Assembly (NCBI RefSeq): GCF_947504215.1
Contig: NZ_CANNGO010000009.1
Location: 64,264-128,263, forward strand
DNA length: 64,000 nucleotides
Direction of reading: 5' to 3'
DNA from: an uncultured Ruegeria sp.
GTDB taxonomy: Bacteria; Pseudomonadota; Alphaproteobacteria; Rhodobacterales; Rhodobacteraceae
Position 1 is the first letter of the stretch, and every line of letters begins with the position of its first letter. Below are positions 1 through 64,000 of this stretch, piece after piece. Made by a program: the position numbers and the translations under genes. The notes under the pieces were generated by a model. That model was not told the origin of the DNA. It saw nothing but the letters and a program-made list of their open reading frames with translations, and did not search any database.

Positions 1-951
1 ACCAGACCAGAAAACCCGCCGCGCGCTGTCGCGGGGTTGTCCGGATACCTTTCACAAGGGCTCGTCGGGCATGAACATTTGGTCGAATGCCTGCTGATCG
101 CTCTGCTGGAAGGCGGCCATTTGCTGGTCGAAGGCCCGCCGGGGCTGGCCAAGACCCGAGCAGTGAAGTGGTTGTCAAATGCCGTAGAGGGCAGCTTTGC
201 CCGTATCCAATGTACGCCCGATCTGATGCCGTCCGACGTGACCGGCACGCCGGTGTATCAACCGCAGGATGGTCGGTTTGAATTTATTTCGGGGCCGGTC
301 TTTCACACTCTGGTTTTGGTTGATGAGATCAACCGGGCTCCGCCCAAAGTGCAATCGGCCTTGTTGGAGGCCATGGCTGAACATCAGGTCACAGTTGGCA
401 ACCAAACACATCCGCTGCCAGATCCTTTTCTGGTCATCGCCACGCAGAATCCGATCGAGCATGACGGAACATTCCCCCTACCAGAGGCACAGCTGGACCG
501 GTTCCTGTTGCACGTGGTCCTAAGCTTGCCGGATCTGGAGACCGAGCGTCAGATTCTGGATCTGGTGATTGCCGAGACTCAGGATGGCCCACCGGACATT
601 CAGCGAATGACGCTGGACCAGCTTCGCCTGGCACAGGCAGAAGCCCGCGCCGTGCATCTGGCACCTGAATTGCGGGACTATATCGTGCGGCTTGTCTCCG
701 CGACACGTGAAGGTTCATTTGCCGTTCATGTCGAGCATGCTGTTTCTCCGCGTGGATCGCTGGCACTGGCCTCAGCAGCACGGGCACGAGCGTATCTAAG
801 AGGCCGTGACTTTGCGTTGCCCGAAGATGTAGCGGCCGTCGCACCGGATGCGTTGGCGCACAGGATGGTTCTGACATGGCGGGCGGTTGCGGATGGTCGC
901 AAACCGCGCGAATTGGTAGCGGACATCCTGAAAACGGTCGAACCGTTGTGA
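1..951 (+). CDS. moxR: MoxR-family AAA+ ATPase (5' end probably outside the window)
   Basis: Walker A GPPGLAKT, Walker B DEINRA, signature ATQNPIEHDGTFPLPEAQLDRF. The frame is open from base 1, upstream of the TTG at 37. Confidence 0.95.
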   Translation, partial: TRPENPPRAVAGLSGYLSQGLVGHEHLVECLLIALLEGGHLLVEGPPGLAKTRAVKWLSNAVEGSFARIQCTPDLMPSDVTGTPVYQPQDGRFEFISGPVFHTLVLVDEINRAPPKVQSALLEAMAEHQVTVGNQTHPLPDPFLVIATQNPIEHDGTFPLPEAQLDRFLLHVVLSLPDLETERQILDLVIAETQDGPPDIQRMTLDQLRLAQAEARAVHLAPELRDYIVRLVSATREGSFAVHVEHAVSPRGSLALASAARARAYLRGRDFALPEDVAAVAPDALAHRMVLTWRAVADGRKPRELVADILKTVEPL

Positions 952-1853
952 CCGAGGCACTGTCACACGCGGGAGTGAGCCTGTCGTCTGAGGCCTTGAT
1001 TGGGCTGCGGCGCGTGGCGTTGTCGGCCTATGCAAAGCCGCCTGTCGCGGCCTTGCCCGGAGGGTTCCTGACCCGCAAACGCGGGCAGGGTGTCGAGGTT
1101 GCAGATGTCAGAGAATACGTGGCGGGTGACGACATACGTCATCTCGATCGTGGCACCACCGCGCGCACCGGGCGCCTGCATATCCGCCAGTTTCAAGAGG
1201 AGCGGGACAGGGTATCCCTGCTGGTCGCGGACTTTCGCGCGCCGATGTTTTGGGGGATGCAACGCGCCTTTCTGTCCGTCGCGGCCGCCGAAGCGTTGGT
1301 TCTGATCGGCTGGCATCTGATCGAAAGCGGCGGGCGTGTCGGGTTGTTGGCAATCACTGCGGACACGCCTGTCATCATTCCACCTCGTGGTAGAACCCGT
1401 GGCATGCTGGACGTAATAGGCGGTTTGGTTCAGGCCCATGCCAGCAGCCTGACAGCCATACAAGCTGGGCAGGACGAAGGCCGCACACTAGCACAGGCGC
1501 TGACCAGTGCTGAACGTCTAACACCACCCGGTTCCGAAATCATCATCGCTTCGGGGTTTGATCAGCCTGGCGACGCTCTTGCCGACCGTTTGGATCAGCT
1601 GGCGCATCGCCGCAGCCCGCGGCTTGTTCTGATCACTGAGCGCAAGACCCGCGAAATGCCGCGGGGTTGGTATCCGATACGATTTTCCGATGGTCAGCAA
1701 AAACGCGTTTATCTGGATGGGACCGAGTCGGAAGACAGCGACATCTACCAAAAAATCGATGCACATCCGGCCTTGGTTCTGAATGCAAGCGATCCCATTG
1801 ATACAACGGGGCGTCGCATCTCGGCGGCGTTCTCGGAAAAATATGCGGCATGA
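948..1853 (+). CDS. DUF58 family protein (MoxR partner, MxaS-like)
   Basis: RGQGVEVADVREYVAGDDIRHLD motif. The GTG at 948 overlaps the moxR stop (GTGA). The MIDAS-like site is degenerate (DFRAPM). Confidence 0.88.
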   Translation: MTEALSHAGVSLSSEALIGLRRVALSAYAKPPVAALPGGFLTRKRGQGVEVADVREYVAGDDIRHLDRGTTARTGRLHIRQFQEERDRVSLLVADFRAPMFWGMQRAFLSVAAAEALVLIGWHLIESGGRVGLLAITADTPVIIPPRGRTRGMLDVIGGLVQAHASSLTAIQAGQDEGRTLAQALTSAERLTPPGSEIIIASGFDQPGDALADRLDQLAHRRSPRLVLITERKTREMPRGWYPIRFSDGQQKRVYLDGTESEDSDIYQKIDAHPALVLNASDPIDTTGRRISAAFSEKYAA

Positions 1854-2221
1854 GCGAAACAGCACTGTCCGAAGCCACAATGCTGGCAAGCCTCAGGGAC
1901 ATTCGCTTGCCTCCCGACGCCGCCGGCGGGGTTCTGGCTGAACTGGCCTTGTCAGCGGGTGTGGCAGCATTAGCCGCCTTTTGTGTCGTGGCCTTATTGC
2001 GTTTGCTGAGCGTCCAGCGCAGCCGGGACCGATCTGCTGACAGCAATGAGGCAAGCCCGGACATGTCTGAATGGACCCAGGCGCGTCGCAGGGTCGCCCT
2101 TTTGCACCAGTTGCGGCATCAGGATGCTGCGCGTTATGCTGCGCTTAAAGGCGACTTGTACCGCCCTGATGGTGGACCAAATCTGCACCAGCTAGAGGAG
2201 GAGGTCGCGCGCCGTGTATGA
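1850..2221 (+). CDS. Small membrane-anchored protein of MoxR/Bat operons (DUF4381-like)
   Basis: LRDIRLP motif followed by one hydrophobic helix. ATGA overlap with the upstream gene. Confidence 0.65.
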   Translation: MSETALSEATMLASLRDIRLPPDAAGGVLAELALSAGVAALAAFCVVALLRLLSVQRSRDRSADSNEASPDMSEWTQARRRVALLHQLRHQDAARYAALKGDLYRPDGGPNLHQLEEEVARRV

Positions 2222-3176
2222 ACTTGCCGATCCGCTGATGCTGGTCTTGCTGCCATTGCCTTGGTTGATCGCGCGTATTCTGACACGACGCCCTGTATTG
2301 GAACGCGGTTTCCCGGTGCCTGATCGCATCGGCGGGACGCTGATGAACGCCAGCCCAAGGCGAGACCCGCGCCGCGCCGTTGTTCTGGACAGGTTGATGC
2401 TTTGGGGCATTTGGGCTCTGATTGTGTTCGCCTTGTCCGGCCCGCGTGAATTGACGCCGGTCAGCGCCCTGAAGGTGTCGGGTCGGGATCTGGCCATCGT
2501 GCTTGATTTGTCCGGGTCGATGGTGCGAGACGACTTTTTCCTGGATGGGCAGCCGATTACCCGGCTTGAGGCTGTAACAACGATAGGTGCTGATTTTGCC
2601 CGGCGCAGAGGCGGCGACCGGGTAGCGCTGATCGTGTTCGGCTCCGAGGCTTACTATGCCACGCCATTCACCTTTGACAACGAAGCCGTCGCGCGCCGGA
2701 TCGAAGAGGCCAGCATCGGTATTTCGGGGCGGGCAACGAATATCTCGGATGGGCTGGGTCTGGCACTGAAACGATTGGACGACAGTCAAGCGGCGTCTCG
2801 GGTCGTGATCCTGCTATCGGACGGGGTCAACAATGCAGGTGCGACCAACCCCCGTGGCGTGGCAGAATTGGCTGCCAACATGGGCGTGCGCGTTCACACC
2901 ATCGCGCTGGGGCCAAAGGATTTGGAAAGCGCCGAGGTCGGGGAACGCGGCGTTGTGGACGCCACAACCTTGCGGGCAATCGCCCAGGTGTCCGGCGGCG
3001 AGAGTTTTAGGGTGAAGACAACCGACGATCTGGTCGCGGTAACGCAAGCGCTGGATCGGTTGGAAGCCACCGACAGTGCTGGCCTGTCTGCTGAAATCTA
3101 CCGTGACTATTGGGTTTGGCCTGCGGCGTTGGCCGCCGCACTGGCTTTGTTGGCGACATGGAGGCAGGTGGCATGA
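2214..3176 (+). CDS. VWA domain membrane protein (BatA/MxaC-like)
   Basis: Intact MIDAS DLSGS, LLSDG motif, N- and C-terminal TM helices. Confidence 0.92.
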   Translation: MYELADPLMLVLLPLPWLIARILTRRPVLERGFPVPDRIGGTLMNASPRRDPRRAVVLDRLMLWGIWALIVFALSGPRELTPVSALKVSGRDLAIVLDLSGSMVRDDFFLDGQPITRLEAVTTIGADFARRRGGDRVALIVFGSEAYYATPFTFDNEAVARRIEEASIGISGRATNISDGLGLALKRLDDSQAASRVVILLSDGVNNAGATNPRGVAELAANMGVRVHTIALGPKDLESAEVGERGVVDATTLRAIAQVSGGESFRVKTTDDLVAVTQALDRLEATDSAGLSAEIYRDYWVWPAALAAALALLATWRQVA

Positions 3177-4072
3177 GCGATTGGGATGTCACTCTGCTGC
3201 GACCATTGTGGCTAGGCTTGTTGCCTGGGCTGGCCGTCTTGGCGTGGTGGGTCCTGACCCGCGTCCCAAGTTTTGGGAATTGGGATAAAGTGACAGACCC
3301 GGTGCTTATGAAGGCCATGGTCGCTATCGGTCGGGTCGAAGGGTCCTCGATATCATTGGCTCCGATTGCCTTTTTGGCGGCGGCAGGGATTTGTCTGGTC
3401 GCGCTTGCAGGGCCAGCTTTTGAGCGGCGCGACGCTCAGACCTATCGCAATCTGGATGGCGTTTTGTTTTTAGTAGACGCATCCGCAAGTGTGACAGATG
3501 ACGAACGCTGGCCGCAGATGTTGACCATGGGCCGGTTTGGGGTGGGTGCACTGGGGTCCCGACCCGGTGGGATCATTGTCTTCGGTGGTGACGCCTATGT
3601 AGCAACCGACATGACAACGGATCACCGCCAACTGGGTCAGACCTTTTCACTGATCAGCGCGGAAACGGTGCCCGACAAAGGCTCACGCCCCGAGCGGGCC
3701 CTGGCCCTGGCCCGGCAACGGATCGAAGAGGCAGGCATACTGGCCGGTGATGTGGTGCTGTTCACCGATGGTGCAGGTTTGGGGCCCGCATCGCTGCAAC
3801 AAACAGCCGCGCTGGCTGAGCGCGGCGCACGGGTGTCTTTGGTCGTTCTTAGCGAAAACGATGCGCAGGCAGATACCCATTCCAAAGCGGGTGGCGGAGC
3901 CGTTTTCACCTTAGATCAGACGGATGATCTGGGGTGGTGGCTGTCCGATGATGCCTCGACACGGCTTGAGAAAGCCGACTATCCGGTTCTGTTCTGGTAC
4001 GATTTGGGGCGGTATCTGCTTGTACTGGCACTGTTCCCGCTGTTGTTTTTGTTCTGGAGGGACCAGCCATGA
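3173..4072 (+). CDS. Second VWA domain membrane protein (BatB/MxaL-like)
   Basis: MIDAS DASAS and LFTDG motif. The ATG at 3173 overlaps the upstream TGA. Confidence 0.88.
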   Translation: MSDWDVTLLRPLWLGLLPGLAVLAWWVLTRVPSFGNWDKVTDPVLMKAMVAIGRVEGSSISLAPIAFLAAAGICLVALAGPAFERRDAQTYRNLDGVLFLVDASASVTDDERWPQMLTMGRFGVGALGSRPGGIIVFGGDAYVATDMTTDHRQLGQTFSLISAETVPDKGSRPERALALARQRIEEAGILAGDVVLFTDGAGLGPASLQQTAALAERGARVSLVVLSENDAQADTHSKAGGGAVFTLDQTDDLGWWLSDDASTRLEKADYPVLFWYDLGRYLLVLALFPLLFLFWRDQP

Positions 4073-4743
4073 AATGGTGCGCCATCTTTGCCGTTGCGTT
4101 GATCTCGCTGGCCTACGCTTTGGGTGGCGCGGCGCCTTTCGGACGGGTTGCGCTGGCGCTTGGGTTCAACACGTTTTCTGCGCGGGTGTTTCAGGACCCA
4201 GACTGGCGAGGCGTGGCGTTGTATCGTGCCCAGGACTTCAATGCTGCTGCGCTGGCTTTCAAAGAAGCAGGCGATCTGTACAACTTCGGCAATGCCGAGG
4301 TGTTTGGCGGTCGTATTGCCGCCGGGCTTGAAGCTTACGATCAGGCCATACAATCAGGTGACCCTGACGCGCAGGCAAATTTCGACGTGGTGGCCGCATA
4401 TTTTGCAGGTCTGCAGATCGATCCGGCGGCACTTGGGTTGTTTCCTGAGCGCAAGGAAGGCCCCAAGGCCGACAGTTTCATTGCGCGCGGGGATGCGCGC
4501 GCGGCGGGGACGGGCAGCGAAGTGACCAACTCAAACACGATGCTGGGACTGGCCGAACTGGACAGTCGCGGGCGCCTGGGTGTTCGCCGGATTTTTGATG
4601 ACAAGTTCATGGTCGCGGATGAGCGTTGGCTTAATCAATTATCCGACGTGCCCGGCGAATTCATGGTCGCCAGGATTGCGCAGGAACATAAGCGCCGTGA
4701 GAAACTGGGTTTAACACCCCCTGAACCGGAGGATCCGCTATGA
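4069..4743 (+). CDS. TPR-containing protein (BatC/MxaK-like)
   Basis: TPR-like GVALYRAQDF..YNFGNA..YDQAI..AQANF. Translationally coupled (ATGA). Confidence 0.75.
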   Translation: MKWCAIFAVALISLAYALGGAAPFGRVALALGFNTFSARVFQDPDWRGVALYRAQDFNAAALAFKEAGDLYNFGNAEVFGGRIAAGLEAYDQAIQSGDPDAQANFDVVAAYFAGLQIDPAALGLFPERKEGPKADSFIARGDARAAGTGSEVTNSNTMLGLAELDSRGRLGVRRIFDDKFMVADERWLNQLSDVPGEFMVARIAQEHKRREKLGLTPPEPEDPL

Positions 4744-5939
4744 AATGGCTGGTCCTGCTCTGTCTGACGATGCCCTTGCAGGTGCTGGCGCAGTCAAAAA
4801 CGGTGCTTCCATCCGATCTTTCGATTGAAGTGTCGGTCGAAGACGGTACAGAAGCCCGTTTCACGCATGAGATGATCTTGTTGACCATCCGCGGCGTCTA
4901 CCGCCGACACATCACAAGAGAACAGCTGATCCAGCCGGATTTTGATGGGTTTAGCTGGGCGCAGCTAGGTCCGGACCGCTGGTCCGAAGAACGGATCAGT
5001 GGTCGAAAGTTCAAAGTGCTCACCAGACGCATGGCAATCTATCCAGCGCGGCCCGGAGCGCTGACGATAGGGCGGTTCACGCACCGGCTGACTTTGACAG
5101 ATGAAAGTGATGATTGGTTCGAACATGAAATCCAATCGGAACCTTTAACCATCGACGTGGCCGAAGCCCCGGCAACAACAGATTGGTGGTTTCCGGTGCG
5201 CAACCTGAAGATCTCGGATCAATGGTCCAATGCGCCGGATCAGCTGTCACCCGGCGAAGGCGTGTTGCGCGTCATCCGGCTCGAGGCATTGGGCGCGACG
5301 CCCGAGATGATCCCACCCATGCCTGACTTGCGGTCGCCTTCCGCCATGATCTTTGCGCATCCCGAGAAACGGTTGGTAGAGTTGACCCCGGAAGGTCCTG
5401 TTACCTACGCTTTCTGGCGGTGGACGATACGGCCAACCAATGACGTGTCCGGTATCGTAGAGCCTTTGCAATTCAGTTACTTTGACACGGTTGCGCGTGA
5501 AGAAAGGGCGGTCACCATTTCCGCGCAACGGATTGCCTATGGGTCGGTCAGCGGAAAGGCGAAAAGTGCGGTGTCTCAGCTGGCACCTCTGCCGTCCGCA
5601 GCCAGGTTACCCAGCTGGCCGGCCGCGGTGCTGGCGGTTTTGGTATTTGTCGCGGTTGTTGGGTTGGGTTTGTCTGGCCGCAGGTTGACTGGCTTAGGCG
5701 CGTTGCAACGCTTTGGCATGTTCGATCCCCTCGCGCGTCGTTTGCGGCGATTTGCGAGAAAAGGTCAGGCAGCTGGGTTACGTCAGGCAGCGACCGCGAT
5801 GGCCCGGCGCGATGGCCTGACACAACAGCGCCTGGATTTGATCAGGGATTTCGACCGTCGCTATTTCGACCCTAAATCCGATGAACCTAATCTGATGCGC
5901 TTTGCGCGGCTGTTCCTGCGCGCTGGGTTGAAACAGTAA
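4740..5939 (+). CDS. BatD-family exported protein (MxaA-like position)
   Basis: Signal peptide, beta-rich Ig-like repeats, C-terminal TM helix. Last gene of the MoxR operon. Confidence 0.7.
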   Translation: MKWLVLLCLTMPLQVLAQSKTVLPSDLSIEVSVEDGTEARFTHEMILLTIRGVYRRHITREQLIQPDFDGFSWAQLGPDRWSEERISGRKFKVLTRRMAIYPARPGALTIGRFTHRLTLTDESDDWFEHEIQSEPLTIDVAEAPATTDWWFPVRNLKISDQWSNAPDQLSPGEGVLRVIRLEALGATPEMIPPMPDLRSPSAMIFAHPEKRLVELTPEGPVTYAFWRWTIRPTNDVSGIVEPLQFSYFDTVAREERAVTISAQRIAYGSVSGKAKSAVSQLAPLPSAARLPSWPAAVLAVLVFVAVVGLGLSGRRLTGLGALQRFGMFDPLARRLRRFARKGQAAGLRQAATAMARRDGLTQQRLDLIRDFDRRYFDPKSDEPNLMRFARLFLRAGLKQ

Positions 5940-6039
5940 ACAAGTTTTGAAGTTACAACGACATGTTGGCATCCGGTTTCTTCTTGAAACAGTTGAAACG
6001 GCACAGAATTGCTGTACCTTTCCCTGCGGAGGAGAAGAA

Positions 6040-6759
6040 ATGTATACGGTGGGAGACCCCAAAACGGTGGACAACGTGTCCAGCGTTTTGATCGTGGATG
6101 ATCATCCACTTTATGGCGACGCCCTTGCGGCCGCGCTGCAGTTGAGTTTTGAGAATTGCCGCATCGAAAAAGCCAAAACGCTAAAACAAACTTTCGAAGT
6201 GCTAAGCAGCGGTTTCAAACCCGACCTGATTATGTTCGATCTGAAGCTGCCTGACGTGACGGGCATTTCCGGGTTTCAACAGTTGCGGGAACGGTGGCCT
6301 GCTGCACCGGTTTTGGTGATCTCTTCCCTTGCCTCGAGCGAGCTGGTGCGTTCGCTGATTGACCATGGTGCGATGGGGTTCTTGCCTAAGGACGCTTCGG
6401 CGCAGACGTTAAAATTTGTCGTTGGCGAGATCGCAGCCGGGCGCAAATATGTCCCCCCCGAATACAGCCGCGTGGATGAGGTGCCGGCACCGGAAAGCAA
6501 CGTGTATCAATCAAGCCCGGAACTCTCGACACTGACGCCGCAACAAGTGCGTATCCTGAAGCTTATCTGCGTTGGCAAATCGAACAAACAGATCGCTTAT
6601 GAGCTGACTCTGGCCGAAGCTACCGTAAAGGCGCATATCACGGCGTTGCTGCGCCGCCTTGGTGTTCGCAACAGAACTCAGGCTGCTGTTTTAGTCGACT
6701 CAGTTCTGGCACGGCAGACACGACATGAACCGGAGGTGAAAACCTTTCTGCAACACTAA
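6040..6759 (+). CDS. NarL/LuxR-family response regulator (FlhR/AfdR-like)
   Basis: REC domain (IVDDHP, DLKLP) plus LuxR HTH (LTPQQ..GKSNKQIAYELTLAEATVKAH). GGAG RBS before the ATG at 6040. Confidence 0.9.
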   Translation: MYTVGDPKTVDNVSSVLIVDDHPLYGDALAAALQLSFENCRIEKAKTLKQTFEVLSSGFKPDLIMFDLKLPDVTGISGFQQLRERWPAAPVLVISSLASSELVRSLIDHGAMGFLPKDASAQTLKFVVGEIAAGRKYVPPEYSRVDEVPAPESNVYQSSPELSTLTPQQVRILKLICVGKSNKQIAYELTLAEATVKAHITALLRRLGVRNRTQAAVLVDSVLARQTRHEPEVKTFLQH

Positions 6760-6768
6760 GGGCTGCCA

Positions 6769-7926
6769 ATGCGAGATCTGAAGCATGGACCAAAAAGTAT
6801 CGGCATCGGCCGCTCTCAGGCCTCGGATACGAGTGCTGCTGTCAATGAAGCATGCTCAGATTTTAACAGCGATTTGTCCTGTTTCGTGCTGGCTTTCATT
6901 CCCAACGGGCTTGATCCGGCGGAAGTAACTCAGTGTTTGACCCGAAAACTGGCCGGAGTACCGGTTTTCGGGTGCACCACCGCAGGCCAGATTACGGAAA
7001 ACGGATATGAATCTGATGCACTGTTATTGCTTTCTTTTCCGAAGGCAAATTTTCGGTGCTCATCAATTCTTTTTGAGAACATTAAGCCCCTGAACTCTAC
7101 CGAGATTGCAGCGCAGGCACAGCGGCAAGCGGAAAAATTCCGCCATACCGCTGGATGGAACCGACTGGCCCTGATGTTTTCGGACGGGTTGTCCAAACAA
7201 GAGGATTTGCTTGTATCCACGCTGGAAACCGTTCTCGACGGATTGCCGATTTTTGGTGGCTCTGCCGGTGACGGCTTGCAATATGAAGAGACGTTTGTGT
7301 TGCATGGCGGCAAAGCGCGTACCAATGCTGCGGTGCTCCTGCTGATCGAAACAAACCTGCATTTTCAAGGCATTGGGTTTGATCATTTCTTACCAATCGG
7401 ATCGGAGATCATCATTACGGATGCCGACCCGGAAGAGCGGCTGGTCTATGAGATCAACGGTGCGCCCGCTGCATTGGAATACGCGCGGCTTGTTGGATGT
7501 CCGGCGGACCAGTTGTCGCCGCAGGTCTTTGCGGAAAACCCGATGTTGCTGCGTCAGAACTTGAACTACTACGTGCGGGCGATCCGCGAAGTGACAGATG
7601 GGTGCGCCCTGTCCTTCATGGCCGCAATTGATGACGGTCTGATCATGACACTGGGGCGCGGCAAAGAGATTATTGAGACGCTTGAGGCGGGGCTGAACAT
7701 TCATGATCCTGCCGGGAACTCACCTGATTTTATCCTGGGCTTCGATTGTGTGCTGCGCAAACTGGAGATCGAACAGAAACAGCTGAGCAGGCAGGTGTCT
7801 GACGTCTTGCAGTCCAGACGCGTGATCGGGTTCAACACATATGGCGAACAGCAAACCGGTGTTCATATGAACCAGACATTTGTCGGGGTCGCCTTTTTCG
7901 AACCGGAAAAGCGGGATCTGAGTTGA
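6769..7926 (+). CDS. FIST (NosP-type) sensor domain protein
   Basis: GCTTAGQI, PIFGGSAGD, GFDCVLR and GFNTYGEQ motifs typical of FIST_N/FIST_C. Confidence 0.9.
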   Translation: MRDLKHGPKSIGIGRSQASDTSAAVNEACSDFNSDLSCFVLAFIPNGLDPAEVTQCLTRKLAGVPVFGCTTAGQITENGYESDALLLLSFPKANFRCSSILFENIKPLNSTEIAAQAQRQAEKFRHTAGWNRLALMFSDGLSKQEDLLVSTLETVLDGLPIFGGSAGDGLQYEETFVLHGGKARTNAAVLLLIETNLHFQGIGFDHFLPIGSEIIITDADPEERLVYEINGAPAALEYARLVGCPADQLSPQVFAENPMLLRQNLNYYVRAIREVTDGCALSFMAAIDDGLIMTLGRGKEIIETLEAGLNIHDPAGNSPDFILGFDCVLRKLEIEQKQLSRQVSDVLQSRRVIGFNTYGEQQTGVHMNQTFVGVAFFEPEKRDLS

Positions 7927-10196
7927 CCATGCTGAACCCGGAAGATCCTGCAGAACTTCAAATTGCCAAGCAGGCCAAGATCATTGATGCGCTGGTGCGA
8001 CGGGCCAACCGCCAGAAAGATGTCGGCCCGTCAGCGTTCCGTGCCTTTCAGTCCGCCATCGAATTGCGGCAACGGGTTATGGAGCAAAGCCGGGATCTGG
8101 AACGGGCGACGACCGAGCTGGAAAGCGCGCGGTATGAGCGGGAGCAGACGCGCAAAAGCCTGGTCAAAGCGCTGTCTTCAATGGAAGAAGGGTTTGCGCT
8201 GTTCACTGACGGTCAGTTAAATCTGTGCAACGATCTGTTCCAAACAATCTTTCCCGACGTTCCCGAGCTTGTGTCACCTGGTCTGGATCTGGCGCAGTTT
8301 TTCACCTTGGTTCAAAACAGCGGGCAGTTTGTATCGTCAGACCGGGGTGTGTCGGACATGCTGGATACGTTGCTCAGCAATTGCCACACAGGCCTTGTGT
8401 CCAGCGAGGTGATCGAGCTGTTGGGCGACCGTTGGTATAAGCTGAGTGCCCAATACACATCGACCGAAAACGTTGTTATTCTGTTGACCGATATTACTTC
8501 GGTTGTACGTCGCAATCGCGACGAAAAAGAAACCCTGATCGACCGTCAGGAAGACTATCTGCAGGCGGTTTTTCAGAACATGAGTTCGGGCCTTTGCACA
8601 TTTTCTGCTGACACTGAGATCATGATGCACAATGCGCGGTTTCGCGAGATTTTGAACTTGCCGCACCCGTTACTCCGCCCTCGCATGCCGGTGCAAAACC
8701 TTCTGGATCTCATGCGGGCCCGTGGCCTGATCAAGGCAGATGACGAACTGAAGGTTGGGAAATGGCAGCACGAGCTCAAAAGCAGAGGCTGGTTGCGCAA
8801 ACGGGTTCGCGACGGGGCTGATCGCGTTCTGGACATTCAGGCCAACCAGCTGCCGGATGGTGGTTTTCTTGTTGAATTGAAGGATGTCACACTAGAAGCG
8901 CGGGCAACCGAGACACTGGAAAACCGTGTGATGGAACGGACAGCCGAGTTGACGCGGGCGAATGAAAAACTGATCCGCGAGTATGAAGAAAAGGCACGTG
9001 TCGAAGAAGCTTTGAGGGTCGCCAAAGAACGAGCGGAGGCAGCGGTTTCATCAAAAACTAGGTTTCTGGCGGCGGCCAGCCATGATCTTTTGCAGCCGAT
9101 CAATGCCGCGAAGCTGATGATCTCGACACTTATGGAGATCACACGCGACACCGATCTGCATGAAATGATGGATCGTCTGGATGGCGCCTTTGGATCGGCC
9201 GAACAGCTATTGCATTCGCTGCTTGATATCTCGCGTCTGGAAACGGCCGATCCGGATACGGTTTCTCCAACCAGTGTCAGCCTTGCATCGATAATCGCAG
9301 GCATTCATGGCGACCAGGCGCTGGTCGCCGAGAAAAACAACGTGCGGCTGGATGTGGTGTCGTGCTCGGAATTTGTGCATTCAGATTCCGTTTATCTGCT
9401 GCGGTCCATTCAGAATCTGGTGGTGAACGCGATTCAGTATACCGAGCCCGGCGGTAGGGTGCTTGTGGGGTGTCGCCGTCGTGGTAGCAAGATTGTTGTT
9501 CAGGTTTGGGATACTGGCATTGGTATCGCCCGAAAAGATCAGGCCCGGGTGTTTGAAGAATTCACCCGGGCCGACAACGTAACGTTTGGGTCCGGTATGG
9601 GGCTTGGGCTTTCCGTTGTGGATCGGGCGTGCCGCCTGCTGGGTCACAAACTGTCGCTGCGGTCAAAACCGGGCGTTGGGTCGGTGTTCAGTATTGAAAT
9701 GGACAGGGTAGAGGCGGATCGCGGCGCGATCGAGCCGCTGGATCTGCTGCCGCATACAGATGACATGTCACTGGATCACATCGTTCTTGTCATTGAAAAT
9801 GACAAAGACGTGCTTTTTGGTACGACGCTCTGGCTGGAACAAAACGGTGCAAGCGTTCTGCCGGCCCGATCCACTGAAGAAGCGATGCGATTTGTGACCG
9901 ACATGGGTATGCCGCCGGATATTATTCTTGCCGATTATCAGCTTGATGATGGTGATACAGGCGTCAACGCTATTCGTCAGATCCGAGAGATGACCCAGAC
10001 CCACGTTCCGGCCATTCTGATCACTGCGGATCGGAGCGAAAGCCTGCGCCATGCGGGACTAAGGCATGATGTGTCGGTCATGACCAAACCGGTTAAACTG
10101 TCGCGATTGCGGTCGCTGATCGTGTGGAAAGTGCATCGTGACCTGACAGGCATGGCTTCGACACCGACAAAAGTCGGCGGTGACTCAGGTGGTTAA
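7923..10196 (+). CDS. Cytoplasmic hybrid sensor histidine kinase (PAS-like, HisKA, HATPase, REC; FlhS/AfdS-like)
   Basis: H-box AASHDLLQP, N-box NLVVNAIQYT, G boxes DTGIGI and GMGLGL, C-terminal REC. No TM helix seen. Start is TTG 7923 or ATG 7929. Confidence 0.92.
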   Translation: MTMLNPEDPAELQIAKQAKIIDALVRRANRQKDVGPSAFRAFQSAIELRQRVMEQSRDLERATTELESARYEREQTRKSLVKALSSMEEGFALFTDGQLNLCNDLFQTIFPDVPELVSPGLDLAQFFTLVQNSGQFVSSDRGVSDMLDTLLSNCHTGLVSSEVIELLGDRWYKLSAQYTSTENVVILLTDITSVVRRNRDEKETLIDRQEDYLQAVFQNMSSGLCTFSADTEIMMHNARFREILNLPHPLLRPRMPVQNLLDLMRARGLIKADDELKVGKWQHELKSRGWLRKRVRDGADRVLDIQANQLPDGGFLVELKDVTLEARATETLENRVMERTAELTRANEKLIREYEEKARVEEALRVAKERAEAAVSSKTRFLAAASHDLLQPINAAKLMISTLMEITRDTDLHEMMDRLDGAFGSAEQLLHSLLDISRLETADPDTVSPTSVSLASIIAGIHGDQALVAEKNNVRLDVVSCSEFVHSDSVYLLRSIQNLVVNAIQYTEPGGRVLVGCRRRGSKIVVQVWDTGIGIARKDQARVFEEFTRADNVTFGSGMGLGLSVVDRACRLLGHKLSLRSKPGVGSVFSIEMDRVEADRGAIEPLDLLPHTDDMSLDHIVLVIENDKDVLFGTTLWLEQNGASVLPARSTEEAMRFVTDMGMPPDIILADYQLDDGDTGVNAIRQIREMTQTHVPAILITADRSESLRHAGLRHDVSVMTKPVKLSRLRSLIVWKVHRDLTGMASTPTKVGGDSGG

Positions 10197-10229
10197 GGAC
10201 GTACTCTCAAAACAGGGAGGTGAAGACTC

Positions 10230-10904
10230 ATGAGGACATTACTATTTGGGCTGATCATATCCGCCCTGAGTTGTTATCCGGTCTTTGCGGCCTCGGTAGA
10301 TGGCGAGCAGGCTTATGACTTGTTGTTTCAGGAAGGCGTTCTGGACAAGATAGACCGGGACAAAGAGCTGGTTTATCAGCGCACGGTCACAAACAACTTA
10401 AAACCTGAAGCTGCCCAACGGGACACCGGCGATATTGCGCTGAGTTTTGCCGATGATGGCAGCGAGATGGCCCGCTTGGAGTTTCGGCAGGATGAAAAAC
10501 ACCGCGCCATGGGTGTGTTTCCGGCCAGTGTCGGCAATCCGATGATCATGGTGTTTTATGAAAGCACCATTCGCGACATGGCCGAGGCGGCCGGAGGCAG
10601 CCCATTCTACATTCGCAACCGTGTGAAGGATGCGTTGGTCCAACCCGCCGAAGTGGAGGCTGGTGAAGCAGTTATTGACGGGGAAACCGTGCCTGTCCGA
10701 ACCATCCGCATGCGCCCCTTTGCAGAGGATCCAAACCGGGATCGGATGCAGGGATTTGGTGATCTGGTGCTGAGCGTGACGGTGTCAGAGGAGGTTCCCG
10801 GCTGGTATCTGCGGCTGGTGGCGGAAACAGGGCCCGAGGGTGCCGACGATGCTGTCTACCGCTCGGAGATGACATTTGAGGGTTTGCAGGAGGGTCAGGA
10901 ATGA
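10230..10904 (+). CDS. Exported hypothetical protein
   Basis: GGAGG RBS, Sec signal peptide, 224-aa ORF inside the xox region. Confidence 0.75.
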   Translation: MRTLLFGLIISALSCYPVFAASVDGEQAYDLLFQEGVLDKIDRDKELVYQRTVTNNLKPEAAQRDTGDIALSFADDGSEMARLEFRQDEKHRAMGVFPASVGNPMIMVFYESTIRDMAEAAGGSPFYIRNRVKDALVQPAEVEAGEAVIDGETVPVRTIRMRPFAEDPNRDRMQGFGDLVLSVTVSEEVPGWYLRLVAETGPEGADDAVYRSEMTFEGLQEGQE

Positions 10905-11347
10905 CTCAGGCAACGTCTTTCAGCCGGAACACACTTGAGACGCGCCGTAAAAGATCGCGTAATGCCAGCTCGCTGCTGGTCTCCAACCTGTTTCAAAAAG
11001 GTGTATGTGCCCTTGCGATTATGTGCGCTGGATGGCCGATCGCGGCGCAAGCCCAAAGTGTGGCCGAACGGTTAAACGATTACCCAACGGCCGCCCGCGC
11101 GGATTACGTTTTTGCCTGCATGGTCACCAATGGTCAGACCCGCGAAATGCTGGACCGGTGTTCCTGTTCAATTGATCTGATCGCCTCGATCCTGCCCTAT
11201 GAAAGATATGAACAAGCAGAAACGGTTCTTTCCATGCGGCGGGTTGGCGGTGAACGCATGGCGTTCTTTAAAAGTGCGGTACTGGCCGAAAACATGGTGG
11301 CAGACCTGCGCCGCGCGCAGGCCGAGGCCGAGGTAGTTTGTTTCTGA
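10901..11347 (+). CDS. Exported Cys-containing hypothetical protein
   Basis: YVFACM..RCSCSID..VCF. ATGA-coupled to the upstream gene; the true start may be further downstream. Confidence 0.7.
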   Translation: MTQATSFSRNTLETRRKRSRNASSLLVSNLFQKGVCALAIMCAGWPIAAQAQSVAERLNDYPTAARADYVFACMVTNGQTREMLDRCSCSIDLIASILPYERYEQAETVLSMRRVGGERMAFFKSAVLAENMVADLRRAQAEAEVVCF

Positions 11348-11367
11348 ACAAGACTCAGGCTGTAGCG

Positions 11368-12180
11368 TCAGCTTGAGGCTGATTTAGGCAGATCGGTTTC
11401 GAAACTGTTTCCTTCGGTGTCTGTGGCCTTTACCGTGAACATCGTTGTTCCGTTGTCGTTGTAGGCAAAGCGAAACGCCGGGTTTTCAGAAATCGAAATC
11501 CCACCATCCATTGTGAACAGCAGCTCTTCACCCTGCCAGACTTCGATGTGGTCGATGAAATGCGCTGGAATAAACAACTGTGTCACCTGATCACGTTGCA
11601 AGCCCGAGTAGTTCGGGTGGCGGATCATGATCTGGGCCTCACGACGGGGCGTCGAGATTTGCGCTGCTTCGCCGAAACTGCGCAACTTCATCTTTCCCAT
11701 CGACGCCAGCGCAACTTCGGGGTCTTTGCTGGCCGGGGCTGAACATCCGCCCGACGCTTTGACAAACCGGCCGGTCATATGCAGACCATCCGGCGTTTCT
11801 GCGATGACGCGAATGTTGGAATACTGGTTTACGCGGACCCGCATTTCAAAATCCAACTCGCCCATGGCTGGCGAAAATGAAAACACGCCAGCAACGGGGG
11901 CCGGGTTCTCGTCGATCACAACCGTTGCCGCAGTGATCTGCGCATCGGGATCAAGTTGTTTCAGAACAATTGGCACGGTGGCTGCATCATGGGCCCGGTA
12001 GGGGGCGTCCAGCGTCAAAAGCGCGTCGGCTTCGCCAATTTGCGCGTCTCCTACGACGTCATATTGCAGGTCCTGCCAGGTCTCGCTTTCTGTGAGAGGG
12101 TTCTTGACCGACTGCTCCGCCCAAACGGGCAGGGACAGTGTCAATGAAAGCACCACAGCGGGTGCAAAAAGTCTGGCCAT
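11368..12180 (-). CDS. Quinoprotein dehydrogenase-associated fused SoxYZ-like carrier (copy 1)
   Basis: SoxY-like half DENPAP..RVNQYS..VKASGGCSAP, SoxZ-like half HPNYSGLQRDQ. Signal peptide; GGAGG RBS before the ATG at 12180. Confidence 0.88.
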   Translation of the reverse strand: MARLFAPAVVLSLTLSLPVWAEQSVKNPLTESETWQDLQYDVVGDAQIGEADALLTLDAPYRAHDAATVPIVLKQLDPDAQITAATVVIDENPAPVAGVFSFSPAMGELDFEMRVRVNQYSNIRVIAETPDGLHMTGRFVKASGGCSAPASKDPEVALASMGKMKLRSFGEAAQISTPRREAQIMIRHPNYSGLQRDQVTQLFIPAHFIDHIEVWQGEELLFTMDGGISISENPAFRFAYNDNGTTMFTVKATDTEGNSFETDLPKSASS

Positions 12181-12302
12181 GTTGTTTCCTCCGGCAACCG
12201 GTTCGGGGAATATGCCACAAAACCCCAATAAAATATACGCCGACCAAAGGCTGTGTGGTGTTCACGATTGAGTGTGCCAAGGTCCAAAGCGGAGGATGAG
12301 CC

Positions 12303-13337
12303 ATGTTTGAAGCCGTGATTGCGGTGTGCCTTGAGGTCACCGCCGGGCCCTGTCGAGAGCAACTTTTGCCGGGTTATGAGGCTGAAACGCAGTCAATATG
12401 CGAACAAGGCCTTGCGGCTGATCCGCCTTTGTTAAACCTGGATCAGACTAAGGGCAGTGCGCGGTGCCAACCCGTTGGCAAAGCTTTGGTTTTTTCTGAG
12501 GTTGCTCCGGGCGTTTACGTGCATCGTGGGCGCATCGAAGAGCCGAACACAGCCAATCTTGGGGATGTTTCAAATATAGGGTTTGTGATTGGCGACGACA
12601 GCGTCGCGGTGATTGACACAGGCACCGCCCCCTGGATGGGCGAGGGGATCTGGCGCGCCATCCGGGAAAGAACGGAAAAACCAGTCAGCCATGTGATCTT
12701 GACGCATATGCACCCCGATCATGTGCTGGGCACAGCACCTTTGGCGCAAGCAGGCGCATTGGTTGTGGCCCATCCCGGGCTGGAGCGCGCATTACTGGAT
12801 CGGCGTCTCAACTATGTTGAAAGCCTGAGCAGTTTGATAGGCGCCAGTGAATTGATCGGAGTGGGATCAATCACGGTCGACCAATCGGTGGACGCAGAAG
12901 ACGAGATTGATCTGGGGAATCGAATTTTGACGCTCCGCACTTGGCCCACAGCGCATACCGGAACCGATCTGACCGTATTGGATCAAGGTTCCGGCATTTT
13001 GTTCACTGGCGATCTGGTTTTTCATGAACACACCCCGGCACTGGATGGGCGGTTAATCGGTTGGAAAGAGGTTCTGACCGAAATGACCGAGATGCGGGTG
13101 AAGCAGATTGTTCCCGGACATGGCGGCCCGGTTTTGGACTGGCCAGACGGGGCAACGGATATGTTGCGTTACCTCAACGTGCTCGAAACAGATACCCGCG
13201 CTGCCCTTGATCAGGGTCAACGGCTGGGCGACGCGGTGGAAACGATTGCCGAAAGCGAGGCGGAACACTGGGATCTTTTTGACACTTATAACCCACGCAA
13301 CGCGACCGTTGCGTTTACCGAACTTGAGTGGGAATAG
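12303..13337 (+). CDS. Quinoprotein relay system zinc metallohydrolase (MBL fold, SoxH-like)
   Basis: THMHPDH metal motif, AHTGTD, GDLVF, VPGHG. Extra N-terminal segment with 4 Cys. Confidence 0.88.
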   Translation: MFEAVIAVCLEVTAGPCREQLLPGYEAETQSICEQGLAADPPLLNLDQTKGSARCQPVGKALVFSEVAPGVYVHRGRIEEPNTANLGDVSNIGFVIGDDSVAVIDTGTAPWMGEGIWRAIRERTEKPVSHVILTHMHPDHVLGTAPLAQAGALVVAHPGLERALLDRRLNYVESLSSLIGASELIGVGSITVDQSVDAEDEIDLGNRILTLRTWPTAHTGTDLTVLDQGSGILFTGDLVFHEHTPALDGRLIGWKEVLTEMTEMRVKQIVPGHGGPVLDWPDGATDMLRYLNVLETDTRAALDQGQRLGDAVETIAESEAEHWDLFDTYNPRNATVAFTELEWE

Positions 13338-13347
13338 CACTCCGCTC

Positions 13348-14136
13348 TCACTGCAAAGCGCGATCCAGATTCTTAGCGGCATCCAGATTGGTTTGGTCCA
13401 AGCCTTGCGCATCAACTAGCCGGGTGGCTGTCAGGTCCGCATCTGTGAAATCGGCCCCTGTCAGAATTGCGCCGGATAGGTCAGCGCCGCCCAGTGTGGT
13501 CATCGACATGTCGGCGTCGGTAAAATTCGCTCCGGGCAGTTTGGCAAATTCCAGATCGGCCCGAGACATAAGGGCGCCGGTGAAATCAACATTACTGCCA
13601 CGCGCCGATGTCAGGACGCCGCGCATCAGGCCCATTGATTGATTTCGCATATCAGCCGAGAAATCAGCTCCACGAAAAATCGCACCTGTCAGGTTGGCTT
13701 TGGTAAAGTCGGCGGCAGTTCTGGCATTGGTGAAATCCGTGTTGCTCAGATCTGCCCGGCCAAGCTGTGTCTGAAACAGTTCCGCCCCGACAAGTGAGGC
13801 ACCCGTCAGGTTTGCGCCGATCATCCACGCCTGGCTAAGGACCGCGCCATCAAAGTTCGACCCAGACAGGTTTGTACCGTTCATCGACGTTGCGCGCAGA
13901 ACTGCATTGCCGAAATCCAACTCGGAAAGATCCAGATTGTTCAGCCAAACGCGGGTGAAATCAGCGGGGCTATCCAGTGTTGCTGCGTCCAGCTGTGAGA
14001 TTACGTCGGCGCGGGTCAATTGCGCTTGCGTCATTTTGGGCAGGGTCATGTCAACGCCGCTCAGCACGCTTTGGCCAAGGGTTGGTAAGGGCAAGAGCGC
14101 GAATAAGGCCGCCTGAAGAACGATCAAGGATTTCAT
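13348..14136 (-). CDS. Exported pentapeptide-repeat protein
   Basis: Signal peptide followed by long A-(D/N)-(L/F)-x-x repeats. Confidence 0.9.
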   Translation of the reverse strand: MKSLIVLQAALFALLPLPTLGQSVLSGVDMTLPKMTQAQLTRADVISQLDAATLDSPADFTRVWLNNLDLSELDFGNAVLRATSMNGTNLSGSNFDGAVLSQAWMIGANLTGASLVGAELFQTQLGRADLSNTDFTNARTAADFTKANLTGAIFRGADFSADMRNQSMGLMRGVLTSARGSNVDFTGALMSRADLEFAKLPGANFTDADMSMTTLGGADLSGAILTGADFTDADLTATRLVDAQGLDQTNLDAAKNLDRALQ

Positions 14137-14167
14137 CTATGTTCTCCTTCTTGTGGCCGACTATGTT

Positions 14168-14782
14168 CTACCCCTGATCCGCCGCAAGTTGTTGCAACAT
14201 CTGGGAAATGGAAAACAGACGGCGTTCGATGATCTGGGGGGTTTCGCACAAATAGGTTATTGATCGCTGGCGGTCCGTGTAGATCAGCTGATCCCAATCC
14301 AGTTGTTCCTCAAGCGCGTCGACCGTGTCGTAGTCGGGCGGTTCAGCGGTTAGTGCCTGATCCATTTCGGCGCGAGCCAGGTCAATCTGGCTGGCCAGAT
14401 CAATCTGCTTCAGCGAGAACTCTCCTATTCCGCCGATGATCCGTTTACGTCGGTCCGAAAGGGTGTCGAAAACCTGTTGAAACACCAGCCCAAGAACATC
14501 AGGGTTACCCTTATGGCGTGCCGCAAACGCAGCCACCTGCGGCTGTAACTCGTCCAGTTCAATGCGGCGCAGGGCCAGTAGACCAGCGATTTCGTCAATC
14601 TCGGGCCGAAGCTCAGGTGTATCAGTGCCGTTGACTGGGTGCGGCCACATCAGCCCCATCGACAAATCCTCGACCTTGCGTTGCACGCAAGGCCAGGTTG
14701 GGTCGGAAAAATCCGCAGCAAAGCCGGGATTTGCCACGCTGAACCAAGCCAACGCCATCACGATATGCTTGCAGATCGACAT
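14168..14782 (-). CDS. Exported hypothetical protein (DPTWPCVQRKV motif)
   Basis: GGAGG RBS before the ATG at 14782, signal peptide, two Cys, helical body. Confidence 0.75.
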   Translation of the reverse strand: MSICKHIVMALAWFSVANPGFAADFSDPTWPCVQRKVEDLSMGLMWPHPVNGTDTPELRPEIDEIAGLLALRRIELDELQPQVAAFAARHKGNPDVLGLVFQQVFDTLSDRRKRIIGGIGEFSLKQIDLASQIDLARAEMDQALTAEPPDYDTVDALEEQLDWDQLIYTDRQRSITYLCETPQIIERRLFSISQMLQQLAADQG

Positions 14783-14945
14783 CGCGGGTCTCCTCCACAC
14801 TGACACTATGCCCGAAACCTGCGCGTTTAGTCCATTCAACCCAATACACACCATTGTCTTAATTGTTTGAACGGCGTGCCAGCCGCCATACTCGGCTTAA
14901 ACACCCGGATTCTATTTGTGTTCGGGAATGGGAGGACAGATTAAC

Positions 14946-16058
<1,113 letters not shown>

Positions 16059-16059
16059 T

Positions 16060-16890
16060 ATGGATCTGAAGGTCATCACACAAAATCGCAGTTTCGGGGG
16101 GGAACAGACCGTCTATTCCCACCAGTCGGAGACCTGCGATTGTGAGATGACCTTTGCAATTTATCTGCCCCCGCAGGCCAAGCAAGGGCCTGTTCCGCTG
16201 TTGTGGTATTTGTCTGGTCTGACCTGCACCCACGAAAACGCAATGACCAAAGGTGGTTTCCAAGAGGCAGCTGCAGATTATGGCGTTGCGGTGATCTTCC
16301 CGGACACGTCCCCGCGCGGAAGCACCGTGGCAGATGATGACGCCTATGACCTTGGGCAAGGGGCCGGGTTTTATGTCAATGCGACGCGCGAACCCTGGAA
16401 GTCGCATTTCCGCATGTATGATTACATTGTCGAGGAACTGCGTGAGATTGTTCTGAAGACCTTTCCTGTACAGGATCAGCAAGGCATTACTGGTCATTCC
16501 ATGGGCGGGCACGGTGCGTTGACGATCGCCATGCGCAACGCGGATTTGTTCGGATCGCTTTCGGCCTTTGCTCCAATCGCGCATCCGACGCAATCTGATT
16601 GGGGCCGAAAGCAACTCAGCAGTTATCTCGGGGATGATGAAAGCACCTGGTCCGAGCACGACTCGACCTTGCTGCTGGAAGAGCACGGTTGGAAGGGTGA
16701 CTTGTTAATCGACCAGGGTGCGGACGACCAATTCCTGGATCTGCTTAAACCCGAAGCGTTGGCCAATATGATGGCCAAGCGCCGCCAGCCCGGACAGATC
16801 AGAATTCAACAGGGCTATGACCATTCGTACTTCTTCGTGAACAGTTTTGCGCGGGACCATGTCGCATGGCACGCCGAGCGTCTCAGCTAA
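16060..16890 (+). CDS. fghA: S-formylglutathione hydrolase
   Basis: LSGLTCT, GHSMGG nucleophile elbow, GYDHSY. Confidence 0.96.
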   Translation: MDLKVITQNRSFGGEQTVYSHQSETCDCEMTFAIYLPPQAKQGPVPLLWYLSGLTCTHENAMTKGGFQEAAADYGVAVIFPDTSPRGSTVADDDAYDLGQGAGFYVNATREPWKSHFRMYDYIVEELREIVLKTFPVQDQQGITGHSMGGHGALTIAMRNADLFGSLSAFAPIAHPTQSDWGRKQLSSYLGDDESTWSEHDSTLLLEEHGWKGDLLIDQGADDQFLDLLKPEALANMMAKRRQPGQIRIQQGYDHSYFFVNSFARDHVAWHAERLS

Positions 16891-16915
16891 TGAAAACAGC
16901 AAGGAAAGATCGAGA

Positions 16916-17305
16916 GTGTTAAGAACAGTAATATCAGCAGCATGTCTGATGCTTGCACCGGTAATTGCAAGCGCCGAAGGAGATGTCGAGGCAGGCAAAA
17001 AGGTGTTTCGCAAGTGCAAAGCTTGCCACGCCGTTGGTGAGGGTGCCGAAAACAAGGTTGGGCCTATGCTGAACGGGATTGTGGGCCGTCAGGCGGCCAC
17101 CGTCGAAGGCTTTGGGTACTCTCCGGTATTGATGACGCTGTCCGAGGAAGGGCTTGTCTGGACGCCGGAAGAACTGGACGTGTTTCTGACCAAGCCGCGC
17201 GACTATGCCAAAGGCATCAAGATGACCTTTGCTGGTCTGCGCAAGGAAGACGACCGGGTCAACATAATCGCATATCTTGCGACCTTTGAAGACGAAGGCT
17301 CGTGA
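16916..17305 (+). CDS. Class I cytochrome c (c2/c550-like)
   Basis: Signal peptide, CKACH heme motif, GIKMTFAG axial Met. GTG start inferred. Confidence 0.92.
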   Translation: MLRTVISAACLMLAPVIASAEGDVEAGKKVFRKCKACHAVGEGAENKVGPMLNGIVGRQAATVEGFGYSPVLMTLSEEGLVWTPEELDVFLTKPRDYAKGIKMTFAGLRKEDDRVNIIAYLATFEDEGS

Positions 17306-17314
17306 GACACTGAG

Positions 17315-17361
17315 TTGCTCGCCCGTCGTTTAGCCCAAGGAGGGGCTTGACGGACGAGCAA
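17315..17361 (+). other. Long intergenic stem-loop between the cytochrome c gene and xoxF
   Basis: TTGCTCGCCCGTC (17315-17327) pairs with GACGGACGAGCAA (17349-17361), with an inner AGCCC/GGGCT stem. No U-tract. Confidence 0.6.
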
Positions 17362-17436
17362 GTAAAGACACCGCAATCCGGCAAGGGTGAGGTGTGTCAT
17401 AGCGGCGAAGACGCCGCACCAAAGGGAGGAAAATGA

Positions 17437-19239
17437 ATGAAAAAGCTATCGCTTTTGACCTCCGGGATCGCCATCTGTCTGGCCTCTGCGGCTTTTGCAA
17501 ATGACGACCTGGTTTCCCAGATGGAGAACTCAAAACAATGGGCGATCCAGACCGGTGACTACAAGAACCAACGCTATTCCGCACTGGACCAGATTACATC
17601 CGATAACGTCGGGGATCTGCAGGTTGCGTGGACATTCTCGACCGGTGTTCTGCGCGGGCACGAAGGTTCTCCGCTGGTGATCGGTGACATGATGTATGTC
17701 CATACACCGTTCCCGAACATCGTCTATGCGTTGGATCTGGCCAATGACGGCAAGATCGTTTGGAAGTATGAACCAAAGCAGGACCCGGACGTTATCCCGG
17801 TGATGTGCTGTGACACCGTGAACCGCGGTGTGGCGTATGCAGATGGTAAGATTTTCCTGCATCAGGCTGACACCAAGCTTGTTGCTCTGGATGCCAATAC
17901 CGGCGACGTCGTTTGGGAAGTGCAAAATGGTGACCCGGCAATTGGGGAAACCAACACTGCAACCGTGCTGCCTATTAAAGATAAGGTCATCGTCGGTATC
18001 TCTGGTGGTGAGTTCGGTGTGCGTGGGTCGGTTACAGCCTACGACATGAGCTCGGGCGAGCAGGTCTGGCGTGCCTATTCCATGGGTCCGGATTCAGACA
18101 TCCTGGTTGATCCGGAAAACACCACCCATCTAGGTACCCCAGTGGGTACGGATTCCGGAACCAACACATGGGAAGGCGACCAGTGGAAGATCGGTGGCGG
18201 CACCACCTGGGGCTGGTATTCAGCCGATCTGGAAGAAAACCTGATGTACTATGGTACCGGGAACCCATCGACATGGAACCCGGCGCAGCGGCCCGGCGAC
18301 AATCGCTGGTCGATGACTGTCATGGCGCGCGATATCGACACCGGTATGGCCAAGTGGTTCTATCAAATGACGCCGCATGATGAATGGGACTATGACGGCA
18401 TCAATGAAATGATCCTGACGGAACAGGAAATTGATGGCGAGCAACGCAAGTTGCTGACCCATTTTGACCGGAATGGTCTTGGGTACACCATGGACCGTGT
18501 CACGGGTGAACTGCTTGTGGCCGAGAAATTCGATCCGGTGGTCAACTGGACCACGGGTGTCGATATGGACCCCAACAGCGAAACCTATGGTCGTCCGGCG
18601 GTGGTCGCTCAGTACTCGACGGAACAGAACGGCGAGGACGTAAACTCGACCGGTATCTGCCCGGCGGCTTTGGGTACCAAAGACCAACAGCCTGCTGCCT
18701 ATTCGCCTAAGACCGAGCTTATGTACGTGCCGACAAACCACGTCTGCATGGACTATGAGCCGTTCCGCGTGTCTTACACCGCTGGTCAGCCCTATGTGGG
18801 TGCGACGCTGGCAATGTATCCGGCACCGGATAGCCATGGCGGTATGGGGAACTTCATAGCCTGGGATAACACCGACGGTTCCATCAAGTGGTCGATCCCC
18901 GAGCAGTTCTCGGTTTGGTCGGGTGCTCTGGCGACTGCAGGTGATGTTGTGTTCTACGGCACGCTCGAAGGGTATCTGAAGGCTGTTCATGCCGAGACTG
19001 GTGAAGAACTCTACAAGTTCAAGACACCATCGGGTATCATCGGCAACGTGATGACCTATGAACATGGCGGTAAGCAGTACATTGGCATCCTGTCAGGTGT
19101 TGGTGGCTGGGCCGGCATTGGTCTTGCGGCTGGTCTGACCAATCCGAATGACGGTCTGGGCGCCGTGGGTGGCTATGCCGCTCTTAGCGACTACACCGCG
19201 CTTGGTGGTCAGCTAACTGTGTTCGCACTGCCGAACTAA
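17437..19239 (+). CDS. xoxF: Lanthanide-dependent PQQ methanol dehydrogenase (XoxF, probably clade 5)
   Basis: Vicinal disulfide MCCD, ligand Glu in GGEFG, active-site WDYDG with the extra Asp diagnostic of Ln binding (MxaF has D-x-A). No mxaI follows. Confidence 0.97.
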
Positions 19240-19249
19240 GCCAAATAGT

Positions 19250-19281
19250 GTCTGGCGCGGCCCGCGATGGTTGCGCCAGAC
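19250..19281 (+). terminator. Intercistronic hairpin after xoxF (partial terminator or mRNA stabiliser)
   Basis: GTCTGGCGC (19250-19258) / GCGCCAGAC (19273-19281) followed by TTT. Confidence 0.55.
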
Positions 19282-19307
19282 TTTCAGCTACAGCAAACGA
19301 GAATTTC

Positions 19308-19811
19308 ATGATCCTAGCAGTACGTCTTTTGGCCCCTTTTGCGATTATCTGTCTTCCTCTGGCCGCAGCGGCTGACAATCTAGCCGTCGAGTACACCGAG
19401 GACGGTCGATCTTTCACGGATGACGATGTCCCTACGTTCAATGTCGCAGAAGATGGAACGGTGGACTGGCCGACGTTTTCAGGATTTCGTCGCTATCATG
19501 CGGAATGCCATGTGTGTCATGGTCCAGACGGAGAAGGTTCGACCTACGCGCCTGCGCTGAAGCAATCCGCGCTGGATATGGATTATTACGACTTCGTTGA
19601 TGTCGTCACCAATGGTCGGCAGGTGATCAACGCGGCCGAAAACTCGGTGATGCCCGGATTTGGCGACAACCCGAATGTGATGTGCTTTCTGGACGACATT
19701 TATGTTTATCTGAAAGCCCATGGTTCCGGTACGATCCCACGCGGTCGGCCCCCGAAGAAAGAAGCAAAATCGGATGTGATCCGCGAGGATGAAGATGCGT
19801 GCATGGGCTAA
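19308..19811 (+). CDS. xoxG: Cytochrome c electron acceptor of XoxF (c553i-like)
   Basis: CHVCH, YAPAL, VMPGFG. Directly downstream of xoxF. Confidence 0.9.
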   Translation: MILAVRLLAPFAIICLPLAAAADNLAVEYTEDGRSFTDDDVPTFNVAEDGTVDWPTFSGFRRYHAECHVCHGPDGEGSTYAPALKQSALDMDYYDFVDVVTNGRQVINAAENSVMPGFGDNPNVMCFLDDIYVYLKAHGSGTIPRGRPPKKEAKSDVIREDEDACMG

Positions 19812-20637
19812 TGCCTTTCTGACAGTGTTGGGGCTCACGGTTTGGATCAGCCAGGCGCAGCCCGCTATCGCGCAAACATCCGATCTGGTTTCAAAAAACG
19901 CGTTTCGCGTCTGCGCAGACCCGGCAAATTTCCCCGTCTCCTCCAAAGATGGGTCAGGATATGAAAACAAACTGGCCGAGCTGATCGCAGCAAAACTGGA
20001 GCTTCCGGTACAATACACATGGTTTCCTCAGGCCACCGGCTTCATTCGGAACACCTTGGCTGCCAAGCGCTGTGATGTTGTGATCGGATACGCGCAAGGG
20101 CACGAGTTGGTACAAAACACCAATCATTATTACACGTCCGCCTATTCGTTGATCGTCCCTAAAAACGGTGAACTTGCAGAGGTCGACACTCTGAATGATC
20201 CCGCGCTCAAGGGGCGGCGGATCGGGATCATTGCGGGTACACCCCCGGCTGCCCACATGGCGCGCAATGGTTTGATCGGACAGGCCAAACCTTATAATTT
20301 GTTTGTAGATCGTCGTGTCGAAAGCCCTGCAATTGACATGTTGAATGACTTGCAATCCGGTGAAATCGAAGCTGCTGTTCTATGGGGTCCTTTGGGCGGA
20401 CCGCTAGTCAAAAGCGACTATCCGGACTTCAAAGTGGTCCCCTTGGTTAAGGAAGAGCTGCCGCCGCGCCTGTTCTATCGTATTACCATGGGTGTGCGTC
20501 AGGGTGAGAAAGTGTGGCAGCGGCAGCTGAATTCCCTGATCCGTCGCAATCAGGACGAAATCAACGGGGTGCTGGCCGAGGCGGGTGTTCCGCTGGTCAA
20601 CGATCTGGGAACCGAGGTTTTGGAGCTGTCACAATGA
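19789..20637 (+). CDS. xoxJ: Periplasmic binding-fold XoxJ/MxaJ-like protein
   Basis: FRVCADPANFP, GYENKLAEL, RCDVVIG motifs. Synteny with xoxFG. Confidence 0.92.
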   Translation: MKMRAWANAFLTVLGLTVWISQAQPAIAQTSDLVSKNAFRVCADPANFPVSSKDGSGYENKLAELIAAKLELPVQYTWFPQATGFIRNTLAAKRCDVVIGYAQGHELVQNTNHYYTSAYSLIVPKNGELAEVDTLNDPALKGRRIGIIAGTPPAAHMARNGLIGQAKPYNLFVDRRVESPAIDMLNDLQSGEIEAAVLWGPLGGPLVKSDYPDFKVVPLVKEELPPRLFYRITMGVRQGEKVWQRQLNSLIRRNQDEINGVLAEAGVPLVNDLGTEVLELSQ

Positions 20638-21188
20638 TCCGCGCCCTTGCGGCGTTTGTTCTAATGGCCACCGCTGCGACCGCGCAAACCGTCCCGGAAC
20701 CCTCAGATTATCGAATGGATCACTATCGGGCGCCGGTGCCCGACCAGATAACCGGCGGTGCAGCCATCGGCCCGGAAGAGGCGCATGCTTTGTGGCAGGA
20801 GCAAAGCGCGGTCTTTATCGACGTCCTGCCGCAAGCCCCGAAACCGGCCAACCTGCCCAAAGGCACGATCTGGCGGGACAAGCCTCGTAACAGTATTCCG
20901 GGTGCAATCTGGTTGCCGAACGTAGGCTATGGGGCCATTGCCGATGTCACCGCTGACTATTTCCGCAAGGGTTTGGAAGAGGTGACCGACGGTGACACCA
21001 GCCGAGCAGTTGTCTTCTTCTGCCTGGAGGATTGCTGGATGAGCTGGAACGCTGCCCGGCGCGCCATCGAATGGGGCTATGGCAGCGTCTATTGGCTGCC
21101 CGAAGGCACCGATGGTTGGGCTTTGTGGGGCTACCCTCTCGAACGGGTGAAACCGGAACCGGGTCAGCCAGTGGCCGAAGGCGGGTAG
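20634..21188 (+). CDS. Exported rhodanese-like protein, PQQ-catabolism-associated CXXCW type
   Basis: IPGAIWLPNVG and FFCLEDCWMSWNAA. ATGA overlap with xoxJ. Confidence 0.88.
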   Translation: MIRALAAFVLMATAATAQTVPEPSDYRMDHYRAPVPDQITGGAAIGPEEAHALWQEQSAVFIDVLPQAPKPANLPKGTIWRDKPRNSIPGAIWLPNVGYGAIADVTADYFRKGLEEVTDGDTSRAVVFFCLEDCWMSWNAARRAIEWGYGSVYWLPEGTDGWALWGYPLERVKPEPGQPVAEGG

Positions 21189-21189
21189 T

Positions 21190-22008
21190 CTAGAACCCCG
21201 CCAGATCCTTATGCAGGTGACTGACCGTGCCGTCTGTATCTGTCATGGTAACATCCACCGACTGCGCTTTGCTTGGCACCGAAATGCCGACACGCGGGTT
21301 CTCGGATAGGGAAATCGATCCGGTCATCTCGATATAGCCGGCACCATCAAGGTCGATATCTACGGTTTCCACGTAGCGCATTGGAATGAACAGCAGGGAA
21401 ATCTGGTCCATTTGCATTCCGGAATGCGAGGGGTGGTCGATGTTCAGATCCATCTTGTTGGCTCGGTTCGCACCAAGGTTCGAAAGCCGGGTACGTGTAT
21501 CGAGCGCGGGGACACGGCCGACCAGTTCAGCCTCCATCGTACCCAAGTTCGCTATGGCCAGTTCCGGATCGGTTCCCGGAGGTGCAGAACACGCACCCAA
21601 ACCGGATGTTTTGACAAAGGTTTCCGAAACCCAAAGTCGCCCGTCTGTGGTTTCCGCAATGACATGCATGGGTGTTGGGCCGTTTACTCGCATCGTCACG
21701 TCAAAGTAGAAACTGGGCAGCGGCTTTTCCAACTCGAACACGGCAGAGACCGGCATCGGGTTTTCATCCAAGACCAGAGTTACTTTGGCGACATTTACCC
21801 CCTTGGGGGCTACAATCTGCGCGGCCAATTCAGCACGGGCATCATCCGGCGTGCGATAGGGGGCATCAATGGCGATCAGATCATCGCCGTTCAGCATGGC
21901 CCGGTCGCCGTATAGCAACGCCCGCACATTCTCCCATGCTTCGTTCGACGCCCAGGCCGGCAGAGCCAATAGGCAAAGCAGGGACGCGATCAGGCAAGAA
22001 GTTCTCAT
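21190..22008 (-). CDS. Quinoprotein dehydrogenase-associated fused SoxYZ-like carrier (copy 2)
   Basis: DENPMP..RVNG..FVKTSGLGACSAP, then HPSHSGMQMDQ. Signal peptide. Confidence 0.87.
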   Translation of the reverse strand: MRTSCLIASLLCLLALPAWASNEAWENVRALLYGDRAMLNGDDLIAIDAPYRTPDDARAELAAQIVAPKGVNVAKVTLVLDENPMPVSAVFELEKPLPSFYFDVTMRVNGPTPMHVIAETTDGRLWVSETFVKTSGLGACSAPPGTDPELAIANLGTMEAELVGRVPALDTRTRLSNLGANRANKMDLNIDHPSHSGMQMDQISLLFIPMRYVETVDIDLDGAGYIEMTGSISLSENPRVGISVPSKAQSVDVTMTDTDGTVSHLHKDLAGF

Positions 22009-22970
22009 TGTCTTCCTCCTTCCAAAAATCTGCCGAAAGCGCGGGGCCCATCGCAGGTTTCCAATGTTCTTACCACGGACATAGTATCCGGGTCCACGAA
22101 ACTGACGGTGTTGTCGAACCAGTTGGCGATGACCAACAGGTCACCTTTAGCTGTGACATCGATGCCTTCGGGATACTCTCCGACATCAATCGTTGCCTCG
22201 GGTTCGAGCGTGTCCAGTGAGATCGCGGTGAGCGTGTTGGAATACTGGTTGGTCACAAAAGCGTGGTTGTTGGCGAAGGCAATGCCATAGGGTCGTTCCC
22301 CAACTGGAACGGTAGCAAGTCTTTTACCGCTTTCGGCATCCAGGACACTGACGTCATTGCTGCCCACATTGCCCACAAACAGCCGTCCATCCGGAGCAAA
22401 GCCCAACCCAAAGGGACGGGTTCCTACGGGAATACGGTGCAGCGGCTGTAGGGTTCCAGCATCGAAAACCGATACCTGATCGGCATCTTTGTCAGCCGAG
22501 GCCACAAAGCGCCCATCGCCCGAAAGGGCTATGCCAGCCGGAGCCTCTCCCGTAGTTATTTCCGTTTGTGTTTCCAAAGTCTTGTCATCCAAGACCCACA
22601 GCCGGGCGTTGTACCAATCCGACACGAACAGTCGTCCCTGCCGAGGGTCCTGCGCGATGCCGATCGGGCCGCCGTCCAGCACGATCTGCGACAATATCTC
22701 GCCGGTTTTTGTGGAAAGGCGTTGGATCGTCTTGCTGCCGGCCGACACCGTGAACAGGTCGCCGTGTGCACCGACCGCAACACCAGCTGGTTTGCCGGGC
22801 AGGGGCCAGCGGTCGGTTTCGTGCATCTCGGTCACGTCGATGCGGCTTAGTTCCTCACCGTTCTGGCAAGTCACAAAGGCAGTGTCTGCAGGCGCAGCGC
22901 TAGCGGTCGCAGCTAGAAACAATGCCAAACCGAGCTCAGCTTGCGGCGCCAAAGCGTTCGACCAAAGCAT
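22005..22970 (-). CDS. YVTN/YncE beta-propeller protein
   Basis: Repeats of V.vG.rP.GIA..DG..FVTN. Signal peptide. Confidence 0.88.
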   Translation of the reverse strand: MLWSNALAPQAELGLALFLAATASAAPADTAFVTCQNGEELSRIDVTEMHETDRWPLPGKPAGVAVGAHGDLFTVSAGSKTIQRLSTKTGEILSQIVLDGGPIGIAQDPRQGRLFVSDWYNARLWVLDDKTLETQTEITTGEAPAGIALSGDGRFVASADKDADQVSVFDAGTLQPLHRIPVGTRPFGLGFAPDGRLFVGNVGSNDVSVLDAESGKRLATVPVGERPYGIAFANNHAFVTNQYSNTLTAISLDTLEPEATIDVGEYPEGIDVTAKGDLLVIANWFDNTVSFVDPDTMSVVRTLETCDGPRAFGRFLEGGRQ

Positions 22971-23475
22971 CCAGACCGGCCTGATAGACGCCCGTCACGG
23001 CAGCCACAGCTGCTTCGTCATTCAGTTCGGCGGGTGGATCGTTATTGGGGTATCCACGATAAAACGCGCCGCGCCATTCGATGATCGATCCGCCTCCGTC
23101 ACGGGGCTTTACGGTCAGATGTGACGAGTAGTTGGTTACCGGCAGAACTTCGACCTCGACCGCCGTTATCCGGTAGGAATAGCTCATCTTCTCGGCGCTG
23201 TGTTTATACAGAACCTCTGCAATCGTGGGTCCGCCGTCTTGCCCAAGCGTCAGTAACCGTGTCGCGTCAATCTCGTTCTCACCTTCGCCTTCCGTAGAAA
23301 ACACCGCAGGGTGCCAGGACATGTCGTCAAAATTTCCGATGGCTGCCCAGACGTCTTCTGGGGGGGCTGCGACTTCGGCCGTCAGGGTAACTTTTTGGCG
23401 GGTCGGGCCATGTGCCCAGACAGCGCCAGGCGCCGAAGCCGCCGCGATAGTTGCAACAAAGGTTCGTCGATTCAT
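22936..23475 (-). CDS. SRPBCC-family MxaD-like protein with Tat signal
   Basis: NRRTFV twin-arginine motif, WAAIGNF, WRGAFYRGYPNNDPP. Confidence 0.82.
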   Translation of the reverse strand: MNRRTFVATIAAASAPGAVWAHGPTRQKVTLTAEVAAPPEDVWAAIGNFDDMSWHPAVFSTEGEGENEIDATRLLTLGQDGGPTIAEVLYKHSAEKMSYSYRITAVEVEVLPVTNYSSHLTVKPRDGGGSIIEWRGAFYRGYPNNDPPAELNDEAAVAAVTGVYQAGLDALVERFGAAS

Positions 23476-23636
23476 TCTGTTTCCTCCCAGAAAGCGCTAA
23501 CGCTGACCCGCTTCTGTCACTGATACGTGATCCTCTGACGTTGCCGCGGGGGTCCGTCGGTGCAAACCTTTAAGGCCAGTCTTCGCGATCAGGCGAAAGC
23601 TGCGAGAAACAGAAGCAAGATCAATTGCCTACGCAC

Positions 23637-23674
23637 ATTCTTAAAAAATAAGAATCGAGCTTCATGATGAAGCT
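23637..23674. promoter_or_regulatory. Two adjacent palindromes in the divergent mxaD-like / SBP promoter
   Basis: ATTCTTA-AAAAA-TAAGAAT (23637-23655) and AGCTTCAT-G-ATGAAGCT (23658-23674). Confidence 0.45.
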
Positions 23675-23781
23675 GATAGGCTTGGATTTACAACACGGCC
23701 AAAAGTATCGGTTCCGTTTTGTAAGGCGGTCCGCCTTTGTTAGGGACCCGCTCTCAACCACGCGGGCCATGGGAGGAGATC

Positions 23782-24969
23782 TTGAACAATCGCTTGATAC
23801 CGCTTTTCGCGGCATTGATCTGGTGCGTCTCGGCAGTTTCGGCTGTGGCGATTGACGTTAAGGCTGCGGTTCTGAGGATCGACTATCCAACGCTACTTCC
23901 GATTTCGCGATATGACCTGAAACCAGATGACTTGGGTTTTGCAGGGGCCGTTCTGGGTGATGAGGATAACGGCACAACCGGTAGCTTTCTGGGCCACACA
24001 TATGAAACCGCTCATCTTGCTGTTCCGCCTGAGCAGGCAGATGACGCGATGGATCAGCTATTGGCCGAAGGGGTTCGCCTGTTTGTTGTTTTGGCCGACG
24101 CCCCGGATGTCTTACGCCTGACAGATAAGGCGGCCGAAGCTGGAGCGCTGGTATTCAACGCATCCGCGCCTGAAGTTGACCTGCGCGACGCAAATTGTCG
24201 GCGCAACCTGCTGCACATTGCGCCGTCGCGCGCGATGAACACGGATGCTGTCGCGCAGTTTGCGGTCTGGAAGAAATGGGGCGATTGGTTCTTGCTGGCG
24301 GGATCGAACCCGGATGATGTGAAGCTGGCTGATGCCTATCGCCGTTCGGCAACCAAGTTTGGTGCAAAAATCTCCGAAGATCGTACTTTTGAAGACACCG
24401 GTGGATCGCGACGGACAGATTCTGGCCACGTATTGGTGCAGCGTCAGCTGCCCATTGATACGCAAGGTGCGCGTGATCATGATGTGGTGATAGCGGCCGA
24501 CGAAAGCGACTATTTCGGCCGATACCTGTCCTATCACCTTTGGACACCGCGCCCGGTTATGGGGTCCGGTGGCTTGCGCCCTGTGACATTCCATGGCGCG
24601 CATGAGGCTTGGGGTGCAACGCAATATCAAACCCGGTTCGAAGAGTTGACTGGACGATATGTCAGACCTGAAGACTACAATGTCTGGTTGGCATTGCGCG
24701 TGATTGGCGAGGCGGTGACGCGTGCGAATACGTCAGACCCGGACGGTGTGCACGACTATGCAGTGTCGGATGAGTTCGAACTGGCGGCCTTCAAAGGGCA
24801 AAAGGTGACGTTTCGCGAGTGGAACGGACAATTGCGCCAGCCGATCCTGCTGTATGATGGGTCAATCACTGTCAGCGTCAGCCCTCAGGACGGGTTTCTG
24901 CACCAGAGCTCCCCGCTCGATACGATGGGTCTGGATCGGGCGGAATCCAAATGCACGGCTTTTGATTAA
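23782..24969 (+). CDS. ABC substrate-binding protein of PQQ alcohol dehydrogenase systems (PedA1/LutA-like)
   Basis: Branched-chain-type PBP fold, GAVLGDEDNGTTGSFLG, HEAWGATQYQTRF, WNGQLRQPI. GGAGG RBS before the TTG at 23782. Confidence 0.88.
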   Translation: MNNRLIPLFAALIWCVSAVSAVAIDVKAAVLRIDYPTLLPISRYDLKPDDLGFAGAVLGDEDNGTTGSFLGHTYETAHLAVPPEQADDAMDQLLAEGVRLFVVLADAPDVLRLTDKAAEAGALVFNASAPEVDLRDANCRRNLLHIAPSRAMNTDAVAQFAVWKKWGDWFLLAGSNPDDVKLADAYRRSATKFGAKISEDRTFEDTGGSRRTDSGHVLVQRQLPIDTQGARDHDVVIAADESDYFGRYLSYHLWTPRPVMGSGGLRPVTFHGAHEAWGATQYQTRFEELTGRYVRPEDYNVWLALRVIGEAVTRANTSDPDGVHDYAVSDEFELAAFKGQKVTFREWNGQLRQPILLYDGSITVSVSPQDGFLHQSSPLDTMGLDRAESKCTAFD

Positions 24970-24980
24970 CCGGAGATGCT

Positions 24981-25952
24981 ATGAAACACATATTGTTATC
25001 CACCGCTCTTGCCGCATTGATTGCGGGTCCGGTTTTCGCCGGGAAGGCCTTTGTCTCGAATGAACGAGGCAACACAATCACCGTCGTCGATACCGATACG
25101 TGGGAGGTCATTACCGAGTTTCCGGGCGGGAACAGACCCCGCGGCATCACGGTCAGCCCGGATGGAAGCAAGCTGTATGTCTGTGCCTCGGATGACAATA
25201 TCATTCGAGTGTTCGATACCGAGACATACGAAGAGCTACCGAGCCTGCCATCAGGGCCTGACCCTGAGCTGTTCATTCTCGAGCCGTCGGGAAAACGACT
25301 GTACATCGCCAATGAGGACGACAACCTTGTGACGGTCACGGACACGGAAACGCGTACCGTTCTGGCCGAGGTGCCGGTTGGTGTCGAACCCGAAGGCATG
25401 GGGATGAGCCCGGATGCGAAATTCGTGGTGAACACGTCTGAGACCACCAATATGGCGCATTTCATCTCGACCGAGGATTATACAATCAAACACAATATTC
25501 TGGTCGATCAGCGCCCGCGCTACGCGCAATACTCGGCAGATGGGTCGCGTTTGTTTGTAACGTCAGAGATTGGCGGAACGGTGTCCGTCATGGACATCGC
25601 TGAAGACGGGACACCCACGGTTGTCGGCAAGATCAGCTTTGAAGTGGCAGGTGTTCAGCCCGAATGGTTGCAGCCTGTCGGTGCCAAAGTCACGTCAGAT
25701 GGCAAGCGTCTATTTGTTGCGTTGGGTCCGGCAAATCGCGTAGCCGTTGTCGACGCGCAAAGCCTTGAGGTTCTGGACTACATCCTTGTGGGGCAGCGCG
25801 TCTGGCAGTTGGATTTCACGCCCGACGAGAAGTACCTGCTGACAACGAACGGCAATTCCAACGACATAACCATAATCGATGTCGCGACAGAAAAAGCGAT
25901 CAAATCCGTACAGGTCGGCCAACAGCCTTGGGGCGTTGTGACGATTGACTGA
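24981..25952 (+). CDS. PQQ-catabolism-associated YVTN beta-propeller (PedA2/LutB-like)
   Basis: FVSNERGNT, GPDPELF, GVEPEGM, GQRVWQ repeats. Confidence 0.88.
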   Translation: MKHILLSTALAALIAGPVFAGKAFVSNERGNTITVVDTDTWEVITEFPGGNRPRGITVSPDGSKLYVCASDDNIIRVFDTETYEELPSLPSGPDPELFILEPSGKRLYIANEDDNLVTVTDTETRTVLAEVPVGVEPEGMGMSPDAKFVVNTSETTNMAHFISTEDYTIKHNILVDQRPRYAQYSADGSRLFVTSEIGGTVSVMDIAEDGTPTVVGKISFEVAGVQPEWLQPVGAKVTSDGKRLFVALGPANRVAVVDAQSLEVLDYILVGQRVWQLDFTPDEKYLLTTNGNSNDITIIDVATEKAIKSVQVGQQPWGVVTID

Positions 25953-25971
25953 TGTTCTGGGAGGAACGGGA

Positions 25972-26409
25972 ATGAAGAAGCTATTGACCGCAGCCCTGGT
26001 TGCGACACTGGGCGGGCCGGTATCGGCGGCGCCACTTTGCGATGATCTGGGGTTTGCAGGGCTCCTGGCAAAGTGCAATCGCGGGGAAACCATCCAGCTG
26101 ACGCTCGCCTCGGGGCAACCGTTGGGTGAGGATGTCGTGCTGCAATCCGGTGCGTATTACAAGCTGGAGATCACCGCAGACGGATCGGCTGAGCTGGCCA
26201 TCGAAGGCCCTTCGTTCTTTCGGGCAATCTGGATGAATGAGATTGTCATCAACAAGATCGAAATTCGCCCGATGGCCGTGGACAGTATCGAGTTTGATAA
26301 GGCCGGCGTTGCCGAGCTGTCGTTCATAGCGATCAAACCTGGCAGTCACGAAATTCGTATCCCCGGGTCCACTGGCGAAACTCAGAAAGTGACCATCAGT
26401 ATTCAATGA
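25972..26409 (+). CDS. Exported cupredoxin-like protein lacking type-1 Cu ligands
   Basis: Signal peptide and beta-sandwich pattern ending FIAIKPGSHEIRIPG. No C-x-x-x-H-M ligand loop. Confidence 0.55.
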   Translation: MKKLLTAALVATLGGPVSAAPLCDDLGFAGLLAKCNRGETIQLTLASGQPLGEDVVLQSGAYYKLEITADGSAELAIEGPSFFRAIWMNEIVINKIEIRPMAVDSIEFDKAGVAELSFIAIKPGSHEIRIPGSTGETQKVTISIQ

Positions 26410-26423
26410 TGAAAGGACAAAGT

Positions 26424-26672
26424 ATGAAAAAGATTGGTGTATTGGCCCTTCTGGCTTGTGTTGCCTCGCCGGCGCTGGCGGATGAGGTAGACGTGGAAAC
26501 TGTCGGCAAGATCGAGGCATATCTGGCGTCTGTCGAGTGCCAGATGGACCCCGATGATATTGAGGTGGAAGACGACGGTTATGACCTTGATGACGTGATC
26601 TGCAAAGGCGGCAATCAGTTCGATATCAAGTTGGACAAAGACCTCAATGAGGTCAGCCGCAAGGCCGAATAG
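26424..26672 (+). CDS. Small acidic exported PepSY-like protein
   Basis: Signal MKKIGVLALLACVASPALA; mature 63 aa with 21 D/E; IEVEDDGYDLDD..QFDIKLD matches the PepSY pattern. Confidence 0.75.
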   Translation: MKKIGVLALLACVASPALADEVDVETVGKIEAYLASVECQMDPDDIEVEDDGYDLDDVICKGGNQFDIKLDKDLNEVSRKAE

Positions 26673-26697
26673 CGTGATTTGAAATCAGGATAAGGCA

Positions 26698-27663
26698 ATG
26701 AAAGCACTATACGCCTTTTGCACAGCGCTCGTCTTTGCGGCGGGCGTTGTGTCAGCCGACACACTGCCAACAGTTCGCGCCGCTGTGCTGAAGATTGGCA
26801 CTGTGAATTGGGAATTGGAGACCATCCGGCTGAACGGGTTGGACAAGAAACACGGGTTTACGCTTGAGGTTCAGCCCTTTGCCGACAACGGCGCGACACG
26901 TATCGCGGTCGAAGGCGGCGAGGCTGATCTGGCAGTAGCGGATTGGATCTGGGTGGCGCGCCAAAGGGCGGCTGGCAAAGACTATGTGTTCATTCCATAT
27001 TCCAAGGCGGTCGGCGGTGTTGTGGTGCCAGCTGACAGCGCTGCCAGCAGCCTGAAAGATCTGGCTGGTGGGAAGATTGGCATAGCGGGCGGACCGCTGG
27101 ACAAATCCTGGCTGATCCTGAGGGCCTATGCGGCGCAGGAATACGATATGGACCTCAAGGCGGACACCGAACAGGTGTTCGGGGCACCGCCGCTGATCTT
27201 CAAATCAGCATTGGGCGGCGATTATGCCGGGGCAATCAATTTCTGGCATTTTCTGGCCAAAATGAAAGCGTCTGGCATGAAAGAGCTGATCTCGGTCGAG
27301 CAGGCAGGGGAGGCGTTGGGATTGGACACAGACACACCCTTGCTGGGGTATTATCTGAAAGAGAGCTTTCTGAACGACAATCCCGGTCTGGCGCAGGGCT
27401 TGTTTGCGGCAAGCCGAGACGCCAAGCAGCTTTTGGCAACCTCACCAGACGCGTGGGAGGCGATCAGGCCAAGGATGAACGCAAAGGCTGATGCGCAGTT
27501 TGAACAGCTTAAATCCGACTGGATTGCGGGCATCCCTGATCGGGGTCCGGTTGACGAAGATGCCGCCAACACGATGCTGGCGTTGATGGCAGAATTAGGT
27601 GGCGCCGAGCTGGTTGGTCAGGCCACAACGGTTCCGCAGGGTCTGTTTGCGGACGTGGAATAG
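26698..27663 (+). CDS. NitT/TauT-family ABC substrate-binding protein
   Basis: Signal peptide, GTVNWELETI, GGPLDKSW, INFWHF motifs. Confidence 0.85.
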   Translation: MKALYAFCTALVFAAGVVSADTLPTVRAAVLKIGTVNWELETIRLNGLDKKHGFTLEVQPFADNGATRIAVEGGEADLAVADWIWVARQRAAGKDYVFIPYSKAVGGVVVPADSAASSLKDLAGGKIGIAGGPLDKSWLILRAYAAQEYDMDLKADTEQVFGAPPLIFKSALGGDYAGAINFWHFLAKMKASGMKELISVEQAGEALGLDTDTPLLGYYLKESFLNDNPGLAQGLFAASRDAKQLLATSPDAWEAIRPRMNAKADAQFEQLKSDWIAGIPDRGPVDEDAANTMLALMAELGGAELVGQATTVPQGLFADVE

Positions 27664-27669
27664 GTCTGG

Positions 27670-28419
27670 ATGCAAGACACGCGCCTAACGCCTGTTCTGT
27701 CCATCGGCGGCCTCGTGATTTTGTGGATCGTTGCGGGCTTTCTAACCGATGATCCGCAAATCCTGCCGCAGCCATGGGATCTGGTGCCGCGGTTTCAGCA
27801 AGAGCTGGCCTCGGGCGAATTGCTGCGCAACCTTGGCGCGACGCTGCTGCGCGTGATCTGGGCGTTTGCTTTAGCGATGACGTTGGGCACGATTATCGGC
27901 CTCGCCATGGGGCGTTCGCCAGCCATCAATCGATGGTTGGACCCGTGGCTTGTGATCTTTCTGAACCTGCCGGCGTTGGTCCTGATTGTGCTGTGCTATC
28001 TGTGGATCGGCTTGACAGAGGCCGCCGCGATTACGGCCGTCACACTGAACAAAATCCCCAATGTTGCTACGATCCTGCGGGAGGGGGGTAGGGCGCTGAA
28101 CCCTGATTTGGATGCCATGGCGCATGTCTATCGGATCCCGTGGTTTACCCGTATGCGCCACGTCATCATTCCCCAGTTGGCACCATTCATCGCCGCAGCA
28201 TCAAGGTCTGGCATATCATTGATTTGGAAAATCGTTCTGGTGGTCGAATTCCTTGGGCGTTCGTCGGGTGTTGGATTTCAAATTCACCTTTATTTCCAGC
28301 TGTTTGATGTGGCAATGGTGCTGGTTTATGCGTTTTCGTTCATCGCGGTGATGCTGATGGTCGAATGGCTGGTCCTGCAACCTTCAGAACGCAAGGCCCG
28401 CCGGTGGAGGGCTGCATGA
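27670..28419 (+). CDS. NitT/TauT-family ABC permease
   Basis: Six TM helices, EAA-like loop (DAMAHVYRIP), LVVEFLG. Confidence 0.9.
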   Translation: MQDTRLTPVLSIGGLVILWIVAGFLTDDPQILPQPWDLVPRFQQELASGELLRNLGATLLRVIWAFALAMTLGTIIGLAMGRSPAINRWLDPWLVIFLNLPALVLIVLCYLWIGLTEAAAITAVTLNKIPNVATILREGGRALNPDLDAMAHVYRIPWFTRMRHVIIPQLAPFIAAASRSGISLIWKIVLVVEFLGRSSGVGFQIHLYFQLFDVAMVLVYAFSFIAVMLMVEWLVLQPSERKARRWRAA

Positions 28420-29018
28420 TCCACATTCATATCCGGCAAAAGCAATTCGGGGACGTGTCTGTTCTGGGTCCAATTGTGTTTGATATTGCCCAGGGCGAAA
28501 CGGTCGCCCTGACCGGGCCTTCGGGAGTTGGAAAAACCACCTTATTGCGTTTGGTTGCAGGGATCGATGATGCGTTTGACGGGCAGATTACACGCCCCGA
28601 GCGACTGGCGATTGTATTTCAAGAGCCGACATTGCTACCCTGGCGGTCTGCGCTCGAAAATTTGACGCTAGTGCATCCGGGACTAAAGAGTGCCGCGGCT
28701 GAAGCAGCCCTCAATTCCGTTGGGTTGTCAGGCAAAGGAGAGTTGTTTCCAGGCCAGCTGTCGCTGGGCCAACAAAGGCGATTGTCTCTGGCGCGGGCCT
28801 TTGCCGGACGACCTGAATTCTTGATTATGGATGAGCCGTTTGTTTCGCTGGATCGCGACACGGCCGAAATCATGTTGGCGTTGACCGAAGATTTGATCTC
28901 GCAGCACCGGCCTTCTACGCTTTTCGTCACGCATTCTGCGTCCGAGGCGGAACGCCTCGCAGATCGCATCCTGAGCCTGCAAGCGGGGCCGCGTGGGGCC
29001 GTATTGGACCAGGTTTAG
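28416..29018 (+). CDS. NitT/TauT-family ABC ATP-binding subunit
   Basis: GPSGVGKT, LSLGQ signature, MDEPF, VTH. ATGA overlap. Confidence 0.92.
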   Translation: MIHIHIRQKQFGDVSVLGPIVFDIAQGETVALTGPSGVGKTTLLRLVAGIDDAFDGQITRPERLAIVFQEPTLLPWRSALENLTLVHPGLKSAAAEAALNSVGLSGKGELFPGQLSLGQQRRLSLARAFAGRPEFLIMDEPFVSLDRDTAEIMLALTEDLISQHRPSTLFVTHSASEAERLADRILSLQAGPRGAVLDQV

Positions 29019-29021
29019 TCT

Positions 29022-30134
29022 TTATTCGGCTGGTTCGCGTGTTTTGCCGGGGGCCGTGCGATAGACAAACGGCGCGTCTATACTTGCGGCATGCTGGTTC
29101 GCCTGCGATTGCAAGTCCTTGTGATGCGGAGATTTGATGCAAACCGGGTCTGTGGCGTTTGCGTCGCCAACAATGGCCATCGCCTGACAGCGACATCCGC
29201 CAAAATCGATTGTCTTGCGGTCGCAGCTTTGGCATGGCTCAGACATCCATTCCGTTCCGCGATAGGCGTTGAAGGCGGAATTGTTGTACCAGATCTCGGC
29301 CAGAGGTTTGTCTTGCACACGGTCAAACTGAAGGTGCGGAATGGACTGGGCGGCGTGGCACGGTAAAACCTGCCCGTCGGGTGTCACATTCAAACCCGTT
29401 GTCCCCCAACCGCCCATACAGCGTTTTGGATAGTCATCGTGATAGTCCGCAGGAACATAGTCGATGACCAGCTCACCCTTCAGAGCCTGCCGCGCCTCGA
29501 TGACATGTTGGGTGACTTGCTGGGCCTGGTCCCGCGTCGGCATCAAGGCATCACGGTTTTGCAGGGCCCAACCATGGAACTGCACCGTCGCCACCTCAAT
29601 CCGTCTGGCGCCCATTTCTTGCGCCAACTCAAGTGCGCGCAGCAGTTGGTGGGCATTGTGACGGTGCAGGACGAAGTTAAGCGTTAAAGGAAAGCCGATA
29701 GCCTTGATCCACTCAACCGCTTTCATCTTGCGATCAAACCCACCCCGATAGCCGCCGACTTTGTCGGCCATCACAGCATCGGTCCCCTGAAGAGACAGTT
29801 GGATATGATCAAGACCGGCCTCATCCAGCTCGTGCAAACGACGCTCGGACAGCCCAATGGCAGATGTGATCAGGTTGGTGTAAAGCCCAGCTTGCCGGGC
29901 AGCTTTCACAAGCGTGACCAGATCGCGCCGCGATGCCGGTTCACCGCCGGATAGATGAAGTTGTAAGACACCCAGCGCAGCAGCTTCTTCGAACACGCGG
30001 GTCCAGATGTCGGTGTCCATTTCACTGTCCTGTTTGGCCATTTCGACCGGATTTGAACAGTATGGGCAGGACAGAGGACAGCGATGCGTCAGCTCCGCCA
30101 ACATGGCGATAGGGGGAGGAACACCTCTATTCAT
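29022..30134 (-). CDS. pqqE: PQQ biosynthesis radical SAM protein
   Basis: AELTHRCPLSCPYC; SPASM CMGGWG and CGGCRCQA-like motifs. Confidence 0.97.
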   Translation of the reverse strand: MNRGVPPPIAMLAELTHRCPLSCPYCSNPVEMAKQDSEMDTDIWTRVFEEAAALGVLQLHLSGGEPASRRDLVTLVKAARQAGLYTNLITSAIGLSERRLHELDEAGLDHIQLSLQGTDAVMADKVGGYRGGFDRKMKAVEWIKAIGFPLTLNFVLHRHNAHQLLRALELAQEMGARRIEVATVQFHGWALQNRDALMPTRDQAQQVTQHVIEARQALKGELVIDYVPADYHDDYPKRCMGGWGTTGLNVTPDGQVLPCHAAQSIPHLQFDRVQDKPLAEIWYNNSAFNAYRGTEWMSEPCQSCDRKTIDFGGCRCQAMAIVGDANATDPVCIKSPHHKDLQSQANQHAASIDAPFVYRTAPGKTREPAE

Positions 30135-30406
30135 TAAGTCACATCCAAAAATCGCCGGGCGCGCAGGGCGTCCAGGAAACCGCCACTGTCTTCGGCGATC
30201 TGATCCTGAGGGGCGTTGTATTTTTCGGACAGTGCGGTGGTGATCTGTCCAAAACTGCGCTGGCCGTCCACCTCGTTTAAAATCGCGTGCCCGATCTGGT
30301 CTAAAGTCACCGCGCGTTCAGGTGCAAGCAACACCCATTTGCCACGCACTTTGTCATAGTGCAGGCGCACGCCCCGGGGCAGTGTGGGGATCTCTTGGGC
30401 CAACAT
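30134..30406 (-). CDS. pqqD: PQQ peptide chaperone
   Basis: LPRGVRLHYDKVRGKWVLLAPER. The ATG at 30406 overlaps the pqqC stop. Confidence 0.93.
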   Translation of the reverse strand: MLAQEIPTLPRGVRLHYDKVRGKWVLLAPERAVTLDQIGHAILNEVDGQRSFGQITTALSEKYNAPQDQIAEDSGGFLDALRARRFLDVT

Positions 30407-31155
30407 CACGATGCCTGCCGCATCAGAACGCCGGTGCCGGGCTGCCAGGCACCGGGTGGAATCCGTGCAGGGTCGACATAAGCGGCCCACAAGGCGTCCA
30501 GCTGCGACCACAGAACATCGGTTTTGAAAATCAGAGCTTTAGCGGCCGCATCCTGCTTTTCTGCGGTGTCAGCATTGTCCAGAACCCAGGCAAGGCCAAA
30601 AGCCACATCCTTTGGCGCCTCTTTCAACCGGTTTTTGAAATAAGACAAGGAACTGTCATCGGCGAAGTCATAGTGTTGAAGCAGCCCTTCGATCCGATTT
30701 GCGTGAATCTTGGGTGCAAAGAGTTCGGTCAGAGATGCGGCCACCGCCTCAAGCAGAGTCTTTTCGCGCACGAACCGCACATATGCATCAACGGCAAACT
30801 TTGTAGCGGGCAGCACACCTTCGCACGAGGCTACATAATCGGGGTCAAGCCCAACGGCCTCGGCCAGCCGCAACCAACGGCGGATACCGCCTTCGTTGTT
30901 GTCTGTTCCGTCATGGTCTTCGATGCGCGATCGCCATTGCCGACGCAGCGCGGGGTCTTCGACGCGCGACATGAAGGCTGCGTCTTTCATGGGGATCGAG
31001 TGCTGGTAATAGTAACGGTTGATGACCCAGGCGCGAACTTCGTCTGCAGTGCATTCGCCGCCGTGCAGGCGGTGGTGAAACGGGTGGAGATCATGATAGC
31101 GTTCGGCACCGATCTGGCGCAGGCGGGCTTCGAAGGCGTCGCGGCTTTGGGTCAT
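30406..31155 (-). CDS. pqqC: Pyrroloquinoline-quinone synthase
   Basis: YHDLHPFH, NRYYYQ, KTDVLWSQLDAL. Confidence 0.96.
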   Translation of the reverse strand: MTQSRDAFEARLRQIGAERYHDLHPFHHRLHGGECTADEVRAWVINRYYYQHSIPMKDAAFMSRVEDPALRRQWRSRIEDHDGTDNNEGGIRRWLRLAEAVGLDPDYVASCEGVLPATKFAVDAYVRFVREKTLLEAVAASLTELFAPKIHANRIEGLLQHYDFADDSSLSYFKNRLKEAPKDVAFGLAWVLDNADTAEKQDAAAKALIFKTDVLWSQLDALWAAYVDPARIPPGAWQPGTGVLMRQAS

Positions 31156-32048
31156 AACGTGATCTCCATTCCGTCTTGTCCGATTGTCCATCCCGCGGCC
31201 TGCGCCTGGGACTTTTCGGCGCTGTCGGGACGTAAGACAGGGTTGGTATTGTTCATGTGAACAAAGACTTTTTGCCCGATACTCATATCAGCAAAACTCG
31301 CGATAGAACCGTCGGGCCCGTCCATTGACATATGTCCCATTCGTTTTCCGGTCTTCTGACCTAGACCGGCGCGCACCATCTCATCATCTTGCCAAAGCGT
31401 GCCGTCAAAAAACACCAAATCTGCGCCCTCTAGCTGCGTCCGCAAATCGGGCGTCAAAGCCGCGCAACCGGGAATGTAGTAGACCGTTTTCCCATCGGCG
31501 CTCAGCGCAACGCCCACTGTTTGCTCACCGATCAGATCGGTTTGAACGTTTTCGCCTTCCAGGTACAATGGGACTTTCCCCGGCACGGGGAACAACGTCG
31601 CCTGAAGGCCAGGAACCAACTCGAACGGCTGGTCCAATGAAATCGAAGATCGGGTCACCACGGACGCATTCAATGCATCGAAAATCGGGTTCTGGGCAAG
31701 CACGTCATGTATGCTGCCGGTTGCAAACAGGGTAAAGGGCTGCATTTCCCGCAATGTCAGCAATCCGGCCACATGATCGATATCGCCGTTGGTCACCAGA
31801 ACGGACTGAATTGGCATCTGTCGAAGCCCTGTGGGGAACAGGGCGTGAGTGTTCGACAGCTGCGCGCGTATGTCCGGAGACGCGTTTAGGACGGCCCAGT
31901 TCAGGCCGTCCGGGGAGATAGCAAGCGAAGACTGCGTCTGAGCAGGAATGTCTCCGCAACGTGCTAGATTGCAATTTTCACACCCGCAATTCCATTGCGG
32001 CAGGCCGCCTCCAGCAGCAGCCCCTAGAATGATTGCGCGCAACGTCAT
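31152..32048 (-). CDS. pqqB: PQQ biosynthesis hydroxylase (MBL fold)
   Basis: LGAAAGGGLPQWNCGC, TNGDIDH, HMNNTNP. Confidence 0.96.
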   Translation of the reverse strand: MTLRAIILGAAAGGGLPQWNCGCENCNLARCGDIPAQTQSSLAISPDGLNWAVLNASPDIRAQLSNTHALFPTGLRQMPIQSVLVTNGDIDHVAGLLTLREMQPFTLFATGSIHDVLAQNPIFDALNASVVTRSSISLDQPFELVPGLQATLFPVPGKVPLYLEGENVQTDLIGEQTVGVALSADGKTVYYIPGCAALTPDLRTQLEGADLVFFDGTLWQDDEMVRAGLGQKTGKRMGHMSMDGPDGSIASFADMSIGQKVFVHMNNTNPVLRPDSAEKSQAQAAGWTIGQDGMEITL

Positions 32049-32073
32049 TTGAAAGTTGGCGCGCGGGCCGTGA

Positions 32074-32175
32074 TCAGATCAGGCCGCCGCCGCGCTCATC
32101 ATCATGATCGGGGCCATACATGTTGATTTCCATGCCGCATTCAATCTCGCGGATCACCGGTTTGTTCCATGCCAT
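32074..32175 (-). CDS. pqqA: PQQ precursor peptide, 33 aa: MAWNKPVIREIECGMEINMYGPDHDDERGGGLI
   Basis: Translated by hand. W-x-K-P leader, E-x-x-x-Y (E16/Y20) core, GGAGGAGG RBS, directly upstream of pqqB. Absent from the ORF track because of its size. Confidence 0.93.
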   Translation of the reverse strand: MAWNKPVIREIECGMEINMYGPDHDDERGGGLI

Positions 32176-32239
32176 ATCGGGGTCCTCCTCCAAAAGTGTC
32201 CTTGGCTTCAATTTGGCAGGTATCCGGCACCAGAGCGAA

Positions 32240-32274
32240 TCTTAATTTATAAGAGCGTCTTAGACTTTGGTCGG
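32240..32274. promoter_or_regulatory. Two candidate operators upstream of pqqA
   Basis: TCTTA-ATTTA-TAAGA (32240-32254) and TAGAC-TTTG-GTCGG (32261-32274). Both motifs recur at other promoters of the cluster. Confidence 0.45.
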
Positions 32275-32277
32275 TAG

Positions 32278-32961
32278 TCAGTTGTCATCGGATTGCGGCG
32301 CACGGCCCTGCAAGCAGAAGCCTTGGTTGCGCAATGTTTTGATTTCAAAACCAAAATCGTCTTCGCTAAGTTTCTTCCGCAGATAACCTATATAGACATC
32401 GACCACATTCTCGTTACTAGAGCCTTCCTGCGACCACAGCGTGTCAAACAGATCGCCGCGCGAGATTGGTGTTCCGACGCTGCTGTTGAGCAAGACCAGC
32501 AAATCAAATTCCCGCTCGGTCAGGGCAACGGCTGTATCGCGGATGCTGATGGTTCGGTCTTCGTGTGAAAGTCGAGCGGGTTCGGGATGTTGTGCCTGGG
32601 CCCGTTGTTCCTGAACCTGCAGCCGCGCGACAAGCTCGTCAAAGCTGAAGGGTTTGACGACATAGTCATCGGCCCCGGCCTCAAGCCCTGCGGCGCGATG
32701 ATCTACATCTGACAGGGCCGAAAGCATCAGAATAGGGATGGTAACACCGACTGACCGGGCGGACCTGACCAGTTCGATACCACTGTCAGCCCCCAGCATG
32801 ACGTCTACAATCGCGCCTGAAAACGCACCGCTTTGCAACCGCTCCAACCCCAGATCCGCGCGGTTCTCGGCCTCGGCCACATAGCCATGCAACGACAGCC
32901 CGCGCACAAGGGCCGAAGCAATCTTTGGGTCGTCATCTATGATCAACAATCGGGAGGTCAT
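32278..32961 (-). CDS. OmpR-family response regulator (MxbM/RfdR-like position)
   Basis: IIDDD, VDVML, GADDYVVKPF, winged helix NVVDVYIGYLRKKL. Confidence 0.92.
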   Translation of the reverse strand: MTSRLLIIDDDPKIASALVRGLSLHGYVAEAENRADLGLERLQSGAFSGAIVDVMLGADSGIELVRSARSVGVTIPILMLSALSDVDHRAAGLEAGADDYVVKPFSFDELVARLQVQEQRAQAQHPEPARLSHEDRTISIRDTAVALTEREFDLLVLLNSSVGTPISRGDLFDTLWSQEGSSNENVVDVYIGYLRKKLSEDDFGFEIKTLRNQGFCLQGRAPQSDDN

Positions 32962-32970
32962 ACGTTCACT

Positions 32971-34572
32971 CTAAGCCTGTGCAACGGGTAAACGAATGCA
33001 GACATTTGTACCGTTTGATAGCCCGATTGCCTGATCCTTTGGAACGGGGCTGGTCAATGAGATTGCGCCGCGATGCGCTTCGATCACCCAGCGCGCCAAT
33101 GCCAGACCGACACCAAAGCCCTGGCTGTTGGCCGATCCGCCCTGGACAAACCGTCCAAAGATATCGCCCTGCGCGTCAACCGGGACGCCAGGCCCATTAT
33201 CAACAATTGAGATTTCGATTGTGTCGGCGGTCAGTTTGGTCGTCATGGCGACCGTCTTACCGTCACGGGCGTGCCGGATTGCGTTCCGGATCAGGCTTAG
33301 CAGCACCTGCCGGATCCAGTTCGGATCGCAATTCAGTTCACAATCGGGGATTGGCCCGATGGTCAGCGTCATATTCGCACTGTCGATGTCCGGTTGGATG
33401 TCCCGTGCCACGGTGTTCAATAGATCAGCCAGCTTAACCGGTTGCGGTTCCAACGCCAGCTCGCCGTTTTCCGACCGCGCCACACGAAGCAAGTCGTCGA
33501 TGCGCTGGTTCAGTTTGATCGCGCTGGTTTCGATGGCCTGTAACGCCTCAGGTGCGCTTTGTTTGTCTTGCTGTCCGATTTGAGATTCCATCATGATCAC
33601 GGTGAGCGGCGTGCGAAGCTCGTGACTGATATCCGCAAAAAAGCGACGCCTGTTTTCATCGATTTTAGACAGGGTTTTGTTGGCCGCGCTTAGTTCCTTT
33701 GTTCGCCGGGCAATTGTTTCATTGAGTCTCGCCCATTCTGCCTCGACCTCCGACTGGCGCTGTTTCAGGGCCGCTGCCATGCGATTTGTTTCGCTATAGA
33801 GCTGACCTATCTCATCCCTTTGGGTGGTCGGCAGTTCGAGCGAGAATTCCGCCTGTCCAATCTGCAAAGCGGCCCCTCGCAAACGATCCAGCCGTTCGAA
33901 TTGTGGGCGGATTAGCCAGAAATAGAACCAGATGGTACTGAGGATCGCGAAGGCCGCGAATCCTAACGCAATCCACGTCAGGGTAAGACGCGTTTCCTCG
34001 ATCCCTGACAGAATGGTGTTGCGAAACAAGATTTCGGTATTCACGGCTTGGCTAAGCAAGGGATCAAACCCCGAGGCGAAACTGTCGATATGGGCCCTTA
34101 ACCGCGCCTGATCCGCTTCGGGATTTGCAAGCCCGTCCAGCGTGTTTCCCAGCAACGCCTCCATCCGGGCAAGGCCAAGTGACTGCGTGCCATAGCGCGA
34201 TTGCTCGTCTATCCCGAAGCCCTGCGCCGCCGTGACCGCATCAGCGACGTCGGCGTGCAGCTTGCCGAAAGTGTCGCCGATTTGCCCCTGTATCGGGGCG
34301 AGGCGGTCGATCCGAATGGCCGCAGTCTGTCCCGTCTGTACGGACTCAGTCGCTATCACCAGAAACGTGGCTATCTGAGTGGACAGTGTCGCATATCGCG
34401 CCATGCGCATTTCCGATGCCAGCGCAGTCTCCAACCGCGAGGCAACCATTTGCATCCCCAGATAAAGGATCGCTGCCGTCAACAACGTGCCCGACCCCAA
34501 AACAACAGCCCCCAGACCCAGACGGGTTTTCAGTAGCAAATGGCGCTTTGGTTTGTCGGCGGATACGTTCAT
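32971..34572 (-). CDS. Membrane sensor histidine kinase with HAMP domain (MxbD-like)
   Basis: Two TM helices, HAMP DEIGQL, H-box SHELRTPL, DNGPG, GVGLAL. The ATG at 34572 overlaps the permease stop. Confidence 0.9.
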   Translation of the reverse strand: MNVSADKPKRHLLLKTRLGLGAVVLGSGTLLTAAILYLGMQMVASRLETALASEMRMARYATLSTQIATFLVIATESVQTGQTAAIRIDRLAPIQGQIGDTFGKLHADVADAVTAAQGFGIDEQSRYGTQSLGLARMEALLGNTLDGLANPEADQARLRAHIDSFASGFDPLLSQAVNTEILFRNTILSGIEETRLTLTWIALGFAAFAILSTIWFYFWLIRPQFERLDRLRGAALQIGQAEFSLELPTTQRDEIGQLYSETNRMAAALKQRQSEVEAEWARLNETIARRTKELSAANKTLSKIDENRRRFFADISHELRTPLTVIMMESQIGQQDKQSAPEALQAIETSAIKLNQRIDDLLRVARSENGELALEPQPVKLADLLNTVARDIQPDIDSANMTLTIGPIPDCELNCDPNWIRQVLLSLIRNAIRHARDGKTVAMTTKLTADTIEISIVDNGPGVPVDAQGDIFGRFVQGGSANSQGFGVGLALARWVIEAHRGAISLTSPVPKDQAIGLSNGTNVCIRLPVAQA

Positions 34573-35360
34573 GTTTTTCGTTTCATCAGGCCGCGCGCCG
34601 GATCGTATCCCCAGACCGCGGCGCCACACAACGCGGCCGTCCACACCAGCACCCAGAACAGCGCGATCCAGTTGATCTGCAGATACAGCAGAAACCGGAT
34701 CAGTTCGACTACGTGGGTAAACGGGTTCACGGCGCAGATGTCACGCAAGAGCGGTGAGCTTTCGGCCATTTTCCATAGCGGGTAGAGGGCCGAAGACAGA
34801 AAGAACATCGGGAAGATGACAAAGTTCATCACCCCCGCAAAATTTTCCAGCTGTTTGATAAAACTGGATAGGACCAATCCCAAGGCACCCAACATCAGCC
34901 CACCCAGAACCAGCCCCGGAAGAACCGCAAAATAGCCGGGCATCGGTAACACAATCCCGAACAATGCCGCCAGCGCCAGGAATGTATAGACCTGCAGGAT
35001 GGAAATCGCGGTTGAGCCGAGCAACCTGCAAAACAAAAGCCACCAACGCGGGAACGAACTGGTTAGCAGCAGGCGCATAGATCCCATTTCGCGGTCGTAT
35101 ACGAGGCTGAGAGAGCTCTGCATCCCGTTGAAAAGAAGGACCATCGCGCACAGACCTGGCACGATATAGGTCTCATAGGTGATGTAGGTTTGGTAGGGCG
35201 GGATGATGGACAAGCCAAGTGCTGCCCGGAACCCCGCAGCAAAGATCAGCAACCAGACCATCGGGCGCACGAGTGCCGCCAGAAAGCGTTCGCGTTGATG
35301 AATAAAGCGCAGAAACTCGCGTCCGATGATGGCTCGTGCGACACCCCAAAAACCAGTCAT
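34569..35360 (-). CDS. ABC-2 type permease of PQQ-ADH systems (PedC/LutF-like)
   Basis: REFLRF..ALVRP, YETYIVPGL, VYDREMGSMR, LENFAGVMNF. Confidence 0.9.
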   Translation of the reverse strand: MTGFWGVARAIIGREFLRFIHQRERFLAALVRPMVWLLIFAAGFRAALGLSIIPPYQTYITYETYIVPGLCAMVLLFNGMQSSLSLVYDREMGSMRLLLTSSFPRWWLLFCRLLGSTAISILQVYTFLALAALFGIVLPMPGYFAVLPGLVLGGLMLGALGLVLSSFIKQLENFAGVMNFVIFPMFFLSSALYPLWKMAESSPLLRDICAVNPFTHVVELIRFLLYLQINWIALFWVLVWTAALCGAAVWGYDPARGLMKRKT

Positions 35361-36103
35361 GCCGAAACCTCGGTCTGCGACAGGAACCAATTGGACAGCG
35401 TTTCGTTGCCGCGCAACACTCCGGTCTGCCCTGCGGCGAGAATCTTACCATGATGCAGCACCAGCATTTGGTCGTTGTCGCGCACTTCATCGGTCAGATG
35501 TGTCGCCCATAATATGCAAAGCCCTTGGTCGGCCAGATCGTGAACATGATCGGTGATCGAGTGCCGTGCGGCAGCGTCCAAGCCGACGGTCGGTTCGTCC
35601 AATAGCAAAACCTTTGGGTCGTGCAGCAAGGCGCGGGCCAGCTCCATCCGGCGGCGGTGCCCGCCATTTAACGCCCGGACCTTTTCGCCAGCGCGTTCTC
35701 TCATCCCCAGCCGGTCCAGCGCCGCATCAATGCGTTGAGGTGTTTCCTTCCTGGGCAGCCCGTGCAGCGCTGCAAAATAGGCCATGTTCTGCTTGACAGT
35801 CAGGCTGAGGTCCAAAGTTGGTTGCTGAAACACGACGCCAAGATCCCCAAGCGCTTTGCGTGGCGATTTCCTGAGATTGTGGCCAGCAACAGCGATCTCG
35901 CCATCAGGGGCAACCAAGAGGCGCGTCAGCAGCGAAACCAAAGTGGATTTCCCGGCCCCGTTGGGCCCAAGCAATGCGCAGAAAGTCCCGGGTTCAACGT
36001 CGAATGAGACGGAATCCAGTGCCGTTTTAGGACCGTAGTGAAAGCTCAGATTGCGGACGGTCAGGCCCCGCTTGGTCTCGTCCCGCAACTGCGCATCAGG
36101 CAT
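35357..36103 (-). CDS. ABC ATP-binding subunit of PQQ-ADH systems (PedB/LutE-like)
   Basis: GPNGAGKS, variant signature LNGGH, LDEPTVGLD, WATH. Confidence 0.9.
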   Translation of the reverse strand: MPDAQLRDETKRGLTVRNLSFHYGPKTALDSVSFDVEPGTFCALLGPNGAGKSTLVSLLTRLLVAPDGEIAVAGHNLRKSPRKALGDLGVVFQQPTLDLSLTVKQNMAYFAALHGLPRKETPQRIDAALDRLGMRERAGEKVRALNGGHRRRMELARALLHDPKVLLLDEPTVGLDAAARHSITDHVHDLADQGLCILWATHLTDEVRDNDQMLVLHHGKILAAGQTGVLRGNETLSNWFLSQTEVSA

Positions 36104-36282
36104 CTATTCCTCCGCCCGGATTCCCGTACTGACGGTCAGCTTGCCCGTTCGGCGCGCGTTTCTCAACCATGCAGAAAATCGCCCGACTGCGACTTAAGTC
36201 TACGTAACCTCGCAGATTTGTTATGCGGAGAACACGATAAAGCGGGGCTATGGTCCTCATGTCTAGGATGGAGAGATCCGCC

Positions 36283-36720
36283 ATGAGCATCGGCCGACGT
36301 GGCGCCATGCAAGTCAGCCTGGGTGCGTTGTTGTGTCTGGCAACACCGCTGCGGGCGCAGGATATTTTGGCACCACCAAACTCTGCGACGTTGGAGGATG
36401 TGATTGCGGCTTTCTCTGATGGAAGCTCGATCCGTGATGGAAGCGTAACTGTGACGTTGCCTGAAATCGCTGAAGATGGATATCGCGTTTCGGTGCAGGT
36501 CGCCGCGCCAGAGGCCACGGAAATTCTACTTGTGGCGCCGGGCAACCCGGTGATGCCGGTGCTCAGGGCCAAATTTGGCCCAATGGCGGGTGCTGCAAGA
36601 GTGTCTACTCGTATGCGGTTGGCCCAAACTCAGGACGTTCTGGTATTGGCGCGAATGCCGGATGGAAGCATTCAAAAAGGTCTTAAACCTGTGTCGGTTA
36701 TCGTAGGCGGATGCGCCTAA
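36283..36720 (+). CDS. soxY: SoxY-like carrier protein
   Basis: RR-type leader, PEIAEDG, STRMRLAQTQ, C-terminal arm VIVGGCA. Confidence 0.82.
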   Translation: MSIGRRGAMQVSLGALLCLATPLRAQDILAPPNSATLEDVIAAFSDGSSIRDGSVTVTLPEIAEDGYRVSVQVAAPEATEILLVAPGNPVMPVLRAKFGPMAGAARVSTRMRLAQTQDVLVLARMPDGSIQKGLKPVSVIVGGCA

Positions 36721-36736
36721 TCCAAAGGAGGGGAAG

Positions 36737-37066
36737 ATGGCGACAGGTGTCAAAACCCGGATCAAACTGCCCAGAGAGGTCAGGGCAGGTGATATGATCA
36801 CGATCAAAACCCTGATCACACATCGCATGGAATCCGGGCAGCGGATCGATCCTGTTGGCATGCCGATACCGCGCTCGATCATCCACCGATTTCTTTGTAC
36901 ATTTGACGGCGAAACTGTTGTCGATCTTGAGATCGGACCCGGAGTTTCGACGAACCCGTTTTTCGAGTTTGAGGCAACCATCCCAGGCTCTGGGGTGTTC
37001 ACCTTTGCATGGTTCGACGATGACGGCGCGATTTACACTGACAGCAAGGCGGTCGTGGTTGCCTAG
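36737..37066 (+). CDS. soxZ: SoxZ-like protein
   Basis: IKTLITHRMESGQR, STNPFFEF, WFDDDG. No signal peptide. Confidence 0.85.
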   Translation: MATGVKTRIKLPREVRAGDMITIKTLITHRMESGQRIDPVGMPIPRSIIHRFLCTFDGETVVDLEIGPGVSTNPFFEFEATIPGSGVFTFAWFDDDGAIYTDSKAVVVA

Positions 37067-37118
37067 TCGAGTTCCGAAAGTGACAAGGGAGGTCGTAGGT
37101 CAACATTGCCCCGGTTCA

Positions 37119-37344
37119 TCACCTATTCAAAGAGCCTTTCAGCGGAAAACCATGTCTCTCAACATACGAGTTGGAGTTTCTGAGAGCAGCCACATGTCTG
37201 CCGCCCACTGTTCCACTTTTGCTGAAGCTAAGGCTAAACGAACCTCATCTTCAGCCGCACGGGAAAGATCGATTTCAGCGCTTTAGATTCAGAGCGTAGG
37301 GCGCCGCCCAGCGACAAGTTTGTTGGCTTTGTTGGATTGGGCAT
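37119..37344 (-). pseudogene. ccdA: Decayed CcdA-type antitoxin (two -1 frameshifts)
   Basis: Joining three frames gives MPNPTKPTNLSLGGALRSESKAL/IDLSRAAEDEVRLALASAKVEQWAAD/VAALRNSNSYVERHGFPL, matching the CcdA pattern TNLSL..EAKAL.INLSRAAE..W..N.A..SN.YVE.HGLPL. GGAGG RBS at 37357-37361. Confidence 0.78.
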
Positions 37345-37456
37345 TCATTGGGTAGCCCTCCTAATTGGCAAGGATATGGGCAGTAGCTACCAGCATAAAT
37401 TTTGCACACGAAGTGTGCCCACGATGTATTTTCCTTGTAATTCTGTTGCTGGTCAA

Positions 37457-37475
37457 TTTCGTATTATATACGAAA
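37457..37475. promoter_or_regulatory. AT-rich perfect palindrome upstream of the ccdA relic
   Basis: TTTCGTAT-TAT-ATACGAAA; a second palindrome GCACAC-GAA-GTGTGC lies at 37404-37418. Confidence 0.4.
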
Positions 37476-37568
37476 AAGCCAAGTGCATTGTACGGCACCC
37501 GGCCGATGTATAGGCCGGGTTCGTTCACTAGAAACAGCGCTGCGATGGCAAGGATCGACCAGTGTAAG

Positions 37569-38429
37569 CTAGAACCGGTAACCTATCGCAAGCACCGCCG
37601 CATAGTTCCCTTCGGATTTCACGACCGGGCTGTCTTTGGCATCGCCGAGCAATCTGGAATACTGCACGATTCCCGTCAGGCCCCAGTTGTCGCCAAGTGT
37701 TTGGCTGAACCCGATCTCGGCGTTAACGGATTTCAAGCCAGAACCGGCACTGTATTGCCGCAAGCCTGACGAGGAGGATTGTGCAGCCGACACACCGAAG
37801 AAGCTCTGGTTGTAGTTGTCGTTGGCCCAGTCAATCGACACGCCGCCGATCAATGCCAACCCTTGCTGACCGGCCACATCGTCATATCGGTTGCCCGTTG
37901 GCGACAATGCGCCGCGTACGACCCCGAACGGCACCTGGCTTTGCAATCCAAGCGATACGACCGTGCCCTTGGAACCTTTGAGAAAGGTGTTCACATCTGC
38001 TGTGGCCGTGACGCGTGGGGCCAGATCGAGCTGTGCGCCCAGCGAGACAACGGCGCCGTCATCTATATCTCCCAGCCCTCGAAGATGGACGCTGTCACTT
38101 TCTTCGCGGCCACCACCGTATCCAAGGGCGGCTGAAACCCGAAGGCCATTTCTGTCATAGACAAATGCCCCTATTCCTTTCCCGGAAACAACCAACGTGT
38201 CGCGCCATACAGCTTCGAACGCAGGGAACGCGGACGTTTCTTGTTTGTCTGACCCTTCGTATTCTGGCGCATATGCGACCCCAGCACCTAGGTAGAAATC
38301 CCAGTCGTTCCAGCCTCCTGTGCCGCTGGCGCCATTGCCTGCGCTCTGGGCTGCTGCCTGACCGGCAAAAACCGCCAGACATGTTCCAACAACGGCCAAA
38401 GCCGAGTGATTGAGAGATTTCGATTTCAT
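37569..38429 (-). CDS. MipA/OmpV-family outer membrane protein
   Basis: Signal peptide from the ATG at 38429, GAGVAYAPEYEGSD, YSRLLGDAKDSPVV, terminal GYRF. Confidence 0.88.
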   Translation of the reverse strand: MKSKSLNHSALAVVGTCLAVFAGQAAAQSAGNGASGTGGWNDWDFYLGAGVAYAPEYEGSDKQETSAFPAFEAVWRDTLVVSGKGIGAFVYDRNGLRVSAALGYGGGREESDSVHLRGLGDIDDGAVVSLGAQLDLAPRVTATADVNTFLKGSKGTVVSLGLQSQVPFGVVRGALSPTGNRYDDVAGQQGLALIGGVSIDWANDNYNQSFFGVSAAQSSSSGLRQYSAGSGLKSVNAEIGFSQTLGDNWGLTGIVQYSRLLGDAKDSPVVKSEGNYAAVLAIGYRF

Positions 38430-38727
38430 AAAAGTCCTCGGTTCTTTCGTTATTTTCGTAGCCGCCATGGGCCAGTTTCTTGCTGCCAAATCTGTCTGTT
38501 TGGATCCTCGGCGGCAGAAATGTTCTGCCTGAAACGCCTGATCAAACCCTGCGTAATCTAGTGGCGAATTTTGCTGTAATGTTCCTAGCTGGCCGTCGCG
38601 GACGGCCGTTTGCTGTTGTCGCCGATTGGAAGAGACGCCTCGGGCGGTCTTGAAGCCCTTGTGCTGAGGCAGCCGGGTTCCAAGGTTTCTCTGACCCACC
38701 AGCAAAACAAGTTTGACAAAGCGTCTT

Positions 38728-39921
38728 TCAACTTTGAGCACGCAGCTTAGTACGCAGCTCCGACGGAGTTGTCGCCATTTCTCGTTTGAAGGCCTTGTAG
38801 AAAGATGATCGAGAGTTGAAGCCGACATCATAAGTGATCACCAATATCGTCTCGTCGGAATTCTGCAGTTGCTCGACGGCATCGCGAACGCGCCAACTGT
38901 TGATATAGTCAAAGAAGTTTGACCCAATCGTCGTGTTCAGTGTTTGCGAGACATAGGCGGAAGTGACGCCAATATGCTTTGCCAGATCCCAAAGCGACAG
39001 ATTTGGATCCCGGTAAACAAGATCGTTGGACATGGCACGCTCGATCTTGGAGGCGATCCTTTTTGCGCGATCTTCCGTCAACGCCGAGCGTTCATACTTT
39101 GGGCCCGAGGCTTCTTCTTTTTCAGCAATGGCTTCAAAAGTCGGCTGTTCTCGGATCAGCCCAGGTTGCTGACGCAGGCCCCACAGTGCGATGATCCAGA
39201 CAATGGCAAAACTTGCCAGACTATTTGCGTAGTCGCTTTCAAAGATCGGATGGATCGAGTTTTCGAGGGCAAAAAATGACGCGAGTGTCCCAACCACACC
39301 CAGAACAAGGTAAATTCCGACGACGAAAGCAATCCACCAGACCCACAGCAGTTCACGGTCTTCAGTTGTGGCGAAAAGATCCTTGAGGCGGTTGGTGTAT
39401 GTTCTGAGTTGATTGATAATCAGCCAAAGGTAGATCAACACCATGATTTGAAAGAAAAAGTCCAAGAACTCCAGAAACAGAATTGGAAGAAGCTGAAGCA
39501 GGTTCAGCGACTCGATATCAATGTCGGGCGTTTCAAACAGCACGTTGGGAAGAGAAAAAACTGATAAAACCGTTAGAACAGCAAGAATGAACGGCAAGTA
39601 GTGCCACCCACGCGGTCTTAATTTTTCAACGCCGTTTTCAGATGTCAAAACCTTCACGTAGCTCCAAAACAGAAACGGCTCGCAAACCGATGCTGAGGCA
39701 GCGAGGCCGATCCATAGTAATTCGCGCTTCGTTAACTGGTCGCTGCCGGTAAATTCAATCAGCAGATCGGTCGCGCCGACGATGGATTCAGCAACAAAAA
39801 ACAAGGCGAGCGGCAAAAACAGAGCTCGGTGGTTTCGGTTGAGCAGCAAGAGATTTGCGCAAAACATCGTGACCCCGAGCTGGAACAGCGTCAACGAGAT
39901 TTCAAACGAGTTTTCGGGCAA
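38728..39921 (-). CDS. Membrane-anchored AraC-family regulator
   Basis: About 7 hydrophobic helices, then AraC HTH (YRDPNLSL..NFFDYINSWRV..GFNSRSSFYKAFK). Confidence 0.88.
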   Translation of the reverse strand: MPENSFEISLTLFQLGVTMFCANLLLLNRNHRALFLPLALFFVAESIVGATDLLIEFTGSDQLTKRELLWIGLAASASVCEPFLFWSYVKVLTSENGVEKLRPRGWHYLPFILAVLTVLSVFSLPNVLFETPDIDIESLNLLQLLPILFLEFLDFFFQIMVLIYLWLIINQLRTYTNRLKDLFATTEDRELLWVWWIAFVVGIYLVLGVVGTLASFFALENSIHPIFESDYANSLASFAIVWIIALWGLRQQPGLIREQPTFEAIAEKEEASGPKYERSALTEDRAKRIASKIERAMSNDLVYRDPNLSLWDLAKHIGVTSAYVSQTLNTTIGSNFFDYINSWRVRDAVEQLQNSDETILVITYDVGFNSRSSFYKAFKREMATTPSELRTKLRAQS

Positions 39922-40051
39922 TGCGGCGTCTCCGAGTTGGGTTCTGAACTAGAGGGCTTAACAGGAAAACTCCAGCGGGAACGAGCGAAGGCTTGTTTCA
40001 GTGTCCTTTCCGTCTGGGAAAGACAGGCCCGGACGTTTTTGGCTTGAGAGT

Positions 40052-40969
40052 TCAGGTGAGCTGCAAGTGCTCTACCGCCCGAACAGACGCCTGCCGAAAC
40101 AAGTTGGCCATTGGCGAAAGCTCGCTTTCCGACCGGGCCATGATGCCAATCGGGCCTGCCGTCAGACCTGTATCTATTGGCAACGCTTTTAACTGCCCGC
40201 TCGCGATATCTCCGGCGACAACACCTGTCGAGATTACCCAAAGTGCGTCACTTGCCAATGCCAGACCACGCCCGAACGTGGCCGAGACTGACTCGATCTG
40301 TCTTGGGAAGCTGGTCATGCCATTGGCAATCATCATGCGATCGACCAGCGGGCGTATGGCGGATTCCTGTGGTGGATAAATGACCGGATAACTTGCCACC
40401 TCGGACAGGTTTGACGCGTCAGCCAGCGGATGGCCGGGGGCACATACGATAGCAACGTTTTCGATGTAGAGCTGTGTGAAAGAAACATCTTGCATCGTGT
40501 CGGGTTTGCCCAGCCGACCTATCACAAGGTCCAGCTGACCCGATTTTAGCCGATCGATCAGATACCCATGCGGGCCATCCTCGATCCGGGTAATGGTGTC
40601 GGGTGCAAGGTCCGAAAATATCGCAACGGCGCGCGGTAAAATGCGCGCGGCGACACTTGGCAATGCACCTATGGAAACTGATCCGACCTCGCCTTTGCGA
40701 ACAGCAGCCACGCTGTTCATGGCCATATCCAGGGCGTTCATGCCGCTGGTGGCGTGTCTCAGAAAGACATCACCGGCAACGGTCATGGTCACGCCGCCCC
40801 GGTTGCGTTCCAGCAGAGTGGCTCCGGCAATCTCTTCCAACTCTTTCAGGGTTTTGGAAATCGCGGGCTGAGTCAGATTCAAGGCCTCAGCCGCACGCTT
40901 CAGGCTTTTCTGTCGCGCGATTTCGACAAAGGCTTCGACATGTCGAACTTTTAGTCTGCGATCAATCAT
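40052..40969 (-). CDS. pcaQ: LysR regulator of the pca operon
   Basis: MIDRRLKVRH N-terminus, LysR HTH, divergent from pobA-pca. Confidence 0.9.
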   Translation of the reverse strand: MIDRRLKVRHVEAFVEIARQKSLKRAAEALNLTQPAISKTLKELEEIAGATLLERNRGGVTMTVAGDVFLRHATSGMNALDMAMNSVAAVRKGEVGSVSIGALPSVAARILPRAVAIFSDLAPDTITRIEDGPHGYLIDRLKSGQLDLVIGRLGKPDTMQDVSFTQLYIENVAIVCAPGHPLADASNLSEVASYPVIYPPQESAIRPLVDRMMIANGMTSFPRQIESVSATFGRGLALASDALWVISTGVVAGDIASGQLKALPIDTGLTAGPIGIMARSESELSPMANLFRQASVRAVEHLQLT

Positions 40970-41065
40970 TACTTTCCATTTTCGGAAACTAACCAACGAA
41001 AAACATCATTTTACATAACGGAATTGACAATGCAATCATGCGGCGCAACACTGAAGGAGGATCAG

Positions 41066-42258
41066 ATGCGAACACAAGTCGTCGTGATCGGCGGTGGGCC
41101 GTCAGGTTTGCTTTTGTCGCAGCTGCTTCACGTCCATGGAATTGACAGCGTCGTTCTAGAGAGAAAAACCAAAGACTATGTTCTTAGCCGCATTCGCGCC
41201 GGTGTTCTGGAACAGGGTTTTGTGAACCTGATGGAGCAGGCAGGGGTCGCGAACCGTCTGCGCTCGGAAGGGTTCAAACATGACGGGACGCTGATCGCGT
41301 TCGAAGACGAGAGTTTTCGCATCGATTTTCGCGAACACACCGGTACGCCGGTCTTGGTTTATGGCCAGACAGAAGTCACCCGTGATCTGTACGAGGCCCG
41401 AGAGGCTACAGGTGGTAAGATCATCTTCAACACGGATGACGTCGCAATCCATGACGCGGATACTGATACACCCTGTGTGACCTTTACCGTGGACGGGCAG
41501 CAACAGCGCATCGATACCGATTTTGTGGCCGGTTGCGATGGGTTTCATGGGATCAGCCGTCAAACCATTCCCCTGAGCGTGAGGCGAGAATACGAAAAAG
41601 TGTACCCTTTTGGCTGGCTCGGGCTGCTGTCTGAGACGCCTCCGGTTCATGAGGAACTGATCTATTCGTTGTCGCGACGTGGGTTTGCTCTGTGTTCAAT
41701 GCGCAATGAGAACCTTAGCCGTTACTATATCCAGTGTTCGCTGTCGGATAATCCTGACGACTGGACCGACAGTGCATTTTGGAATGAATTGAAGCGCAGA
41801 ATTCCACAGGAGTTTGCAGATCGCATCGTAACCGGGCCATCTATCGAAAAATCGATCGCGCCGCTTCGGTCATTTGTGACCGAACCGATGCATTGGGGGA
41901 GGCTCTTTTTGTGTGGTGATGCTGCGCATATTGTCCCACCGACCGGGGCCAAGGGGCTGAATACGGCCGCCTCTGATGTGCATTACCTTCACAACGCATT
42001 GCGCGAATTTTACGAAACGGGATCAAGTGAAGGGATCGATAGCTATTCACAAAACGCTCTCGCCCGAATCTGGAAAGCCGAACGGTTTAGTTGGTGGTTT
42101 TCGTCTTTGCTGCATCGGTTTCCGGATCAGTCCGACTTTGACCTAAAGATGCAACGCGCCGAGATCGACTTTTTGCGCACGAACAAGGCTGCACAAAAAG
42201 CGATGGCTGAAAACTATGTAGGATTGCCGTATTGCTGGGTGGAACCAAGGAGATACCG

Positions 42259-42262
<4 letters not shown>
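41066..42262 (+). CDS. pobA: 4-hydroxybenzoate 3-monooxygenase
   Basis: GGGPSG, RIRAGVLE, GDAAHIVPPTGAKGLN, ENYVGLPY. Confidence 0.97.
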
Positions 42263-43364
<1,102 letters not shown>

Positions 43365-43366
43365 TC

Positions 43367-43966
43367 ATGGTTCAAAAACTCGACTACCGGAAAGAAACCC
43401 CATCCCAGACCGCCGGACCTTATGTGCATATTGGTCTCGCACCGGGGGATGCTGGGTTCGACATCTACCGACAGGAGCTTGGCCGGGATATTGCAGGTCC
43501 AAGGGCGCAAGGTGAGCGGATCGAAATTCAGGGTCAGGTATCGGATGGGGCAGGCGCACCTATAAAAGACGTTTTGATCGAAGCTTGGCAAGCGAATGCA
43601 GCAGGCATTTATCCGGGCTGTGGCGATGTCGAACCCGGATTTCGCGGTTGGGGTCGGGTCATTCCTGACTTCGAAACGGGTGAATGGTCGATTTCAACCG
43701 TGAAACCCGGACGTGTGAAAGGTCGCGGGCCAGGTCTAATGGCGCCTCACATCAGTTTTTGGATGGTTGCGCGCGGGATCAATGTCGGCTTGAACACGCG
43801 CCTGTATTTTTCTGATGAAGCCGAGGCCAACAAAGCAGACCCGATCTTGAACCTGATCGAGCAGGCGGACAGGCGAGACACTCTTGTCGCGCGTCGGGAT
43901 GGGGACGTGTACCGCTTTGACATTCGGTTACAGGGCGACAAAGAAACGGTGTTCTTCGATGTCTGA
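43367..43966 (+). CDS. pcaG: Protocatechuate 3,4-dioxygenase alpha subunit
   Basis: ETPSQTAGPYVHIGL, ARGINVGLNTRLYF. Confidence 0.96.
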   Translation: MVQKLDYRKETPSQTAGPYVHIGLAPGDAGFDIYRQELGRDIAGPRAQGERIEIQGQVSDGAGAPIKDVLIEAWQANAAGIYPGCGDVEPGFRGWGRVIPDFETGEWSISTVKPGRVKGRGPGLMAPHISFWMVARGINVGLNTRLYFSDEAEANKADPILNLIEQADRRDTLVARRDGDVYRFDIRLQGDKETVFFDV

Positions 43967-44807
43967 GGAAACAATGACTACACCCTGCATCATTTGCGTG
44001 GCCATCACCGGGTCTGTCCCGACCAAAGTCGACAATCCAGCTGTTCCGATCAGTGTCTCTGAACAGGTAGAAAGCACGCACGAGGCATTTGAGGCCGGAG
44101 CGACGATTGCCCACTGCCATGTGCGCGACGACGACGGGAAACCAACTTCGGATCCGACACGATTTGCCAATCTGAAACAAGGCATTGAAACCCATTGCCC
44201 TGGCATGATCGTTCAATTGTCGACCGGAGGGCGTTCCGGCGCTGGCTTGGCGCGCGGCGGCATGTTGCCTTTGGCACCGGATATGGCGTCTTTGTCGGTG
44301 GGGTCGAACAATTTTCCGACCCGCGTCTATGAAAACCCCCCCGAGTTGATCGATTGGCTGGCCAGCGAGATGGTTAAATACGATGTGAAACCCGAGATCG
44401 AGGCCTTCGATCTGTCCCATATCTTCCGGGCAGTTGACATGTATCGCAATGGGCAGATTAAGGATACTCCATACGTTCAGTTCGTTATGGGTGTGAAGAA
44501 TGCGATGCCGGTTGATCGCGAGGTTTTTGATTTCTACGTGCATACGGTTCAAAGACTGCTGGGGGATGTGCCTTGGTGCGCGGCAGGGATTGGCGCAAAC
44601 CAGATCGTTTTGAACGAATGGTCGGTTACAGCAGGGGGGCATGTCCGGACAGGTCTTGAGGACAATGTGCGTCTGGATCACGATACGCTGGCCCCATCCA
44701 ATGCAGCTCTGGTCAAGCGCGCCGTCGAGGTTTGCAACAGGCATAGCCGTCCGGTGGCCACCGTCGCCGATGCGCGCTCGATCCTCGGGCTGCGGAAAGC
44801 CGCCTGA
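43959..44807 (+). CDS. Beta-keto acid cleavage enzyme (DUF849/Kce family)
   Basis: CVAITGS, HCHVRD zinc motif, RTGLEDN. Confidence 0.9.
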   Translation: MSEETMTTPCIICVAITGSVPTKVDNPAVPISVSEQVESTHEAFEAGATIAHCHVRDDDGKPTSDPTRFANLKQGIETHCPGMIVQLSTGGRSGAGLARGGMLPLAPDMASLSVGSNNFPTRVYENPPELIDWLASEMVKYDVKPEIEAFDLSHIFRAVDMYRNGQIKDTPYVQFVMGVKNAMPVDREVFDFYVHTVQRLLGDVPWCAAGIGANQIVLNEWSVTAGGHVRTGLEDNVRLDHDTLAPSNAALVKRAVEVCNRHSRPVATVADARSILGLRKAA

Positions 44808-45592
44808 TGCAACGCTTTGCCAGCATCAATGAGACCCTCATTCACTACGAGGTTAAGTCCGGCAGCACTGGCAAAACACCTGTCGTGTTCCTGAATTCAC
44901 TGGGGACGGATCTGCGGATTTGGCAAGAGGTCGCCGATGCGCTTGACGCTACGACTTGTTTGTTGATTGACAAACGCGGGCACGGTCTATCGGATTGTGG
45001 TGCGACATCTATCGCCATGCTTGCCGACGATGTTTCGGGCCTGATGGACCATTTGGGATGGCAAAGGTCGATCATCTGTGGGGTATCGGTCGGAGGTATG
45101 ATTGCGCAATCGCTGGCTCATCGGCGACCCGACCTCGTGGCGGGTCTGGTTCTTTGCAATACAGGGTCTAAAATTGGGAACGCGCAGGCTTGGAACCAAC
45201 GGATCGACATGGTGTCTGACACTGGGATTGAGGCCATAGCGGAAACCGTGATTGAGCGCTGGTTTTCGAACAACTTCCGTACCAAAATGCCGATCACGGT
45301 TGCCGGGTACCGCAATATGCTGACGCGGACACCTGCCCAAGGTTACGCGGCCACATGCGCGGCCATTCGCGATACAGATTTAACCGACACAACGAAACAC
45401 ATTCGGGTACCTGCCATATGTATTGGAGGTACGGACGATTTGTCGACGCCGCCTGCATGCATACGTGCGCTGTCAGCCCTCATTGAACAATCGCAGTGCC
45501 ACGTTCTGCCTGGCGTGGGGCACCTCCCGTGCATTGAAGCTCCGGAGTTTGTTGCTTCGCAAATCCGGTCCTTGCAGGATGCGCTGTCATGA
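44807..45592 (+). CDS. pcaD: 3-oxoadipate enol-lactonase
   Basis: NSLGTDLRIW, GVSVGG nucleophile, GHLPCIE. Confidence 0.92.
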   Translation: MQRFASINETLIHYEVKSGSTGKTPVVFLNSLGTDLRIWQEVADALDATTCLLIDKRGHGLSDCGATSIAMLADDVSGLMDHLGWQRSIICGVSVGGMIAQSLAHRRPDLVAGLVLCNTGSKIGNAQAWNQRIDMVSDTGIEAIAETVIERWFSNNFRTKMPITVAGYRNMLTRTPAQGYAATCAAIRDTDLTDTTKHIRVPAICIGGTDDLSTPPACIRALSALIEQSQCHVLPGVGHLPCIEAPEFVASQIRSLQDALS

Positions 45593-46650
45593 GCGACGTA
45601 TTCGAGCATCCCTGGTTATCCGGTTTGTTTGGCGACTGTGACGCCGACGCGATCTGGTCGGCACCGCAATCACTGGCCCATATGCTGACATTCGAGGCGG
45701 CCTATTCCCGCGGGTTGGGGGCCATTGGCATCGTGTCATTGCGAGATGCACAAATGGCGGCACAGCGCATAGAATCCGCAAACCCCGATCTTGAGATTTT
45801 GCGGTCGGGAACAGTGCAGGACGGGTTACCTGTGCCCGCGCTGGTTCGGTTTCTAAAGTTGGAAGCGGGGCAATTCAAAAATGCGATCCACACCGGAGCG
45901 ACCTCACAGGATGTGATGGACACTGCGCTGGCGCTCACGTTACGCGAAAACTCGGATTTGTTGGCGGATCGCTTGTCCGAAGTGGTCGATATGTTGGGCC
46001 AGGTCTCAAAAAGATTTGGGTCAAACATGATCATGGGGCGCACACGAATGCAGGCGGCCCTGCCGGTCACGGTTGGGCACCGGCTTGAGACATGGAGCGC
46101 ACCCTTGGCAGAACATCTGCGCCGGCTGGAGCAGATGCGTCCGCGTGCCGAATGTGTCCAGCTTGGCGGTGCCGTCGGCGATGGTCAGGCCATCGGCATA
46201 AAGTATCGCGAATTGGCCGAGTTTCTGGCCAGTGCACTAGAGCTGCATCTGCCGAACCGAAGCTGGCACGCCACCCGCGAGGGCATCACCGAATATGCCA
46301 GCTTTCTGTCTCTGATCTCGGGCTCATTGGGCAAAATGGGCCAGGACATCTGCTTGATGGCGCAGCAGGGCGTGGATGAGATCAAGCTGTCTGGCGGTGG
46401 CGGATCATCGGCAATGCCTCACAAGAAAAACCCTGTTTTGGCCGAGCTGCTGATCACGCTTGCCCGCTTTAACGCGACACGCGTTTCCGGGATGCATCAG
46501 GCGCTTGTGCATGAACAGGAAAGGTCGGGCAGCGCCTGGTCACTAGAGTGGATGATTTTGCCAAGCATGGCAAAGGCAACGGCAAGATCACTGTCGGCGG
46601 CCATCACCCTGTGCACCCAAATTGAATCAATAGGTGAGGCGCGGACATGA
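45589..46650 (+). CDS. pcaB: 3-carboxy-cis,cis-muconate cycloisomerase (short alphaproteobacterial form)
   Basis: GATSQD, GRTRMQ, SSAMPHKKNP fumarase-superfamily signature. Confidence 0.93.
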   Translation: MSDVFEHPWLSGLFGDCDADAIWSAPQSLAHMLTFEAAYSRGLGAIGIVSLRDAQMAAQRIESANPDLEILRSGTVQDGLPVPALVRFLKLEAGQFKNAIHTGATSQDVMDTALALTLRENSDLLADRLSEVVDMLGQVSKRFGSNMIMGRTRMQAALPVTVGHRLETWSAPLAEHLRRLEQMRPRAECVQLGGAVGDGQAIGIKYRELAEFLASALELHLPNRSWHATREGITEYASFLSLISGSLGKMGQDICLMAQQGVDEIKLSGGGGSSAMPHKKNPVLAELLITLARFNATRVSGMHQALVHEQERSGSAWSLEWMILPSMAKATARSLSAAITLCTQIESIGEART

Positions 46651-46724
46651 TCAGGCCGCTCTCACTGTCCAAAAACGCTGAAACCCAAACAGTTTCGGTG
46701 CGATACATCGGAGGAGGAAAATCT

Positions 46725-47759
46725 ATGTCTATCAGGAAATCCCTGCTGGGTTCGCTGGCCGCCATGGCCCTTTCGGCAACGGCCGGTCTGGCTCAGGACG
46801 TGACGCTCACAATGCATCATTTTCTGCCACCCGTTGCAGCCGCTCATAAAGGCATGTTGCAGCCATGGGCGGACAAGGTCACTGCAGATAGTGATGGTCG
46901 CATTGCGATCGAAATCTTCCCCGCCATGTCAATGGGAGGGAAGCCGCCCGAGCTATACAGCCAGGTTCGCGATGGCTCGGCAGATATTGTCTGGACGGTA
47001 TTGGGCTACACACCCGGGGTATTCCCGCGCAGCGAAGTGTTCGAACTGCCGTTGGTTCATGCGGGTTCTGCCACCGACACAACCATCGCTATGAACGCCT
47101 CTATGGATCTGCTGGCCGAGGACTTCGATGATGTCCATGTCATCTTCCTGCATAGCCATGATGGCAACGTGATCCACTCTGCGACAGATCCAATTCGCAG
47201 CTTTGAAGATGCGAAAGGCATGAAGCTCAGGACGCCCAGCCGTACCGGTGCCTGGATCATCGAAGGAATGGGGGCCGAGCCTGTTGGTATGCCGGTCCCG
47301 GCCTTGCCCGAGGCCATGTCAAAAGGGGTTGTTGATGGCGCTTTGATCCCGCTCGAGATTGTTCCGCCACTGAAGCTGCAGGAACTGGATAAATCCGTCA
47401 CCGAATTGCCTAATGGTGATCGCTTTGGAACGGCCGTCTTCATGGTGGCTATGAACCAGGATGCGTATGACGCATTGCCCGACGACCTGAAGGCCGTGAT
47501 TGATGCCAATTCGGGTGCGAATGTCGCCGCGAATGTTGGTGCGATGTGGGAAGGCTTTGAAGCGGGCGGTGAAAAGGCGCTTGAGGCGGCTGGCGTCGAG
47601 CGTATCGTCCTGTCTGAAGAAGAAACGGCCAAGTTCAACGCCGCGAATGAGAAAATTGTTCAACGTTGGATTGATGAGGTCAATGACAAAGGTATTGATG
47701 GGGTTGCCCTTGTTGAAAGCGCCAGGGCGGCTATTGCGGCAGCCAACGCTGGCAACTGA
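46725..47759 (+). CDS. dctP: TRAP transporter substrate-binding protein (DctP family)
   Basis: GGAGGAGG RBS, signal peptide, LRTPS conserved Arg, GVVDG. Confidence 0.92.
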   Translation: MSIRKSLLGSLAAMALSATAGLAQDVTLTMHHFLPPVAAAHKGMLQPWADKVTADSDGRIAIEIFPAMSMGGKPPELYSQVRDGSADIVWTVLGYTPGVFPRSEVFELPLVHAGSATDTTIAMNASMDLLAEDFDDVHVIFLHSHDGNVIHSATDPIRSFEDAKGMKLRTPSRTGAWIIEGMGAEPVGMPVPALPEAMSKGVVDGALIPLEIVPPLKLQELDKSVTELPNGDRFGTAVFMVAMNQDAYDALPDDLKAVIDANSGANVAANVGAMWEGFEAGGEKALEAAGVERIVLSEEETAKFNAANEKIVQRWIDEVNDKGIDGVALVESARAAIAAANAGN

Positions 47760-47769
47760 TCGGCTTTAG

Positions 47770-47793
47770 GAGAGGGGTACCTTTGCCCCTCTC
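47770..47793 (+). other. Intercistronic hairpin between dctP and dctQ
   Basis: GAGAGGGG / CCCCTCTC inverted repeat. Confidence 0.55.
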
Positions 47794-47813
47794 AACTTCT
47801 TAGGGAAACAACG

Positions 47814-48311
47814 ATGAGCATGGTTCTCAGGCGCCTCGCTGATGGTTTTGCATTGCTTGGCGGTCTCATTCTTCTGGCAATCGTTGCGGTTACCACGACG
47901 AATACCTTTGCCTTTATCCTCGACCGTGTGGCCGGGATATTCGGGGCGGATGTGGCCGGTTTGCCCGGCTACGAGGATTTCGTTCAACTTGCAATCAGCT
48001 GTGCTGCGTTGATGTTTTTTCCTTATTGTCAGGCCAATCGTGGCCATGTGTCGGTCGAGCTGCTGATGGATCGCATGCCGCGTGCATTGCAGCGGGCAAT
48101 TGATTTTCTTTGGTTGGCTGTGACAGTCGCAGTCGCGCTGTTTCTGGCCTATTGGATGGTCTTTGGCATGTTAGAGGTGCGCTTGGATCAGGTTGTCACC
48201 AGCGTCCTTGGCTGGCCAACCTGGCCCTTCTACATCCCTGGCCTATTGTCCATGATCCTCTGGGCCTTGATTGCCGCCTCTCAGGCGTTTGGGGATGTGG
48301 CTGATGCTTGA
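47814..48311 (+). CDS. dctQ: TRAP small permease
   Basis: Four TM helices, GHVSVELL motif. Confidence 0.9.
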   Translation: MSMVLRRLADGFALLGGLILLAIVAVTTTNTFAFILDRVAGIFGADVAGLPGYEDFVQLAISCAALMFFPYCQANRGHVSVELLMDRMPRALQRAIDFLWLAVTVAVALFLAYWMVFGMLEVRLDQVVTSVLGWPTWPFYIPGLLSMILWALIAASQAFGDVADA

Positions 48312-49695
48312 TCCTATGACCATTGGCGTGATCGGTCTGGCTGTATTGTTTGTTTTGCTGTTGCTGCGTATGCCCGTTGGCATCGCTATGATCGTGGTCG
48401 GGATAGGTGGCACATGGGTGCTGAGCCACTCTGTCAACTATATCCGGTTCGTTCCCTATCTGAAGCAGTTCAAAAGTCTTCTTTGGGAGAATGTAGCCAA
48501 CTACGATCTGTCCGTTGTGCCTTTGTTTGTCCTGATGGGATACGTCGCCGCCGAGGCGAGGTTGTCCACTGACCTGTTCAAGGGGTTAGAGGCCCTGATG
48601 TCCCGGTTGCGGGGCGGTGTCGCAATGGCGGCGGTCGCAGCCTGCGGTGGGTTTGGGGCCGTTTGCGGATCGTCTCTGGCAACTGCGGCCACCATGGGAC
48701 GGGTTTCCCTGCCAGAGCTCAAGAAGCTTGGATATGCACCCAGTCTGGCATCAGGGTCTTTGGCCGCCGGCGGAACGTTGGGGATTTTGATCCCACCATC
48801 CGTTGCTCTGGTGATCTACGCGATCATCGTCGAAGGATCGATCCTGAGGATGTTTCAGGCGGCAATCGTGCCGGGACTTCTGGCTGTCTTGGGCTTTATT
48901 GCTGTGATTGCGATTCAGGTGCGGCTTAACCCGTCCTTGGCACCGGAGCCCACTCAGATGGATCCGGATGAAAAGAGACAGGCCGTCCGCAGGCTATGGC
49001 CCGTCATCCTGATTTTCGGTGCCATCATATTGGGGCTGGGGTTTGGCTTGTTTACACCAACGCCAGCAGCCAGCATCGGCGTGTTTGCGATCACGGCATA
49101 TGGCTTCTTGCTGCGCGCGCTGACTGGTGAAGGATTGACGGTCTCAGGCGTTCTGAAGGCCATCCGGGCGACTGCGATCACCAGCGGGATGATTTACCTG
49201 ATTCTGTTCGGTGCCGAAGTCTTGAAGGGTTTTTTCGCGCGCACCCAGCTGCCCCAGGCCCTGTCCGAGTGGGCGGCGACAAGCGGCATGGATCCAATGT
49301 TGATCCTCGTAATCATGCTTTGCATTTTTGTTGTGTTGGGCTGCTTTATGGAAAGTCTGGCGATGATCCTTGTCGTTGTTCCGTTCTTTTGGCCCACACT
49401 GATTGCGTTGAATGGAGGTGACTATGTCACTGCAGAAACAGCGGCTTTTGGCATGGACCCGGACAGTCTGAAAATCTGGTTCGGGATTTTAGCCCTCATC
49501 GTCGTGGAACTGGGGCTTATTACGCCTCCGGTCGGGCTGAATGTGTTCATAATCTCTTCGCTTGCGCGCGATACGCCGATGGGAACAGTTTTCAGAGGCG
49601 TCATTCCGTTTTTGGGTGCAGAAGCCGTACGCGTAGGGCTGATACTGATGATACCAGCCCTGACGCTTGCGGTTCCAAAGCTGATCGGCGGCTGA
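48304..49695 (+). CDS. dctM: TRAP large permease
   Basis: GSSLATAATM, GILIPPS, TPPVGLNVF. Confidence 0.94.
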   Translation: MLDPMTIGVIGLAVLFVLLLLRMPVGIAMIVVGIGGTWVLSHSVNYIRFVPYLKQFKSLLWENVANYDLSVVPLFVLMGYVAAEARLSTDLFKGLEALMSRLRGGVAMAAVAACGGFGAVCGSSLATAATMGRVSLPELKKLGYAPSLASGSLAAGGTLGILIPPSVALVIYAIIVEGSILRMFQAAIVPGLLAVLGFIAVIAIQVRLNPSLAPEPTQMDPDEKRQAVRRLWPVILIFGAIILGLGFGLFTPTPAASIGVFAITAYGFLLRALTGEGLTVSGVLKAIRATAITSGMIYLILFGAEVLKGFFARTQLPQALSEWAATSGMDPMLILVIMLCIFVVLGCFMESLAMILVVVPFFWPTLIALNGGDYVTAETAAFGMDPDSLKIWFGILALIVVELGLITPPVGLNVFIISSLARDTPMGTVFRGVIPFLGAEAVRVGLILMIPALTLAVPKLIGG

Positions 49696-49711
49696 CGGAA
49701 CCTTAACGGCC

Positions 49712-49933
49712 TTAGGTTTGCGCGGCGCGAATGTGGCTTACCTGACGGCCCTCCATGCCCCAGTTGTCCAATGGCACCTCATCAATCACCACAAACGTGG
49801 TGGCCGGGTTCTTGTTCAGAACCTTTTGCAAAAGGTCGGTGACCCCTGTGATAAGCTGCTGCTTTTCCTCGGATGTTGGACCAGTTCCATCCGGCCCGCC
49901 TTCTTTGGTTACTTTGATGTTCACATAAGGCAT
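49712..49933 (-). CDS. 4-oxalocrotonate tautomerase-family protein
   Basis: Catalytic Pro2 (MPYVNIK), VVIDEVPLDNWG, 73 aa. Confidence 0.88.
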   Translation of the reverse strand: MPYVNIKVTKEGGPDGTGPTSEEKQQLITGVTDLLQKVLNKNPATTFVVIDEVPLDNWGMEGRQVSHIRAAQT

Positions 49934-49937
49934 GACG

Positions 49938-50318
49938 TCAGTCCTTTCGTTCGACGAATGAGAAGACTTTGGTCAGGATGCGCCATCCCTCATCCGTGTT
50001 GATCACTGTCAGCAGATCCTGATAGTTGCGGCCGATCATCGTCATGCGCGCCTCGACGATGCCAATCCGATCTCCTTTAAGCGCAATGCGTTCGATTACA
50101 TCGTCACGTGGGTCGCCACGTGACGATGGCGGTGTGCGTGCGTCAATGCGTGCCATATAGTCGTCCAACCCCATGACCTCGTAGGTGCCAGAGGTCCCGT
50201 TCACATAGGAAAGATCCGCGTGAAACACCGTGCGAAGAGTTTGGCTGTCCGAGTGATAAAGGCCCCCAAAGTACCGTCTCATCAGGTCTTCTATCTCGGT
50301 TTGATCCGGCCGCGTCAT
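49938..50318 (-). CDS. NTF2/SnoaL-like (putative lumazine-binding family) protein
   Basis: YFGGLYHSD..LRTVFH, YQDLL..GWRILTKVF. Confidence 0.75.
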   Translation of the reverse strand: MTRPDQTEIEDLMRRYFGGLYHSDSQTLRTVFHADLSYVNGTSGTYEVMGLDDYMARIDARTPPSSRGDPRDDVIERIALKGDRIGIVEARMTMIGRNYQDLLTVINTDEGWRILTKVFSFVERKD

Positions 50319-50926
50319 TGCGCAAGCCCTTCGGCGACAAAGGCAGATTTGGTGGATGGGCGGTTTGCAATCCGCGCCGTGTAAGCCGCGAGTTTGGGCC
50401 AGGTCGCAAGGTCAATCGCCTTGAAGTTGGCCCAGTTGACCAAAACGAAAACATACGCATCGGCGACCGAAAATTGATTACCAACCAGAAAATCCCGATC
50501 ATCCGCAAGAACAGTTTCAAGATAGTCGAGTTTTGTCGCCACTTTTGTCTGCGCCGCCTGTTTTTCTGCATCAGAGGAGCCGTCGGCAAACAGCGGGCCC
50601 CACGCCTTGTGTAACTCGGCCGCGGCGAAATTCAGGAATTGCTGCAGCCGGGCACGTTCGACGCTGCCGGGTGCTGGAGAGTAGGCCCGCTCAGGATTGC
50701 TATCTGCAAGGAACTGCAGGATTGCGACGCCTTCGCTCAGATGCTCTCCGCCGTCAGTTTCCAGAGACGGGACATAGCCGTTTGCATTGATGTCCCGGTA
50801 GTTTTGTCCTCTTTCGGTCTGACCAGCGACCGTGTCTACAGCCTCGATCTCAAAATCTGCACCGATTTCATACAGCATGATGTGGCTGGCGAGCGAGCAC
50901 GCGCCCGGTTTGTAGTAGAGTTTCAT
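50315..50926 (-). CDS. gst: Beta-class glutathione S-transferase
   Basis: MKLYYKPGACSLASHI, GYVPSL, SEGVAI, ELHK. Confidence 0.93.
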   Translation of the reverse strand: MKLYYKPGACSLASHIMLYEIGADFEIEAVDTVAGQTERGQNYRDINANGYVPSLETDGGEHLSEGVAILQFLADSNPERAYSPAPGSVERARLQQFLNFAAAELHKAWGPLFADGSSDAEKQAAQTKVATKLDYLETVLADDRDFLVGNQFSVADAYVFVLVNWANFKAIDLATWPKLAAYTARIANRPSTKSAFVAEGLAQ

Positions 50927-51003
50927 ATCAGTATCCTTTTTCTTGTTGCGCGCCTTTCGTAACAACGAGGTCGAGCATTTGATAATATCGAGTTTTCATG
51001 ATT

Positions 51004-51024
51004 ATGATCTTGAAAACAGATCAT
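51004..51024. promoter_or_regulatory. LysR recognition site
   Basis: ATGATC-N9-GATCAT dyad containing T-N11-A (51008-51020), between the divergent gst and lysR genes. Confidence 0.6.
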
Positions 51025-51035
51025 ATGAGTCACCA

Positions 51036-51926
51036 ATGACCCTTGACCAACTCAACGCCTTGGACGCAATTGTCGCCACTGGAACGTTTCGCGCTGCCGC
51101 AGAACGTCTGAACAAGGCGCAGTCTGCGGTCAGCCATCAAATTCGAAAACTGGAAGCTGAGCTGGGTTTTGATCTGTTTTCCAGGGATGCGTATCGCCCC
51201 AGCCTGACATCTGAAGGCGAAGTGTTTTTTCGCGAAACAGCGCGGGTGCTGGAACAGGTGCGCGGATTAAGATCGGTGGCCGCAGGACTGCAAAGCGCGC
51301 AAGAGCCCAGGATCTCTATCGCTATAACCGCCACTATGTCTTTAGACCCTATACTGGATGTACTTGGCGACACCGGGCGAACCTATCCCGGAACCCATAT
51401 TCAGGTTGCAACCGAAATGATGGGTGGACCTCTGGCGCGACTGATGGCGGGTGAGGCAGATCTGATCGTGGCTGGTCTGGACGGTGTACCGATAGATGAG
51501 GTCGAAGCCCTGCCGGTTGGAACGGTGACAATCCGGCCGGTTGCAAGCCCTGACTTTCCGGCGTCGCAACGCCCGGGAGTGAAATCAAGACGTGAGATGC
51601 AATCTTACACCCAGGTCATCGTGTCCGGCACAGGCGGTCGGGAGTTTGACCAAAGCCGGGATCTGCTGAGAGGTGGGCAGCGCTGGACTGTCTCTGATTT
51701 TGAAGCAAAGAAGTCTGTCATCAAGGCTGGTCTGGGGTGGGGCGGTGTCCCTGAGCATATGATGGCGACAGAGCTTTCGAATGGCACGCTGGTACCGCTG
51801 AACGTTGAGGGTTTTCCAACGCGACACACGGAAATTTTTGCAATCAGGCGACGTGACCAGCCTGTGGGCAAAGTTATGTCGCAGATTTGGGCGTCTCTTG
51901 ATGCGCAATCGTCAAGTAAACATTGA
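51036..51926 (+). CDS. LysR-family regulator
   Basis: MTLDQL..GTFRAAAERLNKAQSAVSHQI HTH. Confidence 0.93.
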   Translation: MTLDQLNALDAIVATGTFRAAAERLNKAQSAVSHQIRKLEAELGFDLFSRDAYRPSLTSEGEVFFRETARVLEQVRGLRSVAAGLQSAQEPRISIAITATMSLDPILDVLGDTGRTYPGTHIQVATEMMGGPLARLMAGEADLIVAGLDGVPIDEVEALPVGTVTIRPVASPDFPASQRPGVKSRREMQSYTQVIVSGTGGREFDQSRDLLRGGQRWTVSDFEAKKSVIKAGLGWGGVPEHMMATELSNGTLVPLNVEGFPTRHTEIFAIRRRDQPVGKVMSQIWASLDAQSSSKH

Positions 51927-52158
51927 ACGCCATGAGTAATGGATATGGATGGTCAGGCGCAGTTGGCCGCAGCTGCGCTGCTTGAATGAATGGATTGATT
52001 TCGATGGAGACGTCGGATCATTTCGAAAGCCAGCCAGACTGGCAGAGGTTGGAGCGCCGAGAAACGGGGCGAACTTAAACAGGCCAAATTCTTCGATCAA
52101 TTCGTTTTGTCGTATACAAACCTTGGGACAGGGGTTCTTGGGAACGGGGCGCGCCAAT

Positions 52159-53442
52159 ATGATTGTCGACTATATCCGCATTGGTCATGCGGCGGATGAC
52201 AGCCTGAGTACCAGGCGTTTGAAATCCATGTCGGTGGTCATCCTGACTGTCATTATGTGCATGGCCTCCGCCTTTTTCCTCGAACCAGAACGGTCAATTA
52301 TATACCGCGCGCTTGATGTGACCGTTGTCGTCACCATTTTGATCGGCCTGTATTTGTTGCATCGCACGCGAGACGTCGAGACAGTATTCTATTTCTTTGC
52401 TCCGGCCTTTCTGACTGTTCAACTGATTTTCATGCTGCTCAATGGAAACCGGGAAGGCGATGTGTTGCCATTTCTCGTAACGCCAGCTGCCGCAGTGGTT
52501 GTGCTTGGGCCAAAGCGGTCACGCCCGTGGTTTGGCCTATGTTTCCTTGTCATGCTGCTTCTGCCGATCTTCGATGGGGCCCTGCCAGAGATCGACCTGC
52601 CCATAAATCAAACATCGGCTAATCCTAGTGGATCATTGTTTCAATCACCCCTTAAACAGCCGATGGAGACAGGCGAAGGTCTGGCGATGACACTTGGTGT
52701 TTTCTTTGTCTATTTCCTAATTTTTTCTGGCTATCGACAGCTTGAAGCGGCACGCGAGCTCATTCTTGTGCAAAAGGCGCAGATCGAACACGAGTATCAG
52801 CGTTCAGAACGGCTGTTGGAGAATATCTTGCCCGCGCCCATTGCTGAGCGGTTGAAGCAGGAGCCTGACAAGATAATCGCCGACGATCTTTTGCAGGTTA
52901 CGATCCTGTTTGCGGACATCGTGGATTTTACACCGAGGGCGACACTTATGCGCGCGCCCGAGCTGGTGTCTTTTTTGAATCGTGTTTTTACACATTTTGA
53001 TGATCTCGCGGACAGGCACCAGTTGGAAAAGATCAAAACCATTGGCGATGCTTATATGATCGCAGGCGGTATGCCTGAACCCCGTCCGGACCACGCATCG
53101 GCTGTTGCTGATATGGCTTTGGAAATGCTGGCCGTTACAAAACAAATCAGTGACGAGATGGGAGAGACACTGGCCGTGCGGATCGGGATTCACACCGGTC
53201 CGGCCGTCGCCGGCGTGATCGGGACGCGCAAGTTCTTCTATGACGTGTGGGGCGACACCGTTAACACGGCTTCAAGACTGGAATCCTATGGATCGCCTGG
53301 CCGAATTCAGGTGAGCAAAGAGACCTACGAGATCTTGTCCGGCCACTATACGTTCGAAGAACGCGGGATCATTGATATCAAGGGTAAAGGTGAAGTTCAG
53401 GCATACTACTTGACTGGCGCTACTACGCGGGCGCCGCAATAG
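52159..53442 (+). CDS. Membrane-bound class III adenylate cyclase
   Basis: About 6 TM helices; FADIVDFT, KIKTIGDAYM (Lys) and YDVWGDTVNTASR (Asp) indicate ATP specificity. Start inferred at the ATG at 52159. Confidence 0.9.
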   Translation: MIVDYIRIGHAADDSLSTRRLKSMSVVILTVIMCMASAFFLEPERSIIYRALDVTVVVTILIGLYLLHRTRDVETVFYFFAPAFLTVQLIFMLLNGNREGDVLPFLVTPAAAVVVLGPKRSRPWFGLCFLVMLLLPIFDGALPEIDLPINQTSANPSGSLFQSPLKQPMETGEGLAMTLGVFFVYFLIFSGYRQLEAARELILVQKAQIEHEYQRSERLLENILPAPIAERLKQEPDKIIADDLLQVTILFADIVDFTPRATLMRAPELVSFLNRVFTHFDDLADRHQLEKIKTIGDAYMIAGGMPEPRPDHASAVADMALEMLAVTKQISDEMGETLAVRIGIHTGPAVAGVIGTRKFFYDVWGDTVNTASRLESYGSPGRIQVSKETYEILSGHYTFEERGIIDIKGKGEVQAYYLTGATTRAPQ

Positions 53443-53803
53443 CTCCGTCGCTAAAATGCCTGCAGGTGGGCGGTTATGCGTAGATGAGATCGGCATGTGT
53501 CTGGGCCTTTCAAATTGCGTCTGAATTTGCGTCATGCTCCAGGACGCATGACGTGCTAGGTCACTGCGATCAGCACATAGAAACACTTGTGATAATATTT
53601 AGCTTATTGTTCGTAAATACGGCACAATAACCCGTGACGCGCTAACCCGGCGCACAGGTGAGATGACTTTCTGTTGGCAGCGTCACCGCGTTAATTCTTG
53701 TAATTTCCATTAATAACTCGATGCGACAGCCGGATGTTTCTTGGAAAACCGGCAAGGAGTCGCTACGCTTGGTGGCAGTAAACTGTTAGAGAATTGTTAA
53801 CTC

Positions 53804-56371
53804 GTGCCAAAAACCTGTACACAAACCGTTTCGCTGAGCAAAGCTCAACTTTTCCTTACCTCGTCGATGGCGCTTGCTTTTGTAAGCGGATACGGGCGGG
53901 TAGCCTATGGTGGCAGCTGCACACCGTCTGGCGGGGGAACGTACCAATGCTCGGGTCCCGCATCAGCGGGCGACACGACGATTACGCTTAATTCTGGGGC
54001 TTCACCGCTGACGGCTACGACACAGCCTGGGTTTGGGCAGACGGTTTCGACTGGTCTCGCATTCAATCTGCGTTCGACCGATAGTATTTCTTTCACCGAT
54101 AACAACAGTTCAACGATTTCTGGTTCGACTATCGGAATCTACTCACGAAACACCGGAACCGGAGCGACAGCGATTACTGTCACTGGTGTAGTCACCGGAG
54201 TTGCGAACACGGCAATCTATTCGCTAAACGGTGCGACCTCGACCGACCTGACGATATCGACGGTCGATGTGAACGGGGGAGTTACCGGGATCAGTGGGCG
54301 CAATACTGGGACTGGTGCTTTGTCAATAACATCGACAGGCACTGTTTCCGGAACTTCGCAGGATGGGATAAACGCGCGAAATTCAGGAACCGATCTGACG
54401 ATCACAGCAGCTGCGGTCAGCGGCGGCAGAACGGCGATCTTTGCCGAAAATACTGGGTCGGGATCGATTTCGATCACAACTTCCGGCGCTGTGAACGGCG
54501 GCACGGGCGCGGGTATTGCCACCCAAGGTAACGCGGGCGCGGCGGTCCAGATCAATTTGAATTCAGGTAGCACTGTTGGTGCGACTTCAGGCACGGCGAT
54601 CACAAACGACGATTCCAACGCAACTGTCTCGGTAAATTCCGGCTCTGCAGTCAACGGCGCGATCAGTCTGGGCGATGGCAGCGATCTTCTGGACTTTTCC
54701 GGAGGTGATTTCAGCGGTGTCACCCTGTTCGACGGCGGGGACGACAACTCGGGCGGCGATGGCTTTGTCGATACCCTGCGGTTCGGCAGCAGCGGTTCTT
54801 TGAACGGCGCGAACGTGACCAATTTTGAAAGGTTCGAAGTTGTAAACAACGCGGTTGTGACGCTGACCGATAACACCCTGACAGCAGGTGACGGCGGTGC
54901 CGGAACCGGTATTTTCACGCAATCGGGTGGCGTCCTGCGGCTGAACTCAGGCGCAACAACTCTGAATGGCAATGTCAGCAATGGCGGAACGATTTCGGCA
55001 CAGAACGGGTCGGTCGGGGACATGATCACGGTCAGTGGCGATTTTGTCGGAAATGGCGGAACGGTCATGCTGGATGTTCAGCTTGGCGGTGATGGATCAG
55101 CCACTGACATCCTCCAAATTTCCGGGGATAGCTCTGGTTCGACGTTCGTTTCGGTCAATAATATCGGCGGGGCGGGTGCGCAGACCATCAATGGTATTGA
55201 GATCATTCAAGTCAGCGGTGTTTCAGGCGGAAGTTTTACCCTGAACGGCACCGCCCAGACGGCCAGCGGCGAACAGATCGTCGTCGCCGGCCCGTTTGGC
55301 TATCGTTTGGTTGAGACCAGTAGTGGCAACTTTGCGCTATCCAGCCTGGATGCATCAGGAAACCCGATCCTTGTCGGGGCCGGTGCTGCGGCCTTCGAAA
55401 CGTTGCCATCTGTCCTGCTGTCGATGAACCGGCTGCGCGGCTATCAGGCTCGCATTGCGTCGCGTTTACCGGCAGGGCCTTCTGACGGCGGTACGGTTAC
55501 CAGATTGACGGCCCCCTATGGCACAAGTGGCGACGTGTTGGCCTATCCTAATAGCCCGGTGTGGATCGAACTGAGCGGCAAGCGCAGCGACATAACGCCG
55601 GTCCAGTCCGAAGCTGGTATCACCAGTGTCCAGACCAACACCTACACCATCTCGGTCGGGGTCGACACAATTCTGACTGAACTGTCTAACGGCACATTGT
55701 ACGGCGGCGTGGGCCTGATTTACGGCGATGCATCAAGCACCGTCAGAACGGATCAGGGCGCCAGTGATATCGACACTGATTCACTCGGGTTGAACCTAAG
55801 CGCCACCTGGCTGGATGCCCGCGGCTTCTATCTGGATACGCAGCTTCAATACAACAACAACTCTAGCGATATCACAGACCCGACAACCGGTTTGGCACAA
55901 GATGACATCGACTCGGATCAATTTGCAGTGTCATTGGAGGTTGGTCGCCCGATCGAAGTTAACCCCGGACTGGTTCTGGTTCCTCAGGCGCAGCTTTCAT
56001 ACACCACGTTGGACGTGGATGACTTCACCGACAGTTCTGGCAATCAGGCCGCGTTTGAAGATGCCGAAAGCGTTCTGGCGCGGGTGGGATTGTCTGCCAA
56101 CAAGTGGTTTACGAATAGTCACGGTTCCGGCAGCTACTTTGGTCTGATCAACCTGTATCACGAATTTGATCCAGACACGCGGGTCTCGGTTGGCGGGATG
56201 AATTTTGACGAGGAAATCGATGACACCGCCATTGAATTGGGATTTGGCGCGCGTATGATCCTGAACGATAGGTACGAGCTTTCCGGTTCGCTAAACTACC
56301 TTACGGGTCTTGAGGACCTTGGGGAAAGTTATGAACTGGAGGCGGTATTGGGTCTGCAGGTCCGGTTTTGA
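53804..56371 (+). CDS. Autotransporter with Gly/Ser/Thr-rich beta-helical passenger
   Basis: Extended signal, repeats of GI.aRNtGT..LTI..V.GG, junction domain (LGGDGSATDIL), C-terminal barrel ending LQVRF. Confidence 0.88.
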   Translation: MPKTCTQTVSLSKAQLFLTSSMALAFVSGYGRVAYGGSCTPSGGGTYQCSGPASAGDTTITLNSGASPLTATTQPGFGQTVSTGLAFNLRSTDSISFTDNNSSTISGSTIGIYSRNTGTGATAITVTGVVTGVANTAIYSLNGATSTDLTISTVDVNGGVTGISGRNTGTGALSITSTGTVSGTSQDGINARNSGTDLTITAAAVSGGRTAIFAENTGSGSISITTSGAVNGGTGAGIATQGNAGAAVQINLNSGSTVGATSGTAITNDDSNATVSVNSGSAVNGAISLGDGSDLLDFSGGDFSGVTLFDGGDDNSGGDGFVDTLRFGSSGSLNGANVTNFERFEVVNNAVVTLTDNTLTAGDGGAGTGIFTQSGGVLRLNSGATTLNGNVSNGGTISAQNGSVGDMITVSGDFVGNGGTVMLDVQLGGDGSATDILQISGDSSGSTFVSVNNIGGAGAQTINGIEIIQVSGVSGGSFTLNGTAQTASGEQIVVAGPFGYRLVETSSGNFALSSLDASGNPILVGAGAAAFETLPSVLLSMNRLRGYQARIASRLPAGPSDGGTVTRLTAPYGTSGDVLAYPNSPVWIELSGKRSDITPVQSEAGITSVQTNTYTISVGVDTILTELSNGTLYGGVGLIYGDASSTVRTDQGASDIDTDSLGLNLSATWLDARGFYLDTQLQYNNNSSDITDPTTGLAQDDIDSDQFAVSLEVGRPIEVNPGLVLVPQAQLSYTTLDVDDFTDSSGNQAAFEDAESVLARVGLSANKWFTNSHGSGSYFGLINLYHEFDPDTRVSVGGMNFDEEIDDTAIELGFGARMILNDRYELSGSLNYLTGLEDLGESYELEAVLGLQVRF

Positions 56372-56869
56372 ATGATCACAAAAGTTAAGTCGCTGGCACT
56401 GGGCGCAGTCGCCCTTGGCGTCACACTGAATGCCGCCTTCGCACAAACGAAAGAAACGACATCGACCCAGTTTCAAAGCTGGACGGTGAACTGTGCCCAA
56501 GAGGCAGGGCAAAAGCAGTGCGCGATGAGCCAAAGCCTCAATTTGCAAAACCAATCCGGTCTTTTGTTGCGGATGGAGCTGCAGCGTGGCGAAGAGGATG
56601 GCGCATCTGGCATTATTATCGTTCCATTTGGTCTTGATATTGCCAAAGGTGTTTCACTGTCGATCGATGGAGGGCCGCGCTGGAATCTTCCGATGAGGAC
56701 GTGCCAGAACTTCGGCTGTGTTATCCCTGTGACAATGGGGCCGGCGATTGTCCAGGAGATGAAAGAAAGCAGTACAATTCAAATCTCACTTTACACGCTA
56801 GATGGCGGAAAGACCCTTGAGGTTCCGGTTTCTCTCGCAGGGTTTACGGCTGCATTCGATGCGCTTTGA
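56372..56869 (+). CDS. Invasion-associated locus B (IalB) family protein
   Basis: FQSWTVNC..QCAMSQ, PFGL..GV, CQNFGC, VSLAGFTAAF. Confidence 0.9.
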   Translation: MITKVKSLALGAVALGVTLNAAFAQTKETTSTQFQSWTVNCAQEAGQKQCAMSQSLNLQNQSGLLLRMELQRGEEDGASGIIIVPFGLDIAKGVSLSIDGGPRWNLPMRTCQNFGCVIPVTMGPAIVQEMKESSTIQISLYTLDGGKTLEVPVSLAGFTAAFDAL

Positions 56870-56884
56870 GCCTATGACGGGACC

Positions 56885-57976
56885 ATGACCCAAGACATTC
56901 TACAATCGGAAAGCCCGACCCAAAGCCCAACTGACACGCAGGTCGCTTATTCTGTCTCACCGGGCTTGCTTGGGTTTCTGGACAAACATGACCTTTCAAT
57001 CTGCTTAAGCTCCTACCAATCCGGTCGATTTTATCTGATTGGGCGAAACCCCAATGGTGGGATTATGATCAATGAGCAGGTTTTTGAGAAAGCCATGGGA
57101 ATTGACGTCAAGAATGGCTCGATCACGCTGGCGACCTTGTTTCAGATTCACCGGTTCGAAAACGTTTTGCGCGACGATCAAAGGATCGACACCCTTTTTG
57201 ATGCTTGTTTTGTACCCCGTCAGAGTTTCACGACGGGTGAGCTTGATGCCCATGATGTGGCGGTCACAGATGCCGGTCAGATACTGTTTGTGAACACGCG
57301 GTTCAATTGTGTTGCGACCGTTTCTGACAAACACAGTTTCGAGGTGGTTTGGAAACCTTCGTTTATCTCAAAAATAGCAGACGAAGATCGATGTCATTTG
57401 AACGGGATGGCGCTTGAAAACGGCGTGCTGGCCTATGTCACTGCTGTCAGTAAATCGGACACGATTGACGGTTGGCGAGACCGCCGCAGCCATGGTGGAG
57501 TTGTGATCGACGCCAGAACGGACGAGATTGTTTGTGATGGCCTGTCGATGCCGCATTCCCCTAGGGTGCATAACGACAGGCTTTATGTGCTGGATTCTGG
57601 TTCAGGACGTCTTGGGGAAGTTGTTCGGGATACGGGGTCAGACAAAGGCAGATTTGAAAAGATCGCGTTCTGCCCTGGTTTCGTGCGTGGATTGGCTTTC
57701 CATAACAACTTCGCAATCGTGGGCCTGTCAAAGCCGCGCTACGAACGGTTCGAAGGCCTTCCGCTGGATAAAAAGCTTCGCGAGGCGGATAGCGAACCTT
57801 GGTGCGGTGTTCAAATCATTGATTTGCAAAAGAAAGAAGTCGTCGCATGGTTTCGCATCGATGGCGCAGTACAAGAACTTTACGATGTAGCGACCTTGCC
57901 AAACGTGGGTTGTGGCATGTCACTCAGCTTTGTGACAGACCACATCAGATCCTTGGTGACCTACGAAGAAGACTGA
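56885..57976 (+). CDS. TIGR03032/DUF4915-like protein
   Basis: SSYQSGR, GELDAHD, FVNTRFNC, EDRCHLNG, LSMPHSPR, PGFVRGL. Confidence 0.88.
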   Translation: MTQDILQSESPTQSPTDTQVAYSVSPGLLGFLDKHDLSICLSSYQSGRFYLIGRNPNGGIMINEQVFEKAMGIDVKNGSITLATLFQIHRFENVLRDDQRIDTLFDACFVPRQSFTTGELDAHDVAVTDAGQILFVNTRFNCVATVSDKHSFEVVWKPSFISKIADEDRCHLNGMALENGVLAYVTAVSKSDTIDGWRDRRSHGGVVIDARTDEIVCDGLSMPHSPRVHNDRLYVLDSGSGRLGEVVRDTGSDKGRFEKIAFCPGFVRGLAFHNNFAIVGLSKPRYERFEGLPLDKKLREADSEPWCGVQIIDLQKKEVVAWFRIDGAVQELYDVATLPNVGCGMSLSFVTDHIRSLVTYEED

Positions 57977-58049
57977 AGTCGCAAAGAGTGCGCGCAGCTC
58001 CACCTAAGTGATCCAATCAAATAGGCGGGGCTAATACATGGCTCAACCC

Positions 58050-60035
58050 CTAGCGGCGTTTTGGAACAGCGTTCCCACCCTTGGCGTTTTTTGCTGCAGC
58101 TGCGCGGGCGCGATTTTTCTTGCTGCTGGCTTTGCCTTTTGGGGGCGGAGGGCCTTTGGCGTCACTGCTGCGGGGTTTGGAATGGCTGTCCTTGACTGCT
58201 TCTTTTGTGGCGCTCTTAGGTTTGCTTTTGGCGCTTACCGCTGATGGTTTCCGACCCTTCAAAGGTGTCGGTGCGACCGTGTCTGTTTCTTTCGCCTTAG
58301 GCTTTTGCGCGAGCGGCTTCTTAGGCTTGCGATCCTCGGGTTTGGGTTTGCGACGCCGCGGTTCGGGTGCATCGTTCCAGTCAATCGGAGGCGTACTACC
58401 CTTGCGATGGCGCGGTTTTCCAGACGGCGCACGATCAGGTTTTGATCGGCTAAATGCCGGCAGGTCTGGTGCCTTATTCAGCTGCGCGATGCTCTTGGTC
58501 CCTTCGATCTTCATGTCAGGACCAATCGCCGTTAGAAAACGGTCGACAATAGAGGCTTTGATTTCGACATAAGACAAATCATCGACAATGCGGATCGCAC
58601 CGATATCGTCTTTGGTAATGTTCCCTGCTTTGCACACCATCGGCAACAAATGGCGAGGGGAGGCGTTCTGGTTACGCCCTTCTGACAGCGAAAACCAAAC
58701 ACTGGGACCAAATTCCGCCCGCGGTTTGGGTTTTTCTAACTGAACCGCACCAAGTTCTTCCGGAGCCGAGTGGCGTTTTTTGTATTGCCGCAAATAGGCT
58801 GCCGCAATCTGTTCCGGAGTGAACTTTTCAACCAACTGGTCGATTGTCGAACGTTCACTCTCGGCAATATCCGTCTGCCAATCCTCTGTTTCAAGCATAC
58901 GGACTTGGTCACGCTCGTTCACGTCATCAGCGGAAGGTGCAGATCCCCAATCGGCGCTTAGCTTGGCAAATTTAAGGATTCGCTCTGCCTTCTTGCGGGA
59001 GGACGGCACAACAACCAATGCACTTACGCCTTTACGCCCTGCGCGCCCTGTCCGACCAGAGCGGTGCAAAAGGGTCTCGTGGCTGTTGGGCAATTCTGCG
59101 TGAACCACCAGATCAAGGTTGGGCAGGTCAATGCCGCGAGCGGCCACGTCGGTCGCCACACAAACCCGTGCGCGTCCGTCGCGCATCGCCTGCAAGGCAT
59201 TGGATCGTTCGCTCTGGGTCAACTCACCAGACAGGGCCACAACCGAAAAGCCGCGGTTCGAAAGGCGGGCTGTCAGGCGCGATACCATCGCACGCGTGTT
59301 ACAAAACACAATGGCATTTGGCGCTTCGTAGTAACGCAGCACATTGATGATGGCGTTTTCACCGTCACGTGCGGCCACCTGCATCGCGCGATATTCGATA
59401 TCGGCATGCTGGGTCTGTTCGCTTACGGTCGATATGCGTTCTGCATCGCGCTGATAGCTTTTGGCGAGCTTGGCAATTGCGGCGGGAACCGTTGCAGAAA
59501 ACAGCAGGGTCTGCCGGTCTTTTGGCGTTTCATCCAGGATGAATTCCAGATCTTCGCGAAAGCCCAGATCCAGCATTTCATCTGCTTCGTCCAAAACAAC
59601 AGCGCGCACTTGGGTCAGATCGATCGATCCGCGCATGATATGGTCGCGCAACCGCCCCGGCGTAGCAACGACGATATGCGAACCACGAGCCAACGCGCGC
59701 CGTTCATCACGCATGTCCATGCCACCAACGCAAGATGCCAGAAAGGCCCCTGCATCCGCATACAGCCAGCCAAGTTCACGCTTCACCTGCAAGGCCAGTT
59801 CCCGCGTTGGTGCGATGACCAGTGCAAGGGGTGCGTCCGCCGCGCCGAATGTGTCACCATCGCCCAGCAAAGTAGGGGCAATTGCCAGTCCAAAACCAAT
59901 CGTCTTACCCGATCCGGTTTGGGCGGACACCAAAAGGTCTCGGCCTTCCAGCTCTGGTTGAGTGACTGCTTGTTGAACAGGGGTCAAAGCATCATAGCCC
60001 TTGCGGGCAAGTGCGTCGGCGATGGTTTTTTTCAC
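58050..60035 (-). CDS. DEAD-box RNA helicase with DbpA-type RNA-binding domain and basic tail
   Basis: AQTGSGKT, PTRELA, DEAD, SAT, HRSGRTGRAG, GAIRI, Lys/Pro-rich C-terminus. Confidence 0.95.
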   Translation of the reverse strand: MKKTIADALARKGYDALTPVQQAVTQPELEGRDLLVSAQTGSGKTIGFGLAIAPTLLGDGDTFGAADAPLALVIAPTRELALQVKRELGWLYADAGAFLASCVGGMDMRDERRALARGSHIVVATPGRLRDHIMRGSIDLTQVRAVVLDEADEMLDLGFREDLEFILDETPKDRQTLLFSATVPAAIAKLAKSYQRDAERISTVSEQTQHADIEYRAMQVAARDGENAIINVLRYYEAPNAIVFCNTRAMVSRLTARLSNRGFSVVALSGELTQSERSNALQAMRDGRARVCVATDVAARGIDLPNLDLVVHAELPNSHETLLHRSGRTGRAGRKGVSALVVVPSSRKKAERILKFAKLSADWGSAPSADDVNERDQVRMLETEDWQTDIAESERSTIDQLVEKFTPEQIAAAYLRQYKKRHSAPEELGAVQLEKPKPRAEFGPSVWFSLSEGRNQNASPRHLLPMVCKAGNITKDDIGAIRIVDDLSYVEIKASIVDRFLTAIGPDMKIEGTKSIAQLNKAPDLPAFSRSKPDRAPSGKPRHRKGSTPPIDWNDAPEPRRRKPKPEDRKPKKPLAQKPKAKETDTVAPTPLKGRKPSAVSAKSKPKSATKEAVKDSHSKPRSSDAKGPPPPKGKASSKKNRARAAAAKNAKGGNAVPKRR

Positions 60036-60328
60036 GACGGAGGTTCTTTGTATAAGACAGGTGGTGGGCCGTGCAGCATGGCAAAAGGCGCATCATCCAA
60101 GGTTAAAGACAGTCCTCTAACGGTTGGCACAGGGTTTGTATAGGCAAGGTTTTCTGAGTGCTGGCGAGCCTGGCTGGTTTCACTAAACCGAAATCTCCCG
60201 TCTTGCCTTCGCTACGACGAACAGGTTCCATCATTGTGAAATCGCAAATCCACCGCCGCGAAGCCTAACGCATTGCGTTCCAACAGTTTCTCAGCACGAG
60301 GTTTTGGCGCTGTGCGAGCCAGACCAGA

Positions 60329-60964
60329 TCATTCAGCGTGGTGAGTTGCCTTTTTTTGCAGAACAAGAAACGTCATCATCTTCATGGGCGGCAGCGAATC
60401 TTTCTTGACGACTTCAAGGCTGGGCTCTTTCAGGACCGTATTGATCTTGAAATCAGAATGCCAGCCCAGCACGTTGGCAAAAGGGGCTGAGAGCTTTTCC
60501 ACAACCGACAAAACCCCGGTTTCGCGAGCAAAATGGTTGGTAATGATGATCTTTCCACCCGGTTTGCACACCCGTGCCATCTCGGCGACCACACGCTCTG
60601 GTTCCGGAACGACCGAGACAATGTGCATAGCAGTGACAGCGTCGAAACTATTGTCGGGAAAAGACAGATCGCGGGCGTCCATCTGCAGAAGGGCTTCAAC
60701 CTGAGTCAAACCGAGATCTTGCACCTTCTTCTTCGCTTTTGCTAACATTTCGGCGCTGAAATCAACTCCGGTGATCTGAAGATCGGAACGATAGTGCCGT
60801 AGGGCCAACCCGGTTCCGACCCCGACTTCTAAGACCTTCGTACCCGTTTGCGCGTTGATGTAATCGACCGCTGCCCGTCGCCCTGCTTTCGTCGCGGCGC
60901 CAAACGTTTTGTCATAAACCGGCGCCCACCGGGCATATGAGGATTTAACGGCATGAATATCCAA
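60329..60964 (-). CDS. pmtA: Phosphatidylethanolamine N-methyltransferase (Rhodobacter type)
   Basis: YARWAPVYD, VLEVGVGTG SAM motif, operon with psd-pssA. Confidence 0.85.
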   Translation of the reverse strand: MDIHAVKSSYARWAPVYDKTFGAATKAGRRAAVDYINAQTGTKVLEVGVGTGLALRHYRSDLQITGVDFSAEMLAKAKKKVQDLGLTQVEALLQMDARDLSFPDNSFDAVTAMHIVSVVPEPERVVAEMARVCKPGGKIIITNHFARETGVLSVVEKLSAPFANVLGWHSDFKINTVLKEPSLEVVKKDSLPPMKMMTFLVLQKKATHHAE

Positions 60965-60979
60965 AGGACTGTCCTCTTT

Positions 60980-61717
60980 TTAGTTGGATTTGCGTGCAGT
61001 TCTGAATGCCAGCGCCAGGCTCACGATGTAGATGATCGACATGAGTGTGAGCGTCGCCCAAAGATAGATAAGCAATGCAGACAACAAAAGAACGAACCCC
61101 AACATCAAAAATTTGGCATATCCGGGTGAGACCGAGACGTTTTTGAATGAAAATGTTGGAACCCGGCTGATCATCAAATACCCAATCACCAACAGATAGA
61201 TGGTCACGAACAGAGGCGACGCCGAAGGCATGTCCGAGAACAAGAAAGACACATACATCGGCAGCATTGCAAGCAATGCGCCGGCGGGGGAGGGTACGCC
61301 TTCAAAAAAGTTGCTCTCGGTTTCTCCTGCATCCGATTTGCTGGTCACGTTGAAGCGGGCAAGCCGCAAGACGCAGCAAATCGTATAGCCCAGAACTGCA
61401 AGCCAACCCGCGCTAAAGTCCTGTAAGGCCCAGAAATATAGTATTAATCCCGGTGCCACTCCGAAATTGAGGAAGTCAGCCAAGGAATCCAGCTCAGCGC
61501 CAAATGGGCTTTGACAGTTCATCAAACGAGCCAGCCTTCCGTCCAGTCCATCGAGCACCATAGCCAAAAGCACTAACCTGACGGCCGTCTCGAAATCACC
61601 CTGAAACCCAAACCGAATGGCGGTCAACCCAGCGCAGATTGCAGTGATCGTCAGCAGGTTGGGCAGTAGATGAACGACCGGCATATCACGCTTATTATCT
61701 GGCGCAGGGTCTGACAT
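60980..61717 (-). CDS. pssA: CDP-diacylglycerol-serine O-phosphatidyltransferase
   Basis: PNLLT, DGLDGRLAR..GAELDSLAD CDP-alcohol motif. Confidence 0.92.
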   Translation of the reverse strand: MSDPAPDNKRDMPVVHLLPNLLTITAICAGLTAIRFGFQGDFETAVRLVLLAMVLDGLDGRLARLMNCQSPFGAELDSLADFLNFGVAPGLILYFWALQDFSAGWLAVLGYTICCVLRLARFNVTSKSDAGETESNFFEGVPSPAGALLAMLPMYVSFLFSDMPSASPLFVTIYLLVIGYLMISRVPTFSFKNVSVSPGYAKFLMLGFVLLLSALLIYLWATLTLMSIIYIVSLALAFRTARKSN

Positions 61718-61720
61718 CTA

Positions 61721-62413
61721 TCAGTCAGTCCGGGCCATTCGGGCGGGTTCGTTTGAAGCCAGGTCAGCCAGCACAGTTTCGCCTGCGATCATGGTTTGCC
61801 CTAAGCTGACCATGGGATGCACGCCATCTGGCAGGTAGACATCCAATCGGGATCCAAAGCGGATCAACCCGAACCGCTCTCCAGTGGCGATTTTGTCCCC
61901 TTTCGCAACGAAACAAACAATGCGCCGGGCTACGAGACCCGCAATCTGCACCACCGCGATCTGGCGGCCGTCATCCATTTCTATACACAAGCTATTTCGT
62001 TCGTTGTCTGCGCTGGCTTTATCAAGCGACGCGTTGAAGAACTTGCCAGGGCGATACGCGATTTGAGTGATTTCTCCGGCAATCGGAGCGCGGTTCACGT
62101 GGCAGTTGAAAACGCTCATGAACACGCTGATGCGGGTGAGTTCGTCCTCGGGCATTCCAAGCTCTGGTGGCGGCACTGCCTTTTCAATCAGCGATACAAC
62201 ACCGTCTGCGGGGCTAACGATAAGCCCTTCTGGTGTCGGTGTCGCCCGCTTTGGGTCTCGGAAAAAATAGTAACACCAAATCGTTGCTCCGACACCGATC
62301 CACCCCAAAATCGACGAGATCAGAAAGAGCAGGACAGTGACGACGCCAAAGATCGCGACAAACTTGCGCCCTTCAGGGTGCATCGGCTTTAAAAAAGTGT
62401 CACGCATCCTCAT
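61721..62413 (-). CDS. psd: Phosphatidylserine decarboxylase proenzyme
   Basis: [26 protein letters not shown] autocleavage site. Confidence 0.95.
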
Positions 62414-62678
62414 TTGTGTCGCCCTTCAATAGTAACTGGACGCTTCCTAACCCGGTTCGGGCTTGGTCTACAACTTGGTATATTCAGCGTGGTGATATTG
62501 TGCCTAAGTAGCAGACTTGTCGTATTGAGATTGCGGTTGTTGAGGAGGTGGTCGCGGACGAGACCACTGTTGGGCACCTGACATGGCGCATTACGAGGGG
62601 TCTTCCCGCGGGTTATTACGGATTCTTAGGGTTTTTCGTGGGATTGGAGGCGCAGAAAGTGGCGTCAGAACAAACGTC

Positions 62679-63623
62679 TCATTCGGTCGATTCTTCGTTA
62701 AGATAAGCGATCAGATTCTCGATATCCTCATCCTTCTTCAGCCCCGGAAACTGCATTTTATTGTCAGGAACTGTTCCCTTGGGGTCGGTCAGGAACCGGG
62801 TCAAGGTTTCAGCGGTCCAAGTGACCCCTGACTCGCGCAGTGCGGATGAGAATTTGAACCCGTCCACCGTTCCAGCTGTCATACCGAGGATTCCATGCAG
62901 CGAGGGGCCAACCCCGTGGCGGCCCTCTTTCAACTGATGGCACGCTCGACATTTGCGAAAAACTTTTTTGCCGGCCGTTGCATCTCCATCAATGGCTGCG
63001 GCGGCGATGGTCGTTGGGGTATCGGCGGCCGCTCCGGCCTTTTTGTCATCCATGGTGAAGATCAACCGCGCGGTGACTGGTACGGTACGGGTGATGCCCG
63101 GCAGATCGGCCAGTTCCATCAGCTTGTCTACACCCGCATTTAGCCCCGCATCTTCGGTGCTCAGGAACACCATGTCATTGGTCGATACCAACACCGAGGT
63201 TTCGGACAATCTGGCAACGAACATTTCGGCGTCGAATTCGACATCCGTGCCAACAAGCGACAGGACGGCTTCGGCATCAACAATTGTCGTTCCACCAACG
63301 GCCAGGTCAGCAACGTCCTGCATGTCAAACTCGGCTGACAAGATCGCGGTCCCGGCTTTGCGGAAGACATACTCGATCATCCTCTCGTTTCGGATGTCGA
63401 TATTGGTTTCCACCGACGACAGGTCAATTTCGATTTCAACCTTGCCGTCCGGGCCGACATGTCCGCTGAGATTGGTAAAGCTGTTCACCTCGCCCACAAC
63501 GTCTTTCTTGATTGAGCCGTATGCCAGGTGCGAGCCCTCGGGATCCAGCGTCCAGCTTGTGGCCAGGGCCGGGCTTGCAACAATTGCCGACGCGATTGTG
63601 ACTGCTTTCATCAGAAGTTTCAT
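62679..63623 (-). CDS. YceI-like domain fused to a C-terminal class I cytochrome c
   Basis: WTLDPEGS..IDLSSVETNIDIRNERM YceI pattern, Ala-rich linker, then GKKVFRKCRACH..NKMQFPG. Confidence 0.82.
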   Translation of the reverse strand: MKLLMKAVTIASAIVASPALATSWTLDPEGSHLAYGSIKKDVVGEVNSFTNLSGHVGPDGKVEIEIDLSSVETNIDIRNERMIEYVFRKAGTAILSAEFDMQDVADLAVGGTTIVDAEAVLSLVGTDVEFDAEMFVARLSETSVLVSTNDMVFLSTEDAGLNAGVDKLMELADLPGITRTVPVTARLIFTMDDKKAGAAADTPTTIAAAAIDGDATAGKKVFRKCRACHQLKEGRHGVGPSLHGILGMTAGTVDGFKFSSALRESGVTWTAETLTRFLTDPKGTVPDNKMQFPGLKKDEDIENLIAYLNEESTE

Positions 63624-63707
63624 TTTGTTCCTCCACGGTATATGTCAGTCCTGACCCCGCGGGCCCGGTCCGTTTAAGGCAAACACACACAGGTCGCGTT
63701 TTATTCG

Positions 63708-64000
63708 ATGAGTGTCGAAATGAGTTCCGAACAAGCCGTACGCGGCGCCGTGCAGACACATTCGAAACGTGTGTGGCGGTTTGCGCTGGCGCTGTCGGGT
63801 GCGCCGGACGTTGCGGATGATCTGGTGCAAGCGACCTGCCTGCGCGCGCTGGAGCGACATCATCAAGTGACGTCGCATGAGCGGTTGGATTCCTGGCTGA
63901 TGACAATTTGCCGTTCGATCTGGCTAAACGAAGTACGATCGCGGTCCGTTCGTCGCGCTCAGGCACTGTCGGTCACGCCCGAGGCGGATTTGGTTGCAAT
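63708..64000 (+). CDS. ECF sigma factor (3' truncated by the window end)
   Basis: Translated by hand: MSVEMSSEQ..VWRFALALSGAPDVADDLVQATCLRALE..LDSWLMTICRSIWLNEVR, a sigma region 2. Not in the ORF track. Confidence 0.85.
   Translation, partial: MSVEMSSEQAVRGAVQTHSKRVWRFALALSGAPDVADDLVQATCLRALERHHQVTSHERLDSWLMTICRSIWLNEVRSRSVRRAQALSVTPEADLVA

Follow-up and report, generated by a model that had tools for sequence, protein, structure and literature searches.

The DNA analyzed here, a 64,000-nucleotide window from an uncultured Ruegeria sp., belongs to a marine Roseobacter and carries a set of genes around a gene for a lanthanide-dependent methanol dehydrogenase. A cytochrome c550-like gene, xoxF, xoxG and xoxJ lie on the plus strand at 16847..20637, with xoxF of the lanthanide type at 17437-19239 (TIGR03075, 770 against a cut-off of 480), xoxG at 19248-19811 and xoxJ at 19789-20637; TIGR03871 scores 293.9 in this block (cut-off 212). 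The genome encodes no other PQQ alcohol dehydrogenase than XoxF, which has vicinal Cys residues at 124-125 and the sequence DEWDYDG (DYD, lanthanide type). The features named in a first-pass annotation were all found where it had placed them, and its recognition of a quinoprotein-associated SoxYZ-like, SoxH-like and rhodanese-like set was correct.

Two fused SoxYZ-like carriers are encoded on the minus strand, carrier 1 at 11368..12180 and carrier 2 at 21190..22008. Both had been annotated as such, and both exceed the NCBIfam cut-off of 140 bits for TIGR04557 (286.1 and 164.1, respectively); carrier 1 also matches Pfam SoxY and SoxZ. The SoxY_true model gave 51.7 and 27.8 for the two proteins against a cut-off of 125. 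The carriers are 33% identical to each other. Carrier 1 has a Sec-type signal peptide and a single Cys on the flexible loop joining its SoxY and SoxZ halves, in the arm FVKASGGCSAP (type 'KA[SA]GGCSAP'); the arm of carrier 2 is VKTSGLGACSAP (type 'KTSGxGAC[SA]APPG'). In the AF2 model of carrier 1 the mean pLDDT is 86, the arm block 141-150 standing at 63 and the adjoining blocks at 96 and 80, and the best Foldseek matches are SoxY 2ox5_Y (TMt 0.83) and SoxZ 2oxh_A (TMt 0.82). Poor conservation of the arm Cys had been named in advance as an argument against a functional role, and that argument fails: only one of 125 diverse homologues lacks the residue (124/125). It is invariant across the curated alignments and kept in all 20 orthologues of carrier 2. 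Overall, both carriers adopt the SoxY-SoxZ fold and place a single, nearly invariant Cys on a flexible loop rich in Gly.

Carrier 2 is the last gene of an operon on the minus strand, in which it is co-transcribed with genes for a SRPBCC/Polyketide_cyc2 protein with a Tat signal (22936-23475) and a YVTN beta-propeller (22005-22970), both identified with Pfam/NCBIfam; it overlaps the propeller gene by ATGA. Among 80 loci, the propeller accompanies the carrier in 21 and the SRPBCC protein in 9.

Divergent from carrier 1, with a spacer of 122 bp, a gene at 12303-13337 (plus strand) encodes the HxHxDH metallohydrolase of the annotation, which scores 367.7 with TIGR04559, quinoprotein relay zinc metallohydrolase 2 (cut-off 280 bits). 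A stop codon, TGA, in frame two codons upstream sets its start, together with the Shine-Dalgarno sequence GGAGGA. The first 60 residues (12303-12482) fold into a beta-beta-alpha-beta N-domain with four Cys, and the remainder is a di-zinc MBL domain with HMHPDH, H218, D237 and H273; the Cys and metal ligands are invariant. In this lineage the protein has no signal peptide, the conserved four-Cys domain standing in its place, so the label 'periplasmic', given to the whole set in the annotation, is only presumptive for the hydrolase and its encounter with the exported carrier is only putative. The AF2 model (pLDDT 96) matched 8d2z, chlorothalonil dehalogenase 6uxu, B2 lactamases and alkylsulfatases in Foldseek. 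The di-zinc alkylsulfatase SdsA1 gave E=7e-15; the similarity to alkylsulfatases is at a TM of about 0.6, and the B2 lactamases and the dehalogenase match as well as or better than the alkylsulfatases. Neither glyoxalase II nor ETHE1 was present among the best 50 structural neighbours, and the GloB model, whose cut-off is 200.8, gave 31 bits.

The ATG of the gene at 20634-21188 (plus strand) overlaps the xoxJ stop as ATGA; the two genes are translationally coupled, and coupling had been noted at first pass. The product has a Sec signal peptide and the sequence FFCLEDCWMSW (motif FC-x3-CWMSWN), that is C-x3-C-W and not CXXCW as in the family name of TIGR03865. Its designation as a rhodanese was partly borne out: the TIGR03865 score is 237.2 (cut-off 128 bits), while Pfam Rhodanese gives 21.7, just under the cut-off of 22.2. 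Both Cys are present in 44 of 44 orthologues and lie in the rhodanese active-site loop, which is acidic, unlike that of sulfurtransferases; the protein also weakly matches TsoB, a rhodanese/DsbD-like selenoprotein.

Several other conserved genes adjoin the set. Two exported proteins encoded at 10230-10904 and 10901-11347 (plus strand), downstream of a PedS1-like hybrid kinase gene and convergent on carrier 1, gave no match in a Pfam and NCBIfam profile search; their homologues adjoin carrier 1 in 62 and 66 of 80 loci, and the second is Cys-rich, with a conserved pattern of 5 Cys in its mature part. An exported helical protein (14168..14782, minus strand; 63/80 loci), whose orthologues carry Sec-type signals, has the mature N-terminus ADFSDPTWPC, a second Cys in YLCETP and a weak Metal_resist match alone (E=0.0065). 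Next to it, at 13348..14136 on the minus strand, lies a gene for an exported pentapeptide-repeat protein (Pfam Pentapeptide, 1.1e-38) resembling PedD, its counterpart in the ped cluster (PMC12997753); it occupies this position in only 4 of 80 loci. The cytoplasmic route is represented by adhI and fghA (14916..16890, plus strand; Pfam ADH_N/ADH_zinc_N and Esterase), of the glutathione-dependent formaldehyde dehydrogenase and S-formylglutathione hydrolase types, which are syntenic in 39 and 37 of 80 loci. The island also holds homologues of PedA1A2BC (a PedABC/Lut-type transporter), a PepSY protein, MoxR/VWA genes, xoxJ/pedG, pqq genes and a set of NosP/PedS1/ErdR-like regulators.

In this genome the 'quinoprotein relay' set of NCBIfam/TIGRFAMs is represented by the fused carriers and the zinc hydrolase. 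It consists of the TIGR04557 carrier, zinc metallohydrolases 2 and 1 (TIGR04559/TIGR04558) and the PQQ-associated CXXCW protein TIGR03865, and it accompanies lanthanide-dependent PQQ alcohol dehydrogenases. Examples are PP_2677, PP_2678 and PP_2666 of P. putida KT2440 and META1p1703-1705 of M. extorquens, where the function is putative as it is in the window. All four window proteins score over the curated cut-offs, and the neighbourhood is alike: a Ln-type PQQ-ADH, xoxJ/pedG, PedA1A2BC, pqq genes and NosP/PedS1/ErdR-like regulators. The window genome differs in having a pair of carriers with different arm types alongside a single XoxF, a hydrolase sub-form with the four-Cys N-domain and without a signal peptide, and the C-x3-C-W motif. 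The XoxF-linked set is thus real but, already being named in NCBIfam, not new; what is added here is the conservation of the arm Cys, the co-occurrence of carrier and hydrolase, the optional nature of the CX3CW protein, the kept formaldehyde routes, the four-Cys N-domain found in place of a signal peptide in this lineage's hydrolase, and the origin of the third SoxYZ pair.

Compared with canonical Sox proteins (Paracoccus pantotrophus, PDB 2ox5/2oxg; T. thermophilus SoxB-SoxYZ, 4uwq), the carriers share the SoxY and SoxZ folds (TMt 0.82-0.85, about 30% identity), the Gly-Gly-Cys carrier motif, a SoxH-related MBL-fold partner and the logic of a carrier with a resetting hydrolase. Canonical SoxY has its Cys at a free GGCGG C-terminus, whereas the Y and Z halves of the window carriers are fused and the Cys therefore lies in an internal GGCSAP loop; SoxAX, SoxB or SoxCD do not accompany them. 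A published tree of SoxY-SoxZ fusions distinguishes two divergent types, one with PQQ-ADH and soxH and one with xoxF, and its authors deem a role outside sulfur oxidation likely; the window has two carrier types in one island with a single xoxF.

Carrier and relay-type hydrolase occur together in 19 of 19 carrier-positive alphaproteobacterial genomes, and the relay-type MBL is found in all 18 such genomes other than this one. PQQ-ADH is present in 18 of the 19 and in 46 of 232 genomes without the carrier (Fisher p=4e-11, without phylogeny correction), and the carrier lies at most 5 kb from it in 14 of 19. In these genomes the carriers never occur without a di-zinc MBL hydrolase of the relay type and rarely without PQQ-ADH. 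Where the sequence was read, the carrier-linked PQQ-ADH is of the lanthanide (D-x-D) type: vicinal CC is found in all 43 XoxF proteins adjoining carrier 1, and D-x-D in 42, the remaining one fitting no search pattern. Of the 19 carrier-positive genomes, 8 encode the rhodanese-like CX3CW protein and 11 lack it, making it an optional addition to the set. Streamlined genomes (1.4-2.3 Mb) retain the set beside xoxF, and a cytoplasmic formaldehyde route (AdhI or Fae) is kept in 17 of 18 carrier-positive genomes, all streamlined ones included.

In the parent SoxY, SoxZ and SoxH system the chemistry is that of Cys-S-SO3- or persulfide, and SoxS keeps the SoxY Cys reduced. By analogy, we tentatively favor a carrier-hydrolase cycle, like that of SoxYZ with SoxB, that may remove sulfur adducts threatening the lanthanide-PQQ center. 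A covalent adduct would form on the carrier Cys, to be cleaved with water by the hydrolase, which would thereby reset the thiol. The lack of a SoxAX-like loading enzyme in the set counts against this reading, as the Cys would have to be loaded by XoxF itself or by spontaneous chemistry. The identity of the adduct is a guess; because of the homology to SoxY, SoxZ and SoxH, a sulfonate or sulfane derived from sulfite, sulfide or thiosulfate would be the likeliest, species that, left alone, might attack the Ln-bound PQQ, which is highly electrophilic, or the strained vicinal Cys-Cys bridge in XoxF. The pair would then be a device for protection and repair of XoxF and not a catabolic route, and the CX3CW dithiol protein, where present, could maintain the carrier Cys as a thiol under the oxidising conditions of the periplasm, a task that SoxS performs for SoxY.

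The curated family scores, the SoxY/SoxZ folds, the low-confidence arm loop, the conserved arm Cys, the constant company of the relay-type hydrolase, the link to lanthanide-type PQQ-ADH and the retention of the set in streamlined genomes support sulfur-adduct removal as our best guess. The structural neighbours of the hydrolase, which include alkylsulfatases but, among the best 50, no glyoxalase II or ETHE1, may count for it as well, the similarity to alkylsulfatases being modest. A SoxH is reported, in work cited in PMC11237559, to take the place of SoxB when sulfate is released from SoxY. In H. denitrificans, thiosulfate inhibits growth that depends on methanol but not growth that depends on formate, and shielding of PQQ from S-nucleophiles has already been proposed (PMC12997753). 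The YeeE-like genes pmpAB of this organism adjoin its SoxH and its Sox(YZ) fusion, which likewise speaks for the proposal (PMC11582611). Against it stand the missing thiosulfate response of these pmpAB genes (PMC11582611) and the minimal RB-TnSeq phenotypes of the P. putida genes, obtained in conditions without rare earths (PMC12997753). Further points against it are the buried XoxF active site facing a carrier Cys on an internal loop instead of a free C-terminal arm, the many carrier hosts without sulfur oxidation, and the pairing of a hydrolase lacking a signal peptide with an exported carrier.

The first-pass annotation had offered a protein-bound C1 route as one of two ideas. In its general form, aldehyde from the Ln-ADH would form a hemithioacetal with the carrier Cys, XoxF would turn this into a thioester by oxidation, and hydrolysis by the zinc enzyme would free the acid, so that in the C1 case formaldehyde would become formate in the periplasm. 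Such chemistry would need nothing beyond the dehydrogenase, the carrier and the hydrolase, the very trio that is conserved, and it resembles that of AdhI/FghA and glyoxalase II, in which a thiol carrier likewise leads through hemithioacetal and thioester to a hydrolase; adhI-fghA lie in the same cluster (39/80 loci), and the MBL fold includes thioesterases, glyoxalase II being one. The window carrier is, however, a protein and the hydrolase no relative of GloB or esterase D, as the GloB score and the absence of glyoxalase II from the best 50 neighbours indicate. The cytoplasmic pathways are kept alongside the carrier set, and with AdhI or Fae in 17 of 18 genomes a protein-bound route would be redundant. 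P. putida has the same set in its ped cluster, which is not a C1 cluster (PMC12997753), and steric access of an internal-loop Cys to the buried active site is doubtful. The idea is thus weakened, and we consider it unlikely.

We regard as similarly improbable a thiol-disulfide maintenance system, in which carriers and CX3CW protein would form, re-form or reduce the vicinal disulfide as XoxF matures or once it has been damaged, with no hydrolysable adduct. The vicinal pair is present, the two invariant Cys, acidic non-sulfurtransferase loop and weak TsoB match of the CX3CW protein would suit such a role, and the M. extorquens operon includes a thioredoxin-like gene. Yet the ever-present hydrolase would be left without a role, and no electron source (DsbD/CcdA) was found within the window. 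Ca-dependent enzymes share the disulfide but lack the set (PMC12997753). The same source, a 2026 review of ped in AEM, already contains both this proposal and the persulfide/redox relay that was the annotation's other idea; the form of the latter running through the rhodanese is weakened, as is disulfide maintenance, by the lack of the CX3CW protein in 11 of 19 genomes. That the carriers handle lanthanide or PQQ, delivering it to apo-XoxF or inserting it in concert with their neighbours (the PedABC/Lut-type transporter, the PepSY protein and the MoxR/VWA genes), with the Cys structural or sensing, seems very unlikely. The strict tie to lanthanide-type enzymes, the presence of these partner genes in the island and the conserved exported proteins would fit, but thiolates are poor ligands of hard Ln3+ ions, the carrier alignments contain no conserved acidic metal-binding motif, and a near-invariant single loop Cys whose hydrolase partner is obligatory argues for covalent chemistry.

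The count of three carriers around xoxF given at first pass was too high. The third pair, SoxY' and SoxZ' (36283-36720 and 36737-37066, plus strand), scores 94.7 with SoxY_true, under the cut-off of 125, and 85.6 with SoxZ_true, over the cut-off of 76; SoxY' has a Tat signal and ends in VIVGGCA. The orthologue group has about 14 members; each is Ruegeria-like and terminates in GGCA. In three sister genomes the pair is followed by cytochrome c and FCSD (flavocytochrome sulfide dehydrogenase) genes, which were not found after it in this genome. SoxY'Z' is a Ruegeria-restricted paralogue of canonical SoxYZ and a separate leftover of a soxY'Z'-cytochrome c-FCSD sulfide-oxidation operon, outside the quinoprotein set. 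The annotation had noted no soxXAB or soxCD in the window. A SoxB search of its contig gave no match, and a complete canonical locus, soxXYZABC(D), lies on another contig (C5), whose SoxY and SoxZ are 48% and 55% identical to SoxY' and SoxZ'.

When the ORFs between positions 37 and 39921 were scanned against Pfam and NCBIfam, they fell into a single large island of the xox/ped type. The island lies on contig C9 (the window being C9:64264-128263) of a genome of 4.5 Mb, and the nearest named relatives of its proteins are those of Ruegeria species, carrier 1 being 88% identical to the R. arenilitoris copy. On the plus strand (37-7926, 5′ of the hybrid kinase at 7923-10196) it opens with genes for a MoxR-type ATPase and a BatA-like VWA protein; further unassigned genes follow, and after them come an ErdR-like regulator and a NosP-like protein (344.7 bits, under the cut-off of 450). 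This region has its counterpart in the NosP/PedS1/PedR1 end of the ped cluster of Pseudomonas. After the kinase come genes for two exported proteins lacking a family assignment, u10230 (10230-10904, +) and u10901 (10901-11347, +; Cys-rich, with five Cys in the mature part), the fused SoxY-SoxZ carrier 1 (11368-12180, −), a zinc metallohydrolase (12303-13337, +), a PedD-like pentapeptide protein and a third exported protein of this kind, u14168 (14168-14782, −), which is helical and has the motifs DPTWPC and YLCETP. Then follow adhI, fghA, a c550-like cytochrome gene, xoxF, xoxG and xoxJ, in that order, the gene for the rhodanese-like CX3CW protein (20634-21188, +) and carrier 2 (21190-22008, −), whose operon also holds a YVTN propeller gene and has as its first gene a Tat-signal SRPBCC (Polyketide_cyc2) protein (22936-23475, −). 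The superfamily of this last protein also includes MxaD from the Ca-dependent system. Next come PedA1/PedA2 homologues, an exported 154-aa protein, a PepSY protein and an NMT1-type ABC system; these are followed by pqqEDCB, a two-component pair, PedC/PedB homologues and a stand-alone soxY′Z′ pair (36283-37066, +). With the E-value limit raised to 10, Pfam searches returned nothing informative on u10230, u10901, u14168 or the N-terminal domain of the hydrolase. In some of five streamlined loci examined, homologues of each of the three exported proteins were seen beside xoxF. RNA runs gave even, DNA-like coverage from related strains only, plus a metatranscriptome matching the conserved adhI/xoxF of relatives.

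The carriers, the hydrolase and the rhodanese-like protein had all been reported by the first-pass annotation; each was recovered at the same position and scored over the curated cut-off of its family (TIGR04557, TIGR04559 and TIGR03865, respectively). On TIGR04557, the 'quinoprotein relay' family, carrier 1 scored 286.1 bits and carrier 2 164.1 bits against a cut-off of 140, and in both a SoxY domain is followed by a SoxZ domain on a single chain (Pfam). The best PDB matches of carrier 1 in Foldseek were SoxY (2ox5_Y, TMt 0.83) and SoxZ (2oxh_A, TMt 0.82); its AF2 model has a mean pLDDT of 86, falling to 63 in the arm block. The arms read SGGCSAP in carrier 1 and SGLGACSAP in carrier 2. Conservation of the arm Cys had been proposed earlier as a test of the carrier reading. 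It was found in 124 of 125 sequences (123 full-length representatives of 50%-identity clusters and the two window carriers), within [VI]KA[SA]GGCSAP, a Gly-rich loop that closes the SoxY half, and C146 is invariant in three carrier alignments (A1, A2 and A4). Carrier 2 represents a separate arm type, VKTSGxGAC[SA]APPG, in which all 20 orthologues keep the Cys. A second conserved block, HPNxxG, lies in the SoxZ half. In the window xoxF sits between the two carriers, and carrier 2 and the propeller gene overlap as ATGA.

The hydrolase scored 367.7 bits on TIGR04559 (cut-off 280). Its set of MBL metal ligands is complete: H135, H137, D139, H140, H218, D237 and H273 are shared without exception by 68 homologues, and the motif reads HMHPDH. 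The AF2 model has a pLDDT of 96, and the nearest structures in Foldseek were an uncharacterised B. cenocepacia MBL (8d2z), chlorothalonil dehalogenase, B2 lactamases and di-zinc alkylsulfatases; neither glyoxalase II nor persulfide dioxygenase was present among the top 50 matches. No signal peptide was detected on the window protein. Its start codon (ATG 12303) is preceded by GGAGGA 7 nt 5′, a start farther upstream is ruled out by an in-frame TGA two codons 5′, and the orthologues annotated by NCBI are of equal length. Residues 1-60 (12303-12482) were modelled confidently as a beta-beta-alpha-beta domain in which all four Cys (C9, C17, C33 and C55) are invariant; an HMM of this domain found no second copy in the genome. 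The catalytic domain of 283 residues is free of Cys in 65 of the 68 homologues, with about 2.9 Cys expected from the genome Cys frequency. Such a distribution is typical of proteins from oxidising compartments, and because the four N-domain Cys are invariant and the catalytic domain is nearly always Cys-free, the pattern suggests that the hydrolase may work in one. Orthologues from Methylocystis, Mesorhizobium, Kiloniellaceae and streamlined marine genomes (352-398 bits on TIGR04559) carry a Sec or a Tat signal and lack the N-domain, and the genes for these signal-bearing forms are co-directional with the carrier, not divergent from it. Export of the signal-less enzyme together with a Tat-signal neighbour was considered and rejected: u14168, u10901 and carrier 1 are all of Sec type.

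The gene for the CX3CW protein had been described as a CLEDCW rhodanese coupled to xoxJ. The coupling was upheld, the start codon overlapping the xoxJ stop as ATGA, and the protein scored 237.2 bits on TIGR03865 (cut-off 128); the rhodanese assignment was not. The PF00581 score of 21.7 bits is under the gathering cut-off of 22.2, and the loop C-L-E-D-C-W-M is acidic and has a second Cys, unlike the basic six-residue loop of rhodaneses (CRxGx[R/T]). All 44 orthologues contain FC-x3-CWMSWN (FFCLEDCW in the window), with a Cys spacing of three residues, not two. A sequence search of the PDB with this protein gave no match. By its signature XoxF is a lanthanide-type methanol dehydrogenase: it scored 770 bits on TIGR03075 (cut-off 480), carries DEWDYDG, with the extra Asp two residues past the catalytic one, and has vicinal C124-C125. 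According to tblastn it is the sole PQQ-ADH in the genome.

To compare gene order we gathered 80 loci with carrier-1 orthologues of the VKASGGCSAP type. The shared order starts with the kinase, u10230 and u10901, convergent on carrier 1; carrier 1 is divergent from the hydrolase, which is itself convergent with u14168. The 3′ block runs from adhI through fghA, cytochrome c, xoxF, xoxG and xoxJ to CX3CW and meets, convergently, the genes for carrier 2, the propeller and SRPBCC. The hydrolase was present in 70 of these loci, u10901 in 66, u14168 in 63, u10230 in 62, CX3CW in 44, XoxF (within 10 kb) in 43 and carrier 2 in 20, counts that are inflated by shared ancestry since the sample leans to Alphaproteobacteria and comes mostly from Rhodobacterales and Hyphomicrobiales. 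The three exported proteins may be part of the same system as the carriers. Every XoxF neighbouring carrier 1 (43/43) has the vicinal CC, and 42 have D-x-D; the remaining one matched no search pattern.

In a sample of 251 evenly drawn alphaproteobacterial genomes, a true fused carrier was present in 19. A TIGR03075 PQQ-ADH was found in 18 of these 19 and in 46 of the 232 carrier-less genomes (Fisher p=4e-11, with genomes treated as independent of phylogeny), and in 14 of the 19 the carrier lies within 5 kb of the ADH. The sole carrier-positive genome without such an enzyme (E<=1e-60), G085, has on an 18-kb contig (C30, locus L106) pqqBCDE, a relay hydrolase with a signal peptide, the carrier, two of the exported unassigned proteins and adhI. 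The same contig also encodes a 513-aa exported ORF with no Pfam match. Besides the window genome, all 18 other carrier genomes have an MBL of the relay type: 12 are over the TIGR04559 cut-off, and the six at 156-219 bits, five of them directly beside the carrier, are probably of the type-1 family. Streamlined genomes (1.4-2.3 Mb) keep the carrier, hydrolase, xoxFGJ, pqq and the exported unassigned proteins. For the high-GC loci L113-L117 the greedy ORF layout proved unreliable and was set aside. Because the CX3CW protein is present in only 7 of the 18 genomes and in none of the streamlined ones, the conserved core consists of dehydrogenase, carrier and hydrolase, and the rhodanese-like protein is accessory.

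The soxY′Z′ pair had been counted as a third carrier around xoxF, and this has to be withdrawn. SoxZ′ is over the TIGR04490 cut-off (85.6 against 76 bits), and SoxY′, which has a Tat-type signal, scored 94.7 bits against 125 on SoxY_true (TIGR04488). It was also rejected as a canonical SoxY on account of its end, VGGCA and not GGCGG, and the absence of soxXAB nearby. A complete canonical locus is present elsewhere in the same genome (contig C5:179669-196371), with soxXYZABCD, an ArsR-type regulator, thioredoxin-like and CcdA-like genes, a cytochrome and FCSD, and two YeeE-like genes; scores against cut-offs were 89/61 for SoxX, 142/125 for SoxY (142.2 bits, with the GGCGG end), 227/110 for SoxA, 824/550 for SoxB and 584/420 for SoxC. 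In its SoxH-like MBL the HxHxDH motif is degenerate (DENGQGH). SoxY′ and SoxZ′ share 48% and 55% identity, respectively, with the canonical pair. About 14 sequences, all Ruegeria-like, make up the GGCA orthologue group, and the pair occurs in 1 of the 18 same-genus genomes. In three Ruegeria genomes (the one among those 18 and two of further species) the next genes encode a small cytochrome c and the flavoprotein of a flavocytochrome c sulfide dehydrogenase (FCSD) (L104:6855-8490, L105:6915-8486 and L103:10655-12283). Both are missing from the window, where about 0.5 kb of non-coding DNA (37067-37568) is followed by a convergent MipA gene; the pair stands at the island edge, divergent from pedBC. 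Because the cytochrome c and FCSD genes follow in the sister loci and are missing here, the third pair reads as the remnant of a separate sulfide-oxidation operon that descended within one genus, and the operon in the window looks truncated.

One suggestion of the first-pass annotation was a protein-bound C1 route, with formaldehyde oxidised in the periplasm by carrier and hydrolase. We reasoned that streamlined genomes might then drop other routes. Streamlined carrier genomes of this kind, predicted by the idea, did not emerge: of 18 carrier genomes, 11 encode Fae, 7 encode an AdhI that scores over its cut-off, and 17 have at least one of the two. The set is no substitute for formaldehyde oxidation in the cytoplasm. 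The hydrolase was also rejected as a glyoxalase II (TIGR03413), scoring 31 bits on the GloB model against 200.8; this score and the structural neighbours lend the thioesterase idea no support, although such an activity would still be compatible with the model.

The other suggestion, a persulfide or redox relay, is already in print. A 2026 review of the ped cluster covers the P. putida trio PP_2666/2677/2678 and M. extorquens META1p1703-1705, links the trio to Ln-dependent ADHs, notes minimal RB-TnSeq phenotypes with rare earths absent, and lists disulfide formation, cofactor stabilisation and shielding of PQQ from sulfur nucleophiles as proposals (PMC12997753). [quoted passage not shown] The set in the window is an ordinary and correctly read copy of a named gene set, which was not discovered here. 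What the comparisons add is the narrowing of the core to carrier and hydrolase, the negative test of the C1 route, the reassignment of the third carrier to sulfide oxidation and the signal-less four-Cys form of the hydrolase.

Among marine and soil bacteria, Ln-dependent methanol and alcohol dehydrogenases are widely distributed, and how they mature and are kept up is poorly understood. The comparison established four points: the carrier has the SoxYZ fold and a single near-invariant Cys on a flexible loop; a di-zinc hydrolase is its obligatory partner; the set is tightly linked to Ln-type XoxF; and streamlined genomes retain it. As the pair is kept beside xoxF even in genomes of 1.4-2.3 Mb, it probably matters for XoxF function, and the identity of the Cys cargo would fill a real gap in XoxF upkeep. 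Because the hydrolase partner is obligatory, we propose that the carrier works in a cycle: an adduct bound covalently to its Cys would be removed with water by the hydrolase, as SoxB hydrolytically frees the adduct from SoxY. Tentatively, we rank first a sulfur species as the adduct, with the pair protecting or repairing the Ln-PQQ/vicinal-disulfide centre; this ranking draws on the prior from homology, on structural neighbours of alkylsulfatase type, and on two reports, that SoxH can substitute for SoxB (PMC11237559) and that thiosulfate inhibits methanol-dependent growth (PMC12997753).

Maintenance of thiols and disulfides alone appears unlikely: it would leave the hydrolase without a job and leans on an optional partner. 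An aldehyde cargo, whose chemistry is neat, would be redundant with the retained pathways and is doubtful too. Delivery of a metal or cofactor fits the neighbourhood, but a lone thiol does not suit such chemistry, and we regard it as very improbable. Nor would we put much weight on a joint reading in which XoxF itself loads the carrier and the four-Cys N-domain marks an unrecognised route or docking of the folded hydrolase. Here a nucleophile at Ln-PQQ (sulfite/sulfide or an aldehyde hydrate) would be joined oxidatively to the carrier Cys, electrons would pass to XoxG and the zinc hydrolase would then release the product; the N-domain, which in Rhodobacterales and Rhizobiaceae takes the position of the signal peptide, would be a way to bring or dock the folded enzyme. 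If true, XoxF, carrier and hydrolase would form a periplasmic carrier cycle that is independent of SoxAX and has so far gone unrecognised.

Immediately following the PedA1/PedA2 homologues, at 25945-26672 (+), are the genes for the exported 154-aa protein and the PepSY protein, the latter acidic and 88 aa long. The two are possible candidates for lanthanide handling. The 154-aa protein was also seen to recur beside PedA2 or u14168 in distant genomes.
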